A stretch of DNA of 64,000 nt from Thermoplasmata archaeon (GTDB lineage: Archaea; Thermoplasmatota; Thermoplasmata; Halarchaeoplasmatales; Halarchaeoplasmataceae). The notes beneath the pieces were generated by a model that was given only the letters and a program-made list of their open reading frames with translations, made no database searches and had not been told where the DNA came from. The stretch covers positions 93 to 64,092 of the forward strand of contig PUNK01000035.1 in NCBI GenBank assembly GCA_003552585.1, read 5' to 3'. Both the position numbers and the translations under genes were made by a program. Positions 1-64,000 of the stretch are shown one piece after another (the first letter of the stretch is position 1; every line of letters starts with the position of its first letter).

Positions 1-295
1 GCCAGGTTGGTTGCTTTTTAGTAGGAGTGTCTTGGTGCCTGAGGGAAAGGGACCCTTAGTACGAGAGGAACAGGGTCTCGCAGCCACTAGTCTACCAGTT
101 GTCCGACAGGGCAGAAGCTGGGTAGCCACGCTGTATGAAGATAAAGGCTGAAAGCATCTAAGCCTGAACCTTTTCCTGAAACGAGGCACCTAAAGACTCC
201 TGTAGAAGACGGGTTTGATAGAACCGGGGTGTAAGTACGAAGCTTCGGCGACGTATTCAGCCCACGGTTACTAAACGTCTGGACTGCCGTTTACA
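1..295 (+). rRNA. rrl: 23S rRNA, 3'-terminal ~300 nt (window begins inside the gene); 3' boundary approximate
   Basis: Sarcin-ricin loop AGTACGAGAGGAAC at 58-71 and conserved GGCTGAAAGCATCTAAGC at 146-163. In 23S, about 130-150 nt normally follow the latter. No 5S rRNA recognisable downstream. Confidence 0.85.
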
Positions 296-339
296 TTTTG
301 GGCTGGTCATCAGACAGGTCTGCGTGTGTGTTGTTTTTT

Positions 340-729
340 TTACCACAAACCGTATGGCGTAGTTGCATCTATCGAGAGATGAGATATATAACCCAACAAA
401 AAATAATAAAGGAATAACACTCCATAATGTGTCCTTTTCAAGATCGCTAAAAGGGAGATGCACCATAATATTAACAAGATCATAAACAATAATCTGCTGT
501 GGGCAAAACGACGGTGGCGCGAGGAAAACGGCGGATCTAAAATATCTGGTAATATAGCTCCTGAAACAGTTCCTCCTAACATCAGAATGATCGTTAGAAA
601 TGAAGAACCAAGCAAGGAGTATATTATACCGGTCAATGAAGGTAAGTTCATAGTCCGTAGTACTTTCAAAAGCACGAACCCGATGATCCCGAATAAAAGT
701 CCGAATAGGATGTGTGTATTTCTACGCAT
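340..729 (-). CDS. membrane-bound metal-dependent hydrolase, YdjM/DUF457-like
   Basis: 129 aa, multi-TM. N-terminal M..THxLFG and C-terminal SHLxxDxxTxxG motifs typical of the DUF457 family. Confidence 0.5.
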   Translation of the reverse strand: MRRNTHILFGLLFGIIGFVLLKVLRTMNLPSLTGIIYSLLGSSFLTIILMLGGTVSGAILPDILDPPFSSRHRRFAHSRLLFMILLILWCISLLAILKRTHYGVLFLYYFLLGYISHLSIDATTPYGLW

Positions 730-817
730 ATTACCGCATTAAAAAAGATATATTTATAGAGGACAGATAGAGGTGTGTGAAAGTAAAAAGGAGATCATGT
801 TTGGATAGATTTTTTAT

Positions 818-1981
818 ATGTGCAAAGCGTCTGCCAGTTGGATGACCGAACGAGATGATAAACCGGAAGAAGATTACGTGTTGACTCCCTGGGAGGTCAA
901 AGGCAGTATCGATTATGAACAATTGATAAAAAAATTTGGCACCGAGAAGATCGACGAGGAGCTTCTTTCAAGGATAGAAAACATAGCCGGGGAACTGCAC
1001 TTCATGCTCAGGCGAGGGATATTTTACTCTCACAGAGATATGAAATGGATTTTAGATGAATATGAAAAGGATAATAAGTTTGTTTTATATACCGGTCGGG
1101 GCCCCTCAGGCCACACTCACGTAGGTCATCTGATGCCGTGGATATTTGCGAGGTGGATACAAGAGCGTTTTGATGTTGAACTTTACTTTCAGTTGACAGA
1201 TGATGAAAAATATCTGTTCAACTTTGACATGGAGCTCGAAGACACTCATGATTTCGCATTAGAGAACGCTTTAGATATCATAGCTATTGGTTTTGATCCC
1301 GATAAAACGCATATCCTTATAGATACAGATGATATAGACACGCTTTATCCTCTAGCACTTAAAGCCGCAAAGAGGATAAATTTTTCAACCGTAAAAGCAG
1401 TGTTTGGATTTGACAATTCCACCAACGTTGGAGGTATATTTTACACCTCTATTCAATCCGCCCCATGTTTTTTACCTTCGGAGTTGGAGGATAGAAAGGT
1501 TCCAGTTGTGATACCATGTGGGATAGACCAGGACGCCCATTTTAGGGTGACTAGGGATATCGCTGAAACCTTGGGCTATTACAAGCCAGCCCTCCTCCAC
1601 AACAAGTTGGCGCCCTCACTTGACGGCTCAGGAAAGATGTCAGCTAGCATACCTAACACCACCATATTCACTACTGATACGGGTGACGAGGTAGACCGCA
1701 AGATCGACGAGGCTATCACCGGTGGAAGGATATCAGCAAAAGAACAGAGGGAAAAAGGTGGAAATCCCGATATCTGTGCGGTGCAGAATTATAGATTTTA
1801 CCTTTTTGAAGAAGACGACAGACGAGTTGCTGAAATCGCAGATAGATGTAGGTCGGGCGATCTACTGTGTGGAGAGTGTAAGGGATTGTTGAAGGACAAT
1901 ATCAAATCGTTTTTAGAAAGGCATCAAAAGAGAAGGGAAAAGGCGAGAGAACAGCTGCAGGATTTTCTTTTTGAAAACTGA
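818..1981 (+). CDS. trpS: tryptophanyl-tRNA synthetase, archaeal/eukaryotic type
   Basis: Class I aaRS HIGH-like motif GHTHVGH and KMSAS motif. Overall TrpRS-like layout; true start may be the downstream Met (MTERDD...). Confidence 0.9.
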   Translation: MCKASASWMTERDDKPEEDYVLTPWEVKGSIDYEQLIKKFGTEKIDEELLSRIENIAGELHFMLRRGIFYSHRDMKWILDEYEKDNKFVLYTGRGPSGHTHVGHLMPWIFARWIQERFDVELYFQLTDDEKYLFNFDMELEDTHDFALENALDIIAIGFDPDKTHILIDTDDIDTLYPLALKAAKRINFSTVKAVFGFDNSTNVGGIFYTSIQSAPCFLPSELEDRKVPVVIPCGIDQDAHFRVTRDIAETLGYYKPALLHNKLAPSLDGSGKMSASIPNTTIFTTDTGDEVDRKIDEAITGGRISAKEQREKGGNPDICAVQNYRFYLFEEDDRRVAEIADRCRSGDLLCGECKGLLKDNIKSFLERHQKRREKAREQLQDFLFEN

Positions 1982-2078
1982 ATAGCTGAATTATATGCTG
2001 GCATTTGTTCTTGAAAGAAAAACTTATATATAGTAGAGGCAACATGAGTTTGTTCTACCCGATTCAAGGTGAAATCAG

Positions 2079-5000
2079 ATGCGATTCAGTATGCCAAAGC
2101 TAGGTGACAAACGAGAAAAAAAGGACAAGGATGAATCTACCTTCTTTGAAGACAGATGGGGAACTATAATATGTCTTGTAGGTATTTTTATCCTGGCCTT
2201 CTTTGTACGGACATATTTTGCGTTCGAGCTATCGACTAAATTTGGAACCCCGTATCTACTTACAGGTGGTTCCGACGCTTATTATTATGAGAGGATCGTA
2301 GAATATATCGCATTCAACAACCGTCACCTGCTTCATGACAACATGCTAAATTATCCTCTAGGTCTTACGAATCCCCGACCCCCTATGTTTGGTTGGACGA
2401 CCGCATTGAGTGCTTATTTTATATACCCTTTTGTCGGTGATCTTACCCAGGCAGTTCATTATTCATTCATCTTATCCACGGGATTCTGGGGAGCTCTGAC
2501 GATCTTTCCAACATACCTTGTGGGAAGAGATACCTTCGGAAAGAAGGCGGGGATCGCAGCAGCATTCCTTTTAGCGATAAGCGCCGGGCATCTTCAGAGA
2601 AGTATCATAGGCAATGGTGACCACGACGCGATATATCTTTTCTTTATCGTTGCAGGTTTTTACTTCTTCATGAAGGCTCTGAAAGGCATCCCTGAGGATA
2701 AAGTGTGGGTAAAAGATTGGAAAGTTAGAAAGGATATAAAGAAAGGGATAAACGAATTCGTATCCGGAAACAAACGTTCACTTCTTTACGCCGCCATGGC
2801 CGGTATGTGTGTGGCAACTGTAGCTCTCAGCTGGCAGGGTTATGCCTACGTGTTTGTGATCATCTTAGCATATTATTATGTCCAATTATTCATCGACAAG
2901 TTTAGATACAGAGATTCTTTGGGTGTCACATTCTGTGTAGGAATAGTGTTATCGATGGCACTCCTTTTGGCGGCACCATTTTATCTTACCTCCGGAGTAG
3001 GTGCTCGCTTACCCGATGCAGTTGGGATATGGTACGATGTACCCCTGATATTGACGATAATCGCGATGGTCGGAGGGGTGTTCTTGACAATATCCCGGGA
3101 CTATCCCTGGGTCCTTGTATTTTCTACCATGGCTGCGGTTATAGCAGGTGTTCTGTTTTACGCAGTATACATAAATCCAGCTTTCATGACTGCTCTCACC
3201 ACCGGTGCAGGTTACTTCGTAAGAACACCGGCGATAGAGACGATCGCGGAGGCTCAGGCACCAGAGTTCAGCAACCTCGTTTTATCCTTCGGTCCGGCCA
3301 GCTTTTTCTTATCTGTAGCAGGTATAGCGCTGGCTATATGGAACCTGAAGGGAAAGTGGACCACCGATTTCTTATTCATATTGGTTTGGACCGCCTTTGC
3401 AATATATATGGCCACATCCGCTGCAAGGTTCATCTTCAACGGGTCACCTGCGTTCGCTTTGACCGCTGGTTGGGTCATCGCCATCATAGTGGATAGGACC
3501 GAGTTCAATACGTTGTATGATAGAGTGAAAAGTTTCAGAGGCGACTTAGTAATTGGTTTGAAAAGAGGTGTAAAAGCCCGCCATGTGATCACTGCTTTGT
3601 TCTTAGTATTCTTGATAATGTTGCCTAACGTGATGTATGGTTTTGATGCAGGCATACCCTTCGAAGAGAAAGGAAGGTACGATGATCAAATTCACAGCAG
3701 CCTCCCAGAGTTCATGCGTCCGGATGCAGATGACGAGAGACAGCAGAATTGGCACCTTGGCGCCTTCGGTTATGGTCTGGATAAACCAACCGATTACTGG
3801 CCTGCAGCTTGGGAATGGTTAGATGAAAAGAATTCACACATCCCTCCTGAACAAAGGCCAGGGTTTATGAGCTGGTGGGATTACGGTTTTGAATCGGTCC
3901 AAAGAGGAAAGCATCCCACAGCGGCTGACAACTTCCTTTCCGGACATAGGTTTGCTGGAAATATATTGATGTCCCAGAACGAGACCGAGATGGTATCGCT
4001 CATGTTGGTAAGGATGCTTGAAGCTCCGGTGAGGGAGGATGGAGGATTAGAAGGTGATATCCGAACCATCTTGGAGAATCACTTGGGCAGAGAAAAGACC
4101 GATCACCTTGAAGATGTTATGTTGAATCGGGAAGAATATCGAGAAGTGGTTTTATCCAATCCAGATATATATCGTCCAAGGGCCGAGGATATGCATCCTC
4201 AAAATGTGATGTATGCAAAAACGATGGGTCTGCTTGCCACCGAAGAATTGGACACTATAACTGATATATATAGGGAGATCACGGATGAGATGGGCAAATT
4301 ACTAAAATATCTTGCGGTCGATACACGGCTCTTCCCCATGTCTGCGAGGCAGACAGGTATATTCTATGCTCCTGCTAAACTTTCAGGACACAGGATCGGT
4401 GGAGAAGCTCAGGCCAGAACACCCATCGATTTCTTTACCATATTATATGTAGATGAACAGGGTAATGAATATGAAGACCCGGATGATATACCACCAGAGG
4501 TTCGGATAGTTGATTATAAAATCGATTATACCGATATGTTCTATAATACCGCACTTTACAGGGTCTTTGTAGGATACGCAAATCATTGGGTCGGTGCAGA
4601 CGAGGGCATCCCTGGTCTAGGGGAGGAACAACAGCAACAACAACCTCAACAACAGCAGGAACAACCGATGCCTGGTTGGGGTCTGGAACACTTTAGAATA
4701 GCTACTAGAACAGCATATTACAACCCGTATCCTCATGAAGAAGTACGTGACCATCCCGAAGCATGGAGAGCAGTTTCGCTACAAGAGGCTTTAGAGTATC
4801 AGGAACGAGGAGAGGGCACTGTTGACTTGAGTGCACAGAGTTATATGAGGCAGGGTGTTGTTATCCTGGAATATTCACATGGTGCTCTTGTATCCGGAAG
4901 GGTGACTACCGAGGATGGCACTCCTATCCCTGAAGCCCGGGTCACGGTGACCGATGAATACGGCACTCCACATCACGTAAGCTATACTGATCAAGAAGGT

Positions 5001-8000
5001 AATTATGAGGTCAAAGCCCCTAGAGGTGAGATCAGTATTCATGTAACCACAGGTGGTCAAGAAGGGGAGGCGCCTGGACATGATACAGAACCTCCACTTA
5101 CAAGGAGTGGCGATGAGATAACGTTTGAAGATAATCCTGAAGATGAGTTCGAGTTGCCTCCAGGAGAAGAGATGCCTCCTATTGAGGAGATGCCACCTGA
5201 GGAAGAGATGCCACCGATTGATCAACCCCCTGTTGAAGAACCACCGGAAGAACCTTTAGACCAACAAAAGCTGACGAAAACTGAAAATATCGTATTGGCC
5301 TCGACTACACTTGAAATATCAGAAGAACAGGCCATGAGAAGGAAAAGGGATAGAACAGGAGACGGTCGATGGGATTATTTGATAAGAGAAGACATGACAG
5401 TTCCTGCCGGTGAGATCGATGTTAATGTATTCATCGATGTTGACGACAGTGAAGAATATTCACCAGAGCATGATACATTGGTCCCCTCTTCTATAACAAT
5501 AGAAAACGAGAGACACGGAGTTAGAAGGGAATCTGGCCCAACGGATGGAAGTCACACATTCTCCGGATTAATACCTGGAGTTTACAAGTTAAATACCGAT
5601 GTTGGCACGGAAGAGGTCGAAGTTTATGTTCAGCCAGGGGAAACAGCTACCGAAGACATAGCTGTAGACACATCTCATCTTGAGGGTAGTGTAGAGGTCG
5701 ACGAAGACATAGATTACTCAGATATACGTCTTTATCTCGAGGAAAAGGATGGGGATGAGTACTGGAGTACCACAATAGATGATCAAGGAAATTATACCTT
5801 TTCTAATGTCTATCCTGGAACCTATACTCTCGGGGTTGAAGAAGATGAATTTACCCTTAGAGGAGGACCGTTGGTGGTTGAGCTGCAAAGAGGGGAGACG
5901 GAGGAAAGGATATTAAACATCACGCATGCTCAGATAATAGAAGGAGAAGCAGTAAAAGAAGATTCAGTAATAACTAACCAGCGTATTTCCATCTCCGGAA
6001 TAGGAGATCATGATTACTATCATACGATAAGAACTGACGAATCTGGACAATTCAGGGTCAAACTTCCGGAAGGGGTTTACTCTATCTACGGACTTAATCA
6101 GAGGAATGAAGATAAGTTTGCACATCTAGGTCATCTTAACGCTCCTTACGAAGGGACATATAGAGCTGAATTTACACGTGCATTTAGATTACGTGGAAGA
6201 GTTGAGATCGATCAACAGCCTGTGGATCAGTTCAACCTGTTTATAACGAGCGAAGAAGATGGCGAGATGGAGTTGAAAACCAACTCAAAGGGGATGTTCA
6301 GTGTTGTTTTACCTTCGGACGAGTATTACATCTATGGATGGCACATAGAGTTGGATGCATCATTATTCTACTCCGGCTCTATCACACTAAATTCGGACAC
6401 AACTTATAATTTAGAAACAGAATTTGGAAGGATAGTGAGAGGAGTAACTTATAGAGAGACTGGAGAAAGTATTGAACCGGAAGAAAACTTGCCTATATCT
6501 ACTCAGATAGAGTTGATAATCGACGGTCAATCCACCCGGTTAAGATCGGCAAGGGACGGTAGCTTCACCGTGGTAATACCTGATAGGGATACAGAGATCC
6601 GATTTGAAAAACATGGATATTATGAGAAAGTAAAAACCGTCGAAACTGGAGAGGAATTTGATACGGATCTCTATTTAAGAGCTAAGAATGTGACAGTTGA
6701 GGGATCTACCGTTTTCGCACATGACGGTATAGTTCCTGACGGTATACCGGTTGTTTTTGAACCCATCGATGAATGGGGTATGAAAACCCAAGTCGATACG
6801 ATTGATGGAGAATACCTATTAGAAGTACACCCTGGCAGATACGAGGTGTCCGTCCAATATTCTCCCGAGGATCATGTGCGGTATATTGCTTCTGAAGAGA
6901 TAGAGATATTACCCGGAGAGAACGTCGAATTACCTTTGACACTCAAATATGCAGTAAGGATCCATGGATCTATTCAAGACAACCAAGGTGTAGAGCAATA
7001 TGCAAACATAACTTTCCAGGGTGAATATGAGGAAGAGATACGTGCTGATGGTAGCTACGAGATATACTTACCAACTGGAAGTTATTCATATTGGGCGAAG
7101 GGAGAAGATGAAGAAATGGTAGGAACGGGATCCTTCGAAGAAGATGAGCCCAAACAGGTAAACTTAACTTTGGAAGAAGCTGTTGTCTTCAACCCCTTGG
7201 TAAGATACGATGAAGAGCCTAGGGAAGGAATTCCCGTCGAATTCCAGAATATTGATTCAGGATTTTCATTCAATCATACAACGGATGTAGATGGTGGTTT
7301 CGAAGCTCTTTTAGCACCTGGTCAATATTCTGTATCCGTTGACCATATAACCACCGAACCTGTACGAGGTGTGACAAGAAAGGTTCATTATACTTATAGT
7401 GAAGAATATAATGTTGTAGGATCTACTTCTCCTCATATCCCACTTGAAAGAGAGTTTATAAATGCAACATTATATGGAACAGTAGCATTGGAAGATGAGG
7501 TTTTGGAAGGTGTGGAAGTGACCTTTGAAGCACTCTCCCCCGAGGCCATGTCTAAATCTACGGTAACTACCACTGGTGGACATTTCGAGATCGAGTTGTC
7601 GAAGGGCATGTATAGTGTTTATACCGTGTATGAAACCAGTATAGGGCACTTTGCAGCATTCCATGAGTTCGTTATGACTGACGAGGATGATGAGTTAGAT
7701 ATATCCTTGGAAAGAGCTAGAACATTATACGGTGCGGTATTCGCAGAGGGAGAGCGTTTGGAATCGGAAGTTTTGATCCGTTCAGAGGATGGTCTACAAC
7801 TGACTCTTGAAACGGACAGTAACGGAGAATATTTCACCGCCCTTCCTGAAGGTTTTTATACTATAGAAGTTACAGCTGAAATGGAACGAGAGATAATCGG
7901 TCTTACACAGTACAGAAAGAGTGAACAGGTCGATCTTCAATTCAATACGGAAAGAGATATAGAACTAGAGAAGGTAGAAGAATACGGTATAGAGATAGGT

Positions 8001-8777
8001 GAGGTCCGAGAAAAGTCAGCAAGACCAGGAGATACACTTGTCTACGATGTATCGATCAAAAATACCGGTAACGTGCATGATGACTTCATTATATCTGATA
8101 TGGATGCAGTATGGGATATGGAATTTGATCCAGATCAATTCTCATTGGATCCTCAGCAATCTAGGTCTGTCAGGATAAAGCTCCATGTGCACGAGAATGC
8201 CTCCGTAAGCCACCCACCAATACGTTTTGAAGTTGAATCGTTGAGTTCTGGTGAGACAGAAAGCCGAACAATCCGTGTGAATGTAGCTCAACATCACGGT
8301 GTTGAACTTCATCCTGAAGTTAGCAGCAAAGAAGTAAGAGATGGTAAAATAATTTATACGATACCGCTAGAAAACACAGGAAACGGCGAAGATACATATT
8401 CTCTTTATATACGAAACAGACCTAATTTAGAGACGCTTGGGTGGGACGTGTCTTTGGACAATCGTACTGTTGAGGCTAATGATGGTGAGATAGCCGATGT
8501 CGAGATAATCTTAACTCCAATCACATCTAGACCATCTGGACGAGTGAGGCTCGAAATAGAAGCAGTTTCTCAGGGGGATAATTCAGTCAGATATACGGAG
8601 AATTATCACATGGAGGTGCCTGCTATAACTTCAGATCCAGGAACTTTATTTTTGGTTGGGGAAGGGATCTTCCTTGAAAGAGAACCCTTCGAACTTAGCA
8701 GAATTCACTGGGCATTGATAATAATCGGTGTGGTGATCGCCGGTATATACGTTGCACGTAAGAGGAGGTGGTTCTAG
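2079..8777 (+). CDS. aglB: AglB/STT3 oligosaccharyltransferase fused to a ~1500-aa extracellular extension and a C-terminal TM anchor
   Basis: 2232 aa. The N-terminal ~550 aa is polytopic membrane domain with the STT3 signature WWDYG (MSWWDYGFE). The extension has repeated carboxypeptidase-regulatory-like beta-sandwich modules (GRVTTEDGTPIPEARVTVTDEYG..., GxVxDxxG patterns), a polyQ stretch (QQQQQPQQQQEQ, nt ~4625-4665), EEMPP repeats and a terminal TM plus RKRRWF. Confidence 0.85.
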   Translation: MRFSMPKLGDKREKKDKDESTFFEDRWGTIICLVGIFILAFFVRTYFAFELSTKFGTPYLLTGGSDAYYYERIVEYIAFNNRHLLHDNMLNYPLGLTNPRPPMFGWTTALSAYFIYPFVGDLTQAVHYSFILSTGFWGALTIFPTYLVGRDTFGKKAGIAAAFLLAISAGHLQRSIIGNGDHDAIYLFFIVAGFYFFMKALKGIPEDKVWVKDWKVRKDIKKGINEFVSGNKRSLLYAAMAGMCVATVALSWQGYAYVFVIILAYYYVQLFIDKFRYRDSLGVTFCVGIVLSMALLLAAPFYLTSGVGARLPDAVGIWYDVPLILTIIAMVGGVFLTISRDYPWVLVFSTMAAVIAGVLFYAVYINPAFMTALTTGAGYFVRTPAIETIAEAQAPEFSNLVLSFGPASFFLSVAGIALAIWNLKGKWTTDFLFILVWTAFAIYMATSAARFIFNGSPAFALTAGWVIAIIVDRTEFNTLYDRVKSFRGDLVIGLKRGVKARHVITALFLVFLIMLPNVMYGFDAGIPFEEKGRYDDQIHSSLPEFMRPDADDERQQNWHLGAFGYGLDKPTDYWPAAWEWLDEKNSHIPPEQRPGFMSWWDYGFESVQRGKHPTAADNFLSGHRFAGNILMSQNETEMVSLMLVRMLEAPVREDGGLEGDIRTILENHLGREKTDHLEDVMLNREEYREVVLSNPDIYRPRAEDMHPQNVMYAKTMGLLATEELDTITDIYREITDEMGKLLKYLAVDTRLFPMSARQTGIFYAPAKLSGHRIGGEAQARTPIDFFTILYVDEQGNEYEDPDDIPPEVRIVDYKIDYTDMFYNTALYRVFVGYANHWVGADEGIPGLGEEQQQQQPQQQQEQPMPGWGLEHFRIATRTAYYNPYPHEEVRDHPEAWRAVSLQEALEYQERGEGTVDLSAQSYMRQGVVILEYSHGALVSGRVTTEDGTPIPEARVTVTDEYGTPHHVSYTDQEGNYEVKAPRGEISIHVTTGGQEGEAPGHDTEPPLTRSGDEITFEDNPEDEFELPPGEEMPPIEEMPPEEEMPPIDQPPVEEPPEEPLDQQKLTKTENIVLASTTLEISEEQAMRRKRDRTGDGRWDYLIREDMTVPAGEIDVNVFIDVDDSEEYSPEHDTLVPSSITIENERHGVRRESGPTDGSHTFSGLIPGVYKLNTDVGTEEVEVYVQPGETATEDIAVDTSHLEGSVEVDEDIDYSDIRLYLEEKDGDEYWSTTIDDQGNYTFSNVYPGTYTLGVEEDEFTLRGGPLVVELQRGETEERILNITHAQIIEGEAVKEDSVITNQRISISGIGDHDYYHTIRTDESGQFRVKLPEGVYSIYGLNQRNEDKFAHLGHLNAPYEGTYRAEFTRAFRLRGRVEIDQQPVDQFNLFITSEEDGEMELKTNSKGMFSVVLPSDEYYIYGWHIELDASLFYSGSITLNSDTTYNLETEFGRIVRGVTYRETGESIEPEENLPISTQIELIIDGQSTRLRSARDGSFTVVIPDRDTEIRFEKHGYYEKVKTVETGEEFDTDLYLRAKNVTVEGSTVFAHDGIVPDGIPVVFEPIDEWGMKTQVDTIDGEYLLEVHPGRYEVSVQYSPEDHVRYIASEEIEILPGENVELPLTLKYAVRIHGSIQDNQGVEQYANITFQGEYEEEIRADGSYEIYLPTGSYSYWAKGEDEEMVGTGSFEEDEPKQVNLTLEEAVVFNPLVRYDEEPREGIPVEFQNIDSGFSFNHTTDVDGGFEALLAPGQYSVSVDHITTEPVRGVTRKVHYTYSEEYNVVGSTSPHIPLEREFINATLYGTVALEDEVLEGVEVTFEALSPEAMSKSTVTTTGGHFEIELSKGMYSVYTVYETSIGHFAAFHEFVMTDEDDELDISLERARTLYGAVFAEGERLESEVLIRSEDGLQLTLETDSNGEYFTALPEGFYTIEVTAEMEREIIGLTQYRKSEQVDLQFNTERDIELEKVEEYGIEIGEVREKSARPGDTLVYDVSIKNTGNVHDDFIISDMDAVWDMEFDPDQFSLDPQQSRSVRIKLHVHENASVSHPPIRFEVESLSSGETESRTIRVNVAQHHGVELHPEVSSKEVRDGKIIYTIPLENTGNGEDTYSLYIRNRPNLETLGWDVSLDNRTVEANDGEIADVEIILTPITSRPSGRVRLEIEAVSQGDNSVRYTENYHMEVPAITSDPGTLFLVGEGIFLEREPFELSRIHWALIIIGVVIAGIYVARKRRWF

Positions 8778-9557
8778 TTGCCTCACAATAAAGTATTCTC
8801 TTATTTTTTACTCTTAAGTATGCTCTTGTCCTTGCTTTTGATCCCCTCATCTACAAGAGCTTTCTCTCAACAAGGTGTTGATATCCATATTGATGGTCCT
8901 ACTGAGGTTTTTGTTCAGAAGACTGAGGAATTCAAAATCGAGATTAGAGGTGAATTTGCAACTCAAGAAGCTATCAATTGGAGTATAGAGATTCAAGAAA
9001 CGATGGGAGTGCATATAGAACCGATGACTGACGATTCCACGGAGAGCAATGTATTTTATGTTGATATCACCCCTTTGGAGGAAGACACTTTTACGATCCC
9101 TGTGAAAGGATACTGTTCTGATGGGGAGGAAGTCAGGTATAGTGAGACAAACATAGTTATTGAAACCAAAGAACCCAAAGTTCTAACGTTAGAGGTAAAA
9201 AATTCTCATGACTACAAAATAGACCGTGTAAGGGTCGGTCTTTACATAGACGATACACTTGTTAGGATTCAGAATGTCAACGATCTCGAGCCTAACGAGA
9301 CAAGGATGGTTGAGATATATTGGACCAAAGAAGATCTAGAGCCGGGAGAACATACTCTTGAAGTTTGGTTGGACTACGGACTCCATGGTGAAGATAGATT
9401 CGTTAGAGGAGAACAACTAATCAGCCGCACCTTTCATGTAGAGAGAGATCGAAATTACACGTGGATCATATTAGGTGTGATCGCTGCGGTGTCTGGAGTT
9501 ATATTCTTCCTTTATTATCACTCTAAAAAGAAAAGAAAGAGCAGAAGACCATGGTGA
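8778..9557 (+). CDS. secreted, C-terminally TM-anchored protein, unknown function, co-transcribed with aglB
   Basis: TTG at 8778 immediately after the aglB stop, with GGAGG 9 nt upstream. Alternative ATG at ~8819 begins a signal peptide (MLLSLLLIPSSTRAFS). N-x-S/T sequons present. C-terminal TM followed by a KKKRKSRR tail. Confidence 0.5.
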   Translation: MPHNKVFSYFLLLSMLLSLLLIPSSTRAFSQQGVDIHIDGPTEVFVQKTEEFKIEIRGEFATQEAINWSIEIQETMGVHIEPMTDDSTESNVFYVDITPLEEDTFTIPVKGYCSDGEEVRYSETNIVIETKEPKVLTLEVKNSHDYKIDRVRVGLYIDDTLVRIQNVNDLEPNETRMVEIYWTKEDLEPGEHTLEVWLDYGLHGEDRFVRGEQLISRTFHVERDRNYTWIILGVIAAVSGVIFFLYYHSKKKRKSRRPW

Positions 9558-9846
9558 TGAAGTCTCATCTAAATCTTCTCTAAGATCTTCCGTTAGAATT
9601 TATGATCTGGGTTTTTCGCCCTTCCTTAGGAAGTTTTCTTAAAGAGGGTGATCTCATCTGGAATTTAAGGGATGTTTTCAGACCACCTCCTAATGCATAG
9701 CCATCTGTTGAGGTAATCACTGTTTTATTCATCTGTCTCATAAGAGCAAATATTTCCTCCTCTCTAATTGACAGCGAGCTTCTTCACGTTCCGAAGATTG
9801 TGAGGAGGAGTAAAACATACTTATAATGGTTATCTAATTAACCACC

Positions 9847-10932
9847 ATGAGTTTGGCTGTAGTGGTTGGTACGAGGCCTGAGATAGTTAAGATGAGCCCG
9901 ATAGTGAGGGCTCTGGAGAAGAGATCAATAGAATACAACCTAATTCATACCGGGCAGCATTACGATCATGAGGTTTCTCAGATATTTATTCAGGAGCTGG
10001 AATTACCACTTCCCGATAAAAATCTAGACGTAGGCTCAGCTAGTCAAGGGATCCAAACTGCTCAAGCACTCATGGGTCTTGAAAAAACATTTAAGGAAAT
10101 GGATAATGAAATAGTGCTTGTTCAGGGGGATACCAATACGGTTTTAGCCGGTGCACTTGCTGCGACCAAAATGGGATTGAAGGTAGGCCACGTGGAGGCA
10201 GGCCTAAGGAGTTACGATCTGAGGATGCCTGAAGAGCACAATCGCCGTCTTACCGATCACTGTTCCCATATGTTATTTGCTCCTACCGAGAACAGTGCTG
10301 AGATCCTGCGAAAAGAAAGTGTTTGGGGTGATGTTCATGTCACGGGTAATACTGTGATAGATGCATGTTTACAGAATATGGAACTGGCCGTGTCTCGGGC
10401 AGAATTGGAGTTCGAGATGCCTGAAGATTTTGTTTTGATAACCGCTCACAGGGCAGAGAATGTTGATGACACTCGAGTTCTTGGTGAACTAATTAAAATT
10501 TTTAAAGGTATCGAGGGCATCAAGATCTACCCTATACATCCCCGTGCAGAAAAGATGTTTAAAGAAAAGGGTATGTATGACAAGCTAAGATCTATCGAGG
10601 GCCTCAAACTGTTAAAACCTCAAGGCTACTTTGAATTTCTGTTACTAATGAAACACGCTAGATATATATTGACCGACTCGGGTGGTATACAGGAGGAGGC
10701 TACTGCACCCAATATTCAAAAAAAGGTGTTCGTTTTAAGGGAATCAACAGAAAGACCTGAGGCAGTAAAGGCAGGTTATGCCGAGGTCGTCGGTACATCG
10801 AGTGAAAAAGTCCTCAAAGCCATAAATAGATTCGAAGAAGAGGATTGGCAACCTAATGAATGTCCTTATGGATATGGTAATGCAGGAGAAAAAATTGTCG
10901 ATATAATTACTAGATCAGATCTTGATATATGA
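9847..10932 (+). CDS. wecB: UDP-N-acetylglucosamine 2-epimerase (non-hydrolysing)
   Basis: N-terminus VVGTRPEIVKMSPIV...HTGQHYD and the overall WecB/MnaA layout. Confidence 0.9.
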   Translation: MSLAVVVGTRPEIVKMSPIVRALEKRSIEYNLIHTGQHYDHEVSQIFIQELELPLPDKNLDVGSASQGIQTAQALMGLEKTFKEMDNEIVLVQGDTNTVLAGALAATKMGLKVGHVEAGLRSYDLRMPEEHNRRLTDHCSHMLFAPTENSAEILRKESVWGDVHVTGNTVIDACLQNMELAVSRAELEFEMPEDFVLITAHRAENVDDTRVLGELIKIFKGIEGIKIYPIHPRAEKMFKEKGMYDKLRSIEGLKLLKPQGYFEFLLLMKHARYILTDSGGIQEEATAPNIQKKVFVLRESTERPEAVKAGYAEVVGTSSEKVLKAINRFEEEDWQPNECPYGYGNAGEKIVDIITRSDLDI

Positions 10933-11740
10933 CTTTGAGAATCTTGATAATTTTTTCGGGATGATGATACCTTTCAACAAATTCTCTTGGTTCGTCGATC
11001 TGGTCCGGGTTCTCGAACCCATAATAGATCGTGTATTTTTCGGGAAAATCGGTGTAAGTCCGTAGGCCACAAGCCATAGCTTCTAAGCGACCCAATGAAA
11101 CCGGGTCTCTCAGAGCACCTATCATGGATTTGTAATTGTTGAATAGTTTAGGAAGCTCTTCATGGGCAACGAAATCCAATATATTAACATTTTTTGGAAA
11201 CTCTATTTCGGTACCCCAATTTACGCAGTCATAAACTCTGTCAGAATCAATAAGTTTTAGAATTCTTTGTTCGCCGGCGAACCGTCCAAAAAGGAGTATC
11301 CGTTCGCTTTTTTTTACTTCAAGAGGGCGAAACAGTTTCAGGTCTACTGGATTTGGTATGTATGTTCCAGCTGACCATTCAAGTAGGTCTGGAGTACTCA
11401 AAAGAACTTTGTCTGCTCTTCGCCTGGTGATAGAACTGTATATTCTATGGTGTATAGGGAGGTTTCTCGCTCCATCAGATTCGATTCTTCGGATGTCACT
11501 GCCGTGACAGTGTAAAACAAATGGAATCCCCTTCCTTCTTGCTTGTCTGCCTGCTTTTATCGTGTTTTTGGTAAGGCAATAATGCCCATGAACTATATCG
11601 TAATCTTTTTCCACCTTCCCAGTTAAACTGATATCGATATTTATGTCTACAGCATATCTTTGGTAAGTGCGGATTATGTTTCGCATCGGGACCGCATCAG
11701 GAGAGCATACGTGTAATACGTTCATTCGGACCGTTATCAA
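10910..11740 (-). CDS. glycosyltransferase, GT4-like (compact)
   Basis: C-terminal GRLEAMACG (E-x7-E region) typical of GT1/GT4 retaining transferases. Convergent with wecB, 23-nt overlap. Confidence 0.65.
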   Translation of the reverse strand: MITVRMNVLHVCSPDAVPMRNIIRTYQRYAVDINIDISLTGKVEKDYDIVHGHYCLTKNTIKAGRQARRKGIPFVLHCHGSDIRRIESDGARNLPIHHRIYSSITRRRADKVLLSTPDLLEWSAGTYIPNPVDLKLFRPLEVKKSERILLFGRFAGEQRILKLIDSDRVYDCVNWGTEIEFPKNVNILDFVAHEELPKLFNNYKSMIGALRDPVSLGRLEAMACGLRTYTDFPEKYTIYYGFENPDQIDEPREFVERYHHPEKIIKILKVIYQDLI

Positions 11741-11947
11741 CCCAACGGATAAATTACCTTTCGGTCGAACCGATAATAATTATGTAGGTTATAGTTTTCT
11801 TATGGAAAATACACCCCTTTTCGCCCGTTTGATCCTTCCAAAAAGAATAAAACTATACTAAATCTTTTATAGGACTTGCTTTCATCAATCCTTCCCTGAA
11901 GAGTTGTTTCCTCTTCACATATGCTAATATCCCAAGGAGGATCAAAT

Positions 11948-13744
11948 ATGGTACAAATCCATGACCAAACGCTAAGAGATGCGCACCAATCCGTACTTGC
12001 AACTAGACTGCGTACGGAGGATATGGTACCGATATGTTCTAAGATGGATAAAGTAGGTTTTCATTCTCTGGAAGTATGGGGTGGAGCTACTTTTGACGCA
12101 TGCATTCGGTACCTAAATGAAGATCCATGGCAGAGGCTCAATACTTTGAGTGAACATCTGCCAAATACCCCTCTTCAGATGTTGGAGAGGGCTATGAATA
12201 TAGTCGCCTATAGGAACTATCCCGACGACGTTGTTAAGAAGTTTATATATTATGCGCATAAGAATGGTTGCGATAATTTCAGGATATTCGACGCTCTCAA
12301 TGATCTTCGGAACATGAGGGTTCCCATTGAAACAGCAAAGAAAGTGGGGGGACACGTTCAAGGCTCGCTCTGTTATACGATATCTCCAGTCCATACGGTG
12401 GAGAGGTATGTTGAAGACTTTAAAAAGTTGGAGAGGATGGGTTGCGATTCCTTGTGTATAAAGGACATGGCAGGGATGATCTCGCCTACCAGAGCTTATG
12501 ATATAATCAAAGGTTGTAAGGATGCAGGGATAAAGATCCCTATAGATTTACACAGCCACAACACCTCGGGTATGACCGGATTATCGTACATGAGTGCCTG
12601 TCAAGCGGGTGTGGATATACTGGACACTTCTATATCGTCACTGACCGGTGCGACAGGGCAACCTCCAACCGAGTCCGTTGTCGCGGCTTTGAAGGACACT
12701 GAGTACGATACTGGTTACGACATGAATCTGCTTATGGAAATCAGGGAATACTTCAATGAAATTTGGAGAAAGTACAGTCATTTACACAGGGAACAAGCCC
12801 TTAGGATAGATCCTTCTGTAACCATGCATCAGATCCCTGGAGGTATGCTTTCTAATCTTGTCAACCAGCTTGAAAAGCAGGGAGCTGCAGACAAATACGA
12901 AGAGGTGTTAAAGGAGGTTCCAAGAGTTAGGAAGGACTTTGGATACCCTCCTCTTGTCACTCCGTCCTCTCAGGTGGTCGGTGTTCAATCGGTGATGAAC
13001 GTTAAATTCGGTAGATACGAGAGGATCACTAACGATACTAAGGAGTACTTCAGAGGGATGTATGGCAGGCCACCAGGAGAGATCTCGGAAGAGATGTACG
13101 AGAAAATCCTCGGTCCCAACTGGGAAGACGAAGTTATAGATGATAGACCGGCCAGCCTGAAGGAGCCGGAATTCAAGAAGAGAAAGGATGAGCTTGAAGA
13201 TCTCGGTCTTCTTAAAAAGCCAGAGGACGTGCTTACCTACACTATATACCCCGACATAGGTCTTAAATTCCTCAAAGGGCAGGTGAAGCCGGAATTCACC
13301 TCGGATCAATTACCATTAAAGAAGCCTGAAGAGGAAAAAGAGGTTATCCGAAGACCGGAATACCCCATCCAGGGAAAGGTAAAGGTGGACGGCAAGAACT
13401 ACCGGGTGAAGATGAAGAACGAGGATAAGGTCACCGTCGATGGAAAAGATTACCGCATATCAGTCCTCTTCCCAGAAGGTCAAAAGAGTTCTTCAACTAA
13501 ATCAGAAAAGAAATCAGCACCTTCGGGTGAAGAAATAGAGGTGGTCTCACCAATGCTCGGCACCATTCTTAGAATTCCTGTAAACACAGGAGAAAAGGTG
13601 AGTGCGGGCGATCCCATAGCCATACTAGAAGCTATGAAGATGGAGAACGACATATCTGCACCTAAAGACGGGACAGTCAAAGAGCTGCACGTCAAGAAAG
13701 GCGAGGATGTTGAAGAAGGTGCATTGATCGCAACCTTGGTGTGA
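11948..13744 (+). CDS. oadA: oxaloacetate decarboxylase alpha subunit / pyruvate carboxylase subunit B (carboxyltransferase + biotinyl domain)
   Basis: HMGL-like carboxyltransferase N-domain (HSLEVWGGATFD...). C-terminal biotinyl domain with the EAMKM biotinylation motif. GGAGG 8 nt upstream of ATG at 11948; the ORF is open from 11921. Confidence 0.85.
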   Translation: MVQIHDQTLRDAHQSVLATRLRTEDMVPICSKMDKVGFHSLEVWGGATFDACIRYLNEDPWQRLNTLSEHLPNTPLQMLERAMNIVAYRNYPDDVVKKFIYYAHKNGCDNFRIFDALNDLRNMRVPIETAKKVGGHVQGSLCYTISPVHTVERYVEDFKKLERMGCDSLCIKDMAGMISPTRAYDIIKGCKDAGIKIPIDLHSHNTSGMTGLSYMSACQAGVDILDTSISSLTGATGQPPTESVVAALKDTEYDTGYDMNLLMEIREYFNEIWRKYSHLHREQALRIDPSVTMHQIPGGMLSNLVNQLEKQGAADKYEEVLKEVPRVRKDFGYPPLVTPSSQVVGVQSVMNVKFGRYERITNDTKEYFRGMYGRPPGEISEEMYEKILGPNWEDEVIDDRPASLKEPEFKKRKDELEDLGLLKKPEDVLTYTIYPDIGLKFLKGQVKPEFTSDQLPLKKPEEEKEVIRRPEYPIQGKVKVDGKNYRVKMKNEDKVTVDGKDYRISVLFPEGQKSSSTKSEKKSAPSGEEIEVVSPMLGTILRIPVNTGEKVSAGDPIAILEAMKMENDISAPKDGTVKELHVKKGEDVEEGALIATLV

Positions 13745-13932
13745 TTGAAATGACCCCGCTAGAAGTTATAGGTATAGGTCTTATCGTGGTATTCGTGACC
13801 CTTGGAATACTGACCATGAGCACTTATCTGATCGGATTGATCGTCAACAAGTATTTTGATAAACCGGATGATGATGAAAAAGCTAGGGTGGCAGCCATCG
13901 TGGCTGCGATACGATCAAGGGGTGTGCTTTAG
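13741..13932 (+). CDS. oadG: oxaloacetate decarboxylase gamma subunit-like small membrane protein
   Basis: 63 aa, single TM, between the alpha and beta subunits; start overlaps the oadA stop. Confidence 0.55.
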   Translation: MIEMTPLEVIGIGLIVVFVTLGILTMSTYLIGLIVNKYFDKPDDDEKARVAAIVAAIRSRGVL

Positions 13933-15036
13933 ATGTTTGAAACTGGTTTTTTTGCGATAAGCTGGCAACAGGTTGTTATGCTTGCGATCGGATTACTGTT
14001 GATTTACTTGGGAGTTTCTAAAAACATGGAGCCACTCCTTTTGGGTCCTATCGGTTTCGCAGTAATACTCGCTAATCTTCCTTTAACCGGTATCACTGCT
14101 GAACCATCTGGTCTTTTACACGTTGTTTATGAAGAACTAGTGGCCACCGGGATCGTACCACTGGTCATATTTCTAGGTATAGGCACGATGACCGATTTTT
14201 CTCCTTTACTTGCCAATCCAAAAACATTCTTACTGGGAGCAGCAGCTCAGATCGGTATATTCCTTGCTTTAGGATTGGCCATACTGATCGGTTTTGACTT
14301 GAGCGCAGCAGCGTCTATCGGAATCATCGGAGGTGCTGACGGTCCCACAGCGATTTATGCAGCCACTCAGCTTGTAGCCGATCGACCGGCTATAATAGCA
14401 GCGGTAACTGTATCCGCATATTCATATATGGCACTGGTCCCGATCATACAACCACCAATCATCAAAGCCATGACCACTAAAGAACAGAGAAAGATCCGGA
14501 TGGGAAAGATGAGAAAGGTGAGTAAACTTGAAAAGATAGTATTTCCCATCGGAGTTACTATCATCGTCGGACTGATCGTCCCCTCTGCATTACCCCTTGT
14601 AGGTATGTTGATGCTTGGAAATCTGTTTCAGACCTCCGGTGTTATGGATAGGCTATCCGATACCGGTGGTAATGCATTGATGGATATAGCGACGATAATG
14701 CTCGGTTTGGGGGTCGGTTACTTGATGACTGGGAACACATTCTTACAATTGGAGACCATAAAGATCTTACTTCTCGGAGTTTTTGCCTTCGCCACCGCCA
14801 CTGCAGGGGGCACGGTTTTTGGACTCATATTCTATAAACTATCAGGGGGCAAAATCAATCCGATGGTTGGTGCGGCCGGTGTTTCAGCAGTACCTATGGC
14901 CTCTCGCGTGGTGCAAAAGATGGGACAGGAAGAGGATGCAGGGAGTCATCTTTTGATGCATGCTATGGGACCGAACGTAGCAGGTGTTATCGGCTCTGCT
15001 ACAGCGGCAGGAATTTTGATCGGATTACTTGGGTGA
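13933..15036 (+). CDS. oadB: Na+-transporting oxaloacetate/methylmalonyl-CoA decarboxylase beta subunit
   Basis: 367 aa polytopic membrane protein resembling the OadB/GcdB family; directly follows oadG. Confidence 0.8.
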   Translation: MFETGFFAISWQQVVMLAIGLLLIYLGVSKNMEPLLLGPIGFAVILANLPLTGITAEPSGLLHVVYEELVATGIVPLVIFLGIGTMTDFSPLLANPKTFLLGAAAQIGIFLALGLAILIGFDLSAAASIGIIGGADGPTAIYAATQLVADRPAIIAAVTVSAYSYMALVPIIQPPIIKAMTTKEQRKIRMGKMRKVSKLEKIVFPIGVTIIVGLIVPSALPLVGMLMLGNLFQTSGVMDRLSDTGGNALMDIATIMLGLGVGYLMTGNTFLQLETIKILLLGVFAFATATAGGTVFGLIFYKLSGGKINPMVGAAGVSAVPMASRVVQKMGQEEDAGSHLLMHAMGPNVAGVIGSATAAGILIGLLG

Positions 15037-15370
15037 TAATATGAAAAATGTATTCATAAAAAAAGGAAATGAAAGCAAACAAAAAGAGGTTGATGGTAAG
15101 ATATTTCGCCTTCTCCAGAAGTCGAATAACATGGAAGCGATAATAGCAGAATTAGATGTAGGTGTGGAATCTGACAGGTACTTTCATGAAGGGGAAGAAT
15201 TCCACCTGGTGCTCAGCGGCGAGATAGAATATATCGTCGGAGATGAGGTATATAGAATGGAGGCGGGAGACAGCCTTTGGCATGTTTCAGATATTTCCCA
15301 CGGAGCCAAGAACGTTGGAGATGAAAAAGCGGTATACATAACTATAAGCACGCCTCCGACGTTTATGTGA
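15029..15370 (+). CDS. cupin-domain protein
   Basis: 113 aa with a cupin_2-like two-motif core (HxH...E, ...H). Confidence 0.55.
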   Translation: MGDNMKNVFIKKGNESKQKEVDGKIFRLLQKSNNMEAIIAELDVGVESDRYFHEGEEFHLVLSGEIEYIVGDEVYRMEAGDSLWHVSDISHGAKNVGDEKAVYITISTPPTFM

Positions 15371-15373
15371 GAT

Positions 15374-16024
15374 GTGAACATGGACATATTCAGGTTTGAT
15401 AAAATCACGTCTTCAAACGATCTAGCTAGGAGTCTTTTTGGCGATAAGGATGACGAATTTGTCGTGGTCGCTAAAGAACAAACAGGTGGAAAAGGACGCA
15501 ACGATCGAAAGTGGGAGTCCCCTCCAGGAAATCTGTATTTCTCTTTGTGTACGAAGGTTACTAGAGCAGCTACATTACGGGCAGGAGTTGCAGTAGCTAA
15601 ATGTTTAGATGACCTTGGTCTCAAAGTTTCCCTAAAGTGGCCCAACGATGTGTTAGTGGATGGTAAGAAAATTGCAGGCATACTTTCTGAGGGAGTTAAC
15701 AACCATGTTATCATCGGATTTGGAGTGAATGTTAATAAGGTGCCGGTTGAGAATGCAACATCCATCGTAAATGAATTAGATAGAGATATAGACTGCGAAA
15801 CTCTTATGGAAGGCATGATAAGTCGATTCCAAAAGTGTGAGGATTTTATGGCTACTTATAGGAAATTTTCCTGCACCATAGGGCGAAATGTGAAGATAAA
15901 AACACCTTCTGGTATAGAAAAAGGTTTGGTTGAAGATGTGGATGAGCAAGGTCGCTTAATATTTGAGGATGGTAGAAAAATATTGGCGGGGGATGTAATA
16001 TACTTAAGAGAAGATAACGAATAG
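15374..16024 (+). CDS. birA: biotin--protein ligase (group I, no HTH)
   Basis: GGKGRNDRKWESPPGNLYFS matches the BPL GRGRxGRxW biotin-binding motif. KIAGIL... catalytic region; 216 aa. Confidence 0.8.
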   Translation: MNMDIFRFDKITSSNDLARSLFGDKDDEFVVVAKEQTGGKGRNDRKWESPPGNLYFSLCTKVTRAATLRAGVAVAKCLDDLGLKVSLKWPNDVLVDGKKIAGILSEGVNNHVIIGFGVNVNKVPVENATSIVNELDRDIDCETLMEGMISRFQKCEDFMATYRKFSCTIGRNVKIKTPSGIEKGLVEDVDEQGRLIFEDGRKILAGDVIYLREDNE

Positions 16025-16072
16025 ATTCGATTGAGATGGGTTTTTAGCAGCCATGTAAGAAGCTGTTTATTT

Positions 16073-17509
16073 TTAAGAAATGTTTTTAAAAAGAGAACGT
16101 AGTAGCTCAAAATCTTTCGGTTCTATAGCTTTTAACAAATAAAGAAGAACAAAGTAAAGAAGAATCGATATAGGGATTGTTATAGTGATAGAGAGGGGGA
16201 TGAACAATGCAGCAGCCATCACCATGCTAGCACCGAAAGGTTTCCATAGGTAAGATAACGGCACGGGGCTTATCGTTAAACTCACTTGATGATAATTGAT
16301 TATGAAATGCAGCATCTCCGCAAAAACCACAGCAGCTGCTGCCCCTTGGACCCCCCATCTAGGGATTAGATACAATGCAGACAATATTAGGAATATAGAA
16401 GAGAATAGTAAGTTGCGCACGGTCAATTTTGTTTGATCTGTCGACCAAAGAACCATTTTAAGACTTCCATTCATGAAAAGAAATGGGATCACCCAGATTA
16501 GTATCCTGAAAACAGGTAGAGTAGCACTGTATTCTTCTATATAAATAAAACCCAATATCTCGTGTCCTGATACATAAAGCCCAACTGTTATGGGGAGAGA
16601 TAGGGCCAGCATGTAGCGCATGGATATCCTGTAAGTGTATCGTAGAGCCTGTTTTGCAGTTTGATACATTCGTGAAAAAACGGGATAAAGAGCTCTTCCA
16701 AATGAATAAGGAACTACCCCTAAAAAGATAACCACCTTCCAGCTGGCACTATAAACACCGATTCCAAAGTCTCCTACTATCAAGCTCAAAAGGAGTATGA
16801 TTATATGTCCGTAAAAAACTGCAAGGAAGGCAAAGGAGGTGAAATGAACCGTTCCCTTGGTAGTCTGAACGATCGTATTGGGTTTTTGAAAAGTACCTTT
16901 TAAACTGACCGTGTAAACGACTGCTGATATAATAAGCCGGATAATGTTTGCAAATAATAGAAACAATATTATTCCTTCTAAGTCAAGTCCAAGAAAAAGG
17001 GCGGAGATCCCTGCAAAAAGATATAATAGATGGCCAAAAAAATCTATTTTTCCTTGTAAATCCATTCTTTCATGTCCCTGGAATATAGCGTTGAACGAAC
17101 CGTATATTTTTTCTATTATCAAGAGACCTCCAGCTAGTAATAGTACGGTTATGGTTATACCTGTCTCTATAGTAGAAAGTATAAATCTATAAATCACAGC
17201 CAATATGGCTAGATATAGAAAAGAAAGGATAACCCTTGACATCAATACGTTTGAAACGAGTTTAGAAGTGACTTCTGGTCTTCTAGAGATGCTTCTTATA
17301 GTCATCTCATCGAATCCAAAGTCTACCACGACAGCAGCTATATAGGCCACTGCCAAGGCAAGGTTAAAGATCCCAAAATTCACTGGAAGAAGATGGTTTG
17401 CCAACAATATTATGAACACTGCAGACATTATCCTAGACGAAAACTTAGCAACGACTAACCATGCAGTATTCCTTGCAATACGAGTACTCGTTCTCAATTT
17501 ACCATGCAT
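16073..17509 (-). CDS. oligosaccharide/polysaccharide flippase (Wzx/MOP superfamily)
   Basis: 478 aa, ~12-14 TM. N-terminal RNTAWLVVAKFSSRIMSAVFIILLAN typical of the polysaccharide-biosynthesis flippase family. Confidence 0.7.
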   Translation of the reverse strand: MHGKLRTSTRIARNTAWLVVAKFSSRIMSAVFIILLANHLLPVNFGIFNLALAVAYIAAVVVDFGFDEMTIRSISRRPEVTSKLVSNVLMSRVILSFLYLAILAVIYRFILSTIETGITITVLLLAGGLLIIEKIYGSFNAIFQGHERMDLQGKIDFFGHLLYLFAGISALFLGLDLEGIILFLLFANIIRLIISAVVYTVSLKGTFQKPNTIVQTTKGTVHFTSFAFLAVFYGHIIILLLSLIVGDFGIGVYSASWKVVIFLGVVPYSFGRALYPVFSRMYQTAKQALRYTYRISMRYMLALSLPITVGLYVSGHEILGFIYIEEYSATLPVFRILIWVIPFLFMNGSLKMVLWSTDQTKLTVRNLLFSSIFLILSALYLIPRWGVQGAAAAVVFAEMLHFIINYHQVSLTISPVPLSYLWKPFGASMVMAAALFIPLSITITIPISILLYFVLLYLLKAIEPKDFELLRSLFKNIS

Positions 17510-17523
17510 GGATTATCCGATAT

Positions 17524-18537
17524 CTATAAAAATTCATTGGCAAGATTCACCATCCATCGGGTCACATCTGTTTTCTCTTCGATCATCTTTTTTCTAGCAA
17601 GTTCTCCATCGGGAGGTGTGTTCAAAAAGTCTTTTACAATGTCGAGAGCGATGTGAGGTGTACTCGCAGTAGTACCTACCTGATATCTTTTTTCTTGATC
17701 ATCAAGATAGCTCCTTCTCCCCTTGGAAAGATAAATCCATGGAGTGCCTAGCACCCCTGCTTCAGAAGCGGCCGTTGCCCCTTCACCTACGTAAAGAGAG
17801 GCGTGTGCTAGAAGTTGATGGTACAGATTTTCCGGGAGAGGATTACGGTACTTTTGCAGTGAGCTTGGCAGATCGAACTCTGAATCAACAACGATGTCTG
17901 AGAGTTCAGAGAGCTTTTTAATGAAATCTATTTTTTGATCCATGCTCATTATGGATTCCCCCTCTTGATGACTGGCATCAAGTGAAGATAAACGTATCAC
18001 TATGTAGTCCTTAATAGAAAGTCTGGTATCGTCGATCGATGATGGATCCGGGCAAAACCTTTCCGGGTGGAGGTATGCTAATTCGTGGTATCCCGGGTAG
18101 GCCCGATGTTTTTTTGAAGGCACTTTTCCCCGGTAACAATCAGGTGTAGCTACGATACTAGCAAAAGGGAAGGTGAGAAGATTAGTTAGTTTAGCCCCCT
18201 CAGTGTCCGTAAAATCGATGGTCGGGGTCCCGAAAAAAGCTCCCGCATGTACTGAATATAAGCCTCCTATCGAGGCTGTAAGATCCGGTTCGAACTTGCG
18301 TGCTTTGGCCAACAAACGTATATCGTTCATCAGAACACCCCATGCCTTGGAAGGCCTATTTGGATAGGTTCGGCCGAAATAGGTGTAATCTAAACCGAAG
18401 AGGTCCAACAATTTTGTGGTGTTTTCTCTCTCCTTAACAGCTATATGGATCTCATGGTTTTTTGATTCCATCTCATCTATGAAGTGTCTAAAGAAATGGA
18501 CGTGGGCAGGATGCCCCATAGCTATCAATATGTTCAA
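17524..18537 (-). CDS. DUF354 family protein (predicted glycosyltransferase/epimerase-like)
   Basis: N-terminus MNILIAMGHPAHVHFFRHFI matches the DUF354 signature. This family is frequently linked to wecB-type genes. Confidence 0.65.
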   Translation of the reverse strand: MNILIAMGHPAHVHFFRHFIDEMESKNHEIHIAVKERENTTKLLDLFGLDYTYFGRTYPNRPSKAWGVLMNDIRLLAKARKFEPDLTASIGGLYSVHAGAFFGTPTIDFTDTEGAKLTNLLTFPFASIVATPDCYRGKVPSKKHRAYPGYHELAYLHPERFCPDPSSIDDTRLSIKDYIVIRLSSLDASHQEGESIMSMDQKIDFIKKLSELSDIVVDSEFDLPSSLQKYRNPLPENLYHQLLAHASLYVGEGATAASEAGVLGTPWIYLSKGRRSYLDDQEKRYQVGTTASTPHIALDIVKDFLNTPPDGELARKKMIEEKTDVTRWMVNLANEFL

Positions 18538-18592
18538 ACGGACACCGATAAAAGTGATAGATTAGGATGGTTATAAAGATAATCCGGTCAAT

Positions 18593-20407
18593 TTAACCTA
18601 CTTTGACCTTTTTCCCTTCGTTCAAGGCCCGAATTATGTTTTTACCGGAATGAGTGTTCTTTCTTATCTTGATCGTTCCATCCCGTCCTACCGTGGCGGT
18701 GGTTAGGTGTTCTCCATCCGCGTACAGATCCACGGTTTCTTTTGAAAATCTACTCCCCACATCTACCACTACTTGATCGGATTCCATGTACACGTTTACC
18801 GTCTTCATCTCTTGACTCTTTTTTTCTCCGCCGTAAGCTTTCACATCTATTTTTACTCCTAGATCTTGTTCGATGTGGGCGATACGCTGACCACCTTTGC
18901 CAAGGAGTGCAGGGATCTGATTATCCATAACATACACCGTGACACTATCTGAAGAGTTCACATCGCAATCTACGGGCCCGTTGACATATTGACTTATATA
19001 TCGTTGGATCTGGTACGAAGCGAGTTCCCATATAGGATCCATTTCTTCTGAAGAGGTCTCCTCCACAGGCATAACCACCACCTGTTCCCCATAGGTGTAA
19101 ATCTCGTATTCAGGAGTACCGGTTTCGAAATCACATACCTCTATCACGGGTCGAGCTAGGTCTTCCTGAACCATCCCTGAGGGAACCTTAACGGTGAATT
19201 TGATGTCGTATACCTTGGTTATCTCTCCTGCTTCAACAAAGATGATGGTATCGACTACTTGGGGCACCATACCGAGCTCGACTCTGCCTATCAGTCGTTG
19301 AAGGGCGTCTATAGCTCTGTTGGCGTGCGTTACACCGACCATCCCTACCCCTGCCAACCTCATATCAGCAAAGACCTTGAAGTCGGGGGTCTTTCTTACC
19401 TCGTCAAAAATAGTGTAGTCAGGTCTTACGAGCAATAAAACATCTGAAGTGTTTTCTAGACTGCCCCCGAGATCGGTATACTGTGTGATATCGTCTGGAA
19501 CTTGAAGATCTCTAGGTTTTTCCATCGTCTTGACAACGAAATCCTTTTTCATAAGGTATATGGCGACCGCCTGGGCTAGAGTGCTTTTTCCAGCACCAGG
19601 TGCACCTGCCAGCATAACCCCTCTCCTTTTTCCCGCTATCCTCTCTTTCAACTCTTCAGATAAACGATATTCATCCAAGTCTACCCTGGCAACAGGTTTT
19701 ACGGCGGTTATCTCGAAACCATCTGAGAAGGGAGGACGGGATATAACTATCCGCATGTCTCCTAATTGGACGATCGTCGCACCACTCTTATCCATCTCGA
19801 TGAAACCTTTTGCTGACCTTTTTGTCCTTTCGATGATCTCATGAGCGATCTGCCTTAATTCGGGTTCATCCATAATTCTATCTTCTATGGTCTCGATCCT
19901 CATGTTCCCAGGAGTGCCTTTTTTTGCCTTGGGTCTTGTTCCCACTCTAAGATGGACCGACATCGTCTCTTCGTCAAAATAGTCCCTTATCCATCTTTTA
20001 CCTTCGATGTCTTCTATCTCGGGTTTCAGGTATTTCACTCTGATACCCTTGGCTTTGGCGATCTTTGCTTGTACCATATCGCTGGTCATGAGCAGTGCGC
20101 TTTCCTCCTCTGCGAGGTCCCTCACCATTGCATCTATCTCCCCCTCCTCAGCGTACTTGACCTGAAATCTATCTGGCCTATTTCCCTTGAAAACCATTGA
20201 TATATCGTGGGTGTCTATTAGTTTTCTGAGAGATCCTATTTCTTCCAGTCCGCTCATGCCCGTCTCTTTACCTTTATTGGCCTGTGCTTCCAGCTCGGCT
20301 ATCACCGCTTCTGGGATGATGATCTCGAATCCATCGAGTTCCCCCTCCTTTACCATAGAAGTTATTCGACCGTCGATGATAACACTTGTATCAGTTAAAA
20401 CCTTCAT
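18593..20407 (-). CDS. PIN-domain + P-loop ATPase + KH-domain protein (PINA-like)
   Basis: N-terminal PIN (VLTDTSVIIDGRI...). Walker A GAPGAGKST and Walker B region. C-terminal KH-like GKGGQRIAHIEQDLG. Confidence 0.75.
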   Translation of the reverse strand: MKVLTDTSVIIDGRITSMVKEGELDGFEIIIPEAVIAELEAQANKGKETGMSGLEEIGSLRKLIDTHDISMVFKGNRPDRFQVKYAEEGEIDAMVRDLAEEESALLMTSDMVQAKIAKAKGIRVKYLKPEIEDIEGKRWIRDYFDEETMSVHLRVGTRPKAKKGTPGNMRIETIEDRIMDEPELRQIAHEIIERTKRSAKGFIEMDKSGATIVQLGDMRIVISRPPFSDGFEITAVKPVARVDLDEYRLSEELKERIAGKRRGVMLAGAPGAGKSTLAQAVAIYLMKKDFVVKTMEKPRDLQVPDDITQYTDLGGSLENTSDVLLLVRPDYTIFDEVRKTPDFKVFADMRLAGVGMVGVTHANRAIDALQRLIGRVELGMVPQVVDTIIFVEAGEITKVYDIKFTVKVPSGMVQEDLARPVIEVCDFETGTPEYEIYTYGEQVVVMPVEETSSEEMDPIWELASYQIQRYISQYVNGPVDCDVNSSDSVTVYVMDNQIPALLGKGGQRIAHIEQDLGVKIDVKAYGGEKKSQEMKTVNVYMESDQVVVDVGSRFSKETVDLYADGEHLTTATVGRDGTIKIRKNTHSGKNIIRALNEGKKVKVG

Positions 20408-20474
20408 GTATGTTCATTTTATGCTTAAGTATAAAACTCTTTTTAATGAAAATTTAATAGTTGGGACTGATTAG

Positions 20475-21047
20475 TCATGTTGGCCCTGGGACAGGTTCTA
20501 TTATTTCAACATGGTCGGGTGGCTGGAACTCATTGTCTGGTATATCATTATTTACCTCTATATTGGAAACAAAAAAAGTGACCTCTTGTCCTGTATCTGG
20601 ATCGTCCTCCGTGATGGTAAAATCATCAGTTCCTTCTTTAAGAATATCTTCAGTCATACCCTCTATCAGTTCCCATAATGGGATTGCTTCTTCCATACCA
20701 AAAGTTCCGGTTGTTTTCAACCATGCATCGCCATATGCTCTATGGTATTCTTCGCTGTCAGAGAAATAATAAAACGCTATATCTTCCTGGTTCCACATCA
20801 TTATTTGTTCATTTCCCTCCCTATCAAATCCTCTGAAGGAGAAATCAAAATCATCGTCACCGATATTTCTAGCTCTGATGTTATAATATGCATTAGGATT
20901 ATCTTCTAGGGTAATAGTTGCCTCTAAACTCTGTACCTCGTCGGGTGCCTCATCATCAAGGCAACCAGTGGATGTAGAAATAATTATAATTATGAGTAAC
21001 ACGACTAGGACGTTCTTGAGTATTTTTTTGTTCATCTTATTCAACAA
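20475..21047 (-). CDS. secreted acidic lipoprotein, unknown function
   Basis: Signal peptide with lipobox-like STGC; D/E-rich. Confidence 0.45.
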   Translation of the reverse strand: MLNKMNKKILKNVLVVLLIIIIISTSTGCLDDEAPDEVQSLEATITLEDNPNAYYNIRARNIGDDDFDFSFRGFDREGNEQIMMWNQEDIAFYYFSDSEEYHRAYGDAWLKTTGTFGMEEAIPLWELIEGMTEDILKEGTDDFTITEDDPDTGQEVTFFVSNIEVNNDIPDNEFQPPDHVEIIEPVPGPT

Positions 21048-21132
21048 AATATTGTTACCTCTGGTTAATATATTTTGGCATTGTCGACCTAATTGTCAAA
21101 AAATATTTTACTGACTTTAAAGATAGGACAGT

Positions 21133-21699
21133 ATGTATTGGCTAACGGTGGTCGGTATCGCATTTGTTTTAATCACTTTAGCAGAACTCGGTGACAAAAC
21201 GCAATTGATGACGGTCACCCTCGCCTCGAAGTATCCCCGGATGCCAGTATATTGGGGTGTTTTGTTAGGTATGGCTTTTGTCACTTTACTTGGAGTTGCA
21301 GTGGGGACGATAATCTACTCGTATATACCGGTGACAATAGTCAAGATTATAGCGGGGTCTTTGTTCATTTTTTTCGGTATTTACACCTTTTTATTGGAAG
21401 ATGATGATGCTGTAGAGGACATCGATGAAAAACACGTTTTTCGTAATTCATTTACTCTATCTATGATCGCTGAATTCGGAGATAAAACACAGTTAGCAGT
21501 GATAGCCTTGACTGCCAGGTATGCCTCCCCATCATCGGTATTCATCGGGGCAGTGATGGGCCTAGCTTTGATAGTTGGGATCGGTACTTTGCTTGGTGAT
21601 AAGATATCCCAAGTGGTGGAGAGAGACAAGATCGAGCTAGGAGCGGCTATATTGTTTGTAGTCCTCGGTGTTTTTTTCATTGTAGAGGCATTATTATGA
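21133..21699 (+). CDS. UPF0016/GDT1 (TMEM165) family cation/H+ antiporter
   Basis: Two E-x-G-D-K-T-Q repeats (LAELGDKTQL, IAEFGDKTQL) in a 6-TM protein. Confidence 0.8.
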   Translation: MYWLTVVGIAFVLITLAELGDKTQLMTVTLASKYPRMPVYWGVLLGMAFVTLLGVAVGTIIYSYIPVTIVKIIAGSLFIFFGIYTFLLEDDDAVEDIDEKHVFRNSFTLSMIAEFGDKTQLAVIALTARYASPSSVFIGAVMGLALIVGIGTLLGDKISQVVERDKIELGAAILFVVLGVFFIVEALL

Positions 21700-21750
21700 A
21701 TGTATTATGCTTTCAATAAATACTATTTAGAACTAGTATGATTCTTTATT

Positions 21751-22293
21751 ATGCCTAGGTGGAAGAAAAAAAGCTCTGAACTGATCGCCAAGTCAACCCT
21801 TTTTACTATGCTAGAAGACGAGGTTATCCTACCCGATGGTACAGAGAAGAAATATACAATTGTAGACTTTCCAGATTTTGCAGGTGTACTGCCAATCTAC
21901 GAGGACCAGTTTGTTTTTGTACAAAATTACAGGTATCCTATCGATGAATTTGTACTCGAGATACCAGCAGGCCTTATCGATCAGGGTGAAACTCCTTTGG
22001 AGACAGCCAAGAGAGAATTGGAAGAAGAAACAGGATATGTTCTTAAAAATGCTCGAGACCTGTGTACTTATCATCCTATAGCCAGTTTGAATACTCAGAA
22101 AGCCTATCTTTTTTTAGGTGAAGTAGTGGAAGGAGGAAAAAAAGCTCCAGACAAAGGAGAAGATATGAAAACTTGTCTTTTAGATATTGAAGAAACTTAC
22201 GAGAGGCTGTACGATGGTGAAATAATCCATCCTCATACTATGATCGCGCTATTCTTTGCAAAAAGGAAGGTTGAGGCATTGAAAAGACTGTAA
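21751..22293 (+). CDS. Nudix hydrolase (ADP-ribose pyrophosphatase-like)
   Basis: Nudix box GLIDQGETPLETAKRELEEETGY. Confidence 0.8.
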   Translation: MPRWKKKSSELIAKSTLFTMLEDEVILPDGTEKKYTIVDFPDFAGVLPIYEDQFVFVQNYRYPIDEFVLEIPAGLIDQGETPLETAKRELEEETGYVLKNARDLCTYHPIASLNTQKAYLFLGEVVEGGKKAPDKGEDMKTCLLDIEETYERLYDGEIIHPHTMIALFFAKRKVEALKRL

Positions 22294-22340
22294 TTTTGCG
22301 AAAAAGTTTATACCTTTTGTATCTAATCAGCCGATAGTTT

Positions 22341-23591
22341 ATGGCTAAATTTATCCGAACCGACAGCGGAATTCTCTGTTGTTCTTACTGTGGAACTGCT
22401 GTAGAGAAGGAAGACGAATCTTGTCAGAATTGTGGCGAAAGGCTTGAGGGAGAGATAACTGACGGTAAGGTATGCCAATCCTGTAATACGGTCTCAAGTA
22501 GACTTGAGGATATATGTCCTAACTGTGGTGCGGAACTCGACTTGATTAAACCTAAGAGCGAGGATGATGAATATCTTTCGCGCCTACTCGGCTGGAGCGA
22601 CGAGGCAGAAGAAAAACTACGCTCGAAAGTTGAGGAGAAAAAAAAAGCAGTAGACGTTTTCAAAAAGATGACCTCTGCTGGAGCTGTAAAAAGTGAAGAT
22701 GATGATATGAAAGATACTGATGAACTATATGATACAGAAAATGGCATCGACTTTGACATGATATTTTCGAAGATCAAAGATAGGAAGGAAAGGGTGAAAG
22801 AAGAACTTCAAAACGTTAATGATGATCTAGTTGTGGAAAAATACGAGAATGAACTTGATCATCTCAAAGAAATGGAGGATACAGCAAGTAGGATGGAAAA
22901 GAATGTGAAACAAACTATATCTAAACAAGAAGAAGAGTTCAAGCTAAAGAGGGAGGAACTAAAAGAGAGGATTAGGGAATTTAAGAAGGTCGTCAAAAGA
23001 AGGGAATCAGAGAAGAATAGGATTAACGAACACAAAGAAAAACTTACAAAAAAAGAAGATGAATTGAAAAAATGGGAGACCCAACTCAGGGCTTGGGAAG
23101 AAGACCTCAGAGATAAGGAAGAAGATATTAGACAAATAAAGGAGATGTATGAGGACGGGGAAAGACAACTAGAGGAGATAGAAAGGGAACTTCCTGAAGA
23201 AGGAGGAGTGACTGAAGAGGAATGGCTTGATGAGCAGAAAAGGGTTCAGAGGGAACTCTTTAAATTGAAGGATGTTTGGGAGGACGATGAAGAGCTTGAA
23301 GAGCTTGATGGGCAAAGTCTACGATATTTCAGAAAGAAGATCAAAGAAAAAGAGGAAGAATGGAAGCAGAAAATGAAGGATCTAGAGAAAGAGCTAGAAA
23401 GGGTGAGGGAAGAGAAGGAGATGGTCATGAAAAAGGAATTGGACATCGACCTGGAAAGAGATGAGATAGGAGAGATCCTGACCGTGCTTGATACATTGTT
23501 GGGTCATCTTCCGGAAGAGAAAATTTCAGAATTTGCAAGTTCGGAGCATTTTGAGCTTTACGAAAAAGTGCTGGATGCTTTTGAAATTTAA
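22341..23591 (+). CDS. double zinc-ribbon protein with long E/K-rich coiled-coil tail
   Basis: Two CxxC-x(n)-CxxC pairs in the N-terminal 70 aa (CSYCG...CQNCG; CQSCN...CPNCG), then ~340 aa of charged coiled coil. Confidence 0.6.
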   Translation: MAKFIRTDSGILCCSYCGTAVEKEDESCQNCGERLEGEITDGKVCQSCNTVSSRLEDICPNCGAELDLIKPKSEDDEYLSRLLGWSDEAEEKLRSKVEEKKKAVDVFKKMTSAGAVKSEDDDMKDTDELYDTENGIDFDMIFSKIKDRKERVKEELQNVNDDLVVEKYENELDHLKEMEDTASRMEKNVKQTISKQEEEFKLKREELKERIREFKKVVKRRESEKNRINEHKEKLTKKEDELKKWETQLRAWEEDLRDKEEDIRQIKEMYEDGERQLEEIERELPEEGGVTEEEWLDEQKRVQRELFKLKDVWEDDEELEELDGQSLRYFRKKIKEKEEEWKQKMKDLEKELERVREEKEMVMKKELDIDLERDEIGEILTVLDTLLGHLPEEKISEFASSEHFELYEKVLDAFEI

Positions 23592-23603
23592 GGAGATCGT
23601 CAG

Positions 23604-26600
23604 ATGGGTCTACGGGAAAAAGCCAGAAAGTTACGTGAGGAAGAGAAACGCATCGAAGAGGACGAAGAGAAAGTTACAGAGGAGTTGGAAGAGTTCCAGG
23701 AACGCCTCAAAGAATTAAAAGAAGAGATAAAAGAACTGGAAGAAAAAAGGGAGGAAGTTCTAGAGGATGTTAAAAAGGAGCAAGCAGAACTGGACGAACT
23801 CATCGAAGAAAAGAAAGAAGCAGAATATGAGGTAGAACAACTTCAAGAAAAGGAAGAGGAATTGATTCAGAAAAGGGAGGATTTGGAGAAAGAGAGAAAG
23901 GATCTAGAATATGAACTTAAAACGAAGGAGAAGGAACTTGAAAAAAGGGAGGAAGAGCTCGAAAAGGAGATAAACGATCTTGAGACTTTCAAAACATCTT
24001 TAGATGAAAGGGAAGAAGAGCTTGCTGAAAAGGAGAAAGAGATCGAGGAGTTAAAAGAAAAAGGAGATGTGATCAGTACTGAACTCGAGGAAATTGAGAA
24101 ACAAAAGAACGAACTGGAAAAGGAAAGAACAGAGCTTGAAGAGGAAAGGGAAGAGCTTACGGAGCTTAAAAAAGATATAGACGAGAAGGAAAAAGAACTC
24201 GAAGAAATGGAAAAGGATATCAAGCATAAAGAGGAGGAACTTGAGGAGATCGAGGAAAAGAGAAAAGAGTTGGAGAAAGAAGAAGAGCAGATAGGTGAGA
24301 GAGAAAGATCTTTGGAAAAATCTCAGGCGGAGTTGAAAAGCGGATTTGAGGAATTGGAACAACTAAAAGCAGATTTAGAGGAGAGAGAACAGAAATTACA
24401 GGATCAAAAAGAGGAGCATGAAGAAGCACTCAATGAAGCGGAATTATTAAAACAGCAGCTGGAAGAAAGAGAGTCTACCCTCGTAGAGAAGGAAAAAGAA
24501 GTGGATGAACTTGAAGAAGAGTTAGAAGAACGGGAGAAAAGTCTCAGAGGTAAAAAGGGTGCTTTAACACGTAAAGAAAATGCATTGACGGAGCTTGAAG
24601 AGCAGTTGAATGAAAAAGAAAGGATGTTGGAAGAGAAAGAAGAAAAGCTAAAAGAGGAAGTTGAGGAGCAGTTGTTCGAGGAAAGGAAACAAGAACTCGA
24701 CGAGCTCGATGGAGAGCTATCTTCCAAAAGGGATGAGAGGGAGGAATTGGAAAGCAAATTAGAGGATTTACAAGGTGAATTACAATCTTTAGAAAAAAGA
24801 AAAGATGAACTTCAGACTCTGAAAGAGGAGGTCCAGCAAAGAGAGAAGCAAGTTGAGGAGAAAGAAGAGCATCTTGAACAAAGAGAGGCTGAAGTCAGTG
24901 ATAAAGAGGAGTTGATAGATCAGGCTGAAGAGAGATTGGAGGAGCTTGAAGAAAGGGAGCAAGAGCTTGACTCAAAAGAACAGAAATTGACAGGATTAGA
25001 GACCCATTTAGAGGAGAGGGAGGAGAATTTAAAGGACAAGGAAGCAGAAATAGACGAAAGGCAGACAGAACTAGATCAATTGGAAACAGAGATAACCGAA
25101 AAAGAGTCATCACTCGCAGAGAGAGAGGAAAAACTTGATGTAAGGTCATCTGAACTTGATGAAAAGGAGGGGGATTTGGAGGAAAGAGAGGAAAAGGTCC
25201 AAAAGAAAGAGAAGGATTTAGATGATCTAGATACAGAGCTGGGTAAAGAAGAAAACAGGCTAGAGGAATGGAAGGCTGAGTTGGAAGACTGGGAAGAAGA
25301 GGTTGAAAGCAAAGAAGAAGAGTTAGATTCATTAGAACAAGAGGTGCAAAAAAGAGTCGAGTCGGTAGAAGAAAGAGAAGAAGAACTGGCAGAAATTGAG
25401 AGTGGATTGGATGATAAGGAAAAGGATCTTATTGAAAGAGAGGAGGAAGTAAATTCACTCAAAGAGGAACTCCGGTTAAAAGAAGAGAGATTGGAAGAAA
25501 GAAAGAAGAACTTAGAGGATCTAGAAAGCAATCTAGATGGTGTCGAAGCCCGTCTTGTCAAAAAAGAAAAGAAATTAGAAAAGTTTGAGGATGACCTTAA
25601 CGAAAGAAAAGATGAAATAGATAAGCGAGAAGAAAAATTGATCGCTAGGGAGAAAGAACTGGAGCGGGAAAGCGAGCTTTTAGAGGAAAAGAGTGGAGAA
25701 CTAAGCGAACTAAATTCAGAATTAGATAATAGAAAATCCCGTTTAGATAAACGAGAGGAAGGATTGGATACGAGAGAAGAAGGGCTTGCAGGATGGGAGG
25801 AAAAACTTGAGCAGAGAGAAAGCTCGGTACAGAAGTTAGAGAACAAATTGGGTTCGATGGAAAATGATTTGATCAAACTTGAGTCTCGCCTAGAAAAGAG
25901 AGAAGCTGAACTGAAGGAATGGAAAGAGAGGTTAAACTCACGTGAGGATGAGCTGGATGAGAGGGAAAAAGAGATCAAGGAAACAACTGATGAACTCAAA
26001 GAAAAAGGTAAAGATCTTGAGAAGCTAGAGGATAGATTGGATGAGAGAGAGGAGGAACTGAACTCGAAGGAAAGCGAACTTGAAGATAAAGATAACAGAC
26101 TCATCTCAGAGAAGAAAAATCTCAAGCTCAAAGAAGAAGGGCTGCACGAATTGAGAGAAGAACTTGCCGACTTTGAGACCGAGTTGGACGAGCGAAATGA
26201 GAAATTTGAACAGAATGTCCAAAAGAAGGAAGAAGAACTAGAAAAGAAAGAGGCTTCATTAGAGCAGCGAGAAGAGATTTTAGATGAGATGGAGGATAAG
26301 TTATCTACAAAGGAGAAAGACCTGAATCAGCGTGAAGGCAGTTTGTCACATCGGGAAGAGAAATTAGAAGAAAGGAAGAGTGAACTCGAAGAGCGAGACT
26401 CTACGGTATCTTTGTTGGAGGACGGCTTAAAAGAGCTTCAAGATGAATTAGAAAAATGGAGAAACCAGCTAGAGGAAAAGGAGGAAGAGATAGAACTTCA
26501 GAGCAATAAAGCTGAGAAACAGTTGAAAGAAGCGAAGAGACTAGATGCAAGGTTGGATCAACGTGAAAATGCAATTCAAGAAAACTTAGAGAAGGTTGAA

Positions 26601-27584
26601 AATGAGAAGAAAGAGGTATTAAATCTGTGGACTGAGGTAGGCGAAAAACTCGAGAGGTTGAGTACACTAGAGGAGGAATTAGAAGATAAGGAAGAAAAAT
26701 TAGATAAATTAGATGATGAGTTGTCTTCTAGGGAAAGAAACATCTCAAATAGAGAGAAAGCGGTGAGTGAAAAGGAAATAAAGTCAGCTGATAGGGAGAG
26801 AAGGATACAGGAACAGATAGAGGACTTGACTTCGGAGATGGAGAAGATACAGTCCTGGAGTGAAGCTGTCCTTGACAAGGAAGAGCAAGTACGTCAGTGG
26901 AAAGAGGATCTCGAGTCTTGGGAGGATGAACTTGAAGATCGAAGGGAAGAAATAGAAGATCAAAGACGTGAACTAAAAGAGATGAGAGAGAAAGTTCCCC
27001 AACGCTTGGAGGAGGTTAAGAAGAGAGAGAAGAAAGTAGAAAGGAAAAGAAGAGACATGATCAATTGGAAGGAAAAATTACAGGCCAAGGAAGAGCTGTT
27101 GAAGGACCAAGAAAGGGAGATGGAAGAGGAAAGAAAGCATCTAGAAGAGGTTAAGGAGAGTGCCATGAACTTCATGGACTATGCCCGATCAAAGAAGGCA
27201 AGAGAAGAGAAGAAATTACGTGAGCAGATAAAAAAGGAAAGGGAAAAATTGGAAAGAGAGAGACATTTGCTTGAAGAAGAGCTAAAAGAGCGTGAGAAAC
27301 GGTTGGAGGATAGGGAAGAGGATCTCGAAACAAAATCATCAAGGATAGAAGAGATCGAAAAGGATTTGAAGGTCCGTAAAGAAAAATTAGATGCCCAACA
27401 GAAGGATATCGTTGAGGAGAGGGAAGAACTAACTGAGATGTGGTCTCAAGTGGAGGAGGAGGCAGAGAAGGTAAAAGATCTTGAGGATTGGGAATCCGAA
27501 TTGAAAGTGAAAGAGGACAAATTGAAAAAGAAGAAAGAAAGGATCGATAGGATGAAGAAGCACTTAGATGACCTTCTCAGTTAG
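23604..27584 (+). CDS. giant (1326 aa) E/K/L-rich coiled-coil protein, no recognisable enzymatic domain
   Basis: Continuous heptad-like KEKELEKREEELEKE repeats throughout. No Walker motifs at either end. AGGAGA RBS 7 nt upstream. In the same frame as the preceding gene, separated by a single TAA. Confidence 0.7.
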   Translation: MGLREKARKLREEEKRIEEDEEKVTEELEEFQERLKELKEEIKELEEKREEVLEDVKKEQAELDELIEEKKEAEYEVEQLQEKEEELIQKREDLEKERKDLEYELKTKEKELEKREEELEKEINDLETFKTSLDEREEELAEKEKEIEELKEKGDVISTELEEIEKQKNELEKERTELEEEREELTELKKDIDEKEKELEEMEKDIKHKEEELEEIEEKRKELEKEEEQIGERERSLEKSQAELKSGFEELEQLKADLEEREQKLQDQKEEHEEALNEAELLKQQLEERESTLVEKEKEVDELEEELEEREKSLRGKKGALTRKENALTELEEQLNEKERMLEEKEEKLKEEVEEQLFEERKQELDELDGELSSKRDEREELESKLEDLQGELQSLEKRKDELQTLKEEVQQREKQVEEKEEHLEQREAEVSDKEELIDQAEERLEELEEREQELDSKEQKLTGLETHLEEREENLKDKEAEIDERQTELDQLETEITEKESSLAEREEKLDVRSSELDEKEGDLEEREEKVQKKEKDLDDLDTELGKEENRLEEWKAELEDWEEEVESKEEELDSLEQEVQKRVESVEEREEELAEIESGLDDKEKDLIEREEEVNSLKEELRLKEERLEERKKNLEDLESNLDGVEARLVKKEKKLEKFEDDLNERKDEIDKREEKLIAREKELERESELLEEKSGELSELNSELDNRKSRLDKREEGLDTREEGLAGWEEKLEQRESSVQKLENKLGSMENDLIKLESRLEKREAELKEWKERLNSREDELDEREKEIKETTDELKEKGKDLEKLEDRLDEREEELNSKESELEDKDNRLISEKKNLKLKEEGLHELREELADFETELDERNEKFEQNVQKKEEELEKKEASLEQREEILDEMEDKLSTKEKDLNQREGSLSHREEKLEERKSELEERDSTVSLLEDGLKELQDELEKWRNQLEEKEEEIELQSNKAEKQLKEAKRLDARLDQRENAIQENLEKVENEKKEVLNLWTEVGEKLERLSTLEEELEDKEEKLDKLDDELSSRERNISNREKAVSEKEIKSADRERRIQEQIEDLTSEMEKIQSWSEAVLDKEEQVRQWKEDLESWEDELEDRREEIEDQRRELKEMREKVPQRLEEVKKREKKVERKRRDMINWKEKLQAKEELLKDQEREMEEERKHLEEVKESAMNFMDYARSKKAREEKKLREQIKKEREKLERERHLLEEELKEREKRLEDREEDLETKSSRIEEIEKDLKVRKEKLDAQQKDIVEEREELTEMWSQVEEEAEKVKDLEDWESELKVKEDKLKKKKERIDRMKKHLDDLLS

Positions 27585-28578
27585 TCCTACGTATCATCAG
27601 ATCGACAAGGTCTTCTAGTATCTCTTTATAATATGTATCCTGAATGAACCTGATCTCCCGTTTAGCTTCATGAGCATATCTTCTAGCTTTCATTTTACAG
27701 TGTTCCAAAGAACTGCTATTTTTTAGAAGAGAAAGGACCTCTTCTATCTCATCCTCTGTGTTTTTCTCTTTATCTAGTAGATTTTTTAGACGTTCGGGGT
27801 TCTCAAGATTTTGAAGTGCATGGATAATGATAAACGTTCGCTTTCCTGAACGTATGTCACTACAAACAGGTTTGCCTATCTCGTCTTGATCTCCGACAAG
27901 ATCTAGATAATCATCCTGAAGTTGGAAGGCGATACCCATCTTTCTAGCGTATTCCCCCATCCTTTGGATATGTTCTTCGGGAGCACCTGCTATGATTGCC
28001 GCACCCTTAGTACAGGCCTGGAAAAGATGACTAGTTTTTTTCTCTATCATGTTTATAAATTCTTCTTCTGTAATATCGTAGGTGCTTTCAAATCGCATGT
28101 CTTCATCCTGCCCCTCGGCGACTTTTAGAACGGAATCTGCTACCTCATCTAGAAGGTAAGATAGAGCATCTCCTTCAAGTTCAGTGTGAGATAATACTTT
28201 AAAGGCTAATGCGAAGAGGGCATCGCCCACATTAATTGCGCTACCAACTCCTTCTCTCTTATATATAGTTTCTATTCCCCTGCGAACAGGATCTTTATCC
28301 ATTATATCATCGTGGACAAGAGTAAAATTGTGTATCAATTCCATACTTATTCCCAATGGCAAAGCCTTTTTTTCTTCGATCCCTAAGGCTCCTGCAGATA
28401 TCATGGCTAAAAAGGGACGCAGCTTTTTTCCTCCGGCTTTGGGGTACACTGCCATCAGTTCCCATAAAGGATGTTGTTCATCTCGATCGAAGAGCTCCTC
28501 GATCTCAGATTCGATCAGTATCTTCCTTTCCTTTATCTCTTCCATAAGATCTATCATGGTTAATCTCCCCCTGTCCAC
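27577..28578 (-). CDS. idsA: geranylgeranyl (polyprenyl) diphosphate synthase
   Basis: First aspartate-rich motif LVHDDIMD and second motif QLQDDYLD. Confidence 0.85.
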   Translation of the reverse strand: MDRGRLTMIDLMEEIKERKILIESEIEELFDRDEQHPLWELMAVYPKAGGKKLRPFLAMISAGALGIEEKKALPLGISMELIHNFTLVHDDIMDKDPVRRGIETIYKREGVGSAINVGDALFALAFKVLSHTELEGDALSYLLDEVADSVLKVAEGQDEDMRFESTYDITEEEFINMIEKKTSHLFQACTKGAAIIAGAPEEHIQRMGEYARKMGIAFQLQDDYLDLVGDQDEIGKPVCSDIRSGKRTFIIIHALQNLENPERLKNLLDKEKNTEDEIEEVLSLLKNSSSLEHCKMKARRYAHEAKREIRFIQDTYYKEILEDLVDLMIRRTN

Positions 28579-29618
28579 TCGATCAGTTCCCCCGTCAGGA
28601 TCACCCTTCTTTTTTTGAGATCATCTACCGACCTGCAGCCGGTGAGGAACATGGTCGCTCTTAATCCTGCTATCACACTTCGCAGATATTTTATGACTTC
28701 CTCCTTAGGGCTGGTAACAGATGGAAGGACTCCTCCAGCTATTCCAGCTATATCCGCTCCAAGGGATATCGCCTTTGCAATATCTATCCCCGTCCTGATA
28801 CCTCCTGTAGATATCAACGGCAGATCTGATGATCTCCTACATTCTAGTATTGATACGGGTGTGGGTATTCCCCAGTCCCATAACGCTTCAGCAATTTCTT
28901 TTCTGACTCCTTGTCGATAATATTCAACGGCTGAAAAAGACGTTCCCCCCATACCACCGACATCTATTGCTTTAACTCCGGTATCAGTTAAGGAAACAGC
29001 CATCTCTTCTGAGATACCTGCCCCAGTCTCTTTCGCTATCACTGGAAGTTCATCACATATCTTAGAAAGGGCTGAAAGTACTCCTTCACTTTTTGTATCT
29101 CCTTCTGGTTGGACAACCTCTTGCAGGTAATTGAAATGTACTGCTAGATAATGTCCACCTATCATCTTCATAGCTTCCTCACACTTTTCGATCCCAAATG
29201 CCTCAGAACCTTCCTGAGGTATCAATTGGGGTGCTCCGATATTGCCTATCACCAGAGGTGGGTCGTATTCTTTAATCACTTCGTAAGTTTTTCTTAAATC
29301 TTCATTCTCCAATGCGGCACGTTGACTTCCGACGCCGAATGGTATGCCGATCTTTTCAGCTGCATAAGCCAACCTTTCATTTACCTTTCTTGCACCTGCA
29401 TATCCACCTGTGATCGCAGATATCATTATAGGTGCTTCGAGTTTTTTACCAAGGAATTCTGTTTCCAAAGAGATATCTGAGTGATCTACTTCCGGAGCGG
29501 CGTTATGAAACAATTTTACCATGTTCCAGTAATCTTTTTCTATCTCGACTTTTTCTTCTAAACATATCCTCATATGATCTTCTTTCCGTGATTCGATCAT
29601 GGTCTCACCTCTGTACAA
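28560..29618 (-). CDS. fni: isopentenyl-diphosphate delta-isomerase type 2 (FMN-dependent)
   Basis: N-terminal RKEDHMRICL and TIM-barrel FMN oxidoreductase layout of IDI-2. Confidence 0.85.
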   Translation of the reverse strand: MYRGETMIESRKEDHMRICLEEKVEIEKDYWNMVKLFHNAAPEVDHSDISLETEFLGKKLEAPIMISAITGGYAGARKVNERLAYAAEKIGIPFGVGSQRAALENEDLRKTYEVIKEYDPPLVIGNIGAPQLIPQEGSEAFGIEKCEEAMKMIGGHYLAVHFNYLQEVVQPEGDTKSEGVLSALSKICDELPVIAKETGAGISEEMAVSLTDTGVKAIDVGGMGGTSFSAVEYYRQGVRKEIAEALWDWGIPTPVSILECRRSSDLPLISTGGIRTGIDIAKAISLGADIAGIAGGVLPSVTSPKEEVIKYLRSVIAGLRATMFLTGCRSVDDLKKRRVILTGELIEWTGGD

Positions 29619-30343
29619 ATAGTTTTTTTTCCTTCAAGAAGGGTTGAAAGTCTTCCAGGAACGCTTCCATTCACTATATAAGTGGGACATTTTTCAGCGA
29701 TGTTTAACATAAGACGGGTTTTTCGTTCCATCCCTCCTGTGACATCGACTCCTTCTCCACTTTTTAGAAAATCGTCATCTCTCAATGGAAGCATATCGGG
29801 ATCAAACATATCCACGATCTCTCCCTCTTTATATATCCCATCAACATCGGTCACAAATATGGCGGTATCAGCTAAAGGAGCTAAGCCCAACATCAGGTCG
29901 TCTCCAGAACATATGGTCACCTGTCGCTTATGGTCTATAGCAACATCTCCGAATGTTACGGGGATTGCTCCTAGATCAAGATAATCTTTTACGATCTTTG
30001 TGTTGATCTCCTTCATATCACCATCTTCAAAGGTGGTGATCATACCCCCTGGAATCGATACAGCCCAAAGGTTGTTTTCCAGCATCAGATCTATTATTTT
30101 AAGATTGAATACCCTCATCGCCTTCTGAACTTCAGCAGTACCTCTCGCTGGTTCTTTCGGAGAGGGTGAATTGAGTTCGTAACGCATCGCTCCTGGATGT
30201 CCAAAACTTCCTCCTCCATGTACAATAACCAACTCGTCAACCGAATCCATCTCTTTTACAAGTCTCTCAGCTGTTTCATTCTTGAAAGAGAACGGTTTGT
30301 TCTTGTCGGTCAATACGCTTCCCCCCAATTTGATCAAGATCAA
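29597..30343 (-). CDS. isopentenyl phosphate kinase (amino-acid-kinase fold)
   Basis: ILIKLGGSVLTDK N-terminus and HGGGSFGH motif. Annotated start is TTG. Confidence 0.8.
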   Translation of the reverse strand: MILIKLGGSVLTDKNKPFSFKNETAERLVKEMDSVDELVIVHGGGSFGHPGAMRYELNSPSPKEPARGTAEVQKAMRVFNLKIIDLMLENNLWAVSIPGGMITTFEDGDMKEINTKIVKDYLDLGAIPVTFGDVAIDHKRQVTICSGDDLMLGLAPLADTAIFVTDVDGIYKEGEIVDMFDPDMLPLRDDDFLKSGEGVDVTGGMERKTRLMLNIAEKCPTYIVNGSVPGRLSTLLEGKKTICTEVRP

Positions 30344-30348
30344 GTGTA

Positions 30349-30510
30349 TTACCTGTCCTTTTTTCTACTACAAATGGCAAATTCATCGCCATCAAAAAAG
30401 ACCTCACGGTCAGGATACTCTTCTTGCAGGTCATTTATCATCTTCTGGATATCTTCCAGAGTGATCTCGTCGTCATTTCTATCTATCCTTTTGTGGATCC
30501 TTTTGTCCAT
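30349..30510 (-). CDS. hypothetical 53-aa protein upstream of the IPK/IDI-2/GGPPS operon (below ORF-track threshold)
   Basis: Translated by hand: MDKRIHKRIDRNDDEITLEDIQKMINDLQEEYPDREVFFDGDEFAICSRKKDR. Ends 6 nt before the IPK start. Confidence 0.3.
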   Translation of the reverse strand: MDKRIHKRIDRNDDEITLEDIQKMINDLQEEYPDREVFFDGDEFAICSRKKDR

Positions 30511-30880
30511 TTGGATTCCTCAAACTTACGGGATAGATAGGTATGTCACTACTTATATTTTTTTGGTGTTTGTAAAGAGCTAAATCAGTAAATTTTCTTA
30601 GAAAACATCGATCTGAGCGTATGACAAATTGGGAAATAATTAAGTTATCATATCTTAAATTAGCTGCTCACGGCGAGCGATAGGTATAAATAGTATGCGA
30701 TAGCTATATTCATGTCTGACGATGGTATGACAAAGGATGGGATATCATATGACAAAGAAAATGTCGTTCTGGGATAAAGTAGACGAATACAAGTATTTGA
30801 TAATGTACTATGTGTATTTTGCCACTTGTTTGACCGTGGCCTTGTGGCTGGCTAAACCTTTCGACTTATTGGTTTCGATG

Positions 30881-31834
30881 CTAAGTTAAGGAAAGAACGG
30901 TTTGGGCTATCGACTCCGCACTGTTGTATTTTGGTTTCCAACCAAGTGAGTTCAACTTATCGATGGAAAGACGCATAGCCTTCACATCCCCTTTCCAGCC
31001 CCGACCATCTCCTGCACCACCGGTCCAACTGTATTGTACATCCTCTAATCCCATCTCTCTGCAGACAATATCCGCGATCTCCTTTACACTGATACTATCT
31101 TCAGAACCCAGGTTATAATAATCGACTTTTTTATCGCTTTTTTCAGTGGCATAAAGCATTCCATCGATACAGTCAGATATGTGGAAATAAGATTTTATGG
31201 TTCCAGGAGGGCTTCCGAGTATCTCAAGTTTATGAGGATCATCTTCCAGCTTTTTGACAAAGTCGTAAGTGACACCGTGAGTACTTCTTGGACCTACTAC
31301 GTTAGCGAATCTAAAATGAACTGACTTCATGTTGAAGGTGTGACAATATGCCGAAATGAGAGCTTCGCAAGAAAGTTTGGATGCACCGTACAATGAAATC
31401 GGTTCAAGTGGACCAAATGATTCTGGTGTAGGTATAACATCGGTCTCTCCGTACACGGTGGAAGTGGATGTAAAAACAATATCTTTTGTTCCAAGCTCCC
31501 TCATAGCTTCCAGTATGTTGTAAGTGGCTAAAACATTCTGCTCCAGATGAACATATGTATCGCTCGCCCCAAGTCTTACATCAGGGTTAGCTGCAAGATG
31601 AAAGACCATGTCGCATCCTTCCATCTCCTTCTTTAATCTGTCTGTATCTAAAACATCTGCTATTATCAGGTCGAAAGAGTCGTTATCTTCGAGATGTTCT
31701 ACCATCTCTATTTTCCCTGATGATAGATTATCGTATCCTTTGACATAGTTATCTTCAACCAGGGCATCTGCTAGATGGCTTCCGATAAATCCAGCTGCTC
31801 CGGTTAACAGTATTTTTCGTCCTTTTATTTTCAT
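30881..31834 (-). CDS. NAD-dependent nucleotide-sugar epimerase/dehydratase
   Basis: Rossmann motif LLTGAAGFIGSHL and YxxxK in the SDR-extended fold. Confidence 0.8.
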   Translation of the reverse strand: MKIKGRKILLTGAAGFIGSHLADALVEDNYVKGYDNLSSGKIEMVEHLEDNDSFDLIIADVLDTDRLKKEMEGCDMVFHLAANPDVRLGASDTYVHLEQNVLATYNILEAMRELGTKDIVFTSTSTVYGETDVIPTPESFGPLEPISLYGASKLSCEALISAYCHTFNMKSVHFRFANVVGPRSTHGVTYDFVKKLEDDPHKLEILGSPPGTIKSYFHISDCIDGMLYATEKSDKKVDYYNLGSEDSISVKEIADIVCREMGLEDVQYSWTGGAGDGRGWKGDVKAMRLSIDKLNSLGWKPKYNSAESIAQTVLSLT

Positions 31835-32643
31835 GTGCTTTCCTCCTTCTCGGCTAAATAATTTTTAGTGAAAAAATACAAGAAAACCAATATTGTAATC
31901 ACAACTAAAAGCGATCCTATACCCTGGAAGATACTGCTTCTAAATGCACGGAGTATAGCATCACCAACGAAGTAAGAGGTACTTGCGATCAGAAAACAGC
32001 CTGTAAATGATCCAATTATTATCGAAAACCACGTATGGTATTTGTTCATACCTATCACTCTACCCATTATAGAAGCTCCCACACCTCCACTTCCCTGGAA
32101 TGGGATCACCACGAAAAGAGCTATACCTAGATAAGCTAGCTTTTTGATCCATGGTTTTTCTTTCATTTTTTGAGCACCGAAGTTCTGGAATCGAACGATC
32201 CAATCGCCAATTAACGGAATCTTTTCAGCGATATAGAAATTCCACAGTAGGAAATATGAGGTTATAATATCGACGAACGCTATTGAGCTGGCAACAAGAA
32301 AGATGATTTGATGAGGGGCATAGAGTCCTTTTCTAGTTAATTCTGTAACCACTATCGGTATGACACTTTCCTTACCAGCAGGGGGGAAGAAGTATGCGAA
32401 GATGCCTCCACCCATCACCCAGAAGGTTGAGCCATTGGGGATGATAAGGTACAGTAAATAGATGTAAGTGAACCCGATCAGGAATGGATTGAAGAAAAGG
32501 AATAGTTTACCCCATATCGTTTTAAAGAACCCGTCTTCTTCGTATAATGTATCATCCATCGTTATAGGGAACTCATGGCTATTAAAATAACTTTTGGATA
32601 TTCTTAAAAAGAAACGGGTATCAATGCATGGTCCTTTTGCCAC
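31831..32643 (-). CDS. polytopic membrane protein (COG2426 / small multidrug export-like)
   Basis: About 6 TM segments. The first 28 codons overlap flpA, so the real start is probably MDDTLY at ~32559. Confidence 0.45.
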   Translation of the reverse strand: MAKGPCIDTRFFLRISKSYFNSHEFPITMDDTLYEEDGFFKTIWGKLFLFFNPFLIGFTYIYLLYLIIPNGSTFWVMGGGIFAYFFPPAGKESVIPIVVTELTRKGLYAPHQIIFLVASSIAFVDIITSYFLLWNFYIAEKIPLIGDWIVRFQNFGAQKMKEKPWIKKLAYLGIALFVVIPFQGSGGVGASIMGRVIGMNKYHTWFSIIIGSFTGCFLIASTSYFVGDAILRAFRSSIFQGIGSLLVVITILVFLYFFTKNYLAEKEEST

Positions 32644-33233
32644 CTGGATATCACGATAGGTTCCTTCACATCCAAGCCATTTTCTTTAAGTTCTCTTTTC
32701 ACTTCCTGATAGATCTTTGTCGGCTCCTTACTAATATCGATGCTGCGCGCTTTAACGGCTATCATACCCAGTGCTCCTTTTTTTAGGACACCTATGTTTT
32801 TCAAGAAGATGTTCGACTGGTCCCGTTGTGCTATATCTTGGTACAAAAAGTCGACCTTATCAACTATATCGTTGTAGTTACCAGGATGTCTTGCATCGGC
32901 AAGGATAGGAAAAATGTTGGGCCGTTTTTGGGATAATGAAAGCAGCTTTCTATAGGCTGTGGGGGATACCTCAACTGCAAAGATGCGTCCACTGGCTGCC
33001 ATGTCTGAAAGATGACTGACCGTGGTCCCTTGACCGGCACCTAGGTAAAGGATATCGCTATCTTCTTTAATCTGTAGATTTCCTCCTAGCTTGAGATATG
33101 CCGAAAGTTTACTCCTATGTGGATTCCAGTGCCTATATTCTACACCATCGAAGCTTCGTAATTCTTCCCCGTAAACGGCCTTTCCGGGAACAAGATTCTT
33201 GGTAAAATACTCGCCACTGTGTTCTTTTATCAT
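32604..33233 (-). CDS. flpA: fibrillarin-like rRNA/tRNA 2'-O-methyltransferase
   Basis: ILYLGAGQGTTVSHLSD SAM-binding motif and GMIAVKARSID. Near full-length similarity to archaeal FlpA. Confidence 0.85.
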   Translation of the reverse strand: MIKEHSGEYFTKNLVPGKAVYGEELRSFDGVEYRHWNPHRSKLSAYLKLGGNLQIKEDSDILYLGAGQGTTVSHLSDMAASGRIFAVEVSPTAYRKLLSLSQKRPNIFPILADARHPGNYNDIVDKVDFLYQDIAQRDQSNIFLKNIGVLKKGALGMIAVKARSIDISKEPTKIYQEVKRELKENGLDVKEPIVISRWQKDHALIPVSF

Positions 33234-34321
33234 CTCATCTCTTCTATAACTTGTGGGAATTCTTCTGCAAATACCTCGATTTCCTCTTGAGGTATGGTGA
33301 ATGAAACTCTTATGAAATTTTCACCGGCGGTCTTCGAAACATAAGTTCCCGCCCGCACGAAGATATCGTGTTCCTTCAACAGGACCTCCTGTACATCATC
33401 AGGATGTAACCCGGTTTCCTCTATATCGATTATGAACATGTTTGTGTTGGAAGGGTAAACCGGCAGGTGAGTCCCATCCGTTTTTTCGACAGCTTCCTTT
33501 ATTATGGCTTGATTTTTTCGAGATTGTTCAAGCATGTCCGAAAGCCACTCATCCTTCGTTTCAAGTGCTACTTTTGCACCAACCTGGGCGAGGATATTGG
33601 AAGATAATGGATTCGACCTGTATCTACTTATTTCATCGAACATATGATCAGGGGTTATCAACGAACCTAAACGCATTCCTGCAAATCCACAGTTTTTGGA
33701 GAAAGAGTAGATTATCAGAGTCCTTTCCGGTACGAAATCGGTTGCAAGAGTATGGTCGAAAGCAAAATCTCTGTATGTGATATCGTCTATTACCCATAGG
33801 TCGTTGTCCTCGGCTATCTCAGATATGCCTTTAACTTCATCTCTCGTATACGAACTTCCTAGAGGATTAAGGGGATCGATCAAAAGTATAGCCTTCGTTG
33901 AATCATCCACCCTTTCGTTTATGTTCTCCACGGTCATACGATAGGGCTCTCGATAGACGTTTATCTCCTCGAGGTTCGTTTTACAGAGTTCTATCTGATG
34001 ATGGATCGGCATGAAGCTTGGGTCCGAAGCGATAACACTATCACCTGGATCGAACAGCGCTCGAGTCATGAAATAACTCGCTTCGATCGCACCATTGGTG
34101 ATGATACTGCCGAACCCTTCTTCAAGGCCGAGATCTCTTAGAAGGGCTTCTTTCAACCCCTTCAATCCCTGCTGATGTGGGTAAAGGGCGTATTTTCTTT
34201 CTTTCACAGCATCTATGATCGCCTCTTGGATGAGGGGTGAAGTTTCCAACTCATTCGTATTCTGGCTCATCCAGATTATTTCATCTTCCCGGTCGTGAGC
34301 ATATCTAAAGGGATCTTCCAT
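33230..34321 (-). CDS. class I/II PLP-dependent aminotransferase
   Basis: SFSKNCGFAGMRLG (SxSK PLP-lysine motif); 363 aa. Confidence 0.75.
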   Translation of the reverse strand: MEDPFRYAHDREDEIIWMSQNTNELETSPLIQEAIIDAVKERKYALYPHQQGLKGLKEALLRDLGLEEGFGSIITNGAIEASYFMTRALFDPGDSVIASDPSFMPIHHQIELCKTNLEEINVYREPYRMTVENINERVDDSTKAILLIDPLNPLGSSYTRDEVKGISEIAEDNDLWVIDDITYRDFAFDHTLATDFVPERTLIIYSFSKNCGFAGMRLGSLITPDHMFDEISRYRSNPLSSNILAQVGAKVALETKDEWLSDMLEQSRKNQAIIKEAVEKTDGTHLPVYPSNTNMFIIDIEETGLHPDDVQEVLLKEHDIFVRAGTYVSKTAGENFIRVSFTIPQEEIEVFAEEFPQVIEEMR

Positions 34322-34374
34322 TCAAACACCAGGGAAGGGAGGAGAACTACTTGTATAAGATATTTGGGTGCAGA

Positions 34375-34387
34375 AAATTATTTATTA
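34375..34387 (+). promoter_or_regulatory. putative archaeal TATA box/BRE for tRNA-Glu
   Basis: AAATTATTTATTA lies 23-35 nt upstream of the tRNA 5' end and is preceded by purine-rich CAGAAAA. Confidence 0.45.
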
Positions 34388-34409
34388 CCGCTCCCTTTTG
34401 AGCACGTTG

Positions 34410-34505
34410 GCTCCTGTGGTGTAGTCCGGCCAATCATTTCGGCCTTTCGAGGCCGATCCCGGCCGTAGATAGCCGAATACCTGGGTTCGAATCCCAGCAG
34501 GAGCA
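34410..34505 (+). tRNA. tRNA-Glu(UUC) with a 21-nt intron (mature length 75 nt)
   Basis: Hand-folded: acceptor GCTCCTG/CAGGAGC. D-arm GTGTAGTCCGGCCAATCAT is typical of archaeal tRNA-Glu. Anticodon stem TCGGC/GCCGA, loop CTTTCGA (anticodon TTC). T-arm CTGGG-TTCGAAT-CCCAG. Discriminator A. Confidence 0.75.
34450..34470 (+). other. tRNA intron (inserted at/after position 37-38 of the anticodon loop)
   Basis: Removing the 21 nt (AGGCCGATCCCGGCCGTAGAT) restores a canonical 7-nt anticodon loop and 5-bp stem. The intron duplicates the GGCCGA of the stem, consistent with a bulge-helix-bulge fold. Confidence 0.55.
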
Positions 34506-34507
34506 TT
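34489..34507 (+). repeat. direct repeat copy 1 (3' end of tRNA-Glu, GAATCCCAGCAGGAGCATT)
   Basis: Identical 19-mer recurs at 34596-34614. Confidence 0.7.
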
Positions 34508-34595
34508 AAAATTTTTTTAATGCGACTATAGTGATGAGAACCTCGGTTCGTGAACAAATTTACAATTTGTGAGCGTTTGGAATCTTTTCCGAACA

Positions 34596-34614
34596 GAATC
34601 CCAGCAGGAGCATT
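34596..34614 (+). repeat. direct repeat copy 2, att-like partial duplicate of the tRNA-Glu 3' end
   Basis: GAATCCCAGCAGGAGCATT, 88 bp downstream of copy 1, in non-coding DNA. Confidence 0.7.
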
Positions 34615-34714
34615 TTAAACTCTTCAAAAGTGCAAGTAAGTGGAAAAATCCTCTTATTTTTCAACGAAGGAGTATACCTTTTTAGCGTTCTTTTCTACTC
34701 TTTTATTCTAATTG

Positions 34715-35650
34715 TCAATTTTCCCCAAGCACATTGATAAGATAACCCATGGTCTCGATATCTTTTCTGTTATGCTCTATTATGGGTATCAGTGTACCTG
34801 GATTTTTCTTACGCAAGTAAATCTCGTAAAAATGTGGTACCAACGCGCTGGAAATATCCTGTTCTCTTTTATGTCCAAGAACGTGTTCCTCTAAAGTGAC
34901 CAGTTTGTGGTTTGGAACATTTTTCAGTTTTCCTCTAACCATATGTAAAAGATCGAAGTGAGGTTCTTCAATCTCTCCTTCGATACCTAAAACGTCCATC
35001 CTCTCTCTGATAAATCTAGAATCAAAACTTCTTCCGTTAAAACTGACAAGGTATTTTTTCCTTTTTTTCTCTTTTAAAAACTCAAGGATAACGGCAGCTT
35101 CTTCATCCAAGTCTCTAGCAAAGTATTGTCTTATATCCAATCGTCCATTTGACCAGGTTCCAACACCTATAAGAAATGCGGGTCTATATCTGAGACCCAT
35201 TGTTTCAATATCGAAGAAGAGCAGCTCTTCTGGTTCAACCAATCCCATCAGTGCATGTGTTAAAGGATGTGATATGCTGTGCCACCTCTCGATCCTTTTT
35301 TGTAGTCTTCGTACATTTTTTACTTCTAGATCTTTGAGGATAGGCTTTACCTTTTCACAATAACAATCGTCATCTCGCAACTTATCCAGTCGATCTAAGC
35401 CACAGCTTTTCAGAGAGTTCACCGTTTTTGGTCCCACCCCTTTAATCAATCTTAAGTCATTCATTATGGCATTTTTTGCATATTCTTCTGATGGGAGTTT
35501 AAGCTCCATCCTTCCTCCCGATTCGATCATGTAATAGCATCCTCTCGTATTGAGCAGTTCTTCTCCCTGAACTACTTCTTCCAACTTTTGGTCCCGGTGC
35601 TCTGACATCAACCTCCATTTCAACTTTTCGATCTTGTAAATATCTGACAT
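34715..35650 (-). CDS. DEDD-type 3'-5' exonuclease domain protein with HhH motif (RNase H-like, YprB-like)
   Basis: HhH LIKGVGPKTVNSL. Exo motifs FFDIETMG (I), SFNGRSFD (II) and IIEHNRKDI (III). Confidence 0.6.
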   Translation of the reverse strand: MSDIYKIEKLKWRLMSEHRDQKLEEVVQGEELLNTRGCYYMIESGGRMELKLPSEEYAKNAIMNDLRLIKGVGPKTVNSLKSCGLDRLDKLRDDDCYCEKVKPILKDLEVKNVRRLQKRIERWHSISHPLTHALMGLVEPEELLFFDIETMGLRYRPAFLIGVGTWSNGRLDIRQYFARDLDEEAAVILEFLKEKKRKKYLVSFNGRSFDSRFIRERMDVLGIEGEIEEPHFDLLHMVRGKLKNVPNHKLVTLEEHVLGHKREQDISSALVPHFYEIYLRKKNPGTLIPIIEHNRKDIETMGYLINVLGEN

Positions 35651-35666
35651 TTAGCTATATCCCCTT

Positions 35667-36098
35667 TTATCTTACTTCTAAATTATCTTTTAGTCCCCTG
35701 ATCTTTTTCACCACTGTATCAGGGTCAGCTACACCTTTGAAGGTGACCTTGATCTCCCCGTAAGTTCCTATCCTTACATCTCCAAAGTTGATCAGTTCAC
35801 CCAGATTTCCCTTGTATATGCTGACCGACTTAACATCTTCAATATCCTGCTTTTCCATCCCCTTACCAAGGTGCAGCGATCTATTACTGTAAACACCTTT
35901 GTTTGTTATCCAATAGTCGGAAGTTAGCTTATCCAAGGAGATAATGACAAACAGTGCAAGCCCGAGTAAGAATAAAATGGGGAATACGAGTCCAAAGAAG
36001 ATCCAAAACAAAGCTGAAACTAACCAAAGTGTGTAACTCTTCCAACACCTTTGACCGTACCAAATAACCTTCTTATCTTTCAGTCCTTTTTTTATCAT
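35667..36098 (-). CDS. membrane-anchored bacterial-type PH-domain (bPH_2/DUF304-like) protein
   Basis: Two N-terminal TMs followed by a ~90-aa beta-rich domain resembling YdbT/bPH. Confidence 0.45.
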   Translation of the reverse strand: MIKKGLKDKKVIWYGQRCWKSYTLWLVSALFWIFFGLVFPILFLLGLALFVIISLDKLTSDYWITNKGVYSNRSLHLGKGMEKQDIEDVKSVSIYKGNLGELINFGDVRIGTYGEIKVTFKGVADPDTVVKKIRGLKDNLEVR

Positions 36099-36111
36099 AT
36101 ATCATTCTCCG

Positions 36112-38700
36112 TCATTCGAGGAATTCAGGAGGAAGATAGTCTGTCTCCTCTTCCTCATACAACTCCTCTTCGTCGAATTCTAGATCTTCTAATTCCTCTT
36201 TCTTTGTAAAGAAAACAGCCAAGGCGATCCCGCCGGCAACAACTATAACTATAGATGAGATCACCATCATTATGTCCAATGATGTGGTCCGAATCCTGTA
36301 CATCCTTATCTCACCTAAATCCATTTCCTCTCCCGGAGGTACTGTAACTTCTCTTTTAACCGTTTGATATCTTTCTTTTTGGAAGGTGATTTCATACTCA
36401 CCAGCATACGTCTCTATTTTAAATCTTCCATCATGATTAGTGAACACGACATCTCCAGATTCTAGCTCCACCTTAACATCGTGGATCGGATCACCTCTGT
36501 GGTCGACTACAACGCCGGTCAGGTTTCCACTTCTCATGGTTGTGAATGACCATGAATAGGTCTCTTCCAATTCATTCCCTGCAAGGTCGCTACCGTTAAC
36601 AAATATAGTATAATTAGTACCGTATTCTACATCGTTTTCTGGAGCCGCTCTTACTCTATCTTCATCGACCCATGTATGATTGCCTATGGAAAGTTTATCT
36701 GAACTTATATTTACCGATCCTTGATCCATCTCTTCGGAGAATGTGATGTCGATAACAAAATCTCTAGAGACCTCGTCTCCCCTGGGTCGAGCATAGAGAA
36801 CCTCAGGAATGGTGTGATCGACGAATATTTGTAGAGATATGTTCGCTTCGTTACCCGCTCTATCTACAGCTTCCATTCGTATAATATATTCTCCTTCAGT
36901 TAAATTCTCAAACCGATGTGTTCCCTTTGGTGGCACTTCAAACCAATCGCCTTCATCCAGTCTTACCCTTACATCTTCTACACCTGAATTATCGTCGGTC
37001 ACGTTCCACTCCAAAAGGATGAAATCTTTATTAGTGTAATAACCGTCATATGGATAGATGATCTCTATCTCTGGTGACACATCGTCTGGTGACCCTTCCA
37101 TTACCTGGGTGTGAAGGCTTTCTCCAACATCATTGAATGCTGATAACCTGTAATAATATGTTTCATTGATCTCCACTTCGGTATCCGTGTAATTAAACTT
37201 CCCAATATCTTCGATCTCTTCGAGGAGAGAAAAGGAGGTAGGTTCATCACCTTTGTATATCCGATACCCAAGGAGTTCAGTTTTACCCATGGATCGAGGT
37301 TCATCCCACACGATGTTCAGGTATTCTTTACCAGGATCAACTGATGCGTTTCTAGGGTGACTCGGGATGACAGGCATGGATGGTTCTACGAGCGGTAGGT
37401 AATCCTTTGCATCACTTCCAGTGATATTGTATGCTTTATCCACCATCCCATCCTCATCTTCATCGGGTTCGGTCCACTCACTCCAGTGATTCCCAATATC
37501 TGAGGAGTTCCATCTGTTCAAACTAGTGTCATCTCTTCCCTGGCTTTTTGTTTCGTTGTTCAGCTCTCGTATCCCATTGTTATACATAAAAGCGTTTTCA
37601 TAGATCAAATTTTTTGATGATCCCTGGGTCAATATCATACCCTTCCCTGGTGCCCTCATGATCCGGTTATGATGTATGGTATTATTATGGGAATTCCCAA
37701 CCGTTACACCGTTGTTATAGATGATGTTGTTGGATATCATATTGTGGTTCGAGTGAGATTCAAGAACCAAACCAGCTTGTCCATTGTCGATGATTTTGTT
37801 GTCGGCTACAGTCACATGATCAGAGTTGTGAAGGATGATACCCTCTCTACCGTGTTCAAATATATTATTCTCCAAAGTGATATTATTAGATGAATGGATC
37901 CTTAGACCCGCACGAGGACTACTTCTGAATTCGGAGTTTGATACATCTATATCTGAGGAATATGCTAAGATCGATTCAGTATCTGATAGGTCTAAATTCT
38001 GCAGGGTTGCATAGCTAACGTTGGCAAATATGACCTGTCCCGCATTTGAAATTTCCATCCAACCCAAGTTTTCATTGGCGTAGTATTCGATCGGTTTGCC
38101 AGAAAAGGTGTTATCAACCATGATTTGATTTGCCAGAGTTTCTCTATCTAACGTGATGGTCAAGGGGCCATCATATAACGAATTGCCTTCAAATCTATTA
38201 TTTATTGAGCCCTCTATAGATATGCTTACTTCGTTGCCTTCGAAATTATTATCTTCTACTATGTTAGATGCGGAACTCCTGATGAGCAATCCTATGTGGT
38301 TGTTGTTGAAATCACTATCTATCACCCTAACATTACTGCTTTGATGGAGCAGCAATCCTGCTCCCTTTTTCCATATACTATCATCATGAGAAGCATTTCT
38401 GAATTCACAACTTTTAAAATCGGTGTGAAGTGTTGTATTGCCCATATAAAAAGAGTTCCCATCCCCTTCAAAAACATAATTTTCTATAATAAAAGGGTCT
38501 TGTTCTGTACCCTCTCCCTCTATATTTTCTTCTTCTACAAAATCCAACAACTCATCGTCGCTATCAATTCTGACACCTTTTTCATTATGATCATCTTCTG
38601 CAGTACTATTATCTAAAAGGTACATTGAACTGGAGCCGAAGATGATGATCGCTATGAGAACGATCGATATCAGTTTTTGTTCTGTTTTCGCCATTACCAT
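36112..38700 (-). CDS. secreted right-handed parallel beta-helix (NosD/PbH1-like) surface protein with Ig/FN3-like and CarbopepD_reg-like domains; C-terminal TM + acidic tail
   Basis: Signal peptide. Multiple PbH1 repeats (NNHIGLLIRSSASNIVEDNNFEGN..., NIFEHGREGIILHNSDHVTVADNKIIDNGQAGL...). GVVVDHRGDPIHDVKVEL CarbopepD-like module. C-terminal TM then EELEDLEFDEEELYEEEE. Confidence 0.7.
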   Translation of the reverse strand: MVMAKTEQKLISIVLIAIIIFGSSSMYLLDNSTAEDDHNEKGVRIDSDDELLDFVEEENIEGEGTEQDPFIIENYVFEGDGNSFYMGNTTLHTDFKSCEFRNASHDDSIWKKGAGLLLHQSSNVRVIDSDFNNNHIGLLIRSSASNIVEDNNFEGNEVSISIEGSINNRFEGNSLYDGPLTITLDRETLANQIMVDNTFSGKPIEYYANENLGWMEISNAGQVIFANVSYATLQNLDLSDTESILAYSSDIDVSNSEFRSSPRAGLRIHSSNNITLENNIFEHGREGIILHNSDHVTVADNKIIDNGQAGLVLESHSNHNMISNNIIYNNGVTVGNSHNNTIHHNRIMRAPGKGMILTQGSSKNLIYENAFMYNNGIRELNNETKSQGRDDTSLNRWNSSDIGNHWSEWTEPDEDEDGMVDKAYNITGSDAKDYLPLVEPSMPVIPSHPRNASVDPGKEYLNIVWDEPRSMGKTELLGYRIYKGDEPTSFSLLEEIEDIGKFNYTDTEVEINETYYYRLSAFNDVGESLHTQVMEGSPDDVSPEIEIIYPYDGYYTNKDFILLEWNVTDDNSGVEDVRVRLDEGDWFEVPPKGTHRFENLTEGEYIIRMEAVDRAGNEANISLQIFVDHTIPEVLYARPRGDEVSRDFVIDITFSEEMDQGSVNISSDKLSIGNHTWVDEDRVRAAPENDVEYGTNYTIFVNGSDLAGNELEETYSWSFTTMRSGNLTGVVVDHRGDPIHDVKVELESGDVVFTNHDGRFKIETYAGEYEITFQKERYQTVKREVTVPPGEEMDLGEIRMYRIRTTSLDIMMVISSIVIVVAGGIALAVFFTKKEELEDLEFDEEELYEEEETDYLPPEFLE

Positions 38701-38875
38701 TCCTATACCATTTAAAATATTCCTTATTATTATAACTTTTGTATTGGATCCTGTGTTCCAGTGTGTATGGATATGGGGTTCGATAGAACACCCTCCTCAT
38801 AGGTCTTCCCCAAATCGCCAGGTATGAAGAAACTATAAATATTCCCCGTTGATTAGACCTTTAAGAGGATAAAAT

Positions 38876-39268
38876 ATGGATATGGCGGAATTAAAAGATA
38901 GGTTCCTGATGGCCTTTAAAGATAATAAAGATATTTGGGCCTATATAGCATCTATCTCTGCCATCCTGGTCACAATATCTGCCATACTTATCGTCTTTGC
39001 TGGAGATACGGGTATCTTTTTGGGTGCGATTATTATATCATCAGCCATAACTTTTCTTGTAGCCTCTTTGTTTGCGCTTGTTTTTGGAATTATTGGAGGG
39101 CCGATCATCGGCTTGTTTTTTGGTTTGTTCTTTGGAACTTATATCAGCTTTTGGATAGGTGGTCCCCAAGCGGCATATGTATCGTCCTTTGCCTCACCTA
39201 TTGCAGGCGTTGTTTCTGGTTATTTGACGGGAAAAGTAGGTAATACCTACGTTCCATCCGATGAATAG
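38876..39268 (+). CDS. small Gly-rich 3-TM membrane protein, possible partner of the FtsZ-like GTPase
   Basis: 130 aa; ends 24 nt before the FtsZ-like gene on the same strand. Confidence 0.45.
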   Translation: MDMAELKDRFLMAFKDNKDIWAYIASISAILVTISAILIVFAGDTGIFLGAIIISSAITFLVASLFALVFGIIGGPIIGLFFGLFFGTYISFWIGGPQAAYVSSFASPIAGVVSGYLTGKVGNTYVPSDE

Positions 39269-39292
39269 TTTTATATCGATTAAATCATTTAC

Positions 39293-40234
39293 ATGACCGA
39301 GGTCTTAATGGTAAAGATTAAAAGGTTCGGGGCGCAGACTGAAGATCCGATAAAGAGACCGGACACCATGATCTTTGGTATTGGAGGTGCCGGTAGGAAT
39401 ATTTTATCTTCGATGATCGACACTCCACACCTTTCTAATGTGGACAAATTTGAGGTCGGGTGTGTAGATATGCTCCCCAACCTACCGTTTATACAGATCG
39501 ATAAGCGAGATATGAAGGAATCTTTTGATTCAAAATCTTCCTTCGGGATACGTCCCCCTAACCCAACCGAAGAAAAGCTGATCCGCAGGATCAAAAATGC
39601 TGATATTCTATATCTATTATCCGGTATGGGTGGACGGACAGGAAGCTGGACCACTCCTACATTAGCTCATATCGGAAAGAACAAAGGGGCCTTCACCATA
39701 GCCCTGCTTGCAATGCCTTTCGAAACAGAAAATACAGGGCGATGTCGTTTTGCAGAGGAGGCTAAGGATAGGGTTGGAGAACATGCAGACATCTTGGGCG
39801 TGTTCAGCAACAGTCGATTACTAAGTCTAAATCCACATCTACCTATGACAAAAGCGTTCGACGTTATGAATAATATAATCAGTCTTCCCGTGCAGGACTT
39901 AAATGCTGTTGTGACAAAGGATGATCTAAAAACTCTAAAAGTATTCTGTGACGGTGTCGATGAGTTCAGGATAGGTGCGGGGTATGGTAGGGGTAGAGAG
40001 AGGGGTAAACGGGCCTCCGAAGAGGCCTTACGTTCTCCATGGTTGGATGATTTTTCCGACTACCGTACCATACTCAGTGTTGTCACTAGTGGTGTAGGTT
40101 CAGCCGAGCTCGAGGCCAGCGATGCACTCGATATAATCAGTGAAAAGGCACCGAAGGCCAACATCCTCTGGGGACTTAGAAAAAACCCCGAGCTGGGGGA
40201 AAGAACAAAAGTGACCTTATTGGCTGGAAAATAA
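39293..40234 (+). CDS. divergent FtsZ/tubulin-superfamily GTPase (FtsZ-like paralog, 313 aa)
   Basis: T1 GIGGAGRN. T4 tubulin signature degenerated to GMGGRTGSWTTP. T5 PFETENTGRCRF. SNSRLL (FtsZ NDxLL). C-terminal domain EALRSPWL...VTLLAGK. Lacks the FtsZ C-terminal linker and tail. Confidence 0.7.
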   Translation: MTEVLMVKIKRFGAQTEDPIKRPDTMIFGIGGAGRNILSSMIDTPHLSNVDKFEVGCVDMLPNLPFIQIDKRDMKESFDSKSSFGIRPPNPTEEKLIRRIKNADILYLLSGMGGRTGSWTTPTLAHIGKNKGAFTIALLAMPFETENTGRCRFAEEAKDRVGEHADILGVFSNSRLLSLNPHLPMTKAFDVMNNIISLPVQDLNAVVTKDDLKTLKVFCDGVDEFRIGAGYGRGRERGKRASEEALRSPWLDDFSDYRTILSVVTSGVGSAELEASDALDIISEKAPKANILWGLRKNPELGERTKVTLLAGK

Positions 40235-40257
40235 ATTGAAAAGAAAGGGGTTGGGGA

Positions 40258-41268
40258 CTATTCCTTTTTGCGGAATACGTAGTACACTGCTGGAATAGCT
40301 ACCGCCACGAGCAGAAGTATGAAACCAGCATGTGGTATATCCTCTGCTGCAGATACTTCTATCCATTGTGTGCTGAAGTTCTCAACGTGGAACACGTAAA
40401 CTGCACCTCCACCGACACTGGCGTTTGATCGGTCCAGTCCTTCATAATTCACCGCATCACTGGTCTCTATCTCCAAGTCGCCTTCAGCGTCTGCGAGATG
40501 TTCGTCTGCAAAGGCCCTGTTCATGAGTATAGATACATGGTTGGTATGGTTATTATCGGTAACCTCGATCCTCAGTACGCCGTCTTCAAAGGAAACGGTC
40601 ACCATATCTACACCTCTTGGATCACCCGCATTCACCACTGCAGCGGCCCATGGTTCGTATCCTTCTACCTTTAGAAACGTGACTGCACCGTGAGCAGCAG
40701 CGTTCTTGGCGGAATCGTAATATCCCTTTGCATCTTCGACAGGTGGTACAAAGTCCGACGGAGGTGTTCTACCAGATACTTCTATCCATTGTGTGCTGAA
40801 GTTCTCGATATGGAATACATATACCGCTTGGTCAGCCGCAATCTCGTGTGCTTCGTTCAATCCTTCGTAATTCACGGCATCGCTGGTCTCTATCTCTAAA
40901 TCACTCTCAGCCTCTGCTAAATGTAGATCTGCAAATTCTTTGTTCATTAATATTGTAACGTGATTTGTATGGTTTGAATCCGTTGCTTCGATCCTCAATA
41001 CACCGTCTTCGAAGGAAACGGTTACCATATCTACACCCCTTGGATCACCGGCATTCACCACCATGACTGCCCACGGTTCGTATCCTTCTACTTTGAGGAA
41101 TGAAGCCGCTCCTTGACTAGCAGCTTCCTCCACCATGTCAGTATGTACATCGATGGATATGTCATAGTCCCCTGGATCGATAGCCATCGTCTGTGCAGCT
41201 GTAGCTAACAGCAATACAAGCATGATGACGAACATCGATCTTATCAGGTTGTTTTTTCTCATCTTCAT
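40258..41268 (-). CDS. secreted protein made of two near-identical ~140-aa repeats, C-terminal TM anchor
   Basis: Signal peptide. FLKVEGYEPWA..VVNAGDPRGVDMVTVSFEDGVLRIE.TD.NHTNHV.ILMN..FAD.HLA.AE.DLEIETSDAVNYEGL occurs twice. TM + RKKE at the C-terminus. Confidence 0.6.
   Translation of the reverse strand: MKMRKNNLIRSMFVIMLVLLLATAAQTMAIDPGDYDISIDVHTDMVEEAASQGAASFLKVEGYEPWAVMVVNAGDPRGVDMVTVSFEDGVLRIEATDSNHTNHVTILMNKEFADLHLAEAESDLEIETSDAVNYEGLNEAHEIAADQAVYVFHIENFSTQWIEVSGRTPPSDFVPPVEDAKGYYDSAKNAAAHGAVTFLKVEGYEPWAAAVVNAGDPRGVDMVTVSFEDGVLRIEVTDNNHTNHVSILMNRAFADEHLADAEGDLEIETSDAVNYEGLDRSNASVGGGAVYVFHVENFSTQWIEVSAAEDIPHAGFILLLVAVAIPAVYYVFRKKE
40350..41120. repeat. intragenic tandem duplication (~420-bp unit x2, ~85-90% nt identity)
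   Basis: For example AGATACTTCTATCCATTGTGTGCTGAAGTTCTC at ~40352 and ~40774; the long shared blocks continue. Confidence 0.7.
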
Positions 41269-41340
41269 TCACCTATCTATACAAAAGTCATGTCAATATA
41301 AAGTAGATTATGGTACAATTATGAAACAAAGAAAAGGGTT

Positions 41341-41652
41341 TTAGCCGAAGATGGTACCTACACCTGCAGCTGCGTCTTCATCAGCTTTTTTAATGGCCTT
41401 GAATATATCTTCCCCTTCATCGATCTTCTCGATATCCTTTTCGGAGAAGATATCCTCGGCCTTCTCCAGTGCCTTTTGACTGCCTTCGATGAGCACGTAT
41501 GTTATATCTTCATCGAAACCGAGACTTTCACCATCTCTTATACTCGCACTCTGTTTGCTCACCAGCTCATCGGAAAGAGCTTCAGAGATCGCTGACTTTT
41601 TCTCGTTGGGAACTTTGAATATGAAGTACATATTTTGCCTCGACAAACTCAT
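41341..41652 (-). CDS. small acidic protein with ribosomal-stalk (P1/aL12)-like C-terminal tail
   Basis: 103 aa. C-terminus ...KKADEDAAAGVGTIFG resembles the conserved archaeal P1 C-terminus (EEEALAGLxALFG). The N-terminal part is not clearly P1-like. Confidence 0.4.
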   Translation of the reverse strand: MSLSRQNMYFIFKVPNEKKSAISEALSDELVSKQSASIRDGESLGFDEDITYVLIEGSQKALEKAEDIFSEKDIEKIDEGEDIFKAIKKADEDAAAGVGTIFG

Positions 41653-41667
41653 AACATAAAAATGTTA

Positions 41668-43398
41668 CTAATCATCGTTAGAGACTTTTTTAAGATAGAT
41701 CAAGACGATCACCACCATCACCCCTGTTATCCCCAGTACGAGGTATCGCATCTCTTCAGAGAGTAGATAATCATCTATGCTTATTTCTACACTCTCTGAT
41801 CTTGGACCTTCTCCTCCTTCGCTAACTGCTGTGATAAAATATGTGTAAGTTTCTCCCCTCTCGACTTGGGTATCCTGGTAATGATAGTTTTGAGTATGGG
41901 CGATGACTTTTCCGTCACGATATACATTAAATCCTATATCAGTGAATATTCTTCTTTCGTTTATATCCCAGTAAAGCTCTATACTTCCATCTTTTTCGAA
42001 TACTTCTATGTTCTTCACCTCGGGTGGGGTATAAAGATCAGAAGTAGTTAGGTCTATCCTTCTTCCCCAGTTGTCATCGATAGTAAAATTGAGCATGGTT
42101 TCATCTACACTGATCGTAAATGTGTCATCTTTTTCATAACCATGTTTCAAAAGATTCCCTAGGTTAAGTTCATAGTACCCGTTGGTGTCGGTGTCTATAT
42201 ACAAACTTTCTCCAGTATGCTGGTTTTTGATTTTGACCTCAGAGAACCATGGATCTTTTTCATCCTCATCCCAAACATTACCATATACAATGTACGGCAC
42301 AGGTGGATACAGGTCTTGATTTCCATCTCCAAGGTCGGTATCAGCTATCCTGCACTGGTATATCAAGGAGTCGTCCAGATCTTGATTTATCTCCATTATA
42401 AGAGCCTCACGAGGATAGAACCCCTCAGCACCAGTATATATTTCAAATAAGAAGGAGTGCGCCCCTGTGTTTTCGTATACCCAATCTGTAGCACCACCTG
42501 GGGCGCTGTACCCTATCTCTTTCTCAGCCCTCCCATATGAATAAGTTCTATCTTCATCTCCACGTTTCGTAGTAAAAGAAGTCATATGTTCCGCAACCGC
42601 CCTGTACCAGTCTTCATGCGGGGTAGGTAGGTTTGCGAAGCCCCAGGGTATCAAGAGTGTTCCCCAATATGAATGTAAGTTCTGATAAGATTGTATGTCG
42701 TTCTCTATGATGAATTCTTTTAAAGCCAAGGTTTCGTTCTCTGAAAAGGGTTTTTCACCACGATAGTCATCTCTATGAGGATAGTCACTCCCCTCCCTCC
42801 AATAGATATCCCAGTTTCTATTCAGATCGACTCCTATGTTGTCTCCGGGGATGGAGTCATTACGATTTTTTCTCCAATTTTGTCTTCTACTGATATCACC
42901 ATCCCCATCATATATGTATCCGTCTGGATTTAAAACAGGCATAACGAAGATCCTTCTGTTGTTTATCAACCAGTGGATCGTATCGTTGCTGTCGTACCCA
43001 TCTATCAATCTCCAAGTTAGATAAGAGGCGACTTGGATAGAAGACCATTCTCTGGCATGCATACCACCGTCTATAAGTATGGAAGGCTTTTTCTCCACTT
43101 GAGTGTTGGAACCAGTGATCTCCAACACCCAAAGATTCCTTCCCTCCCAAGAGTGGCCTATATGGTGTCTAGTAACTATATGAGGGTAGTTTGTTTCTAG
43201 TTCTATATACCATCCATAAAGTTCATCCACTGAGGGATAATTTTCATCGAAGGGGTAATCCGATCGGATATTTTGTTCTTCATAAGGCCCTAAGTCCCCC
43301 TCTAATCCTACTGTCGTACTTCCCAGGAGAAGCAGAAGAACGAGTATGATTGAAACTGCTCGTATTTTCATCGTGAATAGATTCAGCCCGTTAGACAT
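41668..43398 (-). CDS. secreted M14 zinc carboxypeptidase with FN3-like domain and C-terminal TM anchor
   Basis: Signal peptide. HxxE zinc motif in GGMHAREWSS and carboxypeptidase-A-like core. C-terminal TM + KKVSNDD. Confidence 0.75.
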   Translation of the reverse strand: MSNGLNLFTMKIRAVSIILVLLLLLGSTTVGLEGDLGPYEEQNIRSDYPFDENYPSVDELYGWYIELETNYPHIVTRHHIGHSWEGRNLWVLEITGSNTQVEKKPSILIDGGMHAREWSSIQVASYLTWRLIDGYDSNDTIHWLINNRRIFVMPVLNPDGYIYDGDGDISRRQNWRKNRNDSIPGDNIGVDLNRNWDIYWREGSDYPHRDDYRGEKPFSENETLALKEFIIENDIQSYQNLHSYWGTLLIPWGFANLPTPHEDWYRAVAEHMTSFTTKRGDEDRTYSYGRAEKEIGYSAPGGATDWVYENTGAHSFLFEIYTGAEGFYPREALIMEINQDLDDSLIYQCRIADTDLGDGNQDLYPPVPYIVYGNVWDEDEKDPWFSEVKIKNQHTGESLYIDTDTNGYYELNLGNLLKHGYEKDDTFTISVDETMLNFTIDDNWGRRIDLTTSDLYTPPEVKNIEVFEKDGSIELYWDINERRIFTDIGFNVYRDGKVIAHTQNYHYQDTQVERGETYTYFITAVSEGGEGPRSESVEISIDDYLLSEEMRYLVLGITGVMVVIVLIYLKKVSNDD

Positions 43399-43471
43399 AT
43401 TTTAGCTTGTCGTTTAATTATATCCAAAAGTAACACTTTTATAACAACCTTCTTTCACCCCTTCTTATACC

Positions 43472-43993
43472 ATGAAAGATGATAGCCATACATGTACATA
43501 TATGATTGAGGATGATACGAGTGAAACGAAGATCATCGTAGAGTGTGGAGAGTGTTCTAATAGTTTTTCGTTTAGATCATGCCTTCCTGAGATAGTAAGA
43601 TCGTGGGACAAGGTATCTAATTCAGATAAATTGATTTTTTCAGATACCTTTGAACGTAAGTACTCCAAAGGAACCGTTGAGATCATCTCATTCTTTCTTT
43701 CTCTACACGAACAATTTAAAAGAAATTCACGACGTGATCCTGATAAAAAAGAATGTAAGAAATGTGTTATTTCACCAAAAAGGATCTATTCTAGCTTGAT
43801 CGTTGACTTGGAGAAAGATCCCGAAGATATGTTTGAGTCGATCAACTCTGCAGCCCTCGAGCTTATGAAATCCAGCGGATGTCGGTCATGCAGGAGAGCA
43901 ACTATTGAGGAGTTAAGGGTGTTGTCTTCTTCTTTACTTGATATGAACTCGAGAGTATTATCGAAAGCATACGGTATTGTAGGTGAGGGATAG
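43472..43993 (+). CDS. hypothetical Cys-pair protein (possible Zn-binding), overlaps the start of the secretion ATPase
   Basis: 173 aa. Cys pairs CGEC, CKKC and CRSC. 11-nt overlap with the downstream gene. Confidence 0.4.
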   Translation: MKDDSHTCTYMIEDDTSETKIIVECGECSNSFSFRSCLPEIVRSWDKVSNSDKLIFSDTFERKYSKGTVEIISFFLSLHEQFKRNSRRDPDKKECKKCVISPKRIYSSLIVDLEKDPEDMFESINSAALELMKSSGCRSCRRATIEELRVLSSSLLDMNSRVLSKAYGIVGEG

Positions 43994-45716
43994 GATGAAA
44001 TATGAGGATCCTTTGAGACGTATCAGAGATGTAGATGGTGAAAGGTTCTTCCGTGGAATAGATAAAATGATGGAGAGTGAAGAAGAAAAACGTCCGTCGT
44101 TCTCTCACTCTTGGTTAGATGAACAGGTACCTTCTGATTCTGAAAGGCTTTTAGAGTATAACGTTAAAAACTCGACGGTCAGATTGTATAGGCTGAAGGA
44201 TGAGACGGAAGACCTCTATCATCTTGTTCCATCCGAATACTCGATGGAGGAGAAGGAAGCCTATTTACTCAACATGATAAAAAAGCACATCGCTGAAACC
44301 TATCCCAGGAACGCGGATTTTTCATCTACAGACATGGTCAAGGAATACCTTCTTAATACTGGGAGGAGCATCATAGAAAGTACGGCGACTAAAGAATCGA
44401 TCAAGCTTGGAGACAGCCGTGAGGAGGAGCTAAAAAATATAGATGAACTTTCGTCCCTACTCGTCAAATACACGGTGGGTTATGGTGTACTTGAAACTCT
44501 TTTCAAGGATCCTAATGTACAGGATATTTACATAAACGCACCATCAGAGCAAAATCCCGTATATGTGGAATTGTCTGGAATACCTGACATACGTGAACGC
44601 TGTCGAACGAATATTTACGTCAGTATAGATGGTGTTGATGGCCTTCTTTCCAGGATGCGTTCAGAAAGTGGGGAGCCCTTTTCTGAGGCCTTTCCCGTTC
44701 TAGAGATGGACCTAAGTGAATTCAACAGTCGTGCCACGGCGATAGGTCCTCCTTTGAGCCCGGACGGAATAGCACTGGCTTTTCGAAGAAGGGATTCCGA
44801 GCCCTGGACCCTTCCAAGATTGATATCCGTGGGTAGCCTTACTCCTCTGGCAGCCGGTCTCCTCTCATTCCTTGTAGATGGAAGGAGCACCATCCTGGTA
44901 GCTGGTAGTAGGGGTGCTGGGAAAACATCACTATTGGGTGCCCTAATGATGGAGTTTCCCAGAAGTCAAAGGGTGCTGACAATAGAAGATACAAGAGAGC
45001 TACCTTCAGAGAGCATGCAGGAAGCGGGATACAACATACAGAGCATGACTGTAAGTTCCTTTTTAGATGAGGATGATCTGAGTGCCGATGATGCTTTACG
45101 AGTTTCTCTTCGTTTAGGAGAATCTTCACTGGTACTTGGAGAAGTCAGAGGTCAGGAAGCTAGGACGTTGTACGAAGCCATGAGAGCCGGGACTGCTGGA
45201 AGTGCGGTCATGGGTACGATCCACGGTGATTCACCTAGATCTGTCTATGAAAGGGTGGTTCACGATATGGGGATCTCGGAGAAGAGTTTTGCAGCGACCG
45301 ATATAGTCGTGATCGCCGGTCTGGTCAGACCCGGGGGTACGCAAACGAGGAAGCGAAGGGTGACTCATATCTCTGAATATGATGAAGGAGAATTCTCGAA
45401 CTTGATGGAGTATTCTAGTGAACTAGAGCCAACCGACGTGTTGATGAAGCAGTCTGAAAAGGTAGGTGCAATAGCCCGTTCATGGGGCATGAGGTACGAA
45501 GAGGCCATACAGAATATCGGTGTGAGGGCACATATGAGGAAAATGATGGTTGAGAAAGCCGAAGAGAAGGGGAAGCATCTGCTCCGTCCGGAATGGGTCT
45601 CTGAGGCCAACAGCGTGTTCTGGAACCTTATAGAAGAACACCAGGGTACAGGTTCTTTAGCTGGTGTAAAAAAGGATTGGACTGAGTGGTTCCTGAAGAG
45701 GGTAAAACATGTCTAG
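43983..45716 (+). CDS. type II/IV secretion-system ATPase (FlaI/TadA/PilB family; archaeal type IV pilus/archaellum assembly ATPase)
   Basis: Walker A GSRGAGKTS, VLTIEDTREL, Asp/His boxes VLGEVRGQEA...GTIHG. Confidence 0.8.
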   Translation: MRDRMKYEDPLRRIRDVDGERFFRGIDKMMESEEEKRPSFSHSWLDEQVPSDSERLLEYNVKNSTVRLYRLKDETEDLYHLVPSEYSMEEKEAYLLNMIKKHIAETYPRNADFSSTDMVKEYLLNTGRSIIESTATKESIKLGDSREEELKNIDELSSLLVKYTVGYGVLETLFKDPNVQDIYINAPSEQNPVYVELSGIPDIRERCRTNIYVSIDGVDGLLSRMRSESGEPFSEAFPVLEMDLSEFNSRATAIGPPLSPDGIALAFRRRDSEPWTLPRLISVGSLTPLAAGLLSFLVDGRSTILVAGSRGAGKTSLLGALMMEFPRSQRVLTIEDTRELPSESMQEAGYNIQSMTVSSFLDEDDLSADDALRVSLRLGESSLVLGEVRGQEARTLYEAMRAGTAGSAVMGTIHGDSPRSVYERVVHDMGISEKSFAATDIVVIAGLVRPGGTQTRKRRVTHISEYDEGEFSNLMEYSSELEPTDVLMKQSEKVGAIARSWGMRYEEAIQNIGVRAHMRKMMVEKAEEKGKHLLRPEWVSEANSVFWNLIEEHQGTGSLAGVKKDWTEWFLKRVKHV

Positions 45717-47676
45717 GCTTTACGAAAGACTTTGTCGAAGAGTGAATCAACTTGTAGGTGTCGATAGGGAGACGCTGGAATCTCGAAGGGAGGAGAAGAG
45801 AGATAAATTTTTAGAAAGTAAGGATGATCTGAGAAGGGCAGAGGTGAGTTTGAGAGAAGCATCGATATTAGATGGGAAGGGATCCAAAGAGTACAAAGAA
45901 GCTTCAAGTGAAGTCGAAAGAAAAAAGAAAATTTTGAAGAGGGCGAAGGAGTCATATACCCAGGAACGATTCGAGAAAACAGTATATTTTACTGGTATGG
46001 ACCTTGTGCAGGAGGAGGTTTTAAATTTTGCCGTAGTAGTCTTTTTAACTACCTTTTTCGCACTTCTTACAGGTATATATGTCTATCATATCTATCGTCC
46101 TATGAGTATTGTAGAACTTACTATGTACGTGATCCCCACCCTCCTCATCATCCCTTTACTTTCATTGTTATTTACCGCCAATTATCCGGAAATACTTGAG
46201 AAACGATTACAGGCAGAGTCAATAGGTAAAGCTCCTGAGAGTATCAATTATATGACCATGTCTATGAGGGTAAAACCTTCACTATTTCAAGCCCTGAAAT
46301 TCGCTTCTGAAAATGCTGAGGAGCCCATGGCCAGCGGATTAAAAAAGGTACTTTGGGAGGTATACACACGAAAGAGGTCTAGCATAGAAGAGTCCTTCAT
46401 GGCCTTCGCTCTCGAATGGGGTGAATGGAACGATGACCTAAAAAGATCTTTATTCTCTATTCGCTCAGCCGTGCTCGAAAAAACAAAAGAGGGCCTGGAA
46501 GGTTCGTTAGAACGGGCTAACGATATCATAATCGATGGAACCAAACAACAGGTAAAAGAATTTTCAGACTCTTTGAGCATGCCCACCACCGTTCTTTTTG
46601 CGATAGGTATAATCCTTCCCATAATGATCGGGGCCTTACTCCCAATGATGAGTATAAGCGACCTGGACATGATGCAGGAACAAACTACGAGCGGAGTCGG
46701 TATCTTTCAGATGGTTTTGATGATGAACATCGTCACCCCCATCGCTGCATTCATGTATTCCTACTATATACTATCAAAACGCCCAGGCACCGTTTCACTG
46801 CCACGCGTCGACCTTAGAGAGGATAAAACATCGGCTTTCATCGCTTTCATCATATTCGTTATTCTCTTTTTTGTATTTTATATATCTAGGGGATCTTTAT
46901 CTTATTTGATGCCACTACCTCTATTGTGGCCCCCCGTCTTTTCCCTTTCCTTTTACTTGTTGGTCACATCCTCAAAACCACGTCAGACTAGGAGGGAATT
47001 TATAAAGATGGAGAAGGAATTTCCAGATACTCTTTTTCAACTGGGCAGCCGCTTGGCTGAAGGTGCCCCTGTAGAAACCGCTCTCACATCGGTTTCCAAA
47101 AGTATGGAGGGAGCCAAGATAGCTGAGTTATTTACAAGGATATCTAACACGTGTAGGCTGCATCAGATGTCTATGGAAACCGTACTTTTCGGTAAAGAGG
47201 GTATGCTGAATGAACACCCTTCAAGTATGATAAGAGCCAGTATGAAAGCGGTAGTATCATTATCAAAAAAAGTGGCTGGTGAGGCGGGATTAACTGTGAT
47301 GCGGATTTCTAATTACCTTAAAGATATGCAGATGATGGAAGAGGATATGCGATCCGAACTTTACAGCTCGGTACAGATGATGGAAGCTACATCTATGTTC
47401 TTTGCACCTGTGGTCATGGGGGTTGTTACCGGGATGTACCATCTACTGTATGAGATATTCTTGGATATCTCAGGAGCACAATTGATATCGCCCTCGAATT
47501 TTACTGCTGTGATCTCGGTTTACTTATTGACCACCGGTTTTGTCGTAACTTACTTTACAGAGGGGATAAAATCTAGAAATGATCCTATCGAGTTTAGATA
47601 CTCACTAGGAAGGATGCTTCTTGTATGTACCGTACTTTACTCCACTGTCCTCTGGTTATCGGGTCTACTCCTCTGA
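45709..47676 (+). CDS. polytopic membrane platform protein (FlaJ/TadC-like, T2SS-F-like)
   Basis: 655 aa. Alternating cytoplasmic helical domains and TM bundles. Start overlaps the ATPase stop by 8 nt. Confidence 0.55.
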   Translation: MSRLYERLCRRVNQLVGVDRETLESRREEKRDKFLESKDDLRRAEVSLREASILDGKGSKEYKEASSEVERKKKILKRAKESYTQERFEKTVYFTGMDLVQEEVLNFAVVVFLTTFFALLTGIYVYHIYRPMSIVELTMYVIPTLLIIPLLSLLFTANYPEILEKRLQAESIGKAPESINYMTMSMRVKPSLFQALKFASENAEEPMASGLKKVLWEVYTRKRSSIEESFMAFALEWGEWNDDLKRSLFSIRSAVLEKTKEGLEGSLERANDIIIDGTKQQVKEFSDSLSMPTTVLFAIGIILPIMIGALLPMMSISDLDMMQEQTTSGVGIFQMVLMMNIVTPIAAFMYSYYILSKRPGTVSLPRVDLREDKTSAFIAFIIFVILFFVFYISRGSLSYLMPLPLLWPPVFSLSFYLLVTSSKPRQTRREFIKMEKEFPDTLFQLGSRLAEGAPVETALTSVSKSMEGAKIAELFTRISNTCRLHQMSMETVLFGKEGMLNEHPSSMIRASMKAVVSLSKKVAGEAGLTVMRISNYLKDMQMMEEDMRSELYSSVQMMEATSMFFAPVVMGVVTGMYHLLYEIFLDISGAQLISPSNFTAVISVYLLTTGFVVTYFTEGIKSRNDPIEFRYSLGRMLLVCTVLYSTVLWLSGLLL

Positions 47677-48201
47677 AATATTTCTTACGTGATCTATCCC
47701 TCTTTTTAAAGCACGCATGTTAAGATCTACAAACCTTGGTGGAACGGTATCCTTTACAGATTCCTCCAGCGCCTTTTCAGGGACGAGTCCAGCGGCTTCG
47801 TTGAAAGCCCCTATCATGACTATATTTGCAACGATGGTGTTACCCAACTCTTCGGCTATGTTTTTTGCTGGGACCTTTATCGCCTCTTCATAGTCTACAT
47901 AGGGGACCGTGTCCGGATCGATAACTACTACCGCATCATCGCTGAGGTCGTTGCTGTATTTGTCGAAGGCAGCCTGGGACATGACCATCATGTACTGGGT
48001 TTCAGGAAGTCCGCTGTAACCGATCTCTCTATCTGATATGATCACCTCTGAACGGGCTGCACCTCCTCTTGCCTCTGGCCCATAACTCTGTGCCTGGATC
48101 GCTTCGTAATCGTGGAAAACACTGGCAGCCTTTCCGAGGATATAGCCTGCGGTCATGATCCCTTGTCCCCCACTCCCGCACAAGCGTATATTTTTTCTCA
48201 T
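47665..48201 (-). CDS. korG: 2-oxoacid:ferredoxin oxidoreductase gamma subunit
   Basis: N-terminus IRLCGSGGQGIMTAGYILG typical of Por/Kor gamma. Confidence 0.8.
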   Translation of the reverse strand: MRKNIRLCGSGGQGIMTAGYILGKAASVFHDYEAIQAQSYGPEARGGAARSEVIISDREIGYSGLPETQYMMVMSQAAFDKYSNDLSDDAVVVIDPDTVPYVDYEEAIKVPAKNIAEELGNTIVANIVMIGAFNEAAGLVPEKALEESVKDTVPPRFVDLNMRALKRGIDHVRNISEE

Positions 48202-49061
48202 TCTTCCAACTCCTTCAAAAGTCTGTAATATCTTTCCTCTAGTGGTTCACGCTCCTCTTCATGAAGGACTCCGATCTTTATCATCTTGTCTGCCCTTTCT
48301 TTTTCCTCTTCAGAACCGAACTTCTGGATCTTTTCATAATCCTCTACAAGTATGGTGTTCTTCTCGTAGAATTCCCACAGATCCTGTAGCTGCCTGTACC
48401 TATTCCGCCGTCCGTAGGCTGTTGGACATGGTGAAAGTAGCTCGATCAGTGAAAAACCATTGTTTTCTAAGCCCTCGCTTATAGAGCTGATCGGTTGATG
48501 CGGTCTGAACACGGGCCACTTTGCAACGTAGCTGGCACCCGATGAGATAGCCATCTTGCTTATATCGAATGGTGGTTCTATGTTGCCGTAAGGTGCTGTT
48601 GTTGCCTTATCCTTCTCAGGAGTAGTTGGGGCAACCTGCCCGCCGGTCATACCGTAAATAAAATTGTTGACGACGATAACTGTCATGTTGAGATTTCTCC
48701 TGGCAGCGTGGATGAAATGGTTTCCACCAATACCTATACAGTCACCGTCGCCTGTGAAAACGATCACATTGAGGTCGGGTTCACTCATCTTCACTCCTGT
48801 GGCGAATGCCAGGGCACGTCCGTGTGTAGTATGTAGTGCATCCGCTTCTATGTAACCTGGTATCCTTGACGAACAACCGATACCGGAAAGGAAAACGGTT
48901 CTATCCATATCAAGTCCCACTCTATCTACGGCTCTGAGGGTGTAATCTATCACGTTACCTAGACCACAGCCGTCGCAGAAAATATGCGGCATCATATCCT
49001 TCCGTAGATATTTTTCTTGTAATTCCTTTCCACTGATCATCTTTTTATTATCATTGGCCAT
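48198..49061 (-). CDS. korB: 2-oxoacid:ferredoxin oxidoreductase beta subunit (TPP-binding)
   Basis: TPP motif GDGDCIGIGGNHFIHAARRNLNMTVIVVNNFIYGMTGGQ. Confidence 0.85.
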   Translation of the reverse strand: MANDNKKMISGKELQEKYLRKDMMPHIFCDGCGLGNVIDYTLRAVDRVGLDMDRTVFLSGIGCSSRIPGYIEADALHTTHGRALAFATGVKMSEPDLNVIVFTGDGDCIGIGGNHFIHAARRNLNMTVIVVNNFIYGMTGGQVAPTTPEKDKATTAPYGNIEPPFDISKMAISSGASYVAKWPVFRPHQPISSISEGLENNGFSLIELLSPCPTAYGRRNRYRQLQDLWEFYEKNTILVEDYEKIQKFGSEEEKERADKMIKIGVLHEEEREPLEERYYRLLKELEE

Positions 49062-49065
49062 CCTA

Positions 49066-50214
49066 TCACACCTCCTTCAGTATCTCATCCGGTGTATGCA
49101 CTTCGCCCCCGATCTTACTAGAAAGGACGACTTCACAGTCTGCGAACTCTTTTACCTTGTGATACAACTGTCCGGTATTCATCTCCACCACTACTATTTT
49201 ATCGACTTTTTTGGACAATTCTTTTACCGGGTCATTTGGGAAAGGCCACAGTGTTTTAAGCCTAAGGTATCCGATCTTTTTACCTTGATCTCGCCCTTTC
49301 GACATCGCTCCCAGGGCACTGCGGCTTGCTAGCCCATAGGAAAGAAGAACCACATCAGCGTCTTCGATGTTCCTCTCTTCAATATCTGTCAGCTCTTCCC
49401 GGTCATCAGTGATCTTTTCTATCTGTCTTCTCACGAGTCTATCGTGGTCCTCCTGGTCATCTGTAGCCGGAAAACCGTACTCATTGTGTGTAAGCCCTGT
49501 GACATAAGTGTGATATCCTGTACCGAAGGCAGCGAATTCGGGTACTTTTATATTCCCGTAATTCCCTTCGCCGAAAGGTACGTATTCTTCGGGTGGAACA
49601 TCAGGTTTCTTCCTTTCAAAAAGTTCGATTTCATCTGGGATGACAACTTTCTCTCTCATGTGTCCTATATCGGCACTGATCATCACGAACACCGGGCTCC
49701 TGTACTTTTCAGACAGGTTGAAAGCCTTGATCGTCAAATCGACCGTTTCTTGTATGGTATTCGGTGATAGTGCTATTGCCTGGTAGTCACCATGACTGCC
49801 GTACCTTGACTGCATGACGTCTCCTTCCGCTCCAAGAGTGGGTTGACCCGTGGAAGGGCCGGACCTTTGGACGTTTGCGAGTACGAGAGGAGTTTCAGTC
49901 ATGTAGGCAAAACCAATATTTTCCTGCATAAGCGAAAAACCTGGTCCGCTCGTGGCTGTCATAGCCTTTGCCCCTGTCCAGGAGGCTCCGATGACGGCAG
50001 CGATACTGGCCAATTCGTCTTCCATCTGTATATTCACTCCACCCACTTTAGGTATCAAGCTGGCCATCATCTCGGCGATCTCAGATGCAGGAGTGATCGG
50101 GTATCCTCCGTAGAAATTGCAACCCGCAAGAAGGGCACCGTAACAGACGGCGGTATCCCCGTGTATGAACTGCTTCTTTGGACCAAGAACTTTTTTTACC
50201 TTCTCAAGATTCAT
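49066..50214 (-). CDS. korA: 2-oxoacid:ferredoxin oxidoreductase alpha subunit
   Basis: GDTAVCYGALLAGCNFYGGYPITPASEI N-terminal core. Confidence 0.85.
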   Translation of the reverse strand: MNLEKVKKVLGPKKQFIHGDTAVCYGALLAGCNFYGGYPITPASEIAEMMASLIPKVGGVNIQMEDELASIAAVIGASWTGAKAMTATSGPGFSLMQENIGFAYMTETPLVLANVQRSGPSTGQPTLGAEGDVMQSRYGSHGDYQAIALSPNTIQETVDLTIKAFNLSEKYRSPVFVMISADIGHMREKVVIPDEIELFERKKPDVPPEEYVPFGEGNYGNIKVPEFAAFGTGYHTYVTGLTHNEYGFPATDDQEDHDRLVRRQIEKITDDREELTDIEERNIEDADVVLLSYGLASRSALGAMSKGRDQGKKIGYLRLKTLWPFPNDPVKELSKKVDKIVVVEMNTGQLYHKVKEFADCEVVLSSKIGGEVHTPDEILKEV

Positions 50215-50495
50215 GATCTGCCCCCAGCCTTTTTCTTTCTATCCACACCACAGCAGAGGAGTACCTTTTCCTTTTTAGAGGATTTTTTCTCCTCTTCCTC
50301 CTCGACTATGATGGCAAAATCAGGACATATCATCTCGCACAATCTACAACCGGTACACTTATCTTCGATCTCGATGGGTTCGTAGATGCCTCTCTCGTTG
50401 AGCTCTTCAGCCCTTTCCAGAGCATCGACGGGGCAGAAGCGTATGCACAGCCCACATCCCTTGCAGTATTCTTTGTTTACTTCTATCATTTTCAA
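50211..50495 (-). CDS. korD: 2-oxoacid:ferredoxin oxidoreductase delta subunit (2x[4Fe-4S] ferredoxin) with charged Cys-containing C-terminal tail
   Basis: CKGCGLCIRFCP and CTGCRLCEMICP. Tail EEEEEKKSSKKEKVLLCCGV. Confidence 0.75.
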   Translation of the reverse strand: MKMIEVNKEYCKGCGLCIRFCPVDALERAEELNERGIYEPIEIEDKCTGCRLCEMICPDFAIIVEEEEEKKSSKKEKVLLCCGVDRKKKAGGRS

Positions 50496-50501
50496 TCCAC
50501 C

Positions 50502-52157
50502 TTATAGGGTGACGCTAATGTCTAGATGCCTTTCCAATACCTTTTTACCTCTGTATTCTGGCAGCAACCTCGGCGAAGTGTCTTTAGTATCTATACCGGC
50601 CTTTTCGAGGTCTTCTGTATGTTTATCGATGTGTTCGAGGCTCAATTTTGCAGGTGAACCGGCTTTCTGAGCCCGTTTCGCGGCGGCCATACCCGCTCGT
50701 CTTCCGAAAACGTTGAAATCCAGTAATGAATTACCCATCAGACGGTTCTTACCGTGGATCCCACCTGAAACTTCACCACTAGCGAATAAACCTTTAACAG
50801 GAGTAGATCCGTCGGGATTTATCACAAGACCTCCATTCTGGTAGTGGAGCGTTGGGAAAACAAGTATCGGGTCCTTTGTCATGTCTATACCGAACCTCTT
50901 GTATTGTCTGACCATGGCCGGAAGCCTGTCTTCTATAGTTCCTTCGCCTTCCAACTCGTCTATCAGAGGCGAGTCAAGCCATACTCCTTTCATACCTGTA
51001 GGAGTCGTGACCCCTTTTTCTCTTCCATAGCACTCTCGGATTATCGCGGCGGCTTCAACATCCCTCGGTTCAAGAGGGTTGACGAACATCTCACCGTCAA
51101 CATTCACCGGTTGAGCGCCCAGACTTCTTACTTTCTCCGTGACTAGGAGACCTACGACTTGATCAGGATGTGCAGCGCCTGTCGGGTGATACTGTACACT
51201 GTCCATATCTCTTAGAGGTACGCCCGCCCGATAACCCATGACAAGACCATCAGCTGTCGCACCGTAATGGTTCGTGGTCGGATAGGATTGTATGTGAAGT
51301 CTGCCGAATCCACCTGTGGCCATGATGGTGGATTTTGCTCGAACGACATAATATTCGTTCGTTTCGAGGTTCATCAGCAATGCTCCTGTCACTTCTCCGT
51401 TTCCATCTGTAAGTAGTTCGACTGCCGGAGCGAATTCTAAGACCGGTATATCTTTGTTCCTGAATTCGTCTCTTAGTACCCTCATTATCTCCATACCGGT
51501 ATAATCGCCCGCCGAGTGAAGTCGGTATCTTGATGTCCCTCCTCCCGGAAGTTCAACGAAATCGCCGTCTTTATCCCTATCGTACATCACACCGAGTTCT
51601 TCATGCCACTTCATTATCTTAGGCGCATCCTCGGTGAGCGCTTTCAATAAAGCCTCGTCATTAGTGAAGTGCCCTCCTCCTATGGCATCTAGGTAATGTT
51701 GTATAGGCGAATCGATCTCTTTATCAGCAGCCTGTATGCCTCCCTGGGCCATCATGCTGTTCGAGTCTCCGTGCCTCAGCTTCGTGGCCAAAAGGATATT
51801 TTCGGGAGAGATTCCCTCTTTGACGGCCCATAGAGCGGCTACGGTACCGGCTCCGCCACCGCCGATTATCAATATATCGACATCGTGATCTATCTGTGAC
51901 AAGTCCACCTCATCCGGATCTATCAGGCTTGGTGAATGGAGCAGTTGAGCTAATTCGACAGGGGCCTTTTCACCCTTGCTGGGACCAACGACCAGTTCTT
52001 TTTTACCTTCTTCCCTGTAATCCGGATGGAACCTGTTGAGGACCTCTTCAGATTCTTCCGCACCCATCCTTTCGAAGGTCTTTCCAACCCTTTCAGACCG
52101 GGTTTTTTCGACCTTTTCGATGGACTTCCTCATGTGATCTGGGTAACCGTCTTCCAT
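50502..52157 (-). CDS. fumarate reductase/succinate dehydrogenase flavoprotein subunit (TfrA/SdhA-like) with ~90-aa N-terminal extension
   Basis: FAD motif IIGGGGAGTVAAL. RHGDSNSMMAQGG (covalent-FAD His region). Catalytic region HYTMGG-like. Confidence 0.8.
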   Translation of the reverse strand: MEDGYPDHMRKSIEKVEKTRSERVGKTFERMGAEESEEVLNRFHPDYREEGKKELVVGPSKGEKAPVELAQLLHSPSLIDPDEVDLSQIDHDVDILIIGGGGAGTVAALWAVKEGISPENILLATKLRHGDSNSMMAQGGIQAADKEIDSPIQHYLDAIGGGHFTNDEALLKALTEDAPKIMKWHEELGVMYDRDKDGDFVELPGGGTSRYRLHSAGDYTGMEIMRVLRDEFRNKDIPVLEFAPAVELLTDGNGEVTGALLMNLETNEYYVVRAKSTIMATGGFGRLHIQSYPTTNHYGATADGLVMGYRAGVPLRDMDSVQYHPTGAAHPDQVVGLLVTEKVRSLGAQPVNVDGEMFVNPLEPRDVEAAAIIRECYGREKGVTTPTGMKGVWLDSPLIDELEGEGTIEDRLPAMVRQYKRFGIDMTKDPILVFPTLHYQNGGLVINPDGSTPVKGLFASGEVSGGIHGKNRLMGNSLLDFNVFGRRAGMAAAKRAQKAGSPAKLSLEHIDKHTEDLEKAGIDTKDTSPRLLPEYRGKKVLERHLDISVTL

Positions 52158-52160
52158 CTT

Positions 52161-52862
52161 CTATCCCTCCTCCTCGAACTTACGTTCTTCATAGCACTTT
52201 TTGAGCTCATCTATAGTCATCTTCAACATCTCTTCGTATTCTTCAGTATATATTCCTTCCTCTAGCTCTTTTATCCTTTTCTCAAGCTCACTGCTGTCTA
52301 GATCCAGATATCGTCCTTTTAATCGTCTCGCCAGCTGGGCAAGATGGTAGTGTTTTATATCTGCTGGACATCTGATGGAGCAGAGCCCACAGTGTAAGCA
52401 GTCGAATGAGAGCTTTGCAGTCCTTTCGACGTCGCCGCGTAAAGCAGCTTGGACATAATCCATCACTTCGATGTCTTGAGGACAGGCCTTGCTGCACGTG
52501 TTACAGCTGACACATCTAGCGATCTCGGGATAGAGATCGAGTAACACGTTGTCCTTCTCCCCAGGATCCACGTCTTCTATTTCATATGCTTCCCTGAGGG
52601 CGGGTACGAAGGGTAACTGCACCAGGAACATCCCGTCTTCGACCGCAGTTTGACATGCGAGATCCATCTTGAGCTTATAGTCATCTTCCTTTCTATATAC
52701 GGTGGAACAGGCTCCACAGAAACCTCCTCTGCAGCCGCATCCCCTCACATACTTGTAACCAGCGTATTCGAGTGCAGTCATTATAGTGAGTCCCTCGGGA
52801 ACCCTGTATCTCCTGCCCATGACGTATATGTCTATCATATTTTGTTCTTCTTGATCAGCCAT
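52161..52862 (-). CDS. iron-sulfur subunit (SdhB/FrdB-like: [2Fe-2S] + 2x[4Fe-4S])
   Basis: CGCRGGFCGAC plant-ferredoxin-like cluster, then CVSCNTCSKACP and CLHCGLCSIRCP. Confidence 0.75.
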   Translation of the reverse strand: MADQEEQNMIDIYVMGRRYRVPEGLTIMTALEYAGYKYVRGCGCRGGFCGACSTVYRKEDDYKLKMDLACQTAVEDGMFLVQLPFVPALREAYEIEDVDPGEKDNVLLDLYPEIARCVSCNTCSKACPQDIEVMDYVQAALRGDVERTAKLSFDCLHCGLCSIRCPADIKHYHLAQLARRLKGRYLDLDSSELEKRIKELEEGIYTEEYEEMLKMTIDELKKCYEERKFEEEG

Positions 52863-52867
52863 TCATA

Positions 52868-53722
52868 TCACTCCAAGAAATCTTTAAGCGCACCTCTTGG
52901 GTTTATCTTATGTTTTTTTAGCCCCGCTTCCATACCGAACGACAGCGCCATCAACTCGGTGAGGTATAACACGGGTATTTTATGATCACTAACTCGTTGA
53001 TGATAATCGAGGTTGAACTGACATAACGGACACGAGAGTGCTATTACATCCGCCCCGTCTTCAGCGGCACGTGCCACGATCTCCTCGACCCTATTTTCCA
53101 CGATATCTCCCCTGTTCACTGTATGGTAAGAACCGCAGCACTCGGTCCTTTTGGGATTAACGATGGTATTTGCACCAAGGAGCTCGAGTATGTCCTCCAT
53201 GATCATCGGATCTTCGGTGTTATCTATGGAAACATGGTTCGGCCTTAGCAACATGCATCCGTAATAAGTGACGACGTTCAAACCGTCTAGTGGCTTTTTG
53301 ACCAACTTTTTTATCTCATCCTTCATATCTCTAAAAAGTTCAAAGATGTGATGAACTTCGACCTGACCTTCGTAATCAGGGTCTTCGTCCAAAAATTCAT
53401 TCATCGTTTCCAGTTCATCCGGTTTTTCTTTCATCCTCTTGTTGGCCTGTTTCAGCACGTTGTAGCACATATCACAGAGGGTGACCAGTTCTCTCTCACC
53501 TTGCTCTTGAGCACACAACATGGTCCTCACAGCGGCGATCTGATGCATTATGTCATCTGTTGCCAGGGACTGCACGGCGCCGCAGCAGTACCAGTTATCC
53601 ATTTCAACCAGTGGTTTACCCAATGCTTCCATGACCTTTTTAGAGCTCTCTTCGTAGTCACTGGCCTTGGTTTTTAACGTGCATCCAGGATAATAAAGGT
53701 AGCCATCCTCCATCTGTATCAC
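52868..53722 (-). CDS. HdrB-like protein with two CCG domains (heterodisulfide reductase B / TfrB C-terminal half / SdhC type E-like)
   Basis: YYPGCTL..., WYCCGA and ECCGSYH Cys-rich CCG motifs. Confidence 0.75.
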   Translation of the reverse strand: MIQMEDGYLYYPGCTLKTKASDYEESSKKVMEALGKPLVEMDNWYCCGAVQSLATDDIMHQIAAVRTMLCAQEQGERELVTLCDMCYNVLKQANKRMKEKPDELETMNEFLDEDPDYEGQVEVHHIFELFRDMKDEIKKLVKKPLDGLNVVTYYGCMLLRPNHVSIDNTEDPMIMEDILELLGANTIVNPKRTECCGSYHTVNRGDIVENRVEEIVARAAEDGADVIALSCPLCQFNLDYHQRVSDHKIPVLYLTELMALSFGMEAGLKKHKINPRGALKDFLE

Positions 53723-54105
53723 CCCGTCTCCTTCCTGAAGCAGCCGACTACGGCGAGCTGAGGTAGCTCCTCTATGTTATCTAAACCATCCAGGTCGACC
53801 ATATCTATATCCTCTCTCAGCAAAGTCAATCTGACCGCTTCCATTATCTTAGCGATGTCTATATCTCTTGGACATCTTACGCTGCAGGTAAAACAGGCCG
53901 CACAGATCCACATCGTGTTGTTTTTCATTATCCCCTCTCGATCCCCTAAAACTATCCGCTTGAATATCCTTTCTGGTAATACATCCATCTCTTCAACAAA
54001 AGGACATCCTGCGGAACAGGTACCACAGCGTATACAAGCATTTACCGACTCACCTGACAGCTCTTCCACCTTTTCTAGAAATTCCAGATCCCTTTTCACC
54101 TTCAT
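53719..54105 (-). CDS. HdrC-like 2x[4Fe-4S] ferredoxin subunit
   Basis: CIRCGTCSAGCP and CAACFTCSVRCP; 128 aa. Confidence 0.7.
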   Translation of the reverse strand: MKVKRDLEFLEKVEELSGESVNACIRCGTCSAGCPFVEEMDVLPERIFKRIVLGDREGIMKNNTMWICAACFTCSVRCPRDIDIAKIMEAVRLTLLREDIDMVDLDGLDNIEELPQLAVVGCFRKETG

Positions 54106-55559
54106 GATCTACCACCCAATCCCTGTGAAAAGGTCTTATAGACTTTTTTATCGTTATCGTAAAGGGTCACTTTCATGGGCGTATCCCCCATAGCTGAGTG
54201 GGTAGCACAAGCAAGACACGGATCGTAGGCTCTGAACGCTCTTTCAACACTGTTGAGCATACCTTCTTTTACATCTCCACCGTCAACGTATTTTTTTGCT
54301 GCGTCCCTGACACTCATGTTTATCGCTGCGGCATTGTGAAGAGTAGCTACGATGAGGTTCACCTCTTCTACAAGCCCCTCCTCGTCAAGTGTGTAATCAT
54401 GTATCAGTGTTCCTCGGGCAGCTTCAACTATACCTACACCTTTCCCGGGCTCACCGGGTTCGTTCCTTATATCGTTGTCCTCGATATTATCATCACGGAT
54501 CAGTTCATCTACCAGCTCGGCTGCCTGGAGGATCTCTATCAATCTCGCCCAGTGATAGGAAAGGGTTGAGTGAGCAGGCTTACCGCCCAGTGTTTCGAAC
54601 ATCTCTTCGTATTCTTCCTGAGCCTTGGGCGTCTGCATACCGTCCGCCGCATTCAACCTACCCAAAGTACCTACACGGTAAACTCCTGAATCTTCTCCCT
54701 CTTCAAATCCCTTCCATCCTATATCTTTCAGGTATGGGAATTTCATGTAGCTCCATGGTTCGACGTGCTCTCTTATCACATCCAAGTAATCCGCACCGGA
54801 GAACTCGGCATACTTCTTTCCGTCGGGATCAACGACCCTGACTTTACCATCCTTGTGGCTCACCTTATCATCTTTGACGAGACCCATGCTGTAGAGCTCT
54901 AAACGGTCCTCTTCTATGGGTTTTTTGTACTCCTTGAGTATCTTGTCTTTGAATAGATCGAGTGAAAATTTGGCGAAGTCCACCATCCCTTCGGAGATGT
55001 CCATTATCTCTTCCCTTTCATCAGGAGCTAGGGATCTGCTGACACCACCGGGTATTCCGAACATCGGATGGATAGCTTTGCCACCTAGTGTCGAGATCAC
55101 CCTTTGTCCGTTAGCTCTCTGTCGGATGACCTGCTTACCAACGTCGACTCCCATCTTATTTATGATGCCGATTATATTCCTCTCCTCCTTCGGTGCGTCG
55201 ACACCCATTATGAAATCGGGACTCGCTAGATAATAGAAATGAAGCAGGTGGTCAGCGTAGATATAGCCGTTGTACATCAATTCTCGCAGCTTGTTAGCCG
55301 TCTCAGTGGGTTCAACCCCGTAGGCGTCGTCCAGCGCCTTCGTGGCGGCCATGTGATGAGCCACGGGACACACACCACATATCCTGCTGGTCAGAGAGGG
55401 CATGTCCTCCGCTCTTCTACCCTGACAGAACTTTTCAAATCCTTTGTATTCGGGTACCTGCAGGTAAGCGTTCTTAACGTTCTTTTGTCCGTCCAAAAAT
55501 ATGTCTATCTTGCCGTGTCCTTCAAGTCTTGTTATCGGATCTATCGATATCTTATCCAT
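54102..55559 (-). CDS. mvhA: [NiFe] hydrogenase large subunit (F420-non-reducing hydrogenase MvhA-like)
   Basis: N-terminal RICGVC Ni-binding motif and C-terminal DPCLACATH motif, followed by a ~30-aa maturation tail. Confidence 0.85.
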   Translation of the reverse strand: MDKISIDPITRLEGHGKIDIFLDGQKNVKNAYLQVPEYKGFEKFCQGRRAEDMPSLTSRICGVCPVAHHMAATKALDDAYGVEPTETANKLRELMYNGYIYADHLLHFYYLASPDFIMGVDAPKEERNIIGIINKMGVDVGKQVIRQRANGQRVISTLGGKAIHPMFGIPGGVSRSLAPDEREEIMDISEGMVDFAKFSLDLFKDKILKEYKKPIEEDRLELYSMGLVKDDKVSHKDGKVRVVDPDGKKYAEFSGADYLDVIREHVEPWSYMKFPYLKDIGWKGFEEGEDSGVYRVGTLGRLNAADGMQTPKAQEEYEEMFETLGGKPAHSTLSYHWARLIEILQAAELVDELIRDDNIEDNDIRNEPGEPGKGVGIVEAARGTLIHDYTLDEEGLVEEVNLIVATLHNAAAINMSVRDAAKKYVDGGDVKEGMLNSVERAFRAYDPCLACATHSAMGDTPMKVTLYDNDKKVYKTFSQGLGGRS

Positions 55560-56526
55560 CTACATCACCTCTGCGGTACTGCAGGTAACTGCTTGGAAGA
55601 CTGAACGTGTAGAACGAGCCAGTAGGATCCCTTATGCTGTCTATCGCCTCTTGAAGTTCGTCCTCTTCCATATTCTCTTCCCCTTCTATACCAACTACGG
55701 AAGCCAATGCGGAAAGCATCCTCGATCCCTGGTCTTTCATGCCTCTCACCGGACCGTTGCATCCGACACATGGATGAGCTGCTACCGATGGGCAAGGGGC
55801 TTCACACATCCCCGCCGTGGCAGGACCCATGCACAGGACACCTTGGTCAAGTATACACTTCTCTGGATCTATACTGACTTCCTGTATCGGTCTTATCTTC
55901 TCTATCCTCTTTTCCTCCCTATCCATCGCACACACGTCACAAACACTCTTCTGGGAGATCAGGTCGTACTTACCCACGTCTTCGTCACCCAAAAGGGCGG
56001 TGAACGCCTCTTCAAGCTGGACAGGTAAAGGGGGACATCCTGGAAGATAATGATCCACCTCTATCACCCTATCCAGGGGAACGACGTGATGTAGTAGAGA
56101 CGGTAATTCGAGTTCCCCTTCCTCCACCTTTGATTCATTTTGAGGTCTTACACCATCGTCTGTAGAGCGTGTCGAGTAACCGACCTCTATCAGTTCCTCC
56201 TTTGAAGAGAGGTTACCCAGGCCGAAGAGTCCCCCGATGCTCGAACATGAGCCGTAGGCAACGACCTTTTTAGCTTTCTCTCTGATGAGTTCGACCATCT
56301 CTTTGTTCTCTTCAGACCTTATCGAACCGTTTATGAAAGCTATGTCGATCTCCTCGTCCTCCATTGCTTCTAGGTCTTCATATTTAGGATCCATAGCACA
56401 GGGCCAGAAAACGATGTCAGCCTTTTCTATAACGTCAAGTATCATCTCGTCTATGTCGAGTACACTAACTTCACAACCACCACATGCGGCACACCAGTAA
56501 AACGCGATCTTTTTCTTCATCATCAT
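55552..56526 (-). CDS. mvhG: [NiFe] hydrogenase small subunit (MvhG-like)
   Basis: IAFYWCAACGGCEVS proximal cluster motif and further Cys clusters. Confidence 0.85.
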   Translation of the reverse strand: MMMKKKIAFYWCAACGGCEVSVLDIDEMILDVIEKADIVFWPCAMDPKYEDLEAMEDEEIDIAFINGSIRSEENKEMVELIREKAKKVVAYGSCSSIGGLFGLGNLSSKEELIEVGYSTRSTDDGVRPQNESKVEEGELELPSLLHHVVPLDRVIEVDHYLPGCPPLPVQLEEAFTALLGDEDVGKYDLISQKSVCDVCAMDREEKRIEKIRPIQEVSIDPEKCILDQGVLCMGPATAGMCEAPCPSVAAHPCVGCNGPVRGMKDQGSRMLSALASVVGIEGEENMEEDELQEAIDSIRDPTGSFYTFSLPSSYLQYRRGDVDG

Positions 56527-56948
56527 TCCTCCAGGGGCACATCGCTCAGGTCGAGAGGACCGAGCTGTTTCACTTCTTCAACCATTTCTTTCATAACTTT
56601 TGCGAACTTACCCCCCTCCGCTGATGATATCCATTCTAGACGCAATCTTTCCGGGTTTATCCCCATATCTTTTAGTATCTTGGACATCATCTCTATCTTC
56701 CTTTTGGTCTTATAGTTCCCGTTTATATAATGGCAGTCTCCCGGGTGACATCCTGCCACTAGTACCCCATCAGCTCCCTCCTGAAACGATTCGAGGACGT
56801 GCTCAGGTGAAACACGGGAGGAGCACATCAGGCGGATACTCAATATGTTGGGCGGGTACTGTTCCCTGTTAACGCCGGCCAGGTCGCCTCCTGCGTAACT
56901 GCACCAATTACAGAGAAAAGCTATGATCCTTGGTTCATGCTCATCCAT
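56523..56948 (-). CDS. mvhD: methyl-viologen-reducing hydrogenase delta subunit (MvhD)
   Basis: PRIIAFLCNWCSYAGGDLAG typical MvhD [2Fe-2S] region. Confidence 0.85.
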   Translation of the reverse strand: MDEHEPRIIAFLCNWCSYAGGDLAGVNREQYPPNILSIRLMCSSRVSPEHVLESFQEGADGVLVAGCHPGDCHYINGNYKTKRKIEMMSKILKDMGINPERLRLEWISSAEGGKFAKVMKEMVEEVKQLGPLDLSDVPLEE

Positions 56949-56949
56949 A

Positions 56950-59900
56950 TCACATCACCTCTTCTTCCATCAAGGCCGCCTGTATCATGGCGTTGATCGT
57001 CTCGTTATCGTATCCCTTTTGGTCTATAGCGCCTATGGGACAAACACTGGCACATGCTCCGCATCCTTTACACAACACGTCCGTTATCTTTGCTATCTCA
57101 TCTTCAGGATCGTGTTCTATCGCACCATAAGGGCACACGGATATGCACATCTTACATCCGCTGCATAGATCATCGTCCACTACTGAGATTATACCTTCGC
57201 TCTTGGAGTAGCCTTTCATCATGGGTACGAGTGCTTTGGAAGCTGCACCTTCAGCCTGGGCTAACGTATCAGCGACGTTCTTCGGATAATGGGCGCCCCC
57301 TGCTAGATAAACGCCTTCTGATGGGAATTCAAGCGGTCTAAGCTTAGCGTGGGCTTCCATGTAGAAGCTTGCAGGATCAGAGGCCACCTTCAACATCTTC
57401 TTAAGATCGTTGACGCTCGAGTCGCCCTCTAGCTGCATCGCCAGTACAAGGTAATCCGCATCGATCTCGAGGTCCTCGTCCAACAAGTTGTCGTGAACTT
57501 TGACACCGATCCTTTCACCCACTTCTATCTCTGGTTCGTTCTCGGTGGAATACCTGAGGAATATGACACCTTCATCCCCCTCGACTTCCATATAATATTC
57601 TTCTTCTTTCTTACCGAACACTCTCATATCCTTGTAGAGTATGTATACGTTCGCGTCAGGGTAGCGTCTTTTTATCTCTTTGGCATTCTTCAGGGAGTTA
57701 CCACAGCCAACCCTGCAGCACCACGGACGCTCTTCCTCTAGAGCTCCGACACAGTTGATGAAGACGATGTCTTTCGGTTCCTCCAGCTCATCCTTCTTTA
57801 GAGATCGGTCGAGCTCGAGCTGGGTCATGATCCGGTCATCTTCACCGTAAGAATAGAAATCCTTCGGATCTATCTCTTGGAATCCGGTTGCGAGTACAAT
57901 CGTGTCGACCTCGATCTCTTCTTCGTTAACGGTAACTTCGTAGTTGCCTATGTACCCGTCTATACCTTCGATCTTTGCAGAGGTGATAACCCTGATGTCT
58001 TCTTCATCGATTTGATGTATCAGTTCTTTAGCGAATTTCTCTGCATCTATCTCGGATGGGAAAAGGGTGTCTAATTCGTTCAGCTTGCCTCCCAATCTAT
58101 CCTCCTTTTCCACAAGGGTGACCTCCTGTCCGGTTTGAGAAAGGCTCAAAGCCGTGCGCATACCTGCCGGCCCCCCACCGATAACAAGGGTCCTGTTGCC
58201 AACATCGATCTCGCTTTCGGTCAGAGCATAAAGCCTTCTTGCCTTAGCCACGGCCATCTTTGTTAGGATTTCCGCCTTCTTGGTTGCTTTCTCGTTGTCA
58301 TCACTGTGTACCCAACTGCACATGTTACGGATGTTAGCCATCTCGAAAAGGTACTTGTTCAATCCTGCTTCCTCGAGGGTCTGCTGGAACACCTGCTCGT
58401 GAGTTCGGGGTGAACAGGCGGAAACGACTATCCTGTTCAGATCATGTTCATCTATGGCCTCTTTGATCAATTTCTGGGCATCCTCAGAACATGCGAATAC
58501 GGAATCGTTTACGTATACGACTCCCGGCAGGTCTTTAACAGATTCTGAAACGCTGTTGACATCTAGATAATTGGCGATGTTTTTACCGCAGTGACACACG
58601 AAAACACCTATCCTGGGTTCCTGATCAGACACATCTTTTTCAGGTGTCTTTTCAGTTTTCTTTTTCCACCTTTCTCTTCCTTTGAGCGGTTCAAGAGCTC
58701 TCCCTGCAGCTCCACTCCCTTGGGCAACACTGTCCGGTATGTCCTTTGGCGACTGGGCACAGCCTGCTAGGTATATGCCCTCTCTTGAAGAATCCATAGC
58801 ATCGGTGAGATCCTCTTTGGATTGGAAGAATCCGTTCTCATCCAATTCTATATCCAATATCTTTGACAGCTCTTCGTTTCCCGAGGAAGGCATGATGGCT
58901 GACGAAAGGACGACCATGTCGACGTGGTCCGTTTTAACCTCTCCTTTCTCGGTATCCTCAAATTCTATGGCTAAACTACCATCCGGTTCTTCGTAAATAC
59001 GAGAGGGCCTTCCACGTATGTAATTCACTCCCTTCTTTTTTGCCTTGTCGTAGTACTGCTGGAAGTCCTTACCATAGGTCCTCATGTCCATGTAATATAT
59101 GGAGGTATCAACATCGGACATCTCGCTTTTAGTGATGGATGCCTGCTTCGTTGCATACATACAGCAGACCCTAGAACAGTAAGGCATACCCTTTTGTTTG
59201 CAGCGTGAACCGACACATTGGATCCATGCTATCGACTCAGGTTCTTTGCCATCTGAGCGCTTCAACGGTTTTCCACCGGTTGGGCCCGAAGCCGACATCA
59301 ATCTTTCGAACTCCAAGGCCGTGTAAACGTTGTCATATCTGGTGTATCCATACTCGTCTCTCCATTCCTGTGGCTGCATCATCTCGTAACCAGTGGCCAC
59401 TATGATACTGCCCACCTCTATCTCTATCTCTCGTGATTTTTCAAGGAAATCTATGGCATCTGCATCACAAATGCGCTCGCAAGCACAACAGCCCACGCAG
59501 TGGTCATAGTCAATCGTATATGTTAGAGGGACAGACTGTGGATATTCCACATATATCGCTTTTCTATAGCTCATCTCCTGTTCGAATTCACTAGGAACCT
59601 GAACGGGACAGGCATCTGCACAATCTCCACATCCTGTGCAGATATCAGGATCCACGTATTTCGTTTTTTTCCAGATCTTAACATTGAATCTTCCGGCACT
59701 TCCAAGCACTTCTTTGACCTCTGAGTAAGTAAGGATGTCGATATTCTCGTTTCTGCTCGCTTCTACCATCTTTGGCGAAGATATACAGATAGAACAGTCA
59801 TTTGTGGGAAAGGTCTTATCCAGTTTGACCATATTTCCCCCGATACTAGGGGATTTATCCACGATTACAACCTCGTAACCCTTTTCAGCCAGATCAAGAG

Positions 59901-59952
59901 CGGATTGAACACCGGTGATTCCGCCTCCGATTATTAGGACGTCTTTTTTCAT
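56950..59952 (-). CDS. hdrA: large HdrA-like flavoprotein (1000 aa) with two dinucleotide-binding modules, internal MvhD-like segment and C-terminal 2x[4Fe-4S] ferredoxin
   Basis: VLIIGGGITGVQSALDLA at aa 5 and TLVIGGGPAGMRTALSL at aa ~600. RIGVFVCHCGKNIANYLD (MvhD/HdrA-insert-like) at aa ~450. CSGCKMCISVCP and CKGCGACASVCP at the C-terminus. Confidence 0.8.
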   Translation of the reverse strand: MKKDVLIIGGGITGVQSALDLAEKGYEVVIVDKSPSIGGNMVKLDKTFPTNDCSICISSPKMVEASRNENIDILTYSEVKEVLGSAGRFNVKIWKKTKYVDPDICTGCGDCADACPVQVPSEFEQEMSYRKAIYVEYPQSVPLTYTIDYDHCVGCCACERICDADAIDFLEKSREIEIEVGSIIVATGYEMMQPQEWRDEYGYTRYDNVYTALEFERLMSASGPTGGKPLKRSDGKEPESIAWIQCVGSRCKQKGMPYCSRVCCMYATKQASITKSEMSDVDTSIYYMDMRTYGKDFQQYYDKAKKKGVNYIRGRPSRIYEEPDGSLAIEFEDTEKGEVKTDHVDMVVLSSAIMPSSGNEELSKILDIELDENGFFQSKEDLTDAMDSSREGIYLAGCAQSPKDIPDSVAQGSGAAGRALEPLKGRERWKKKTEKTPEKDVSDQEPRIGVFVCHCGKNIANYLDVNSVSESVKDLPGVVYVNDSVFACSEDAQKLIKEAIDEHDLNRIVVSACSPRTHEQVFQQTLEEAGLNKYLFEMANIRNMCSWVHSDDNEKATKKAEILTKMAVAKARRLYALTESEIDVGNRTLVIGGGPAGMRTALSLSQTGQEVTLVEKEDRLGGKLNELDTLFPSEIDAEKFAKELIHQIDEEDIRVITSAKIEGIDGYIGNYEVTVNEEEIEVDTIVLATGFQEIDPKDFYSYGEDDRIMTQLELDRSLKKDELEEPKDIVFINCVGALEEERPWCCRVGCGNSLKNAKEIKRRYPDANVYILYKDMRVFGKKEEEYYMEVEGDEGVIFLRYSTENEPEIEVGERIGVKVHDNLLDEDLEIDADYLVLAMQLEGDSSVNDLKKMLKVASDPASFYMEAHAKLRPLEFPSEGVYLAGGAHYPKNVADTLAQAEGAASKALVPMMKGYSKSEGIISVVDDDLCSGCKMCISVCPYGAIEHDPEDEIAKITDVLCKGCGACASVCPIGAIDQKGYDNETINAMIQAALMEEEVM

Positions 59953-59974
59953 GGTAACCTACCACGGGAATTAG

Positions 59975-60180
59975 GTAATCTGTTTGGCGGGAATGTCAAG
60001 GGGTTAATAATACCTTTGGTAATATTTTGAAAATGCATGCCAACCAGATTGATGAATCATAGTGGTACGAGGTGGTATTTAAATGTTTTCTATTACCTTG
60101 TAAAATTATACATAATAGGTTGTTTAGTATCCATCATTTTTTAAAAAGTTATAAATATATGAGTGAGGATATCATGCATA
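59975..60180. promoter_or_regulatory. divergent AT-rich intergenic region holding the promoters of the hdrA operon (minus) and the USP gene (plus)
   Basis: TATA-like TTATAAATATAT ~35 nt upstream of the USP ATG. On the other strand, ATTATTAA ~55 nt upstream of the hdrA ATG. Confidence 0.35.
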
Positions 60181-60206
60181 CTGAATAATAAAGTTGGCTG
60201 TTTAGT

Positions 60207-61013
60207 ATGTTTGATGGAATATTGATCGCTACGGATGATTCTCCTTCAATGAAAAGTGCGCTAGAGTACACCGCTAACATATTTCCTTCCTCAAATTACC
60301 ATCTGATAAATGTTATCAACACGAGCGATAGGAGCATACCTCAAACACCTCTGATGAGGAGTAAACTTGAAGAGATATCGAGAGAGACCATCGATCACGG
60401 CAAAAATATACTGTACTCTATGGGTATCTCGAAGGTAAACACAGCCATACCTGAAGGGGTCCCATCTAAGGAGATAATGAGATATGTTGAGGAACACGAT
60501 ATCGATCTTTTGGTTCTGGCCACTCATTCTAAAGTAGGCTCTCAGGAGATACACATAGGGGATACGGCTCTACATTCCCTTCAATTGACTCACATACCTT
60601 CGCTCATATTTTCCTGCCAATGCAAATCTAAGGTACCTAAATCGATATTCAATCCAACCACATTCAGCACATACTCCGTGGAAGCAACCTTTCTGGCGCT
60701 GGAGTTGGCTTCTTTCTTCGGTGCTGATCTTACCACGTATCACATAGGGAAAGCGGACCCTGGTGAGGAACTGGATGAGGTCAGGAGGATGGCAAAGGAT
60801 AAGAGCGTGGATTTCCGTGTAGTGGTGGATAGAGATGCAACCGATGAAAAGTTGGTGAAGGAGTCAAACAAGTACGACTTCATCGTTGGGAGCAGGGGAA
60901 GGGGAGGTTTACTGTACAAGTTCAGACATCTTATCCCTCAACTAGCGTTGAGTGACCTGGAAAAGGAATTGATAACCGGGAGCCCGATTCCGTTTCTGAT
61001 GGTTGGAGATTGA
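60207..61013 (+). CDS. tandem universal stress protein (UspA) domains
   Basis: GILIATDDSPSMKSALEYT N-terminal USP motif and a second USP-like half; 268 aa. Confidence 0.65.
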   Translation: MFDGILIATDDSPSMKSALEYTANIFPSSNYHLINVINTSDRSIPQTPLMRSKLEEISRETIDHGKNILYSMGISKVNTAIPEGVPSKEIMRYVEEHDIDLLVLATHSKVGSQEIHIGDTALHSLQLTHIPSLIFSCQCKSKVPKSIFNPTTFSTYSVEATFLALELASFFGADLTTYHIGKADPGEELDEVRRMAKDKSVDFRVVVDRDATDEKLVKESNKYDFIVGSRGRGGLLYKFRHLIPQLALSDLEKELITGSPIPFLMVGD

Positions 61014-61122
61014 AGGGACGTGTTATTTTTTCTTGTAGGTAAGGTGGTGTAAAACGTGCATAAATAATTTAAATACCTAATCTTTTTACAACCACTACAA
61101 ATTTCTAAATTAGAGGATAAGG

Positions 61123-62133
61123 ATGTCATTGGAAAAAGCAGCGAAAACAGCAGTGAAAACGTGCATGGGTGTTAAGGACGGTGAGTATGTAGTGATAGTT
61201 TCGGACCGTTCTACCCTAAATATTGGAAAAGAACTTAGAAAAGCAGCTTTGGAATCTACTAATGGAGTTCGATTTTTCAATCTAGATATATATGGAGAAA
61301 GACCATTAGATTATTTCCCAGATACTATCAAAAAAGCAGCAACAGAAGCTGATGTTACTTTCTGGACCGCACATTCTTACGAAGGTGAATTGGAAACGAC
61401 TAGAAGACCCTTCATAGAAGCGGCGATGGTCGGAGGGAGGCATGCCCATATGGTGGGTATAACTGAACAGGTGATGAATGATGCGGTAGCTGTTGATTAT
61501 GATATCTTGGATGAATTTACCCATAAACTCGCTGCTAAATTAAAAGAAACTGGTGAAGTTAGAGTGACTAATCCCCAGGGAACCGATTTAAAGGCTAGAT
61601 TCAATGATAGATGGAAGTGGGTTCCATCTACGGGCATTTGTAAGTTACCAGGACATTGGCACAATCTTCCGGGTAGTGAAGTTTATACCGCCCCTTGGAG
61701 GATGGAAGGCACCATAGTGGTTGACGGTGTTTTAGGAGACTATTTCAGTAATATGTTTTCACATGCAGATTTTCAGGAAACACCTTTGACGGTTGAGGTA
61801 GAAAATAAAGAAAGACCACGCTGTGTAGATTTGAAATGTGAAAACGAGGATATTTTAGAGGAGGTAAAGAAATATCTTTCTCTGAACGAATGTTCCTCTT
61901 TAGTTGGTGAAATGGGTTTAGGGACGAATATTTTCTTGGACGAAATCACCGAAAATACGTTACAGGACGAGAAATTCCCAGGAGTCCACATTGCTTTTGG
62001 CGATCCTATGGGAAGTGAAACCGGGGCCGATTGGTCCTGTCCGGAGCATTTGGATATGATACTAACGAAATGTAACGTATGGTTGGATGACGAAAAGATA
62101 ATGGAAGAGGGAGATTACCTCATCGATTATTGA
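61123..62133 (+). CDS. M29-family (AmpS/PepS-like) aminopeptidase
   Basis: N-terminus LEKAAKTAVKTCMGVKDGEYVVIV and C-terminal HIAFGDPMGSE...HLDMIL resemble thermophilic aminopeptidase T. Confidence 0.55.
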   Translation: MSLEKAAKTAVKTCMGVKDGEYVVIVSDRSTLNIGKELRKAALESTNGVRFFNLDIYGERPLDYFPDTIKKAATEADVTFWTAHSYEGELETTRRPFIEAAMVGGRHAHMVGITEQVMNDAVAVDYDILDEFTHKLAAKLKETGEVRVTNPQGTDLKARFNDRWKWVPSTGICKLPGHWHNLPGSEVYTAPWRMEGTIVVDGVLGDYFSNMFSHADFQETPLTVEVENKERPRCVDLKCENEDILEEVKKYLSLNECSSLVGEMGLGTNIFLDEITENTLQDEKFPGVHIAFGDPMGSETGADWSCPEHLDMILTKCNVWLDDEKIMEEGDYLIDY

Positions 62134-62520
62134 AGAGAGTTGGGAGAAGCTGGCTTATCGCACTCTCGATGGAGACCTTGGTGCTCTAGCACGTAAAGAT
62201 GATGAATTACGGCCCAGGATTCTGTTATCATCAAATCATCGTGTTTGCATTTGAGTACGATCGTACAAATTGTTCCTCATTCATAAGCTCGATTTTAACG
62301 AACAATCCCATCCGAACTAATAATCAAACTTTCCCTTTCTAAATCATCGACCGCAAATCATAACCAACATCTTTCAGATGAAGATCCTCCCGAGGTTCTC
62401 TCCTATCATCGTGGTTCTCTAGGAATCCACCTTTGACTCAAAATATATGGACATATGTATCGATGTTTGTTTGAAATGTTATGGAAACCATTATTTAGGG
62501 TATTTTAGTTATGATGTTCG

Positions 62521-62925
62521 ATGGAAAGTAAAGTTTTGATATACGGCCTTGCAGTGTGGTTTGTATTTTACGCGATAGCAATCGGTTTGAACCAAATCTT
62601 CGGGCACTTCCGCGATTGGGGTGCAGACGGAAGAACCACTTACTTGGTGTACATCTTATTTTTATTGGTGACTTTATTCGTCTTGACTTACCTTTTGATA
62701 AAAAAATCTAATATCTCTTTCTTACAGGAGGAGCTTATCGTCATCGGCGTCATGTGGTTTATCTTGACATTGGTCGTAAGTTTTCTATTCGGAGTGCCCT
62801 GGGGTGGAAGATACTGGCACAGATTTGTTTCTTTGCCACAGATATCACTAGGCGACGGTGCACTTATCCTACTACTAGCTCAATTGCTGGCACCTATAAC
62901 CACTAAATTCGTTGTTGATATTTAG
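62521..62925 (+). CDS. small 4-TM membrane protein, unknown
   Basis: 134 aa, hydrophobic. Confidence 0.4.
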   Translation: MESKVLIYGLAVWFVFYAIAIGLNQIFGHFRDWGADGRTTYLVYILFLLVTLFVLTYLLIKKSNISFLQEELIVIGVMWFILTLVVSFLFGVPWGGRYWHRFVSLPQISLGDGALILLLAQLLAPITTKFVVDI

Positions 62926-63065
62926 TATTTTTATAATGATCGAAGAGAAATGTTTTCCCTGCAGCAGCATAACCTAAAAGGGATCGTTCCGTCAGAGGAG
63001 ATCTTTTTTTCAAAAAAAGTTATTATATCAATCACATCTTAGGTTTAACGACCACTAGAAAGGTA

Positions 63066-63647
63066 ATGAATATGGACAAAGAAACCATAGTGATCGTTTC
63101 CGGCCTCCCTAGGAGCGGAACTTCTATGATGATGGAGATGCTTGAGAAGGGCGGATTGGAAGTTCTTACAGATAAAAAACGACAGCCGGACGAGGACAAT
63201 CCCAAAGGATATTACGAATTTGAGAGGGTTAAAAAGCTTCCTGATGATACGGGATGGCTTGAAAACGCCAAAGGGAAGGCTGTAAAGGTATTGGGAGAGC
63301 TTATCAAATATCTTCCAGATGATCATCGGTATAAGGTCGTCTTCATGGAGCGTGAACTCGACGAGGTCATCGAGTCGCAGGAAAAGATGCTCAAGCGAAA
63401 GGGGAAGGATGGAGATGATCTATCTAAAGAAGAGCTAAAACAGATACTCAAAGATTATAGGGTCATATTGAAAAGAAATATCAGATCACATCCTAACATG
63501 GATGTAATCTACCTTAGCTATAACGATATAATGAGTTATCCCGAAACAGTGCTGGAAAGCGTATCCGCTTTTTTGGGTGGCTCACTAGATGTGAAAAAGA
63601 TGCTCGCCGTAGTGGATGAGGAACTGTACCGGAATAGGGCACAGTGA
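63066..63647 (+). CDS. sulfotransferase-family protein
   Basis: 5'-PSB P-loop VIVSGLPRSGTSMMMEML and 3'-PB-like region. Confidence 0.65.
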   Translation: MNMDKETIVIVSGLPRSGTSMMMEMLEKGGLEVLTDKKRQPDEDNPKGYYEFERVKKLPDDTGWLENAKGKAVKVLGELIKYLPDDHRYKVVFMERELDEVIESQEKMLKRKGKDGDDLSKEELKQILKDYRVILKRNIRSHPNMDVIYLSYNDIMSYPETVLESVSAFLGGSLDVKKMLAVVDEELYRNRAQ

Positions 63648-64000
63648 ATGATCTGCTTAAGCTACTATGATGTTCATCTTACTGTCGAGAGCGTCGCCGT
63701 ATATCAGCACATCTCCATTTCTGATTGGTCATGCGGGAATGCTGTAAAAATTCATCACAAACCCTGCTATCAGAACTATCTTATTTTTACGAGACGGAAC
63801 CACTATCTAAGCTATGTACGATTTGCCAGTAATTCCAAGCGAAATGATCACAAAATAACCGATGACACTTTATGCCGAAAACTAATTAAGAGAGCTTAAC
63901 TGTGTGTTAACTTAAGGTGAGAATATGAGCTATATCGGTGGAAGTACGGTAAGAAAGATTTTAGCAATCAACTTGACGTTGATGTTGGTTTTGACATTTG

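What the first reader, a model, noticed from the sequence alone, without database searches (positions are those of the whole stretch)
38876..40234. Divergent FtsZ-like GTPase with degenerate tubulin signature, paired with a small Gly-rich membrane protein
T1, T5, NDxLL and the C-terminal domain align with FtsZ. However, the GGGTG(S/T)G signature is GGRTGSW, T3 (GLGAG) is absent and the T7 region reads NAVVTKDD. This indicates a non-canonical paralog with probably altered GTP binding and hydrolysis, not the division FtsZ. The 24-nt-upstream 3-TM protein could be its membrane anchor. This is a possible uncharacterised membrane-remodelling pair among surface-protein genes.
Basis: seen in the sequence. 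Interest (0 to 1): 0.65.

Follow-up and report, generated by a model that had tools for sequence, protein, structure and literature searches.

The report
Degenerate FtsZ-like paralog with membrane neighbour
This archaeal gene encodes a well-conserved relative of the cell-division protein FtsZ that has lost most of the motifs needed to hydrolyse GTP, belongs to an undescribed family found across Thermoplasmata, and in salt-loving members usually sits next to a small glycine-rich membrane protein; what it does has not been tested.

Summary
Window 38876-39268 (+) encodes a 130-aa glycine-zipper membrane protein. Window 39293/39308-40234 (+) encodes a 308-aa protein with a confident FtsZ fold (AF2 pLDDT 91.5; Foldseek TM about 0.8 to FtsZ).

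It is not a canonical FtsZ:
- It scores 123 bits on TIGR00065 (cut-off 295).
- The T2 and T3 loops are gone.
- The T4 signature reads GGRTGSW.
- T7 is 5 residues shorter and keeps only one of its two Asp.
- There is no C-terminal SepF-binding tail.
- Its pI is 8.3, in a proteome with median pI 5.1.

These traits hold in 0/160 family members against about 142/143 canonical archaeal FtsZ. The family has about 59 clusters in halophilic Thermoplasmata and about 90 in Methanomassiliicoccales and other Thermoplasmata. NCBI calls them "hypothetical protein".

The membrane partner lies immediately upstream in 34 of 39 halophile-clade loci. It is absent from one subclade and from all wider-family loci. 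The FtsZ-like gene also has its own conserved TTTTTATC promoter-like motif.

I could not show directly that the same genomes also carry a canonical ftsZ.

Best reading: a GTPase-dead FtsZ-fold scaffold or regulator, recruited to the membrane by the neighbour in the halophile clade. This is a new variant of a known kind and of moderate interest.

The parts
38876..39268 (+). Small integral membrane protein (130 aa). It has an N-terminal amphipathic K/R-containing segment and 3-4 hydrophobic helices, with a glycine zipper (G75/G79/G83/G87) and a second motif P108..G111..G115..G119. It is the conserved upstream neighbour of the FtsZ-like gene.
   Evidence: ORF. No Pfam, NCBIfam, PADLOC or PHROG family. 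Four of 29 homologues hit Gly-zipper_Omp, best E=4e-5. Homologues lie immediately upstream on the same strand in 33 other loci. Conserved G75, P108, G111 and G115. The single-sequence AF2 model is all-helical but low confidence, pLDDT 62.
39308..40234 (+). FtsZ-like protein, 308 aa (the ORF is open from ATG 39293). It has the two-domain FtsZ fold with a degenerate GTPase apparatus and no C-terminal tail.
   Evidence: The public gene call of 308 aa is identical (P0001).
39377..39400 (+). T1 loop GIGGAGRN (residues 24-31). It is conserved and invariant in the halophile clade.
   Evidence: Alignments A1/A2.
39623..39649 (+). Degenerate tubulin signature (T4): GMGGRTGSW (residues 106-114), in place of GxGGGTG[ST]G.
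   Evidence: In the family the third Gly is E/R/D/K/Q/N in 157 of 160 sequences, while canonical archaeal FtsZ has G in 142 of 143.
39902..39925 (+). Remnant of the T7 'synergy' loop: NAVVTKDD (residues 199-206). It is 5 residues shorter than in FtsZ. T203 and D206 are invariant. The second catalytic Asp of NxDxxD is lost.
   Evidence: MAFFT alignment with a canonical FtsZ. The NxD[FLIY]xD pattern occurs in 1 of 160 family members against 143 of 143 canonical. The best single-sequence PDB hits are S. aureus FtsZ T7-replacement mutants.
39270..39279 (+). T-rich TATA-like motif (gTTTTATATC) just after the partner's stop codon and about 30 nt before ATG 39308. It is a probable own promoter of the FtsZ-like gene, and the oligo-T may also terminate the upstream gene.
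   Evidence: Sequence. A TTTTTATC-type motif sits at the same place in at least 21 related loci, including the five that lack the partner gene. Promoter or terminator function is inferred, not shown.
38831..38844 (+). TATA-like element (ACTATAAATATT) 32-45 nt upstream of the partner's ATG, followed by AAGAGGA. It is a possible promoter and ribosome-binding site of the partner gene.
   Evidence: Read directly from the sequence. Inference only; conservation was not checked.

Best explanation
The gene encodes a member of an undescribed, Thermoplasmata-specific branch of the FtsZ family. This branch keeps the FtsZ fold but has become a pseudo-GTPase.

Shown:
- The protein has the fold, and the guanine/ribose-side elements are retained (T1, part of T4, T5 Glu, T6 Asn, the H7 Phe).
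- The gamma-phosphate and Mg side is lost (T2, T3).
- The trans-acting catalytic T7 loop and the C-terminal tail that canonical archaeal FtsZ uses to bind SepF are both lost.

Inferred:
- The protein can at most bind nucleotide weakly.
- It cannot hydrolyse GTP or trigger hydrolysis in a neighbouring subunit, so it cannot treadmill like FtsZ.
- It acts as a static FtsZ-fold scaffold or as a modulator of other FtsZ filaments.
- In the halophilic order (Halarchaeoplasmatales-type MAGs), the adjacent glycine-zipper membrane protein recruits this unusually basic protein (pI 8.3) to the cytoplasmic face of the membrane. That would replace the missing tail/SepF route.
- The two genes are neighbours with separate promoter-like signals, not a proven operon.
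For: - FtsZ fold: AF2 pLDDT 91.5, Foldseek top hits all FtsZ with TM about 0.8. The family profile scores 99-142 bits on PDB FtsZ, against 23 bits or less for CetZ, TubZ and tubulin.
- Degenerate motifs are a family trait, not an accident. GGGTG[ST]G occurs in 0 of 160 members and NxDxxD in 1 of 160, and none has a C-terminal GID-like motif. In canonical archaeal FtsZ the counts are 142, 143 and 114 of 143.
- TIGR00065 score is 123.3 against a cut-off of 295.2. Thermoplasmata FtsZ1-type scores 446.7 and FtsZ2-type 433.6.
- Purifying selection: 44 invariant columns among 24 sequences that are 42-61% identical to the window's protein.
- Distinct clade: halophile clade 197/200 and whole family 133/200 NJ bootstraps, lying outside the FtsZ1+FtsZ2 cluster. 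There is a clear score gap between family and canonical FtsZ.
- Partner: present immediately upstream on the same strand at 27-71 nt in 34 of 39 halophile-clade loci that span 42-61% FtsZ-like identity.
- The FtsZ-like protein is basic (pI 8.3; clade median 7.7). The window's proteome has median pI 5.07 and canonical archaeal FtsZ about 5.0.
- No phage or defence signal.
Against: - No experiment or complex prediction links the two proteins.
- The partner is absent at five loci of one subclade and at all Methanomassiliicoccales-type loci. The family therefore functions without it.
- The whole region is syntenic in this clade: the tail-to-tail 100-aa acidic protein is kept in 31 loci. Adjacency may simply be inherited.
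- A conserved promoter-like motif between the genes argues against obligatory co-transcription.
- Loss of nucleotide binding or hydrolysis is inferred from motifs only.
- The residue at the third Gly of T4 varies between E, R, D, K and Q, and the H7 guanine-recognising Asp is N, D, G or S. Even nucleotide binding is therefore uncertain.
- Presence of a canonical FtsZ in the same genome was not demonstrated.
Confidence: 0.45

Rival explanations
1. It regulates or caps canonical FtsZ filaments. It docks on the end or side of FtsZ1/FtsZ2 polymers. Because its T7 loop is dead and its own nucleotide face is altered, it would block or stabilise subunit addition. On this view the membrane neighbour is incidental, or localises the inhibitor.
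For: - The body of the fold and helix H8 after T7 are retained (D-[IL]-x-x-[LI]-[KR] pattern), while the catalytic residues are lost.
- The wider family exists without any partner gene.
- Thermoplasmata encode canonical FtsZ1-type and FtsZ2-type proteins that it could act on.
- Methanomassiliicoccus is reported to carry six FtsZ-type proteins (PMC9856176 Table S1).
Against: Both longitudinal faces are altered (the T2/T3 face and the T7 face), which makes hetero-polymer contacts less likely. There is no genomic linkage to ftsZ1, ftsZ2 or sepF in any of 52 loci. No interaction data exist.
Confidence: 0.2
2. It is the fast-evolving ortholog of FtsZ1 or FtsZ2 in these lineages and still works in cell division, possibly as the only FtsZ in the halophile clade. 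The membrane neighbour would replace SepF as the anchor.
For: - I could not find a canonical ftsZ from the halophile clade. There is none in the window or in the flanks of 39 loci, and no strongly acidic canonical FtsZ appeared in the search outputs.
- A published survey lumps all Methanomassiliicoccus and Thermoplasma homologues into FtsZ1/FtsZ2.
- Its NJ position outside FtsZ1+FtsZ2 could be long-branch attraction.
Against: - The same derived family occurs in orders whose MAGs also yield canonical FtsZ1-type and FtsZ2-type proteins. The family is therefore older than the halophile clade and coexists with canonical FtsZ at least at class level.
- Loss of T2, T3, the catalytic T7 Asp and the SepF-binding tail is hard to reconcile with a treadmilling division ring.
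Confidence: 0.15
3. The two genes are unrelated neighbours. The FtsZ-like protein works alone, as in the wider family. The glycine-zipper protein is an independent small membrane protein that happens to sit in a syntenic block.
For: - Own promoter-like TTTTTATC motif upstream of the FtsZ-like gene, present also where the partner is missing.
- Five partner-less loci.
- Other neighbours are retained about as well: 31 loci for the 100-aa acidic protein and 27 for the beta-helix surface protein.
- The partner evolves much faster: 17-31% identity to the window's partner, against 42-61% for the FtsZ-like protein.
Against: Same strand and a nearly fixed short spacing across a clade in which the FtsZ-like protein has diverged to 42% identity. 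The partner HMM finds no copy elsewhere in about 800 kb of related loci. A tail-less, basic FtsZ-like protein needs some route to the membrane if it acts there.
Confidence: 0.3

Closest known systems
Archaeal FtsZ1 / FtsZ2 (canonical division FtsZ; TIGR00065)
   Same: Two-domain FtsZ fold. Best sequence and structure matches are FtsZ, with M. jannaschii FtsZ1 at 142 bits and Foldseek TM about 0.8. T1, T5 and T6 Asn, the H7 Phe and the FtsZ_C domain are retained.
   Different: No T2 or T3. The tubulin signature is broken. T7 is shortened, with one catalytic Asp lost. There is no C-terminal linker or GID-type SepF-binding peptide. It is basic rather than acidic and about 75 residues shorter. It scores 123 bits against the 295-bit cut-off. 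It is not next to secE-nusG-rpl11 as ftsZ1 is.
P0080-type Thermoplasmata FtsZ
   Same: Has the same shortened T7 (LTKKDIPNL). It is the nearest neighbour of the family in the NJ tree, in 104-138 of 200 bootstraps. It also scores below the TIGR00065 cut-off (261.8).
   Different: Keeps canonical T1-T6 (VNTDA, GMGA, GLGGGTGSG) and a 23-residue tail. No membrane partner is visible at its locus.
S. aureus FtsZ T7-loop replacement mutants (PDB 3WGL, 3WGK)
   Same: They are the best single-sequence PDB matches, because the T7 loop is shortened in the same place.
   Different: They are engineered proteins with an otherwise intact GTP pocket. From memory of the original study, which I did not check here, the mutations impair GTPase activity.
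CetZ (archaeal tubulin-like cell-shape proteins)
   Same: An additional tubulin-superfamily paralog in Euryarchaeota, used for something other than division.
   Different: The family profile scores only 13-23 bits on CetZ structures (3ZID, 4B46, 4B45), against 99-142 bits on FtsZ. From memory, CetZ keeps GTPase motifs.
FtsZ-like 1/2 of Makarova and Koonin 2010 (Pfam Tubulin_2)
   Same: Divergent FtsZ relatives proposed to act with membrane proteins in membrane remodelling.
   Different: There is no Tubulin_2 hit. This protein has PF00091 plus FtsZ_C, whereas those proteins lack FtsZ_C and carry long extensions (PMC9871819).
Tail-less or GTPase-defective FtsZ paralogs elsewhere (FtsZm of magnetotactic bacteria, plant ARC3, Agrobacterium FtsZ3); from memory, a lead only
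   Same: FtsZ-derived proteins that lost the C-terminal tail and/or GTPase activity and serve regulatory or specialised roles.
   Different: They are unrelated lineages with different domain make-up. No sequence comparison was done here.

Membership tests
Tubulin/FtsZ superfamily | Pfam PF00091 GTPase domain above the gathering score | tested here: met
   58.2 bits against a cut-off of 33, but only the second half of the domain matches (residues 91-179).
Tubulin/FtsZ superfamily | Two-domain FtsZ fold with an FtsZ-type C-terminal domain | tested here: met
   PF12327 scores 33.4 bits against a cut-off of 27. AF2 pLDDT is 91.5. Foldseek against FtsZ structures gives E=2e-24 and TM 0.75-0.82.
Canonical cell-division FtsZ (FtsZ1/FtsZ2, TIGR00065) | Score at or above the equivalog cut-off | tested here: not met
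   123.3 bits against 295.2. Thermoplasmata FtsZ1-type scores 446.7 and FtsZ2-type 433.6.
Canonical cell-division FtsZ (FtsZ1/FtsZ2, TIGR00065) | Tubulin signature GGGTG[ST]G (T4) | tested here: not met
   It reads GGRTGSW. The signature is found in 0 of 160 family members and 142 of 143 canonical archaeal FtsZ.
Canonical cell-division FtsZ (FtsZ1/FtsZ2, TIGR00065) | T2 (NTD) and T3 (GxGAG) loops that contact Mg and the gamma-phosphate | tested here: not met
   The aligned segments read VGCVDM and KESFDSKS.
Canonical cell-division FtsZ (FtsZ1/FtsZ2, TIGR00065) | T7 synergy loop NxDxxD | tested here: not met
   There is a 5-residue deletion. Only D206, equivalent to the first Asp, is kept. The pattern occurs in 1 of 160 family members and 143 of 143 canonical.
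Canonical cell-division FtsZ (FtsZ1/FtsZ2, TIGR00065) | C-terminal linker and conserved peptide (archaeal GID motif) that binds SepF | tested here: not met
   The protein ends 0-6 residues after the last strand. A GID-like C-terminus occurs in 0 of 160 family members and 114 of 143 canonical. The motif definition is from PMC8178401.
Canonical cell-division FtsZ (FtsZ1/FtsZ2, TIGR00065) | GTP-dependent polymerisation, GTPase activity, midcell ring | not testable with these tools
   Needs biochemistry and cell biology.
Canonical cell-division FtsZ (FtsZ1/FtsZ2, TIGR00065) | Being additional to, or instead of, canonical ftsZ in the same genome | tested here: inconclusive
   No second FtsZ-type gene in the window or in 52 loci. 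Canonical FtsZ1/2-type proteins exist in Thermoplasmata MAGs, but none could be tied to the same genome.
CetZ | Closer to CetZ than to FtsZ in sequence | tested here: not met
   The profile scores 23, 15.6 and 12.9 bits on 3ZID, 4B46 and 4B45, against 99-142 bits on FtsZ chains.
FtsZl1/FtsZl2 (Pfam Tubulin_2) | Tubulin_2 domain, no FtsZ_C, long terminal extensions | tested here: not met
   No PF13809 hit, FtsZ_C present, 308 aa with no extensions. The family description is from PMC9871819.
TubZ/PhuZ (plasmid and phage tubulins) | Sequence affinity and a mobile-element context | tested here: not met
   RepX/TubZ scores 13.3 bits. No PHROG or PADLOC hits. The context is a chromosomal syntenic block.
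Glycine-zipper small membrane proteins (the partner) | GxxxGxxxG repeats within transmembrane helices | tested here: inconclusive
   The motif is visible (G75/G79/G83/G87). Only 4 of 29 homologues hit Pfam Gly-zipper_Omp (best E=4e-5), and the window's copy has no hit.

The most novel reading that the evidence does not exclude
Halophilic Thermoplasmata use a nucleotide-independent FtsZ-fold polymer with its own dedicated integral-membrane receptor (the glycine-zipper protein). This would be a new archaeal membrane-cytoskeleton module that works beside, or in place of, the FtsZ2/SepF arm of the divisome. The wider ~300-aa family would be a third ancient FtsZ lineage of Thermoplasmata that became a pseudo-GTPase.
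Probability: 0.15. Interest if true: 0.75.

Novelty: new variant of a known kind. Interest (0 to 1): 0.5.

Why it matters
Archaeal division is understood mainly from FtsZ1, FtsZ2, SepF and a few haloarchaeal Cdp proteins. Thermoplasmata, many of which lack a wall, are almost unstudied.

This would be a conserved FtsZ-fold family that has shed the gamma-phosphate loops, the catalytic T7 Asp and the SepF-binding tail. It could show how a cytomotive GTPase is turned into a static scaffold or regulator. In one order it comes with a candidate membrane receptor that can be tested directly.

It also matters for annotation. NCBI labels these proteins 'hypothetical', JGI labels them 'cell division protein FtsZ', and a published survey appears to count such proteins as FtsZ1/FtsZ2. 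Inventories of division genes in Thermoplasmata may therefore be inflated or misassigned.

Tried and rejected
1. Second FtsZ gene. I looked in the window and in all 52 fetched loci with phmmer and found none.
I compared 'longest contig' values of about 240 canonical and family hits. There was no true match. One apparent match (27,055 bp) was a coincidence.
3. Same-genome link by sample. P0352 and P0431 come from different assemblies.
4. Look-up of P0001. It returned only a 5.9-kb Logan contig, so the contig could not be extended beyond the window.
5. Candidate canonical FtsZ from halophilic Thermoplasmata. I tried cluster names, nearest-neighbour BLAST and acidity. None was found.
6. Literature. 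Searches for Halarchaeoplasmatales, Haloplasmatales, Natronoplasma, FtsZ3 and non-canonical tubulin-superfamily proteins gave no description of this family. The supplements of PMC9856176 hold counts but no sequences.
7. Structure of the partner. The single-sequence model is low confidence and was not used for fold search.
8. The afdb50 fold library was unavailable.
9. Phage or defence origin: rejected.
10. CetZ, TubZ or Tubulin_2 membership: rejected.
11. Pseudogene or relic: rejected because of strong conservation and a confident fold.
Full report
**What is there**

The window carries two co-oriented ORFs at 38876..39268 (130 aa) and 39293..40234 (313 aa), 24 nt apart. The second gene most likely starts at ATG 39308. 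Three things point to this:
- The public gene call P0001 is the 308-aa form.
- Every homologue begins M-x-x-x-K-R-F-G.
- The spacing to the upstream gene in related loci is typically 37-39 nt.

The window is archaeal. Its predicted proteome is acidic, with median pI 5.07. The closest relatives of the gene come from MAGs of halophilic or haloalkaliphilic Thermoplasmata: Ca. Halarchaeoplasma, Haladaptatiplasma, Saliniplasma and Natronoplasma.

**The FtsZ-like protein**

It belongs to the tubulin/FtsZ superfamily:
- Pfam Tubulin scores 58 bits and FtsZ_C 33 bits, both above their cut-offs.
- All 49 single-sequence PDB hits are FtsZ, best E=2e-27.
- An AlphaFold2 model built on 24 family sequences is confident (pLDDT 91.5, pTM 0.91) and superposes on FtsZ structures with TM about 0.8.
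- A family profile scores 99-142 bits on FtsZ chains, with M. jannaschii FtsZ1 best. It scores only 13-23 bits on CetZ, TubZ/RepX and tubulins.

It therefore belongs to the FtsZ branch. It is not a CetZ, not a TubZ, and not a Tubulin_2 'FtsZ-like' protein in the sense of Makarova and Koonin.

**It is not a canonical FtsZ**

On NCBI's FtsZ equivalog model it scores 123 bits against a cut-off of 295. Canonical Thermoplasmata FtsZ proteins score 447 and 434 bits.

Loop by loop:

| Element | This protein | Canonical FtsZ |
|---|---|---|
| T1 | GIGGAGRN, kept | GxGGxGxN |
| T2 | absent | NTD |
| T3 | absent | GLGAG |
| T4 | GMGGRTGSW | GGGTG[ST]G |
| T5 | PFETEN, kept | PFxFEG |
| T6 | NSRLL (Asn kept, Asp→Ser) | NDxLL |
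| H7 | stacking Phe kept; guanine-recognising Asp is Asn | Phe and Asp |
| T7 | 5 residues shorter (NAVVTKDD); only the first Asp of NxDxxD remains | NxDxxD |
| C-terminus | chain ends right after the last strand | linker plus peptide |

The missing C-terminal peptide carries the archaeal 'GID' motif that binds SepF (PMC8178401). That motif is visible as ...LGIEFV or ...FGIDFIR in the canonical sequences retrieved here.

The protein is also basic, with pI 8.3. Canonical archaeal FtsZ has a median pI of about 5.0.

**These are family traits**

Homology searches found about 59 clusters (at 90% identity) of close relatives, 42-61% identical to the window's protein. All are about 305-314 aa and all are labelled 'hypothetical protein' by NCBI.

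An exhaustive profile search of 1.84 billion representatives showed a wider set of about 50 representatives of about 300 aa, scoring between this clade and canonical FtsZ. A profile of that wider set retrieved about 90 clusters from Thermoplasmata, Methanomassiliicoccales and RBG-16-68-type archaea. A clear score gap separates them from canonical FtsZ. NCBI calls them hypothetical and JGI calls them 'cell division protein FtsZ'.

Motif counts in 160 family members against 143 canonical archaeal FtsZ:

| Feature | Family | Canonical |
|---|---|---|
| GGGTG[ST]G | 0 | 142 |
| NxD[FLIY]xD | 1 | 143 |
| GID-like C-terminus | 0 | 114 |
| SPW motif | 153 | 0 |

The third Gly of T4 is mostly Glu (99 of 160). 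It can also be R, D, K, Q or N.

In a neighbour-joining tree the halophile clade is monophyletic in 197 of 200 bootstraps and the whole family in 133 of 200. The nearest neighbour is a small Thermoplasmata group (P0080-type) that has canonical T1-T6 but the same short T7. The family falls outside the cluster that holds both canonical archaeal types. This is a simple distance tree with long branches. I do not treat the deep placement as settled.

**Canonical FtsZ in Thermoplasmata**

The searches returned two canonical types from Thermoplasmata MAGs:
- One has a ...DLELEFLK-type tail and lies in the ftsZ-secE-nusG-rpl11-rpl1-rpl10-rpl12 context, with sepF nearby. That is the ftsZ1 signature described by Pende et al..
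- The other is a 398-aa type with a ...FGIDFIR tail, probably FtsZ2.

A published survey lists six tubulin-superfamily proteins in Methanomassiliicoccus luminyensis and two in Thermoplasma, all filed as FtsZ1 or FtsZ2 (PMC9856176 Table S1).

This fits the family being an extra paralog. I could not prove co-occurrence in any single genome:
- There is no second FtsZ-type gene in the window or in 52 fetched loci.
- Attempts to match contigs or samples failed.

**The membrane neighbour**

The 130-aa protein matches no Pfam, NCBIfam, PADLOC or PHROG family.

It has:
- a short amphipathic, K/R-containing N-terminus;
- three to four hydrophobic helices;
- a glycine zipper (G75, G79, G83, G87);
- a second conserved P108..G111..G115 motif.

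Four of 29 homologues touch Pfam's glycine-zipper model.

An HMM built from the upstream ORFs finds a homologue immediately upstream, on the same strand and 27-71 nt away, in 33 of 38 related halophile-clade loci plus the window. It finds none anywhere else in the loci.

The five exceptions form one subclade (L002, L003, L004, L006, L007), where a DUF655 gene lies 226-235 nt upstream instead. None of the 12 wider-family loci has the partner. There the gene stands alone between mre11-rad50 and diphthine synthase, Trm5 and dCTP deaminase genes. Another subgroup has a different context again.

**How strong is the link between the two genes?**

It is suggestive, not proven:
- The block as a whole is syntenic in this clade. 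The order is an RNase-H-like exonuclease, a small membrane protein, a large beta-helix surface protein (divergent), the pair, then a convergent 100-aa acidic protein. Other neighbours are retained nearly as often as the partner.
- A T-rich TATA-like motif (TTTTTATC; gTTTTATATC at 39270-39279 here) sits about 30-38 nt before the FtsZ-like start in at least 21 loci, including the partner-less ones. The FtsZ-like gene probably has its own promoter, and the oligo-T may also terminate the upstream transcript.
- The partner evolves much faster: 17-31% identity to the window's partner, against 42-61% for the FtsZ-like protein.

**Mechanism**

Shown: the FtsZ fold; retention of the base and ribose side of the pocket; loss of the gamma-phosphate and Mg loops, of the trans-acting catalytic Asp and of the SepF-binding tail; strong purifying selection, with 44 invariant columns.

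Inferred: the protein cannot carry out the GTP-hydrolysis cycle that drives FtsZ treadmilling, and it may bind nucleotide only weakly or not at all. I therefore favour a static FtsZ-fold scaffold or modulator. In the halophile clade it would be brought to the membrane by the glycine-zipper neighbour (confidence 0.45).

Rivals:
- a capper or regulator of canonical FtsZ filaments (0.2);
- a fast-evolving ortholog that still divides the cell, possibly as the only FtsZ (0.15);
- for the pairing alone, mere synteny (0.3).

**Novelty and verdict**

I found no description of this family in the searchable literature. The superfamily and the idea of divergent FtsZ paralogs are well known, so this is a new variant of a known kind.

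Its interpretation is partly supported: the non-canonical family and the conserved neighbour hold, while paralogy in the same genome, the anchor role and membrane remodelling remain untested. Interest is moderate (0.5).

Noticed in passing
window 41341..41652 (-); homologues in 30 related loci, e.g. L014:10942-11232: A ~100-aa acidic protein with no family hit lies tail-to-tail next to the FtsZ-like gene in 31 loci. It is often only 4-60 nt from the FtsZ-like stop; in the window a surface-protein gene is inserted between them. Its invariant C-terminus E[ED]AAAG[VIM]GT[VI]FG resembles the ribosomal stalk aP1 tail ...EEALAGLSALFG, which binds translational GTPases. The pairwise match is short and not significant on its own (E=0.28).
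   Followed up: partly
window 22341..23591 (+) and 23604..27584 (+): A 416-aa double-zinc-ribbon protein (30% Asp+Glu) with a coiled-coil region is followed by a 1326-aa Glu/Lys-rich coiled-coil giant with RNase_Y_N-like repeats. This purine-rich stretch explains the strong GC and AT skew peak at 22-28 kb. A 2026 preprint reports zinc-ribbon CdpC-like FtsZ1 anchors with remote relatives in Thermoplasmatota. Any relationship was not tested.
   Followed up: partly
window 39270..39279 and the same position in at least 21 related loci: A conserved TTTTTATC-type motif lies about 30-38 nt upstream of the FtsZ-like start, right after the partner's stop codon. It is also present in the loci that lack the partner. 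It is probably a TATA box, an oligo-T terminator, or both.
   Followed up: partly
window 2079..8777 (+): A 2232-aa protein combines an STT3/AglB oligosaccharyltransferase N-terminal domain with many CarboxypepD_reg and Ig-like repeats. It is followed by a CARDB-domain protein at 8778..9557.
   Followed up: no
window 36112..38700 (-), 40258..41268 (-), 41668..43398 (-): Three surface proteins with C-terminal membrane anchors surround the pair: an 862-aa NosD/beta-helix protein (divergent neighbour, conserved in 27 loci), a 336-aa internally duplicated protein, and an M14 carboxypeptidase.
   Followed up: partly
window 43983..47676 (+): A T2SSE-type ATPase (577 aa) and a T2SSF-type membrane protein (655 aa) look like an archaeal type-IV-pilus or archaellum-like assembly pair.
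   Followed up: no
proteins P0080, P0224, P0225 (locus L058): A small group of Thermoplasmata FtsZ proteins has fully canonical T1-T6 motifs but the same 5-residue-shorter T7 and no GID tail. They score 261.8 bits on TIGR00065, below the 295.2 cut-off. They are a possible evolutionary intermediate and the nearest neighbour of the family in the NJ tree.
   Followed up: partly
proteins P0064 (840 aa), P0071 (826 aa), P0082 (744 aa); P0095 (810 aa): Among the profile hits were tandem fusions of two complete FtsZ units in one polypeptide, and one FtsA-FtsZ-like fusion.
   Followed up: no
loci L038-L050 (Methanomassiliicoccales-type): In these relatives the FtsZ-like gene is consistently divergent from an mre11-rad50 pair and is followed by diphthine synthase, a Trm5-like methyltransferase and dCTP deaminase genes. 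No membrane partner is present.
   Followed up: partly
window 47665..59952 (-): A block of energy-metabolism genes by ORF content: 2-oxoacid:ferredoxin oxidoreductase-like subunits and a 1000-aa HdrA-like flavoprotein with hydrogenase-like subunits. They were judged only from N-terminal sequences and were not scanned against families.
   Followed up: no

Follow-up and report, generated by a model that had tools for sequence, protein, structure and literature searches.

Twelve genes on the minus strand of a halophilic, non-methanogen-like Thermoplasmatota archaeon most probably encode a soluble H2:fumarate/ferredoxin bifurcating complex coupled to a 2-oxoglutarate synthase; the probability of this reading is estimated at about 0.55. 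The genes occupy positions 47665–59952 of the window (the whole stretch of DNA that was analyzed, 64,000 nt). They encode an Mvh-type hydrogenase, HdrABC-like proteins, a fumarate reductase-like pair (FrdB-like and FrdA-like) and a four-subunit 2-oxoacid:ferredoxin oxidoreductase (KorDABG).

Operon Architecture

An earlier note had described twelve minus-strand genes in near-continuous packing, and all twelve open reading frames were found at the positions that it gave. Neighboring genes are separated by gaps of 1–6 nt or overlap by 4–8 nt. Gaps are observed at hdrA/mvhD (1 nt), hdrB/frdB (5 nt), frdB/frdA (3 nt) and korA/korB (4 nt), and overlaps of 4 nt at mvhD/mvhG, mvhA/hdrC, korD/korA and korB/korG. 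The tight packing claimed earlier thus stands, with one correction: mvhG and mvhA (55559/55552) overlap by 8 nt rather than being separated by a gap. The two remaining junctions depend on the start codon. hdrC and hdrB overlap by 4 nt if hdrB starts at GTG and are 5 nt apart if it starts at ATG 53713; frdA and korD are separated by 6 nt (TTG start) or 12 nt (ATG at 50489). For korD, the ATG at 50489 is the more likely start than the TTG at 50495, two codons upstream, due to its better spacing to GGTGGA.

Ribosome-binding sites (GGAGG- or GGTGA-like) precede almost all starts in the operon. On the minus strand, no T-runs of at least 6 nt occur within 47400–60300, and matches to bacterial-type promoters and terminators are at chance level. 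hdrA and a divergent Usp gene are 254 nt apart, and the intergenic region between them contains a candidate archaeal TATA box (TTTAAATA, 60076–60083, minus strand), 124 nt upstream of the start codon of hdrA. This box is the single minus-strand match to TTTAWATA within 47.6–60.2 kb (60083–60076) and might serve as the promoter. On either side, the neighboring genes are unrelated and run in the opposite direction; the 3' end of korG overlaps a convergent T2SSF-like gene by 12 nt. The twelve genes probably form one operon and would be co-transcribed.

Hydrogenase and HdrABC Subunits

Domains were assigned by Pfam and NCBIfam profile searches and by comparisons with the PDB (all genes below are on the minus strand). 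These matches bear out the identities proposed in the earlier note for Mvh, the duplicated HdrA, the HdrBC-like proteins and Kor.

The first gene (56950–59952) encodes a tandem HdrA-like flavoprotein of 1000 aa (NCBIfam HdrA2, 1035.6 bits at a cut-off of 1100; PDB HdrA 8rvu/5odc, E 1e-205 in three stretches). It consists of a FAD/TrxR-like core with an inserted ferredoxin domain (residues 5–375), an HdrA N-terminal domain (438–597), a divergent second FAD domain without the insert (598–854) and a C-terminal 2x[4Fe-4S] domain (855–996). The two halves share 31% identity over 252 aa (E 7e-33), and each contains GxGxxG motifs.

MvhD (56523–56948, 141 aa; PF02662 FlpD, E 9e-56; VhuD, 128.8 bits) is the [2Fe-2S] adaptor between hydrogenase and HdrA. 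The [NiFe]-hydrogenase small subunit MvhG (55552–56526, 324 aa) matches PF01058 and VhuG (195.7 bits) and contains 14 Cys. MvhA (54102–55559, 485 aa; PF00374; VhuA, 408 bits) is a large subunit of the group 3c type, with similar scores to MvhA 5odc_F (407.6 bits) and to the large subunit of a bifurcating NiFe hydrogenase, 7t2r_D (425.6 bits). It carries the Ni-binding motifs RICGVC...H and DPCLACATH, and its C-terminal tail is of the kind that is cleaved during maturation.

The HdrC-like protein (53719–54105, 128 aa) has two CxxCxxCxxxCP motifs and matches Fer4_17/Fer4_8, the QmoC and HdrC models (~66 bits) and, with residues 5–92, PDB HdrC 8rvv_C (E 7e-17). The HdrB-like protein (52868–53722, 284 aa; PF02754 twice; PDB HdrB, E 2e-34) has two CCG domains, which are predicted to be non-cubane [4Fe-4S] sites and have five Cys each (C14, C45, C46, C82, C85 and C155, C194, C195, C230, C233). 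It scores about equally with HdrB (TIGR03288, 151 bits) and with the MFR anchor SdhE (144.5 bits), both below the cut-off. The Mvh-HdrABC parts are complete, with intact cofactor motifs.

FrdB-Like and FrdA-Like Subunits

The FrdB-like Fe-S subunit (52161–52862, 233 aa; Fer2_4 and Fer4 families) contains an N-terminal Cx4Cx2C...C motif for [2Fe-2S], followed by two complete CxxCxxCxxxCP motifs. It has no CCG domain, no match to PF13085 and no SdhB match in the PDB; its only link to Tfr is to positions 19–84 of the TfrB model (E 1e-9). The AF2 model is weak, and Foldseek matches are limited to the 2Fe-2S domain. The protein is not demonstrably an SdhB homologue.

The FrdA-like flavoprotein (50502–52157, 551 aa) matches PF00890 at residues 94–478 only. 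Its best-scoring named model is TfrA (340 bits at a cut-off of 718, covering model positions 7–424 of 546), and it remains below every NCBIfam cut-off. A conserved 93-aa N-terminal extension is followed by FAD-binding and capping domains, and the C-terminal domain of SdhA/TfrA is absent. The earlier note regarded the pair as Tfr-like or type E. FrdA-like does belong to the SdhA/FrdA superfamily of flavoproteins; it is not a canonical member, and since it lacks the C-terminal domain and has the extension, while FrdB-like lacks CCG, PF13085 and SdhB matches, the label expresses analogy rather than membership. FrdB-like (19–84), HdrC-like (127–222) and HdrB-like (266–485) each match a separate part of the TfrB model, so that methanogen TfrB resembles a Rosetta-stone fusion of these three proteins.

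The C4-dicarboxylate site of SdhA/FrdA is complete in FrdA-like (H324, T340, E341, R344, R365, H438, R472), and Asn133 occupies the position of the flavinylation His in alignments to SdhA (1nek, 7d6v). These residues, together with D366, are invariant in 82 of 82 sequences. Superfamily members with non-covalent FAD reduce fumarate and oxidize succinate inefficiently. The consistent Asn in place of the FAD-linking His thus points to a reductase-only enzyme, and the residues of the site suggest fumarate as its substrate.

An L-aspartate oxidase-like (NadB-like) activity, or reduction of another enoate in an operon serving a different reaction, is very improbable: NadB models score moderately lower than TfrA (270 vs. 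340 bits, all below the family cut-offs) and the capacity for covalent FAD is missing as in NadB and soluble reductases, but NadB needs no Fe-S partner, both carboxylate-binding Arg/His pairs are invariant, and the locus comparison below pairs every FrdA-like protein with an Fe-S subunit and shows fumarase as the leading non-core neighbor.

2-Oxoacid:Ferredoxin Oxidoreductase

KorD (50211–50495, 92–94 aa), the delta subunit with 2x[4Fe-4S], matches Fer4 families and OGOR_delta (67.8 bits at a cut-off of 125). The alpha subunit KorA (49066–50214, 382 aa; POR_N and PFOR_II) exceeds the cut-off of PRK08659 (541 bits vs. 411) and matches 1yd7_A (E 7e-136) and the 2-oxoglutarate synthase 8ys5_A (E 3e-82). 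The TPP-binding beta subunit KorB (48198–49061, 287 aa; TPP_enzyme_C) finds its best NCBIfam match in the 2-oxoglutarate ferredoxin oxidoreductase beta model (259.6 bits, below the cut-off of 364). KorG (47665–48201, 178 aa; PF01558; PRK08537, 189.9 bits) is the gamma subunit. The enzyme may be specific for 2-oxoglutarate.

Conservation of the Gene Cluster

The identical 12-gene order, at 66–84% amino acid identity, recurs in five related loci (L002, L003, L009, L010 and L012); it is visible only where loci are long enough, the others of the L002–L012 group being cut by contig ends. The archaeon has its closest relatives among MAGs of the PWKY01/'Haloplasmatales' group from soda lakes and salt lakes. 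Differently ordered, the parts of the operon are also found in many archaeal and bacterial phyla. The arrangement is therefore far beyond chance.

FrdB-like lies directly upstream of the flavoprotein in all 73 loci, and hdrC-hdrB-frdB-frdA is contiguous in most loci from both archaeal and bacterial phyla; HdrB and HdrC are present in 51 of 65 loci with enough upstream sequence. Among the 37 loci with full flanks, HdrA, MvhD, HdrB and HdrC accompany the FrdBA pair in 28, Kor is near it in 24, at varying positions relative to the core, and MvhAG in 15. The full-flank loci without MvhAG have FlxC/B/A-like NAD(P)H-module genes after the MvhD/FlxD gene (FrhB_FdhB_C+Fer4; Fer4_22; NAD_binding_1+DHODB_Fe-S). 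Since the input module (Mvh or Flx) is interchangeable, HdrA-HdrCB-FrdBA represents the conserved core. Some loci (L058, L059, L061 and L074) have FrdBA with no Hdr inside 10 kb. The earlier note would have counted a widespread order, annotated as separate, unrelated operons, against its proposal; the order is indeed widespread, but what recurs is a conserved unit, and this speaks for functional coupling, not against it.

Class-I fumarase (6 alpha, 4 beta) is the commonest recurring non-core neighbor, followed by malic enzyme (4) and glutamate dehydrogenase (4). Fumarase, succinyl-CoA synthetase, ATP-citrate lyase and glutamate dehydrogenase are all missing from the annotated genes of the window, which also show no sign of methanogenesis or of a CoM/CoB context.

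Proposed Mechanism and Alternatives

In the proposed mechanism, MvhA would oxidize H2, and MvhG and MvhD would relay the electrons to the tandem HdrA, at whose bifurcating FAD their paths would part. The downhill electron would flow via HdrC to the two non-cubane (CCG) clusters of HdrB-like and from there through the 2Fe-2S/2x[4Fe-4S] centers of FrdB-like to FrdA-like, whose non-covalently bound FAD would reduce fumarate to succinate; the uphill electron would reduce ferredoxin. One two-electron equivalent of reduced ferredoxin would be formed per fumarate reduced, the amount needed by KorDABG per succinyl-CoA carboxylated to 2-oxoglutarate (a reductive TCA branch or the rTCA cycle). The potentials are −414 mV for H+/H2, ~+30 mV for fumarate/succinate and ~−500 mV for ferredoxin in vivo; with textbook potentials, the reaction of 2 H2, fumarate and oxidized ferredoxin yields about −70 kJ per reaction. 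H2-driven bifurcation to fumarate, already put forward in the earlier note, fits the synteny conserved in two domains, Mvh/Flx swapping, the intact fumarate site and the lack of the flavinylation His; the physical complex, bifurcation itself and the reductive direction are suggested by these features rather than established.

A thiol shuttle is the strongest competitor, though an unlikely one. MvhAGD-HdrABC would reduce a low-molecular-weight or protein disulfide, and FrdBA with the HdrB-type CCG protein would re-oxidize the thiol with fumarate, which would remain the final acceptor, reached via a diffusible or protein-bound thiol as in methanogen Tfr. All ten Cys of the heterodisulfide-reducing site (two five-Cys CCG motifs) are retained in HdrB-like, methanogen TfrB unites the same modules, judging by the NCBIfam model coverage, and uses thiols, and such a shuttle, with DsrC-like carriers, is one option in PMC6315080. 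However, FrdB-like has no CCG domain and most clusters have a single HdrB beside FrdB, so a two-site shuttle is not encoded; nor do the operon and the other annotated genes of the window include a CoM/CoB, DsrC or lipoyl-carrier gene.

Slightly less probable is the reverse process (confurcation), in which Kor would oxidize 2-oxoglutarate during amino acid/glutamate oxidation and electrons from reduced ferredoxin and succinate would be released as H2, permitting quinone-free succinate oxidation. Among the genes of the window are those for peptidases (M14 and M29), an aminotransferase and an OadAB-type Na+-pumping oxaloacetate-type decarboxylase, a setting that would also suit these enzymes if they worked oxidatively, in fermentation; the malic enzyme and glutamate dehydrogenase neighbors are compatible with either direction. 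At H2 of ~1–3 Pa or less and a low fumarate:succinate ratio, the reaction is estimated to be near equilibrium. On the other hand, it is the forward reaction that is exergonic by ~70 kJ at standard H2, and succinate is oxidized efficiently only with covalently bound FAD, which the Asn in all 82 sequences argues against. H2-coupled succinate oxidation has been proposed for Culexarchaeia (PMC9723716), whereas succinate is excreted by the sole cultured organism whose operon is comparable (PMC7282089).

It is more doubtful still that the enzymes are separate, i.e., that Mvh-Hdr reduces ferredoxin for Kor with some other high-potential acceptor while FrdBA, fed by another donor such as ferredoxin, is an independent soluble fumarate reductase clustered only through a shared pathway. 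The loci without nearby Hdr and the variable order of Kor would agree with this. Yet hdrC-hdrB-frdB-frdA stay adjacent across archaeal and bacterial phyla despite the change of input module, no donor-binding domain is recognizable in FrdBA, and no alternative Hdr substrate is encoded nearby.

Comparison with Known Systems

Methanogen MvhAGD-HdrABC (H2:CoM-S-S-CoB/ferredoxin; 5ODC, 8RVU) has all six subunit types with the same cofactor motifs, and its chains are the best PDB matches of HdrA, HdrB, HdrC and MvhA. In the archaeon studied here, HdrA is instead a 1000-aa tandem fusion with the accessory domains divided between the halves, and HdrC-like is ~55 aa shorter than the methanogen HdrC (~185 aa). 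Two fumarate reductase-like subunits directly follow hdrB, so the predicted acceptor is fumarate, not heterodisulfide.

Methanothermobacter TfrAB, whose TfrA gives the top named match of FrdA-like, is a soluble, quinone-independent fumarate reductase with SdhB-like clusters and CCG domains. TfrB is one polypeptide including CCG, whereas the CCG part here is the separate HdrB-like protein; FrdA-like differs from TfrA by lacking the C-terminal third and by its additional 93 N-terminal residues, and scores far below the cut-offs. Type E SQR and MFR (SdhABE) likewise combine a CCG subunit (SdhE) with an SdhAB-type pair and have a second full [4Fe-4S] motif, not [3Fe-4S]. Type E and MFR enzymes contain covalent FAD. 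The reductive TCA cycle of Hydrogenobacter thermophilus includes a soluble five-subunit NADH-fumarate reductase (Miura 2008, as presented in PMC13147460). These enzymes differ from the present proteins in that their SdhA is canonical and retains the C-terminal domain; they work with quinol or NADH and have no link to HdrA or hydrogenase.

The earlier note saw no described system with this gene order, but the gene set already appears in PMC6315080 and PMC8542988 and in work cited in PMC7282089. For tubeworm symbionts and Thioflavicoccus mobilis, Rubin-Blum et al. 2019 (PMC6315080) suggested that Flx-Hdr, TfrAB and KorABCD form a bifurcating complex. The cluster is co-expressed (PMC11636981), a 2026 review restates the idea, still as a suggestion (PMC13147460), and Bipolaricaulia UBA7950 also has a cluster of this type (bioRxiv 10.1101/2023.11.26.568696). 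Compared by its published description (the locus set includes Flx-type loci with the same FrdA family), this system similarly intersperses Hdr, a two-subunit 'Tfr-like' reductase and a four-subunit Kor in one orientation, with the same proposed bifurcation to fumarate and ferredoxin/OGOR. There, NADH enters via FlxABC in bacterial hosts with acl/rTCA neighbors; here, H2 would enter via MvhAG, and the window is without such neighbors.

H2 (Mvh) input, Hdr, fumarate reductase and OGOR are also clustered in Ca. Celaenobacter (Cloacimonadota), where Williams et al. 2021 (PMC8542988) described TFR, OGOR, fumarase, succinyl-CoA synthetase, Mvh (3c) and Hdr genes and read them as H2-driven reductive TCA, assuming a CoM-S-S-CoB-type heterodisulfide intermediate. 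That cluster is bacterial and includes extra TCA genes, whereas the present genes form an uninterrupted row of twelve that includes a tandem HdrA but neither fumarase nor SCS.

The only cultured case with physiology is Pseudoclostridium thermosuccinogenes, whose 'succinate operon' comprises fumarate hydratase, Flx-Hdr and fumarate reductase; the organism excretes succinate, but forms none in the presence of H2 (PMC7282089). A bifurcating fumarate reductase was proposed for it in a preprint by Koendjbiharie and van Kranenburg 2019, as cited in PMC7282089. In this organism too, an Hdr-linked fumarate reductase would couple succinate formation with ferredoxin reduction, but the input is NADH/Flx and the operon, as described there, has no Kor. 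The P. thermosuccinogenes enzyme may belong to the same FrdA-like family; the search for relatives of FrdA-like yielded only uncultured ones. The idea of fumarate/ferredoxin bifurcation is thus not new, and the locus is a further, archaeal case of a system proposed by inference.

Organization of the predicted operon

The operon consists of twelve minus-strand genes (47665–59952) arranged in the order hdrA, mvhD, mvhG, mvhA, hdrC-like, hdrB-like, frdB-like, frdA-like, korD, korA, korB and korG, and all twelve ORFs have exactly the coordinates listed in the earlier note. The tight packing described there is also found (gaps of 1, 5, 3, 6 and 4 nt; overlaps of 4, 8, 4, 4, 4 and 4 nt), except that the junction 55559/55552 is an 8-nt overlap and not a gap. 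The likelier start of korD is the ATG at 50489, with which the gap becomes 12 nt, and hdrB could start at GTG (53722) or ATG (53713). Almost every start in the operon is preceded by a motif of the GGAGG/GGTGA type.

Between 47400 and 60300, the coding strand contains no oligo-T run of six or more residues, and it matches the archaeal TATA consensus (TTTAWATA) only once, at 60083–60076, in the 254-nt region upstream of hdrA. The flanks are unrelated to the operon and comprise a convergent T2SSE/T2SSF-like pair on the korG side and a divergent Usp gene upstream. Due to the tight junctions, the start motifs, the lack of oligo-T runs, the lone TATA match upstream of hdrA and the unrelated flanks, the natural reading is that the twelve genes would form a single, translationally coupled transcription unit. 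A scan for bacterial-type promoters and terminators, which is unsuited to an archaeon, gave matches at chance level. The window is archaeal: its first 294 nt are the end of an archaeal LSU rRNA, and the source taxonomy is based on this fragment and on the closest loci.

At their 3′ ends, korG and the convergent T2SSF-like gene (45709–47676) share 12 nt (47665–47676), and no terminator would fit in between.

Hydrogenase and heterodisulfide reductase subunits

The hydrogenase subunits MvhD, MvhG and MvhA are standard (PF01058 and PF02662 were matched). MvhA possesses the N- and C-terminal Ni-binding CxxC motifs (RICGVC and DPCLACATH) and matches MvhA of known structure (PDB 5odc_F) with 407.6 bits. 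Among the NCBIfam models, the Vhu models score best for the Mvh proteins, yet below their equivalog cut-offs.

HdrA (1000 aa) is a true tandem. Residues 5–375 contain the FAD core with an inserted ferredoxin domain and align to positions 154–524 of HdrA in the solved Mvh-Hdr complex, while residues 438–597 form the N-terminal domain (aligned to HdrA 4–163). They are followed by a second FAD-type domain (residues 598–854), which lacks the ferredoxin insert and is 31% identical to the first half, and by a C-terminal ferredoxin domain (residues 855–996), also aligned to HdrA. All four HdrA domain types (FAD/TrxR-like core, N-terminal, inserted ferredoxin and C-terminal ferredoxin) are present, spread over the tandem fusion. 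The score against the NCBIfam HdrA2 model (1035.6 bits) is just below the cut-off of 1100. The tandem HdrA was considered as the novelty of the locus and rejected: an existing catalogue lists double-HdrA fusions as a common feature of archaea from the Asgard and TACK groups (PMC11237513).

The HdrC-like protein (128 aa) contains two CxxCxxCxxxCP motifs and is about 55 aa shorter than methanogen HdrC; it matches HdrC in the PDB (E 7e-17) and reaches 66 bits in NCBIfam (cut-off 160). The HdrB-like protein contains two CCG domains with five Cys each, ten in all, and matches HdrB in the PDB (E 2e-34). Its scores against the HdrB model (151 bits, cut-off 345) and the SdhE model (144.5 bits, cut-off 500) are about equal, both being sub-threshold. 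No mcr, CoM or CoB genes are present among the annotated ORFs of the 64-kb window.

The fumarate reductase-like flavoprotein and its Fe-S partner

The FrdA-like flavoprotein (551 aa, 50502–52157), publicly annotated as "FAD-binding protein", has a single Pfam domain of the FAD_binding_2 fold (PF00890, residues 94–478, E 3e-70), preceded by a conserved N-terminal extension of 93 aa. The C-terminal domain of SdhA and TfrA (PF02910) is absent according to Pfam and the TfrA model search. In the latter, the protein scored 340.3 bits at a cut-off of 718 and covered only positions 7–424 of 546.

Alignment to solved SdhA chains demonstrates a complete C4-dicarboxylate site. Residues H324, T340, E341, R344, R365, H438 and R472 correspond, in this order, to H242, T254, E255, R258, R286, H354 and R399 of E. 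coli SdhA; the alignment of R365 is clear against 7d6v and gap-shifted against 1nek. The catalytic His/Arg pairs, the capping-domain Thr-Glu and the proton-shuttle Arg of the SdhA/FrdA/NadB superfamily are all retained. Asn133 aligns to the FAD-linking His45 of E. coli SdhA and to its M. smegmatis equivalent. Both the dicarboxylate-site residues and this Asn are invariant in 82 of 82 sequences (the window protein and 81 relatives). In the SdhA/FrdA superfamily, non-covalently bound FAD is associated with the reduction of fumarate, not with the oxidation of succinate. The AF2 model of the flavoprotein (pLDDT 58.5) is too poor to use.

The FrdB-like protein (233 aa, 52161–52862), publicly annotated as "4Fe-4S dicluster domain-containing protein", contains a Cx4Cx2C...C [2Fe-2S] motif and two complete four-Cys motifs, a cluster pattern resembling those of type E SdhB and TfrB. 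Neither a CCG domain nor PF13085 was detected in it by Pfam, and no SdhB/FrdB chain is among the best PDB sequence matches listed. Its AF2 model is weak (pLDDT 69.8), and in Foldseek comparison with the PDB only the N-terminal 2Fe-2S domain was matched (TM about 0.23). The sole named link is to positions 19–84 of the methanogen TfrB model, of which the HdrC-like protein covers positions 127–222 and the HdrB-like protein positions 266–485. This piecewise coverage suggests that TfrB is a natural fusion linking the FrdB-like, HdrC-like and HdrB-like subunits.

The pair had been described in the earlier note as resembling thiol:fumarate reductase (Tfr) or type E succinate dehydrogenase, but it is canonical for neither. 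Assignment of FrdBA to Tfr or to type E complex II was rejected due to the sub-cut-off TfrA score, the lack of a single-chain TfrB with CCG domains and the lack of the flavinylation His. On sequence evidence, the label "TfrAB" used in the literature is a misnomer for the FrdBA family, because its FrdB-like protein has no CCG domain and its flavoprotein has no C-terminal domain, carries an N-terminal extension and has Asn at the flavinylation site in all 82 sequences.

2-Oxoacid:ferredoxin oxidoreductase

All four subunits of the oxidoreductase are present in KorDABG according to Pfam: alpha (POR_N and PFOR_II), beta (TPP), gamma (POR) and delta (2x[4Fe-4S]). KorA exceeds the curated cut-off of PRK08659 as the alpha subunit of 2-oxoacid:acceptor oxidoreductase (541 > 411 bits). 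Its top PDB match is a generic 2-keto acid enzyme (1yd7), and 2-oxoglutarate synthase (8ys5_A) is matched with E 3e-82. The best named NCBIfam models for KorB and KorD are of the 2-oxoglutarate type, with sub-threshold scores; the pyruvate and VOR models give far lower scores.

Conservation of the gene cluster

The FrdA-like family is very strongly conserved (58–80% identity across domains). In a scan of one genome per GTDB species, at least 598 FrdA-like stretches were confirmed (598 of 600 candidates), and the twelve proteins of the window were mapped onto the best 80 of these loci and one Asgard contig. In this set, the gene for the Fe-S protein immediately precedes that for the flavoprotein in 73/73 loci, and HdrB and HdrC are encoded in 51 of the 65 loci with enough upstream sequence. 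Among the 37 loci with full flanks, HdrA, MvhD, HdrB and HdrC occur together in 28, Kor in 24, MvhAG in 15 and everything in 11; the Hdr set accompanies KorAB in 22, with either Mvh or Flx input.

The exact 12-gene order is found at 66–84% identity in Thermoplasmata MAGs (loci L002, L003, L009, L010 and L012) from soda and salt lakes (CSSed10_214, Ca. Haladaptatiplasma and others). It is seen where contigs are long enough, the loci of the same group L004–L008 and L011 ending at contig ends. The position of kor varies: the genes are placed upstream in Heimdallarchaeota, another Asgard MAG and other Thermoplasmata, and on both sides in Bipolaricaulota/Acetothermia and Thermotogae-labelled MAGs. 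In loci of Chloroflexales, "Eubacteriales" and Spirochaetota and in a Heimdall-type locus (L068), mvhGA is lacking and three genes follow the mvhD-like gene instead. Judging by the domains of their products (FrhB_FdhB_C and Fer4; Fer4_22; NAD_binding_1 and DHODB_Fe-S), these genes are assigned to an NAD(P)H module of the FlxC/B/A type.

Since the Hdr set and FrdBA recur while mvhGA or Flx-type genes and the placement of kor vary, the conserved core is defined, at the level of gene content, as HdrA-MvhD/FlxD-HdrC-HdrB-FrdB-FrdA; the input module is exchangeable (H2 or NAD(P)H), and Kor is a frequent partner. The synteny comparison proposed in the earlier note demonstrated that the same gene set recurs as a conserved unit across archaea and bacteria. 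The objection that a widespread order refutes the hypothesis was rejected, as the order is widespread in the form of such a unit with swappable input modules.

Among 109 non-core neighbours counted in 36 loci, the families that recur are class-I fumarase (6 alpha and 4 beta), malic enzyme (4), glutamate dehydrogenase (4) and HycI protease (4). In L002 (Thermoplasmata CSSed10_214), the closest relative among the matches listed, class-I fumarase beta and alpha genes (574–2021) are located divergently upstream of hdrA. The equivalent position in the window is occupied by the Usp gene and an M29 peptidase, not fumarase. Search of the 64-kb window by tblastn with queries from related loci revealed no fumarase, malic enzyme or glutamate dehydrogenase.

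The whole 5.8-kb contig of L004 (PWGF01000061.1, "Spirochaetaceae bacterium T1Sed10_196") carries mvhA-hdrC-hdrB-frdB-frdA-korD-korA in Thermoplasmata order with 62–82% aa identity to the window; it probably belongs to Thermoplasmata and was wrongly binned into a bacterial MAG. In five loci of WOR-3 and unclassified bacteria (L058, L059, L061, L064 and L074), the FrdB/FrdA pair has no Hdr gene within 10 kb; close to it are glutamate dehydrogenase, a GltB-like protein and hydrogenase genes of the NuoE/F/G type. The electron donor may be a different one in such genomes, or may be encoded elsewhere. In L045 (565–11641) and L062 (1–18072) from Thermoplasmata/Thermoplasmatota, one FrdBA pair is surrounded by two HdrC-HdrB pairs or by as many as three HdrA genes of the tandem type, which suggests that Hdr complexes using different partners coexist.

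Proposed mechanism and alternatives

The most economical model would be a single soluble complex, in which H2-derived electrons reach the flavin of HdrA. The high-potential branch would then lead from HdrC through the CCG clusters of HdrB and FrdB to the FAD of FrdA and fumarate, and the low-potential branch would reduce ferredoxin. One two-electron reduced ferredoxin would be formed per succinate, as much as Kor requires to carboxylate one succinyl-CoA. From textbook potentials (H+/H2, −414 mV; fumarate/succinate, about +30 mV; ferredoxin, about −500 mV in vivo), about −70 kJ per 2 H2 + fumarate + Fd(ox) is estimated, and fumarate should exert an even stronger pull than the heterodisulfide of methanogens (−140 mV). 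We infer every step of this scheme beyond the presence of cofactor-binding proteins encoded side by side in many lineages.

With a probability of roughly 40%, fumarate, not a disulfide, could be the physiological high-potential acceptor of Mvh/Flx-HdrABC in many bacterial phyla and in many non-methanogenic archaea (Thermoplasmatota, Theionarchaea, Methanofastidiosum-like archaea, Heimdall-, Thor- and Odin-type Asgard, Bathyarchaeia and Korarchaeia). The two non-cubane clusters of HdrB would serve as a one-electron relay into a fumarate reductase with non-covalent FAD, and the complexes would represent a distinct bifurcating class feeding 2-oxoglutarate synthase with ferredoxin stoichiometrically. 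The H2-driven bifurcation to fumarate suggested in the earlier note is reasonable and has comparative support, although it is a hypothesis and not new in kind.

Electrons could alternatively leave HdrB through a thiol/disulfide intermediate. All ten Cys of HdrB are intact, but FrdB lacks a thiol site and most clusters encode one HdrB only, and the route is considered unlikely. Peptidases, an aminotransferase and a Na+-pumping decarboxylase of the OadAB type, all encoded in the window, are in keeping with reverse, confurcating operation during glutamate or peptide oxidation, which would be close to equilibrium when H2 is very low. The invariant Asn at the flavinylation site speaks against this direction, and such operation is quite unlikely. 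A conserved unit with swappable inputs argues for functional coupling, and a set of separate enzymes that are merely co-transcribed is distinctly improbable. That the flavoprotein with its C4-dicarboxylate site acts on a substrate other than fumarate is highly improbable.

Other features of the window

An OadA-like carboxyltransferase/biotin-carrier protein (11921–13744, plus strand; HMGL-like, PYC_OADA and Biotin_lipoyl) is followed by an OAD_beta membrane subunit (13933–15036, plus strand; E 7e-144). By domain content, the pair is assigned to the Na+-translocating decarboxylases of the oxaloacetate type, a hint that the organism catabolises C4-dicarboxylates and conserves energy through an ion gradient.

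The plus-strand gene at 2079–8777 encodes a 2232-aa protein, unusually long for archaeal AglB, in which an N-terminal STT3 (AglB-type oligosaccharyltransferase) is fused to many CarboxypepD_reg/transthyretin-like repeats. A 1326-aa ORF (23604–27584, plus strand) with 31% Glu, rich in K and L, has a continuous coiled-coil-like sequence and a single Pfam match (RNase_Y_N) of the low-complexity type. This ORF accounts for the extreme purine skew at 22–28 kb (GC skew up to +0.51, AT skew up to +0.47). The 96-nt tRNA gene at 34410–34505 (plus strand; Rfam tRNA, 49.8 bits) apparently contains an intron, and no anticodon was assigned to it by ARAGORN.

Comparison with known systems

Reports of Mvh-Hdr genes in non-methanogenic archaea, Asgard among them, are routine and name an "unknown disulfide" as acceptor. 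The locus and its relatives provide a concrete candidate acceptor, fumarate, for at least one such Mvh-Hdr complex. If this is correct, the energy of fumarate reduction could be conserved as reduced ferredoxin independently of quinones and the membrane, and H2 or NADH would be oxidised in a fixed ratio to the most demanding carboxylation in the reductive branch of the TCA cycle. The FrdA-like family occurs in at least 598 species-representative genomes of both domains, so one biochemical characterisation would re-annotate thousands of genes that currently bear the names "FAD-binding protein" or "4Fe-4S dicluster protein". Direct wiring of HdrB to Frd, if demonstrated, would raise the significance substantially.

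The window shares with MvhAGD-HdrABC the group-3c-type [NiFe] large subunit, the small subunit and MvhD. Complex II (SQR/QFR, type E, MFR) carries covalent 8-alpha-N3-histidyl FAD bound through the His of the R-S-H-T/S motif, whereas the FrdA-like protein has Asn instead. TfrB is one polypeptide with a [2Fe-2S] cluster, two [4Fe-4S] clusters and two CCG domains forming the thiol-oxidising site; in the window, the CCG part is the separate HdrB-like protein.

In the earlier note, the gene order was not recognised from any described system; the idea has nevertheless already been published as genomic inference. In tubeworm symbionts and Thioflavicoccus, korABCD and tfrAB are interspersed with flxABCD-hdrABC (Rubin-Blum et al. 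2019, PMC6315080), and co-expression of the Flx-Hdr/tfrAB/kor cluster has been reported (Mitchell et al. 2024, PMC11636981). TFR, OGOR, fumarase, succinyl-CoA synthetase, Mvh (group 3c) and Hdr are encoded in one cluster of Ca. Celaenobacter (Williams et al. 2021, PMC8542988), and OGOR, Hdr-Flx and TfrAB are described for Bipolaricaulia in a brine-pool preprint (bioRxiv 10.1101/2023.11.26.568696). Bifurcation to fumarate and ferredoxin was restated as a suggestion in a 2026 survey (PMC13147460). For Ca. Natronoplasma/PWKY01, the lineage closest to the window, the role of the group 3c hydrogenase was called unclear in 2024 (PMC11287216). Biochemical characterisation of one complex bifurcating to fumarate and ferredoxin was not found in the literature searched. 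A protein search from the Flx-type "Eubacteriales" relative returned only uncultured sequences and did not reach the P. thermosuccinogenes enzyme.

In the proposed Hdr-coupled FR/OGOR cluster (Rubin-Blum 2019; Williams 2021), hdrABC, korABCD and a Tfr-like reductase of two genes lie together in the same orientation, accompanied by an electron-input module linked to MvhD/FlxD, and the window matches this description. The proposed cluster is embedded among rTCA genes, whereas the 64-kb window is without them (no ATP-citrate lyase, fumarase or succinyl-CoA synthetase). The locus is a new archaeal, H2-type, tandem-HdrA case of a kind of cluster that is known, but only by inference. What gene comparison adds is a defined core, interchangeability of the Mvh and Flx inputs, a reach across many archaeal lineages including Asgard, and fumarase, malic enzyme and glutamate dehydrogenase as recurrent neighbours.

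Follow-up and report, generated by a model that had tools for sequence, protein, structure and literature searches.

Complementary HdrA modules fused in one polypeptide: a tandem HdrA encoded with an Mvh-type hydrogenase in a Thermoplasmata archaeon

Canonical HdrA works as a homodimer with two FAD. Its C-terminal ferredoxin domain is part of an arm that docks MvhD, and Cys197 of the M. thermolithotrophicus protein is donated to the N-terminal iron–sulfur (FeS) cluster of the partner subunit. Action of this cysteine in trans has been described (PMC9012536). For Mvh/Fdh/Elp-Hdr complexes, PMC12350162 presents a structural model in which a mobile arm passes electrons to the partner subunit's FAD. 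From this partner FAD, the high-potential electron travels through the subunit's own [4Fe-4S] cluster to HdrC/HdrB, and the low-potential electron, by way of a shuttle cluster, enters the inserted ferredoxin domain of the partner.

Enlarged forms of HdrA are known as well. Tandem HdrA has already been published; many phyla of archaea and bacteria have it, in some cases encoded by a pair of neighbouring genes. Type II HdrA is a fusion of classes A6 and A12 (PMC12054007), and the same architecture has been reported in PMC9430772 (Sporomusa and Moorella HdrA), PMC12054007 and PMC11237513, with two FAD measured for Moorella HdrA (PMC5861303). What sets HdrL, Moorella HdrA and ‘type III’ HdrA apart is an NAD(P)H-binding insert, GltD, the small subunit of glutamate synthase (PMC2702500, PMC9430772, PMC12054007). 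Here, we describe a tandem HdrA encoded in a 64-kb stretch of DNA (64,000 nucleotides; the window) from a Thermoplasmata archaeon, and discuss how its two halves and its operon might work together.

The gene (56950..59952, minus strand, as are all features below) starts with ATG and encodes 1000 aa in a frame without interruption, the longest possible in that frame. As the original prediction from the sequence had it, this is about 1.5x the normal size of HdrA (643-671 aa for the solved canonical chains in the PDB). A phmmer search of the PDB matches HdrA chains (E=1.6e-205) in three collinear pieces: aa 5-375 align to residues 154-524 of canonical HdrA, aa 438-597 to residues 4-163, and aa 855-996 to residues 516-655. 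Two dinucleotide motifs had been predicted, and a regular expression run on the translation finds both as GGGxxG: GGGITG at aa 9-14, where expected, and GGGPAG at aa 592-597, some 13 residues away from the expected position (~605). A CxCGxNI segment (CHCGKNI, aa 453-459, 58576-58596) indeed lies between them, and a separate mvhD follows immediately downstream, beginning one base past the hdrA stop codon. The proposal of two flavin-type dinucleotide-binding modules also holds, as all FAD-fold motifs are kept in both halves and are invariant in 118 homologues. As read from its sequence, the protein consists of two diverged partial HdrA modules in one chain.

This architecture is widespread. More than 115 full-length homologues (997-1085 aa, 54-79% identity) occur in independent assemblies (NCBI, JGI, ENA, Logan), and a Logan contig from SRR490150 encodes an identical protein. 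Retrieval with the module 1 peptide patterns KTFPT[ND]DC and YCSR[VI]CCM added 80 loci, from distinct GTDB species genomes, that match query residues about 1-995 collinearly. The split form is found in 10 loci, where separate A6-like and A12-like genes adjoin: a ~440-aa gene matching aa 1-423, and then a ~560-aa gene matching aa 435-997.

Module 1 (aa 1-425, 58678..59952) is a thioredoxin-reductase-like FAD domain carrying an inserted ferredoxin domain, without the N-terminal domain and without the C-terminal ferredoxin domain. It matches residues 146-566 of 5ODC HdrA with 482.8 bits, is 48% identical to canonical HdrA (three-way alignment) and reaches a Foldseek TM of 0.93 to the HdrA core 8rwn_A. 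GGGITG, the first FAD dinucleotide-binding motif, lies at 59911..59928, followed by a CSIC motif (C53, C56; 59785..59796) in which C56 is the equivalent of Cys197 and is invariant in 118 homologues; at this site, 30 of the 80 related loci have a TGA (selenocysteine) codon. The inserted ferredoxin domain (aa 97-172, 59437..59664) holds the invariant cysteines for 2 x [4Fe-4S] (C105, C108, C111, C115, C152, C155, C158 and C162) and is predicted to be the ferredoxin-reducing exit. The FeS cysteines C246, C259, C263 and C264 (59146..59217), again invariant, correspond to C386, C399, C403 and C404 of 5ODC; counted per residue on the same alignment, K269 in this stretch is K409, and E216 upstream is E356. 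Equivalents of Lys409 and Glu356, close to N5 of the flavin, characterize the bifurcating type of HdrA, and in module 1 both are invariant. The four-cysteine [4Fe-4S] site in the FAD domain that characterizes the HdrA superfamily is present in both modules, shifted by one position in module 2.

The modules are joined by a Lys/Glu-rich linker (aa 426-445, 58618..58677) that coincides with the gene boundary of the split-gene relatives. Module 2 starts with an MvhD-like FeS domain (aa 446-580, 58213..58617; C453, C455, C488, C513, C545) that matches canonical residues 4-163 with 154.6 bits, the match running on into the next domain. The original prediction had described an embedded MvhD-like segment, and the segment does sit between the two modules; however, as it aligns collinearly with the following FAD domain to canonical HdrA residues 5-245, it is the ordinary N-terminal domain of the second HdrA module and not an embedded extra. 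The FAD domain (aa 586-912, 57217..58197; GGGPAG at 58162-58179) lacks both the Cys197 pair (FPSEIDAE instead) and the inserted ferredoxin domain. At the position of E356, where most relatives have Glu, this domain carries D715, and K755 is the equivalent of K409. In its FeS motif, C734...C745-C746-R-V-G-C750 (57700..57753), one cysteine is displaced compared to the canonical C...CSRVCC; alignment columns show this CCRVGC shift to be confined to the clade of the window protein, the other clades keeping CSRVCC. The C-terminal ferredoxin domain (aa 920-985, 56998..57195; 2 x [4Fe-4S]) matches canonical residues 516-655 with 133.6 bits. Module 2 is 44% identical to canonical HdrA (three-way alignment) and by itself covers all of it except for a clean gap at ~246-323, i.e. 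the inserted ferredoxin domain.

The two halves complement each other: the Cys197 equivalent and the inserted ferredoxin domain are found only in module 1, and the N-terminal domain, like the C-terminal ferredoxin domain, only in module 2. Going by domain content, one chain amounts to a canonical dimer lacking one of each pair of accessory domains. Between the modules, identity is 31.5%, as opposed to 48% and 44% to canonical HdrA, which argues for an old fusion of diverged paralogues and rules out a recent internal duplication. Across the 118 homologues, none of the 33 cofactor-linked cysteines varies, and neither do E216, K269 and K755. Among the 80 GTDB loci, module 1 keeps its Glu and Lys, the Cys197 pair never occurs in module 2, and the K409 position in module 2 is occupied by K, T, S, Q, D, H, E, R and others. 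Owing to the retrieval patterns, C53 and C259/C263/C264 are invariant among these loci partly by construction; E216 and K269 lie outside the patterns, though in the same domain. An AlphaFold2 model of the tandem HdrA (pTM 0.85, mean pLDDT 82) has HdrA chains as its only strong PDB matches in a single-chain Foldseek comparison.

We consider it likely (a probability of roughly 0.8) that the chain is a fused ‘tandem’ or ‘type II’ HdrA that plays both roles of the canonical homodimer, asymmetrically. It has the features of type II: a single chain uniting two FAD domains of the HdrA type, halves from distinct HdrA classes (A6-like and A12-like), and complementary loss of the N-terminal FeS domain and Cys197, the module 2 side of which holds in 80/80 loci. 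It departs from canonical type I in its two FAD domains and in the division of accessory domains between modules; with the NCBIfam equivalog models for HdrA, it stays short of the cut-offs (763 vs 1400; 753 vs 1300). Nor does it resemble HdrA2/type Ia, the HdrA-MvhD fusion of Methanosarcina, as the chain ends with the C-terminal ferredoxin domain, mvhD is a separate ORF, and NF040770 scores 1035.6 (cut-off 1100).

In such a fused dimer, module 2 would supply only the arm (N-terminal domain and C-terminal ferredoxin domain), docking MvhD-MvhGA, and module 1 only the receiving core, a FAD with the E216/K269 bifurcation signature. From there, the C246/259/263/264 cluster would lead to HdrC, and the inserted 2x[4Fe-4S] ferredoxin domain would be the exit; C56 would complete the cluster of the N-terminal domain in trans. 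The flavin domain of module 2 would mainly be a dimer-partner scaffold, possibly a non-bifurcating relay. With the arm contributed by module 2 only and the core by module 1 only, each chain would hold one complete bifurcation unit, not two, with 2 FAD and 7 [4Fe-4S] predicted compared to 2 FAD and 12 [4Fe-4S] in the canonical dimer. Of the two cross-subunit bifurcation units in the canonical dimer, the retained parts correspond to one, so the second flavin would be that of the partner subunit and not an extra input site. We infer the trans arrangement within the tandem HdrA, which of the FADs bifurcates, and the substrates.

Lyu et al. 2025 suggested for type II HdrA that both flavin domains are active, resulting in two bifurcation events per protein. 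They found K409/E356 in 75% of type II sequences (PMC12054007), and in module 2 of the window protein GGGPAG, the remaining FAD motifs, K755 and four cluster cysteines are present and clade-invariant, with Glu at the E356 position in most relatives. However, module 2 has no inserted ferredoxin domain to accept the low-potential electron, its E356 position is Asp in the window protein, and its K409 equivalent is replaced by many different residues in related loci. We regard two active sites as unlikely, at about one chance in eight.

The tandem hdrA opens an operon of twelve genes (59952 to 47665) that overlap by 1-8 nt or are separated by gaps of <=6 nt. It is followed by mvhD (56523..56948), encoding the 141-aa [2Fe-2S] subunit (Pfam FlpD, E=8.8e-56; NCBIfam VhuD); mvhG (55552..56526), encoding the [NiFe] hydrogenase small subunit by domain profiles; and mvhA (54102..55559), encoding a group 3c [NiFe] hydrogenase large subunit with the metal-site motifs RICGVC and DPCLACATH. 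Domain profiles also identify hdrC (53719..54105; 128 aa, 2 x [4Fe-4S]) and hdrB (52868..53722; 284 aa, two CCG domains), the latter about as close in score to CoB-CoM HdrB as to SdhE, a subunit of methylmenaquinol:fumarate reductase. The operon thus encodes A, G and D of a group 3c hydrogenase together with HdrB and HdrC next to HdrA, as expected of the MvhADG-HdrABC type. Next come an SdhB/TfrB-N-like iron–sulfur protein (52161..52862; 233 aa, [2Fe-2S] and dicluster) and a TfrA/FrdA-like flavoprotein (50502..52157; 551 aa). In the flavoprotein, the catalytic His/Arg/Thr/Glu residues are kept (equivalents of E. coli SdhA H242, T254, E255, R286, H354 and R399), the covalent-FAD histidine (H45) is replaced by Asn, and the best NCBIfam match is TfrA with 340 bits, below the cut-off of 718. 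The 233-aa protein contains no CCG domain, the mark of a TfrB-type fusion; such domains are instead carried by HdrB, a protein of its own. The last genes, oorDABC (47665..50495), encode a four-subunit 2-oxoacid (2-oxoglutarate-type):ferredoxin oxidoreductase. The same gene set is found in loci L001-L004, L010 and L081, with succinyl-CoA synthetase alongside in L081. Among the ORFs examined within the 64-kb window, there are no mcr or CoM/CoB biosynthesis genes, and relatives have been described as non-methanogens (PMC11287216).

What might this operon do? A tentative answer, to which we give somewhat less than even odds, is hydrogen-driven bifurcation to ferredoxin and to a fumarate-linked high-potential branch, with the ferredoxin used by Oor. 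MvhAGD would oxidize H2, and the electrons would be bifurcated to ferredoxin and to the high-potential branch, which would run through HdrCB to the adjacent fumarate-reductase-like FeS/flavoprotein pair, either directly or via a thiol/disulfide shuttle. The reduced ferredoxin would serve the 2-oxoglutarate-type ferredoxin oxidoreductase of the same operon. It is gene adjacency that suggests the fumarate link; HdrB could equally reduce some disulfide instead. One could speculate further, and here the odds are somewhat lower, that in this clade of halophilic Thermoplasmata and in the operon-sharing halophilic Chloroflexota the tandem HdrA forms the core of an undescribed supercomplex that couples H2 to ferredoxin and fumarate. 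Fumarate would take the place of CoM-S-S-CoB via HdrCB and the FrdB/TfrA-like pair, and ferredoxin would pass straight to 2-oxoglutarate synthase. The CCRVGC shift in module 2 might even reflect an additional electron path leading from this module to the fumarate reductase. If true, this would be a hydrogen-powered reductive TCA branch, and Hdr of non-methanogens would have a physiological acceptor of high potential that can be named.

Alternatively, the complex might not bifurcate at all, the tandem HdrA serving only as a link between the hydrogenase on one side and HdrCB with the fumarate-reductase-like enzyme on the other, uncoupled from ferredoxin. Electron transfer from H2 to fumarate is exergonic without such coupling, and non-bifurcating HdrA homologues exist, e.g. 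the sHdrA of sulfur oxidizers (6tjr). However, module 1 has the Glu/Lys signature and the complete inserted ferredoxin domain, the latter being absent from non-bifurcating forms, and the operon itself encodes a ferredoxin-dependent oxidoreductase, making this alternative unlikely.

Very unlikely, in our view, is the reading of the original prediction, in which the protein is an enlarged HdrA of the HdrL type, with an additional Rossmann module where NAD(P)H brings electrons in or carries them out. The protein does have two dinucleotide-fold motifs, generic Pfam and NCBIfam NAD-binding families match aa 585-700, and the tandem HdrA of Sporomusa ovata, also without GltD, has a weak NADH:benzyl viologen activity of 0.5 U/mg (PMC9430772). 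However, the GltD insert that defines HdrL, Moorella and type III HdrA is absent here: Pfam, NCBIfam, a PDB sequence search and a residue-by-residue three-way alignment revealed no GltD/NAD(P)H domain. The supposed likeness to HdrL fails on the lack of any GltD/Fer4_20 family match and on the three-way alignment, which leaves no stretch of more than ~20 residues unaccounted for. GltD chains in the PDB match only the generic Rossmann start (E=6.5e-6), aa 585-912 are collinear with the FAD domain of HdrA itself, and in both modules an FeS cysteine occupies the position of the pyridine-nucleotide GxGxxG of thioredoxin reductase. The donor encoded in the operon is a hydrogenase, and the operon encodes no NAD(P)H module. 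Nor does the second flavin add to the count of a working canonical dimer, which already has two FAD. Finally, the case that the original prediction had named against itself, an assembly or sequencing error joining two adjacent hdrA genes, can be dismissed: relatives with both modules as separate adjoining genes exist, but the frame is unbroken across a conserved linker, the identical protein stands on an independent Logan contig, and the fused form recurs in the full-length homologues and in 80 species genomes.

A double-size HdrA is in itself ordinary, and the operon context may matter more than the architecture. As a probable fused asymmetric dimer, the protein cautions against annotating chains of 1.5x length as HdrL-like. 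It also resembles a natural experiment in which exactly the parts of one trans-acting bifurcation unit are kept, consistent with the cryo-EM-derived mobile-arm model. The conserved 12-gene operon offers a testable candidate, fumarate, for the Hdr/Mvh acceptor in non-methanogenic archaea, with ferredoxin for reductive carboxylation.

How does this locus compare to described systems? Closest are classes A3/A4 (Lyu et al. 2025, PMC12054007) and HdrA3/4 (Chadwick et al. 2022, PMC9012536), which have two FAD domains in ~1000 aa, an N-terminal domain and Cys197 that are complementary between the halves, and are read as a self-contained heterodimer; their clusters likewise include mvhD and hdrBC. Two Methanoperedens loci (L019, L034) are collinear with the window protein over aa 1-992. 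The published A3/A4 and HdrA3/4 clusters draw on F420H2 and contain FdhB together with a molybdopterin protein that is inactive, whereas the window and loci from Methanomassiliicoccales and Bathyarchaeia pair the tandem HdrA with a full MvhDGA hydrogenase. By the text of Chadwick et al. (PMC9012536), the module order of ANME HdrA3/4 is reversed compared to the window protein, which also differs in its host, a halophilic Thermoplasmata lineage of non-methanogenic type, and in its shifted module 2 motif (CCRVGC).

The 942-aa HdrA of MetFV-HdrABC-MvhD, the methylene-THF reductase of Sporomusa ovata (PMC9430772), has the same domain order: an extra N-terminal FAD domain first, and then an MvhD-like domain, a FAD domain without inserted ferredoxin domain, and a C-terminal ferredoxin domain. 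It likewise has two FAD sites, and the bifurcation signature is found at one of these. Its N-terminal module lacks the inserted ferredoxin domain (5 clusters predicted, vs 7 here), so the window protein, unlike the S. ovata protein, would retain the canonical ferredoxin exit. The partner enzymes differ as well. Moorella thermoacetica HdrA (1487 aa), Desulfobacterium autotrophicum HdrL and type III HdrA are also enlarged, with more than one flavin domain and mvhD following, but they oxidize NADH and carry a GltD insert, absent from the window protein, that brings along a separate FAD, FeS cluster and NAD(P)H site.

All domains and cofactor-binding residues of the canonical MvhAGD-HdrABC homodimer (5ODC, 7BKB, 8RVU) are also present in the window protein, and the same partner subunits are encoded beside its gene; the difference is the loss of two-fold symmetry, and with it the predicted loss of the second bifurcation unit. 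The remainder of the operon recalls the kor-tfr-flx/hdr clusters of sulfur oxidizers with the rTCA cycle (Rubin-Blum et al. 2019, PMC6315080), in which hdr genes alternate with those for a TfrA-like fumarate reductase and a four-subunit 2-oxoglutarate:ferredoxin oxidoreductase, and for which a bifurcating Hdr complex feeding both enzymes was proposed. Those clusters use FlxABCD (NADH), whereas the donor module here is an Mvh hydrogenase and the host is archaeal. Compared to TfrAB, the thiol:fumarate reductase of Methanothermobacter, the window operon splits the functions of TfrB between the 233-aa FeS protein and a separate HdrB.

The open reading frame at 56950–59952 on the minus strand starts with ATG and runs for 1000 codons in one unbroken frame. 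Its product is about 1.5 times the normal size of HdrA, as the original prediction had stated, compared with 643–671 aa for the solved HdrA chains found by PDB sequence search. A regular-expression search of the translation places GGGITG at aa 9–14, CHCGKNI at aa 453–459 and GGGPAG at aa 592–597; both expected GGGxAG-type motifs are thus present, although the second lies ~13 residues before its anticipated position of ~605, and the CxCGxNI segment sits between them as described. The stand-alone mvhD expected immediately downstream is also found (56523–56948), encoding a 141-aa protein with a Pfam FlpD match (E=8.8e-56). The observation is therefore confirmed, while its interpretation is supported in part.

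In a PDB sequence search, three pieces of the protein match canonical HdrA, in an order that differs from that of single HdrA: aa 5–375 correspond to HdrA 154–524 (the FAD domain with its inserted ferredoxin domain), aa 438–597 to HdrA 4–163 (the N-terminal, MvhD-like domain), and aa 855–996 to HdrA 516–655 (the final part of the FAD domain, along with the C-terminal ferredoxin domain). Searched alone, the half aa 1–437 gives a single block against residues 146–566 of 5ODC, the canonical HdrA structure of Methanothermococcus thermolithotrophicus (483 bits), and the half aa 438–1000 spans all of canonical HdrA bar a clean gap at ~246–323, the inserted ferredoxin domain, as a three-way alignment also shows. 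These piecewise alignments resolve the chain into a FAD domain with inserted ferredoxin domain (module 1), a linker, and an N-terminal domain followed by a FAD domain and a C-terminal ferredoxin domain (module 2). What had been taken for an embedded MvhD-like segment is the ordinary N-terminal domain of module 2. An AlphaFold2 model built from a 118-sequence alignment has a mean pLDDT of 82 and a pTM of 0.85, its low-confidence loops lying in cluster-binding segments. Strong Foldseek matches in the PDB are confined to HdrA chains (5odc_A, TM 0.77; 8rwn_A, a core chain, TM 0.93), followed by generic thioredoxin and ferredoxin-NADP reductases, with no solved tandem HdrA among them.

A fused double-HdrA architecture has already been published, and the window protein is a tandem, or type II, HdrA. 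Fused HdrA3/4 and tandem genes whose losses of Cys197 and the N-terminal domain complement each other were reported by Chadwick et al. 2022, who proposed self-contained heterodimers (PMC9012536). Lyu et al. 2025 named the type II HdrA and derived it by fusing class A6, without N- and C-terminal domains, to class A12 (PMC12054007). The scheme of Rosenbaum et al. 2022 shows this order in the 942-aa HdrA of Sporomusa ovata and, with a GltD insert carrying an NAD(P)H site, in the 1487-aa HdrA of Moorella thermoacetica (PMC9430772), in which two FAD were found (PMC5861303). A 2024 survey reported two-HdrA-domain fusions across Asgard and TACK archaea (PMC11237513). For the fused HdrA3/4 of ANME archaea, the N-terminal FeS domain was placed in the N-terminal half (PMC9012536), opposite to the order seen here; however, all fused forms that we retrieved, including two from Methanoperedens (L019, L034), have the core first and the module with the N-terminal domain second, matching Rosenbaum et al. 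(PMC9430772) and the A6 plus A12 scheme (PMC12054007).

The original prediction had also likened the protein to HdrL, with an extra flavin/NAD(P)H site. Two flavin modules are present, but an NAD(P)H site is lacking and the likeness to HdrL is not supported: HdrL of Desulfobacterium autotrophicum is by definition HdrA fused to glutamate synthase and has an NADH site (PMC2702500), whereas Pfam-type family searches give no GltD match in the window protein and the three-way alignment leaves no spare residues that could house one. A recent internal duplication is rejected too, as the two modules are only 31.5% identical in the three-way alignment, compared with 48% (module 1) and 44% (module 2) to canonical HdrA. 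A sequencing or assembly error is excluded by more than 115 full-length homologues (997–1085 aa; NCBI, JGI, ENA and Logan assemblies), those named being from Thermoplasmata, Thermoplasmatota, Ca. Saliniplasma or Ca. Natronoplasma, and by an identical protein on a second contig (run SRR490150).

The sequence comparisons show the protein to be an ancient fusion in which two divergent HdrA paralogues meet at the linker (aa 426–445). In ten split-gene relatives, a ~440-aa gene (matching aa 1–423) adjoins a ~560-aa gene (aa 435–997) in the same order. A GTDB scan with one genome per species gave at least 600 matching segments, and the top 80 are all collinear with query residues ~1–995. These 80 loci come from Thermoplasmata, Methanomassiliicoccales, Methanomethylophilaceae, Asgard archaea, Bathyarchaeia, Archaeoglobi and Methanoperedens among archaea, and from Desulfobacterota, Chloroflexota, Planctomycetota and Desulforudis among bacteria. 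On one contig labelled Bacteroides salyersiae (L051), mvhD, mvhG and mvhA come after a tandem hdrA, as in Methanomassiliicoccales (L053, L061, L063); this is probably an archaeal contig mis-binned into a gut-derived bin.

The residues that bind cofactors in canonical HdrA are divided between the modules. Counted on the alignment to 5ODC, module 1 has C56 at Cys197, E216 at E356 and K269 at K409, the cluster cysteines C246/C259/C263/C264 at C386/C399/C403/C404, and the inserted ferredoxin domain with all eight of its cysteines. Module 2 carries the N-terminal-domain cysteines C453, C455, C488, C513 and C545 and eight cysteines in its C-terminal ferredoxin domain, with FPSEIDAE at the Cys197 and neighbouring sites, D715 at the E356 position and K755 at K409. 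The 118-homologue alignment (54–79% identity) shows no variation at any of these cysteines, at the four cluster cysteines of module 2 given below, at E216, K269 and K755, or at the glycines of either FAD fold. Together these residues predict a load of 2 FAD and 7 [4Fe-4S] clusters, against 2 FAD and 12 clusters for a canonical dimer with the published six per subunit (PMC5861303). The C56 equivalent is an in-frame TGA (motif FPTNDC..U), presumably selenocysteine, in 30 of the 80 loci, mostly Desulfobacterota (L011, L013, L023, L024, L027, L028 and 24 others), and ORF callers consequently cut these genes at ~residue 75. The cluster cysteines of module 2 are shifted (C734, C745, C746, C750; 57700–57753, aa 734–751), reading CCRVGC versus canonical CSRVCC. 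Among the 80 loci, CCR[VI]GC is confined to the window clade and the other 75 have the canonical C-S-R-V-C-C; the shifted motif accompanies the fumarate-reductase/oor operon type, with which it is phylogenetically confounded. Separately, module 1 has FFQSKEDLTDAM at aa 375–390 (~58783–58830) in place of the MEAHxKLRP that immediately precedes the last FAD motif in canonical HdrA and module 2.

In canonical HdrA, Cys197 of the other subunit completes the N-terminal FeS cluster (PMC9012536). In the published account of the electron path (PMC12350162), a mobile arm passes electrons on to the partner subunit's FAD. The high-potential electron leaves this FAD via its own cluster HA4' for HdrCB, and the low-potential one moves over the shuttle cluster HA3 to HA5', the inserted ferredoxin domain of the partner. 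The tandem protein would keep exactly one such trans-acting set, with module 2 supplying the arm domains and module 1 the FAD that receives the electrons, the HA4-type cluster, the Cys197 equivalent and the inserted ferredoxin domain. Because the one retained set is split over the modules, their losses are complementary, as is observed in the domain map and the conservation. We infer the trans geometry, and the one-set model would place the bifurcating flavin on module 1. The residues at E356 and K409 agree with this choice: among the 80 loci, which were fetched by module 1 peptide patterns so that module 1 conservation is partly by construction, module 1 keeps E/K strictly, while the K409 equivalent of module 2 varies among many residues.

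Elsewhere in the window, the stretch 22000–28000 is strongly skewed towards purines, with GC skew reaching 0.51 and AT skew 0.47. A 1326-aa ORF (23604–27584) falls in this region; its sole Pfam match is to the N-terminal region of RNase Y, and no single stretch of that match is significant by itself. A zinc-ribbon protein (22341–23591) lies just ahead of this ORF. A 2232-aa ORF (2079–8777), unusually large for archaeal AglB, has an AglB-like STT3 oligosaccharyltransferase domain at its N terminus together with many CarboxypepD_reg/transthyretin-like repeats.

Twelve genes are packed on the minus strand from 59952 to 47665, neighbours overlapping by 1–8 nt or lying no more than 6 nt apart, in an apparent single operon: tandem hdrA, mvhD, mvhG, mvhA, hdrC, hdrB, an SdhB-like [2Fe-2S]/dicluster protein of 233 aa, a TfrA/FrdA-like flavoprotein of 551 aa, oorD, oorA, oorB and oorC. 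HdrB scores nearly equally as CoB-CoM HdrB and as SdhE, the CCG subunit of methylmenaquinol:fumarate reductase. The flavoprotein (50502–52157), which is extended at its N terminus by ~90 residues that match no family, has TfrA of thiol:fumarate reductase as its top curated match (340 bits, under the family cut-off). It has equivalents of E. coli SdhA H242, T254, E255, R286, H354 and R399, and Asn at the covalent-FAD His45 position; the non-covalent FAD predicted from this fits a fumarate-reducing over a succinate-oxidising flavoprotein. The same gene set occurs in Ca. Natronoplasma (L001), in other Thermoplasmata (L004, L010), rearranged and adjoining succinyl-CoA synthetase (sucCD) in a 55%-identical relative (L081), and without mvhGA in two Chloroflexaceae genomes (L002, L003), including Ca. 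Viridilinea mediisalina. The latter are halophilic bacterial phototrophs whose operon, 50–56% identical to the archaeal version, looks like an inter-domain transfer among halophiles. Fumarase genes lie ~8 kb upstream of hdrA on the same contig, outside the window. A biotin protein of the pyruvate carboxylase B/oxaloacetate decarboxylase alpha type (11921–13744; HMGL-like, PYC_OADA and biotinyl domains) could be an oxaloacetate source for the reductive branch proposed below.

The twelve-gene set suggests a hydrogen-driven fumarate-to-2-oxoglutarate branch. We give roughly a one-in-three chance to the reading that H2 is bifurcated to ferredoxin and, via HdrCB, to fumarate, with the reduced ferredoxin used by the 2-oxoglutarate-type oxidoreductase; the fumarate branch would run through HdrCB either directly or by a thiol shuttle. 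Papers on these Thermoplasmatota note Mvh/Hdr and leave its role open (PMC11287216). The arrangement of hdr, fumarate-reductase-like and oor genes resembles the rTCA clusters of sulfur oxidisers, where kor, tfr and flx-hdr genes are interleaved and have been taken to mean that a bifurcating complex supplies both enzymes (PMC6315080).
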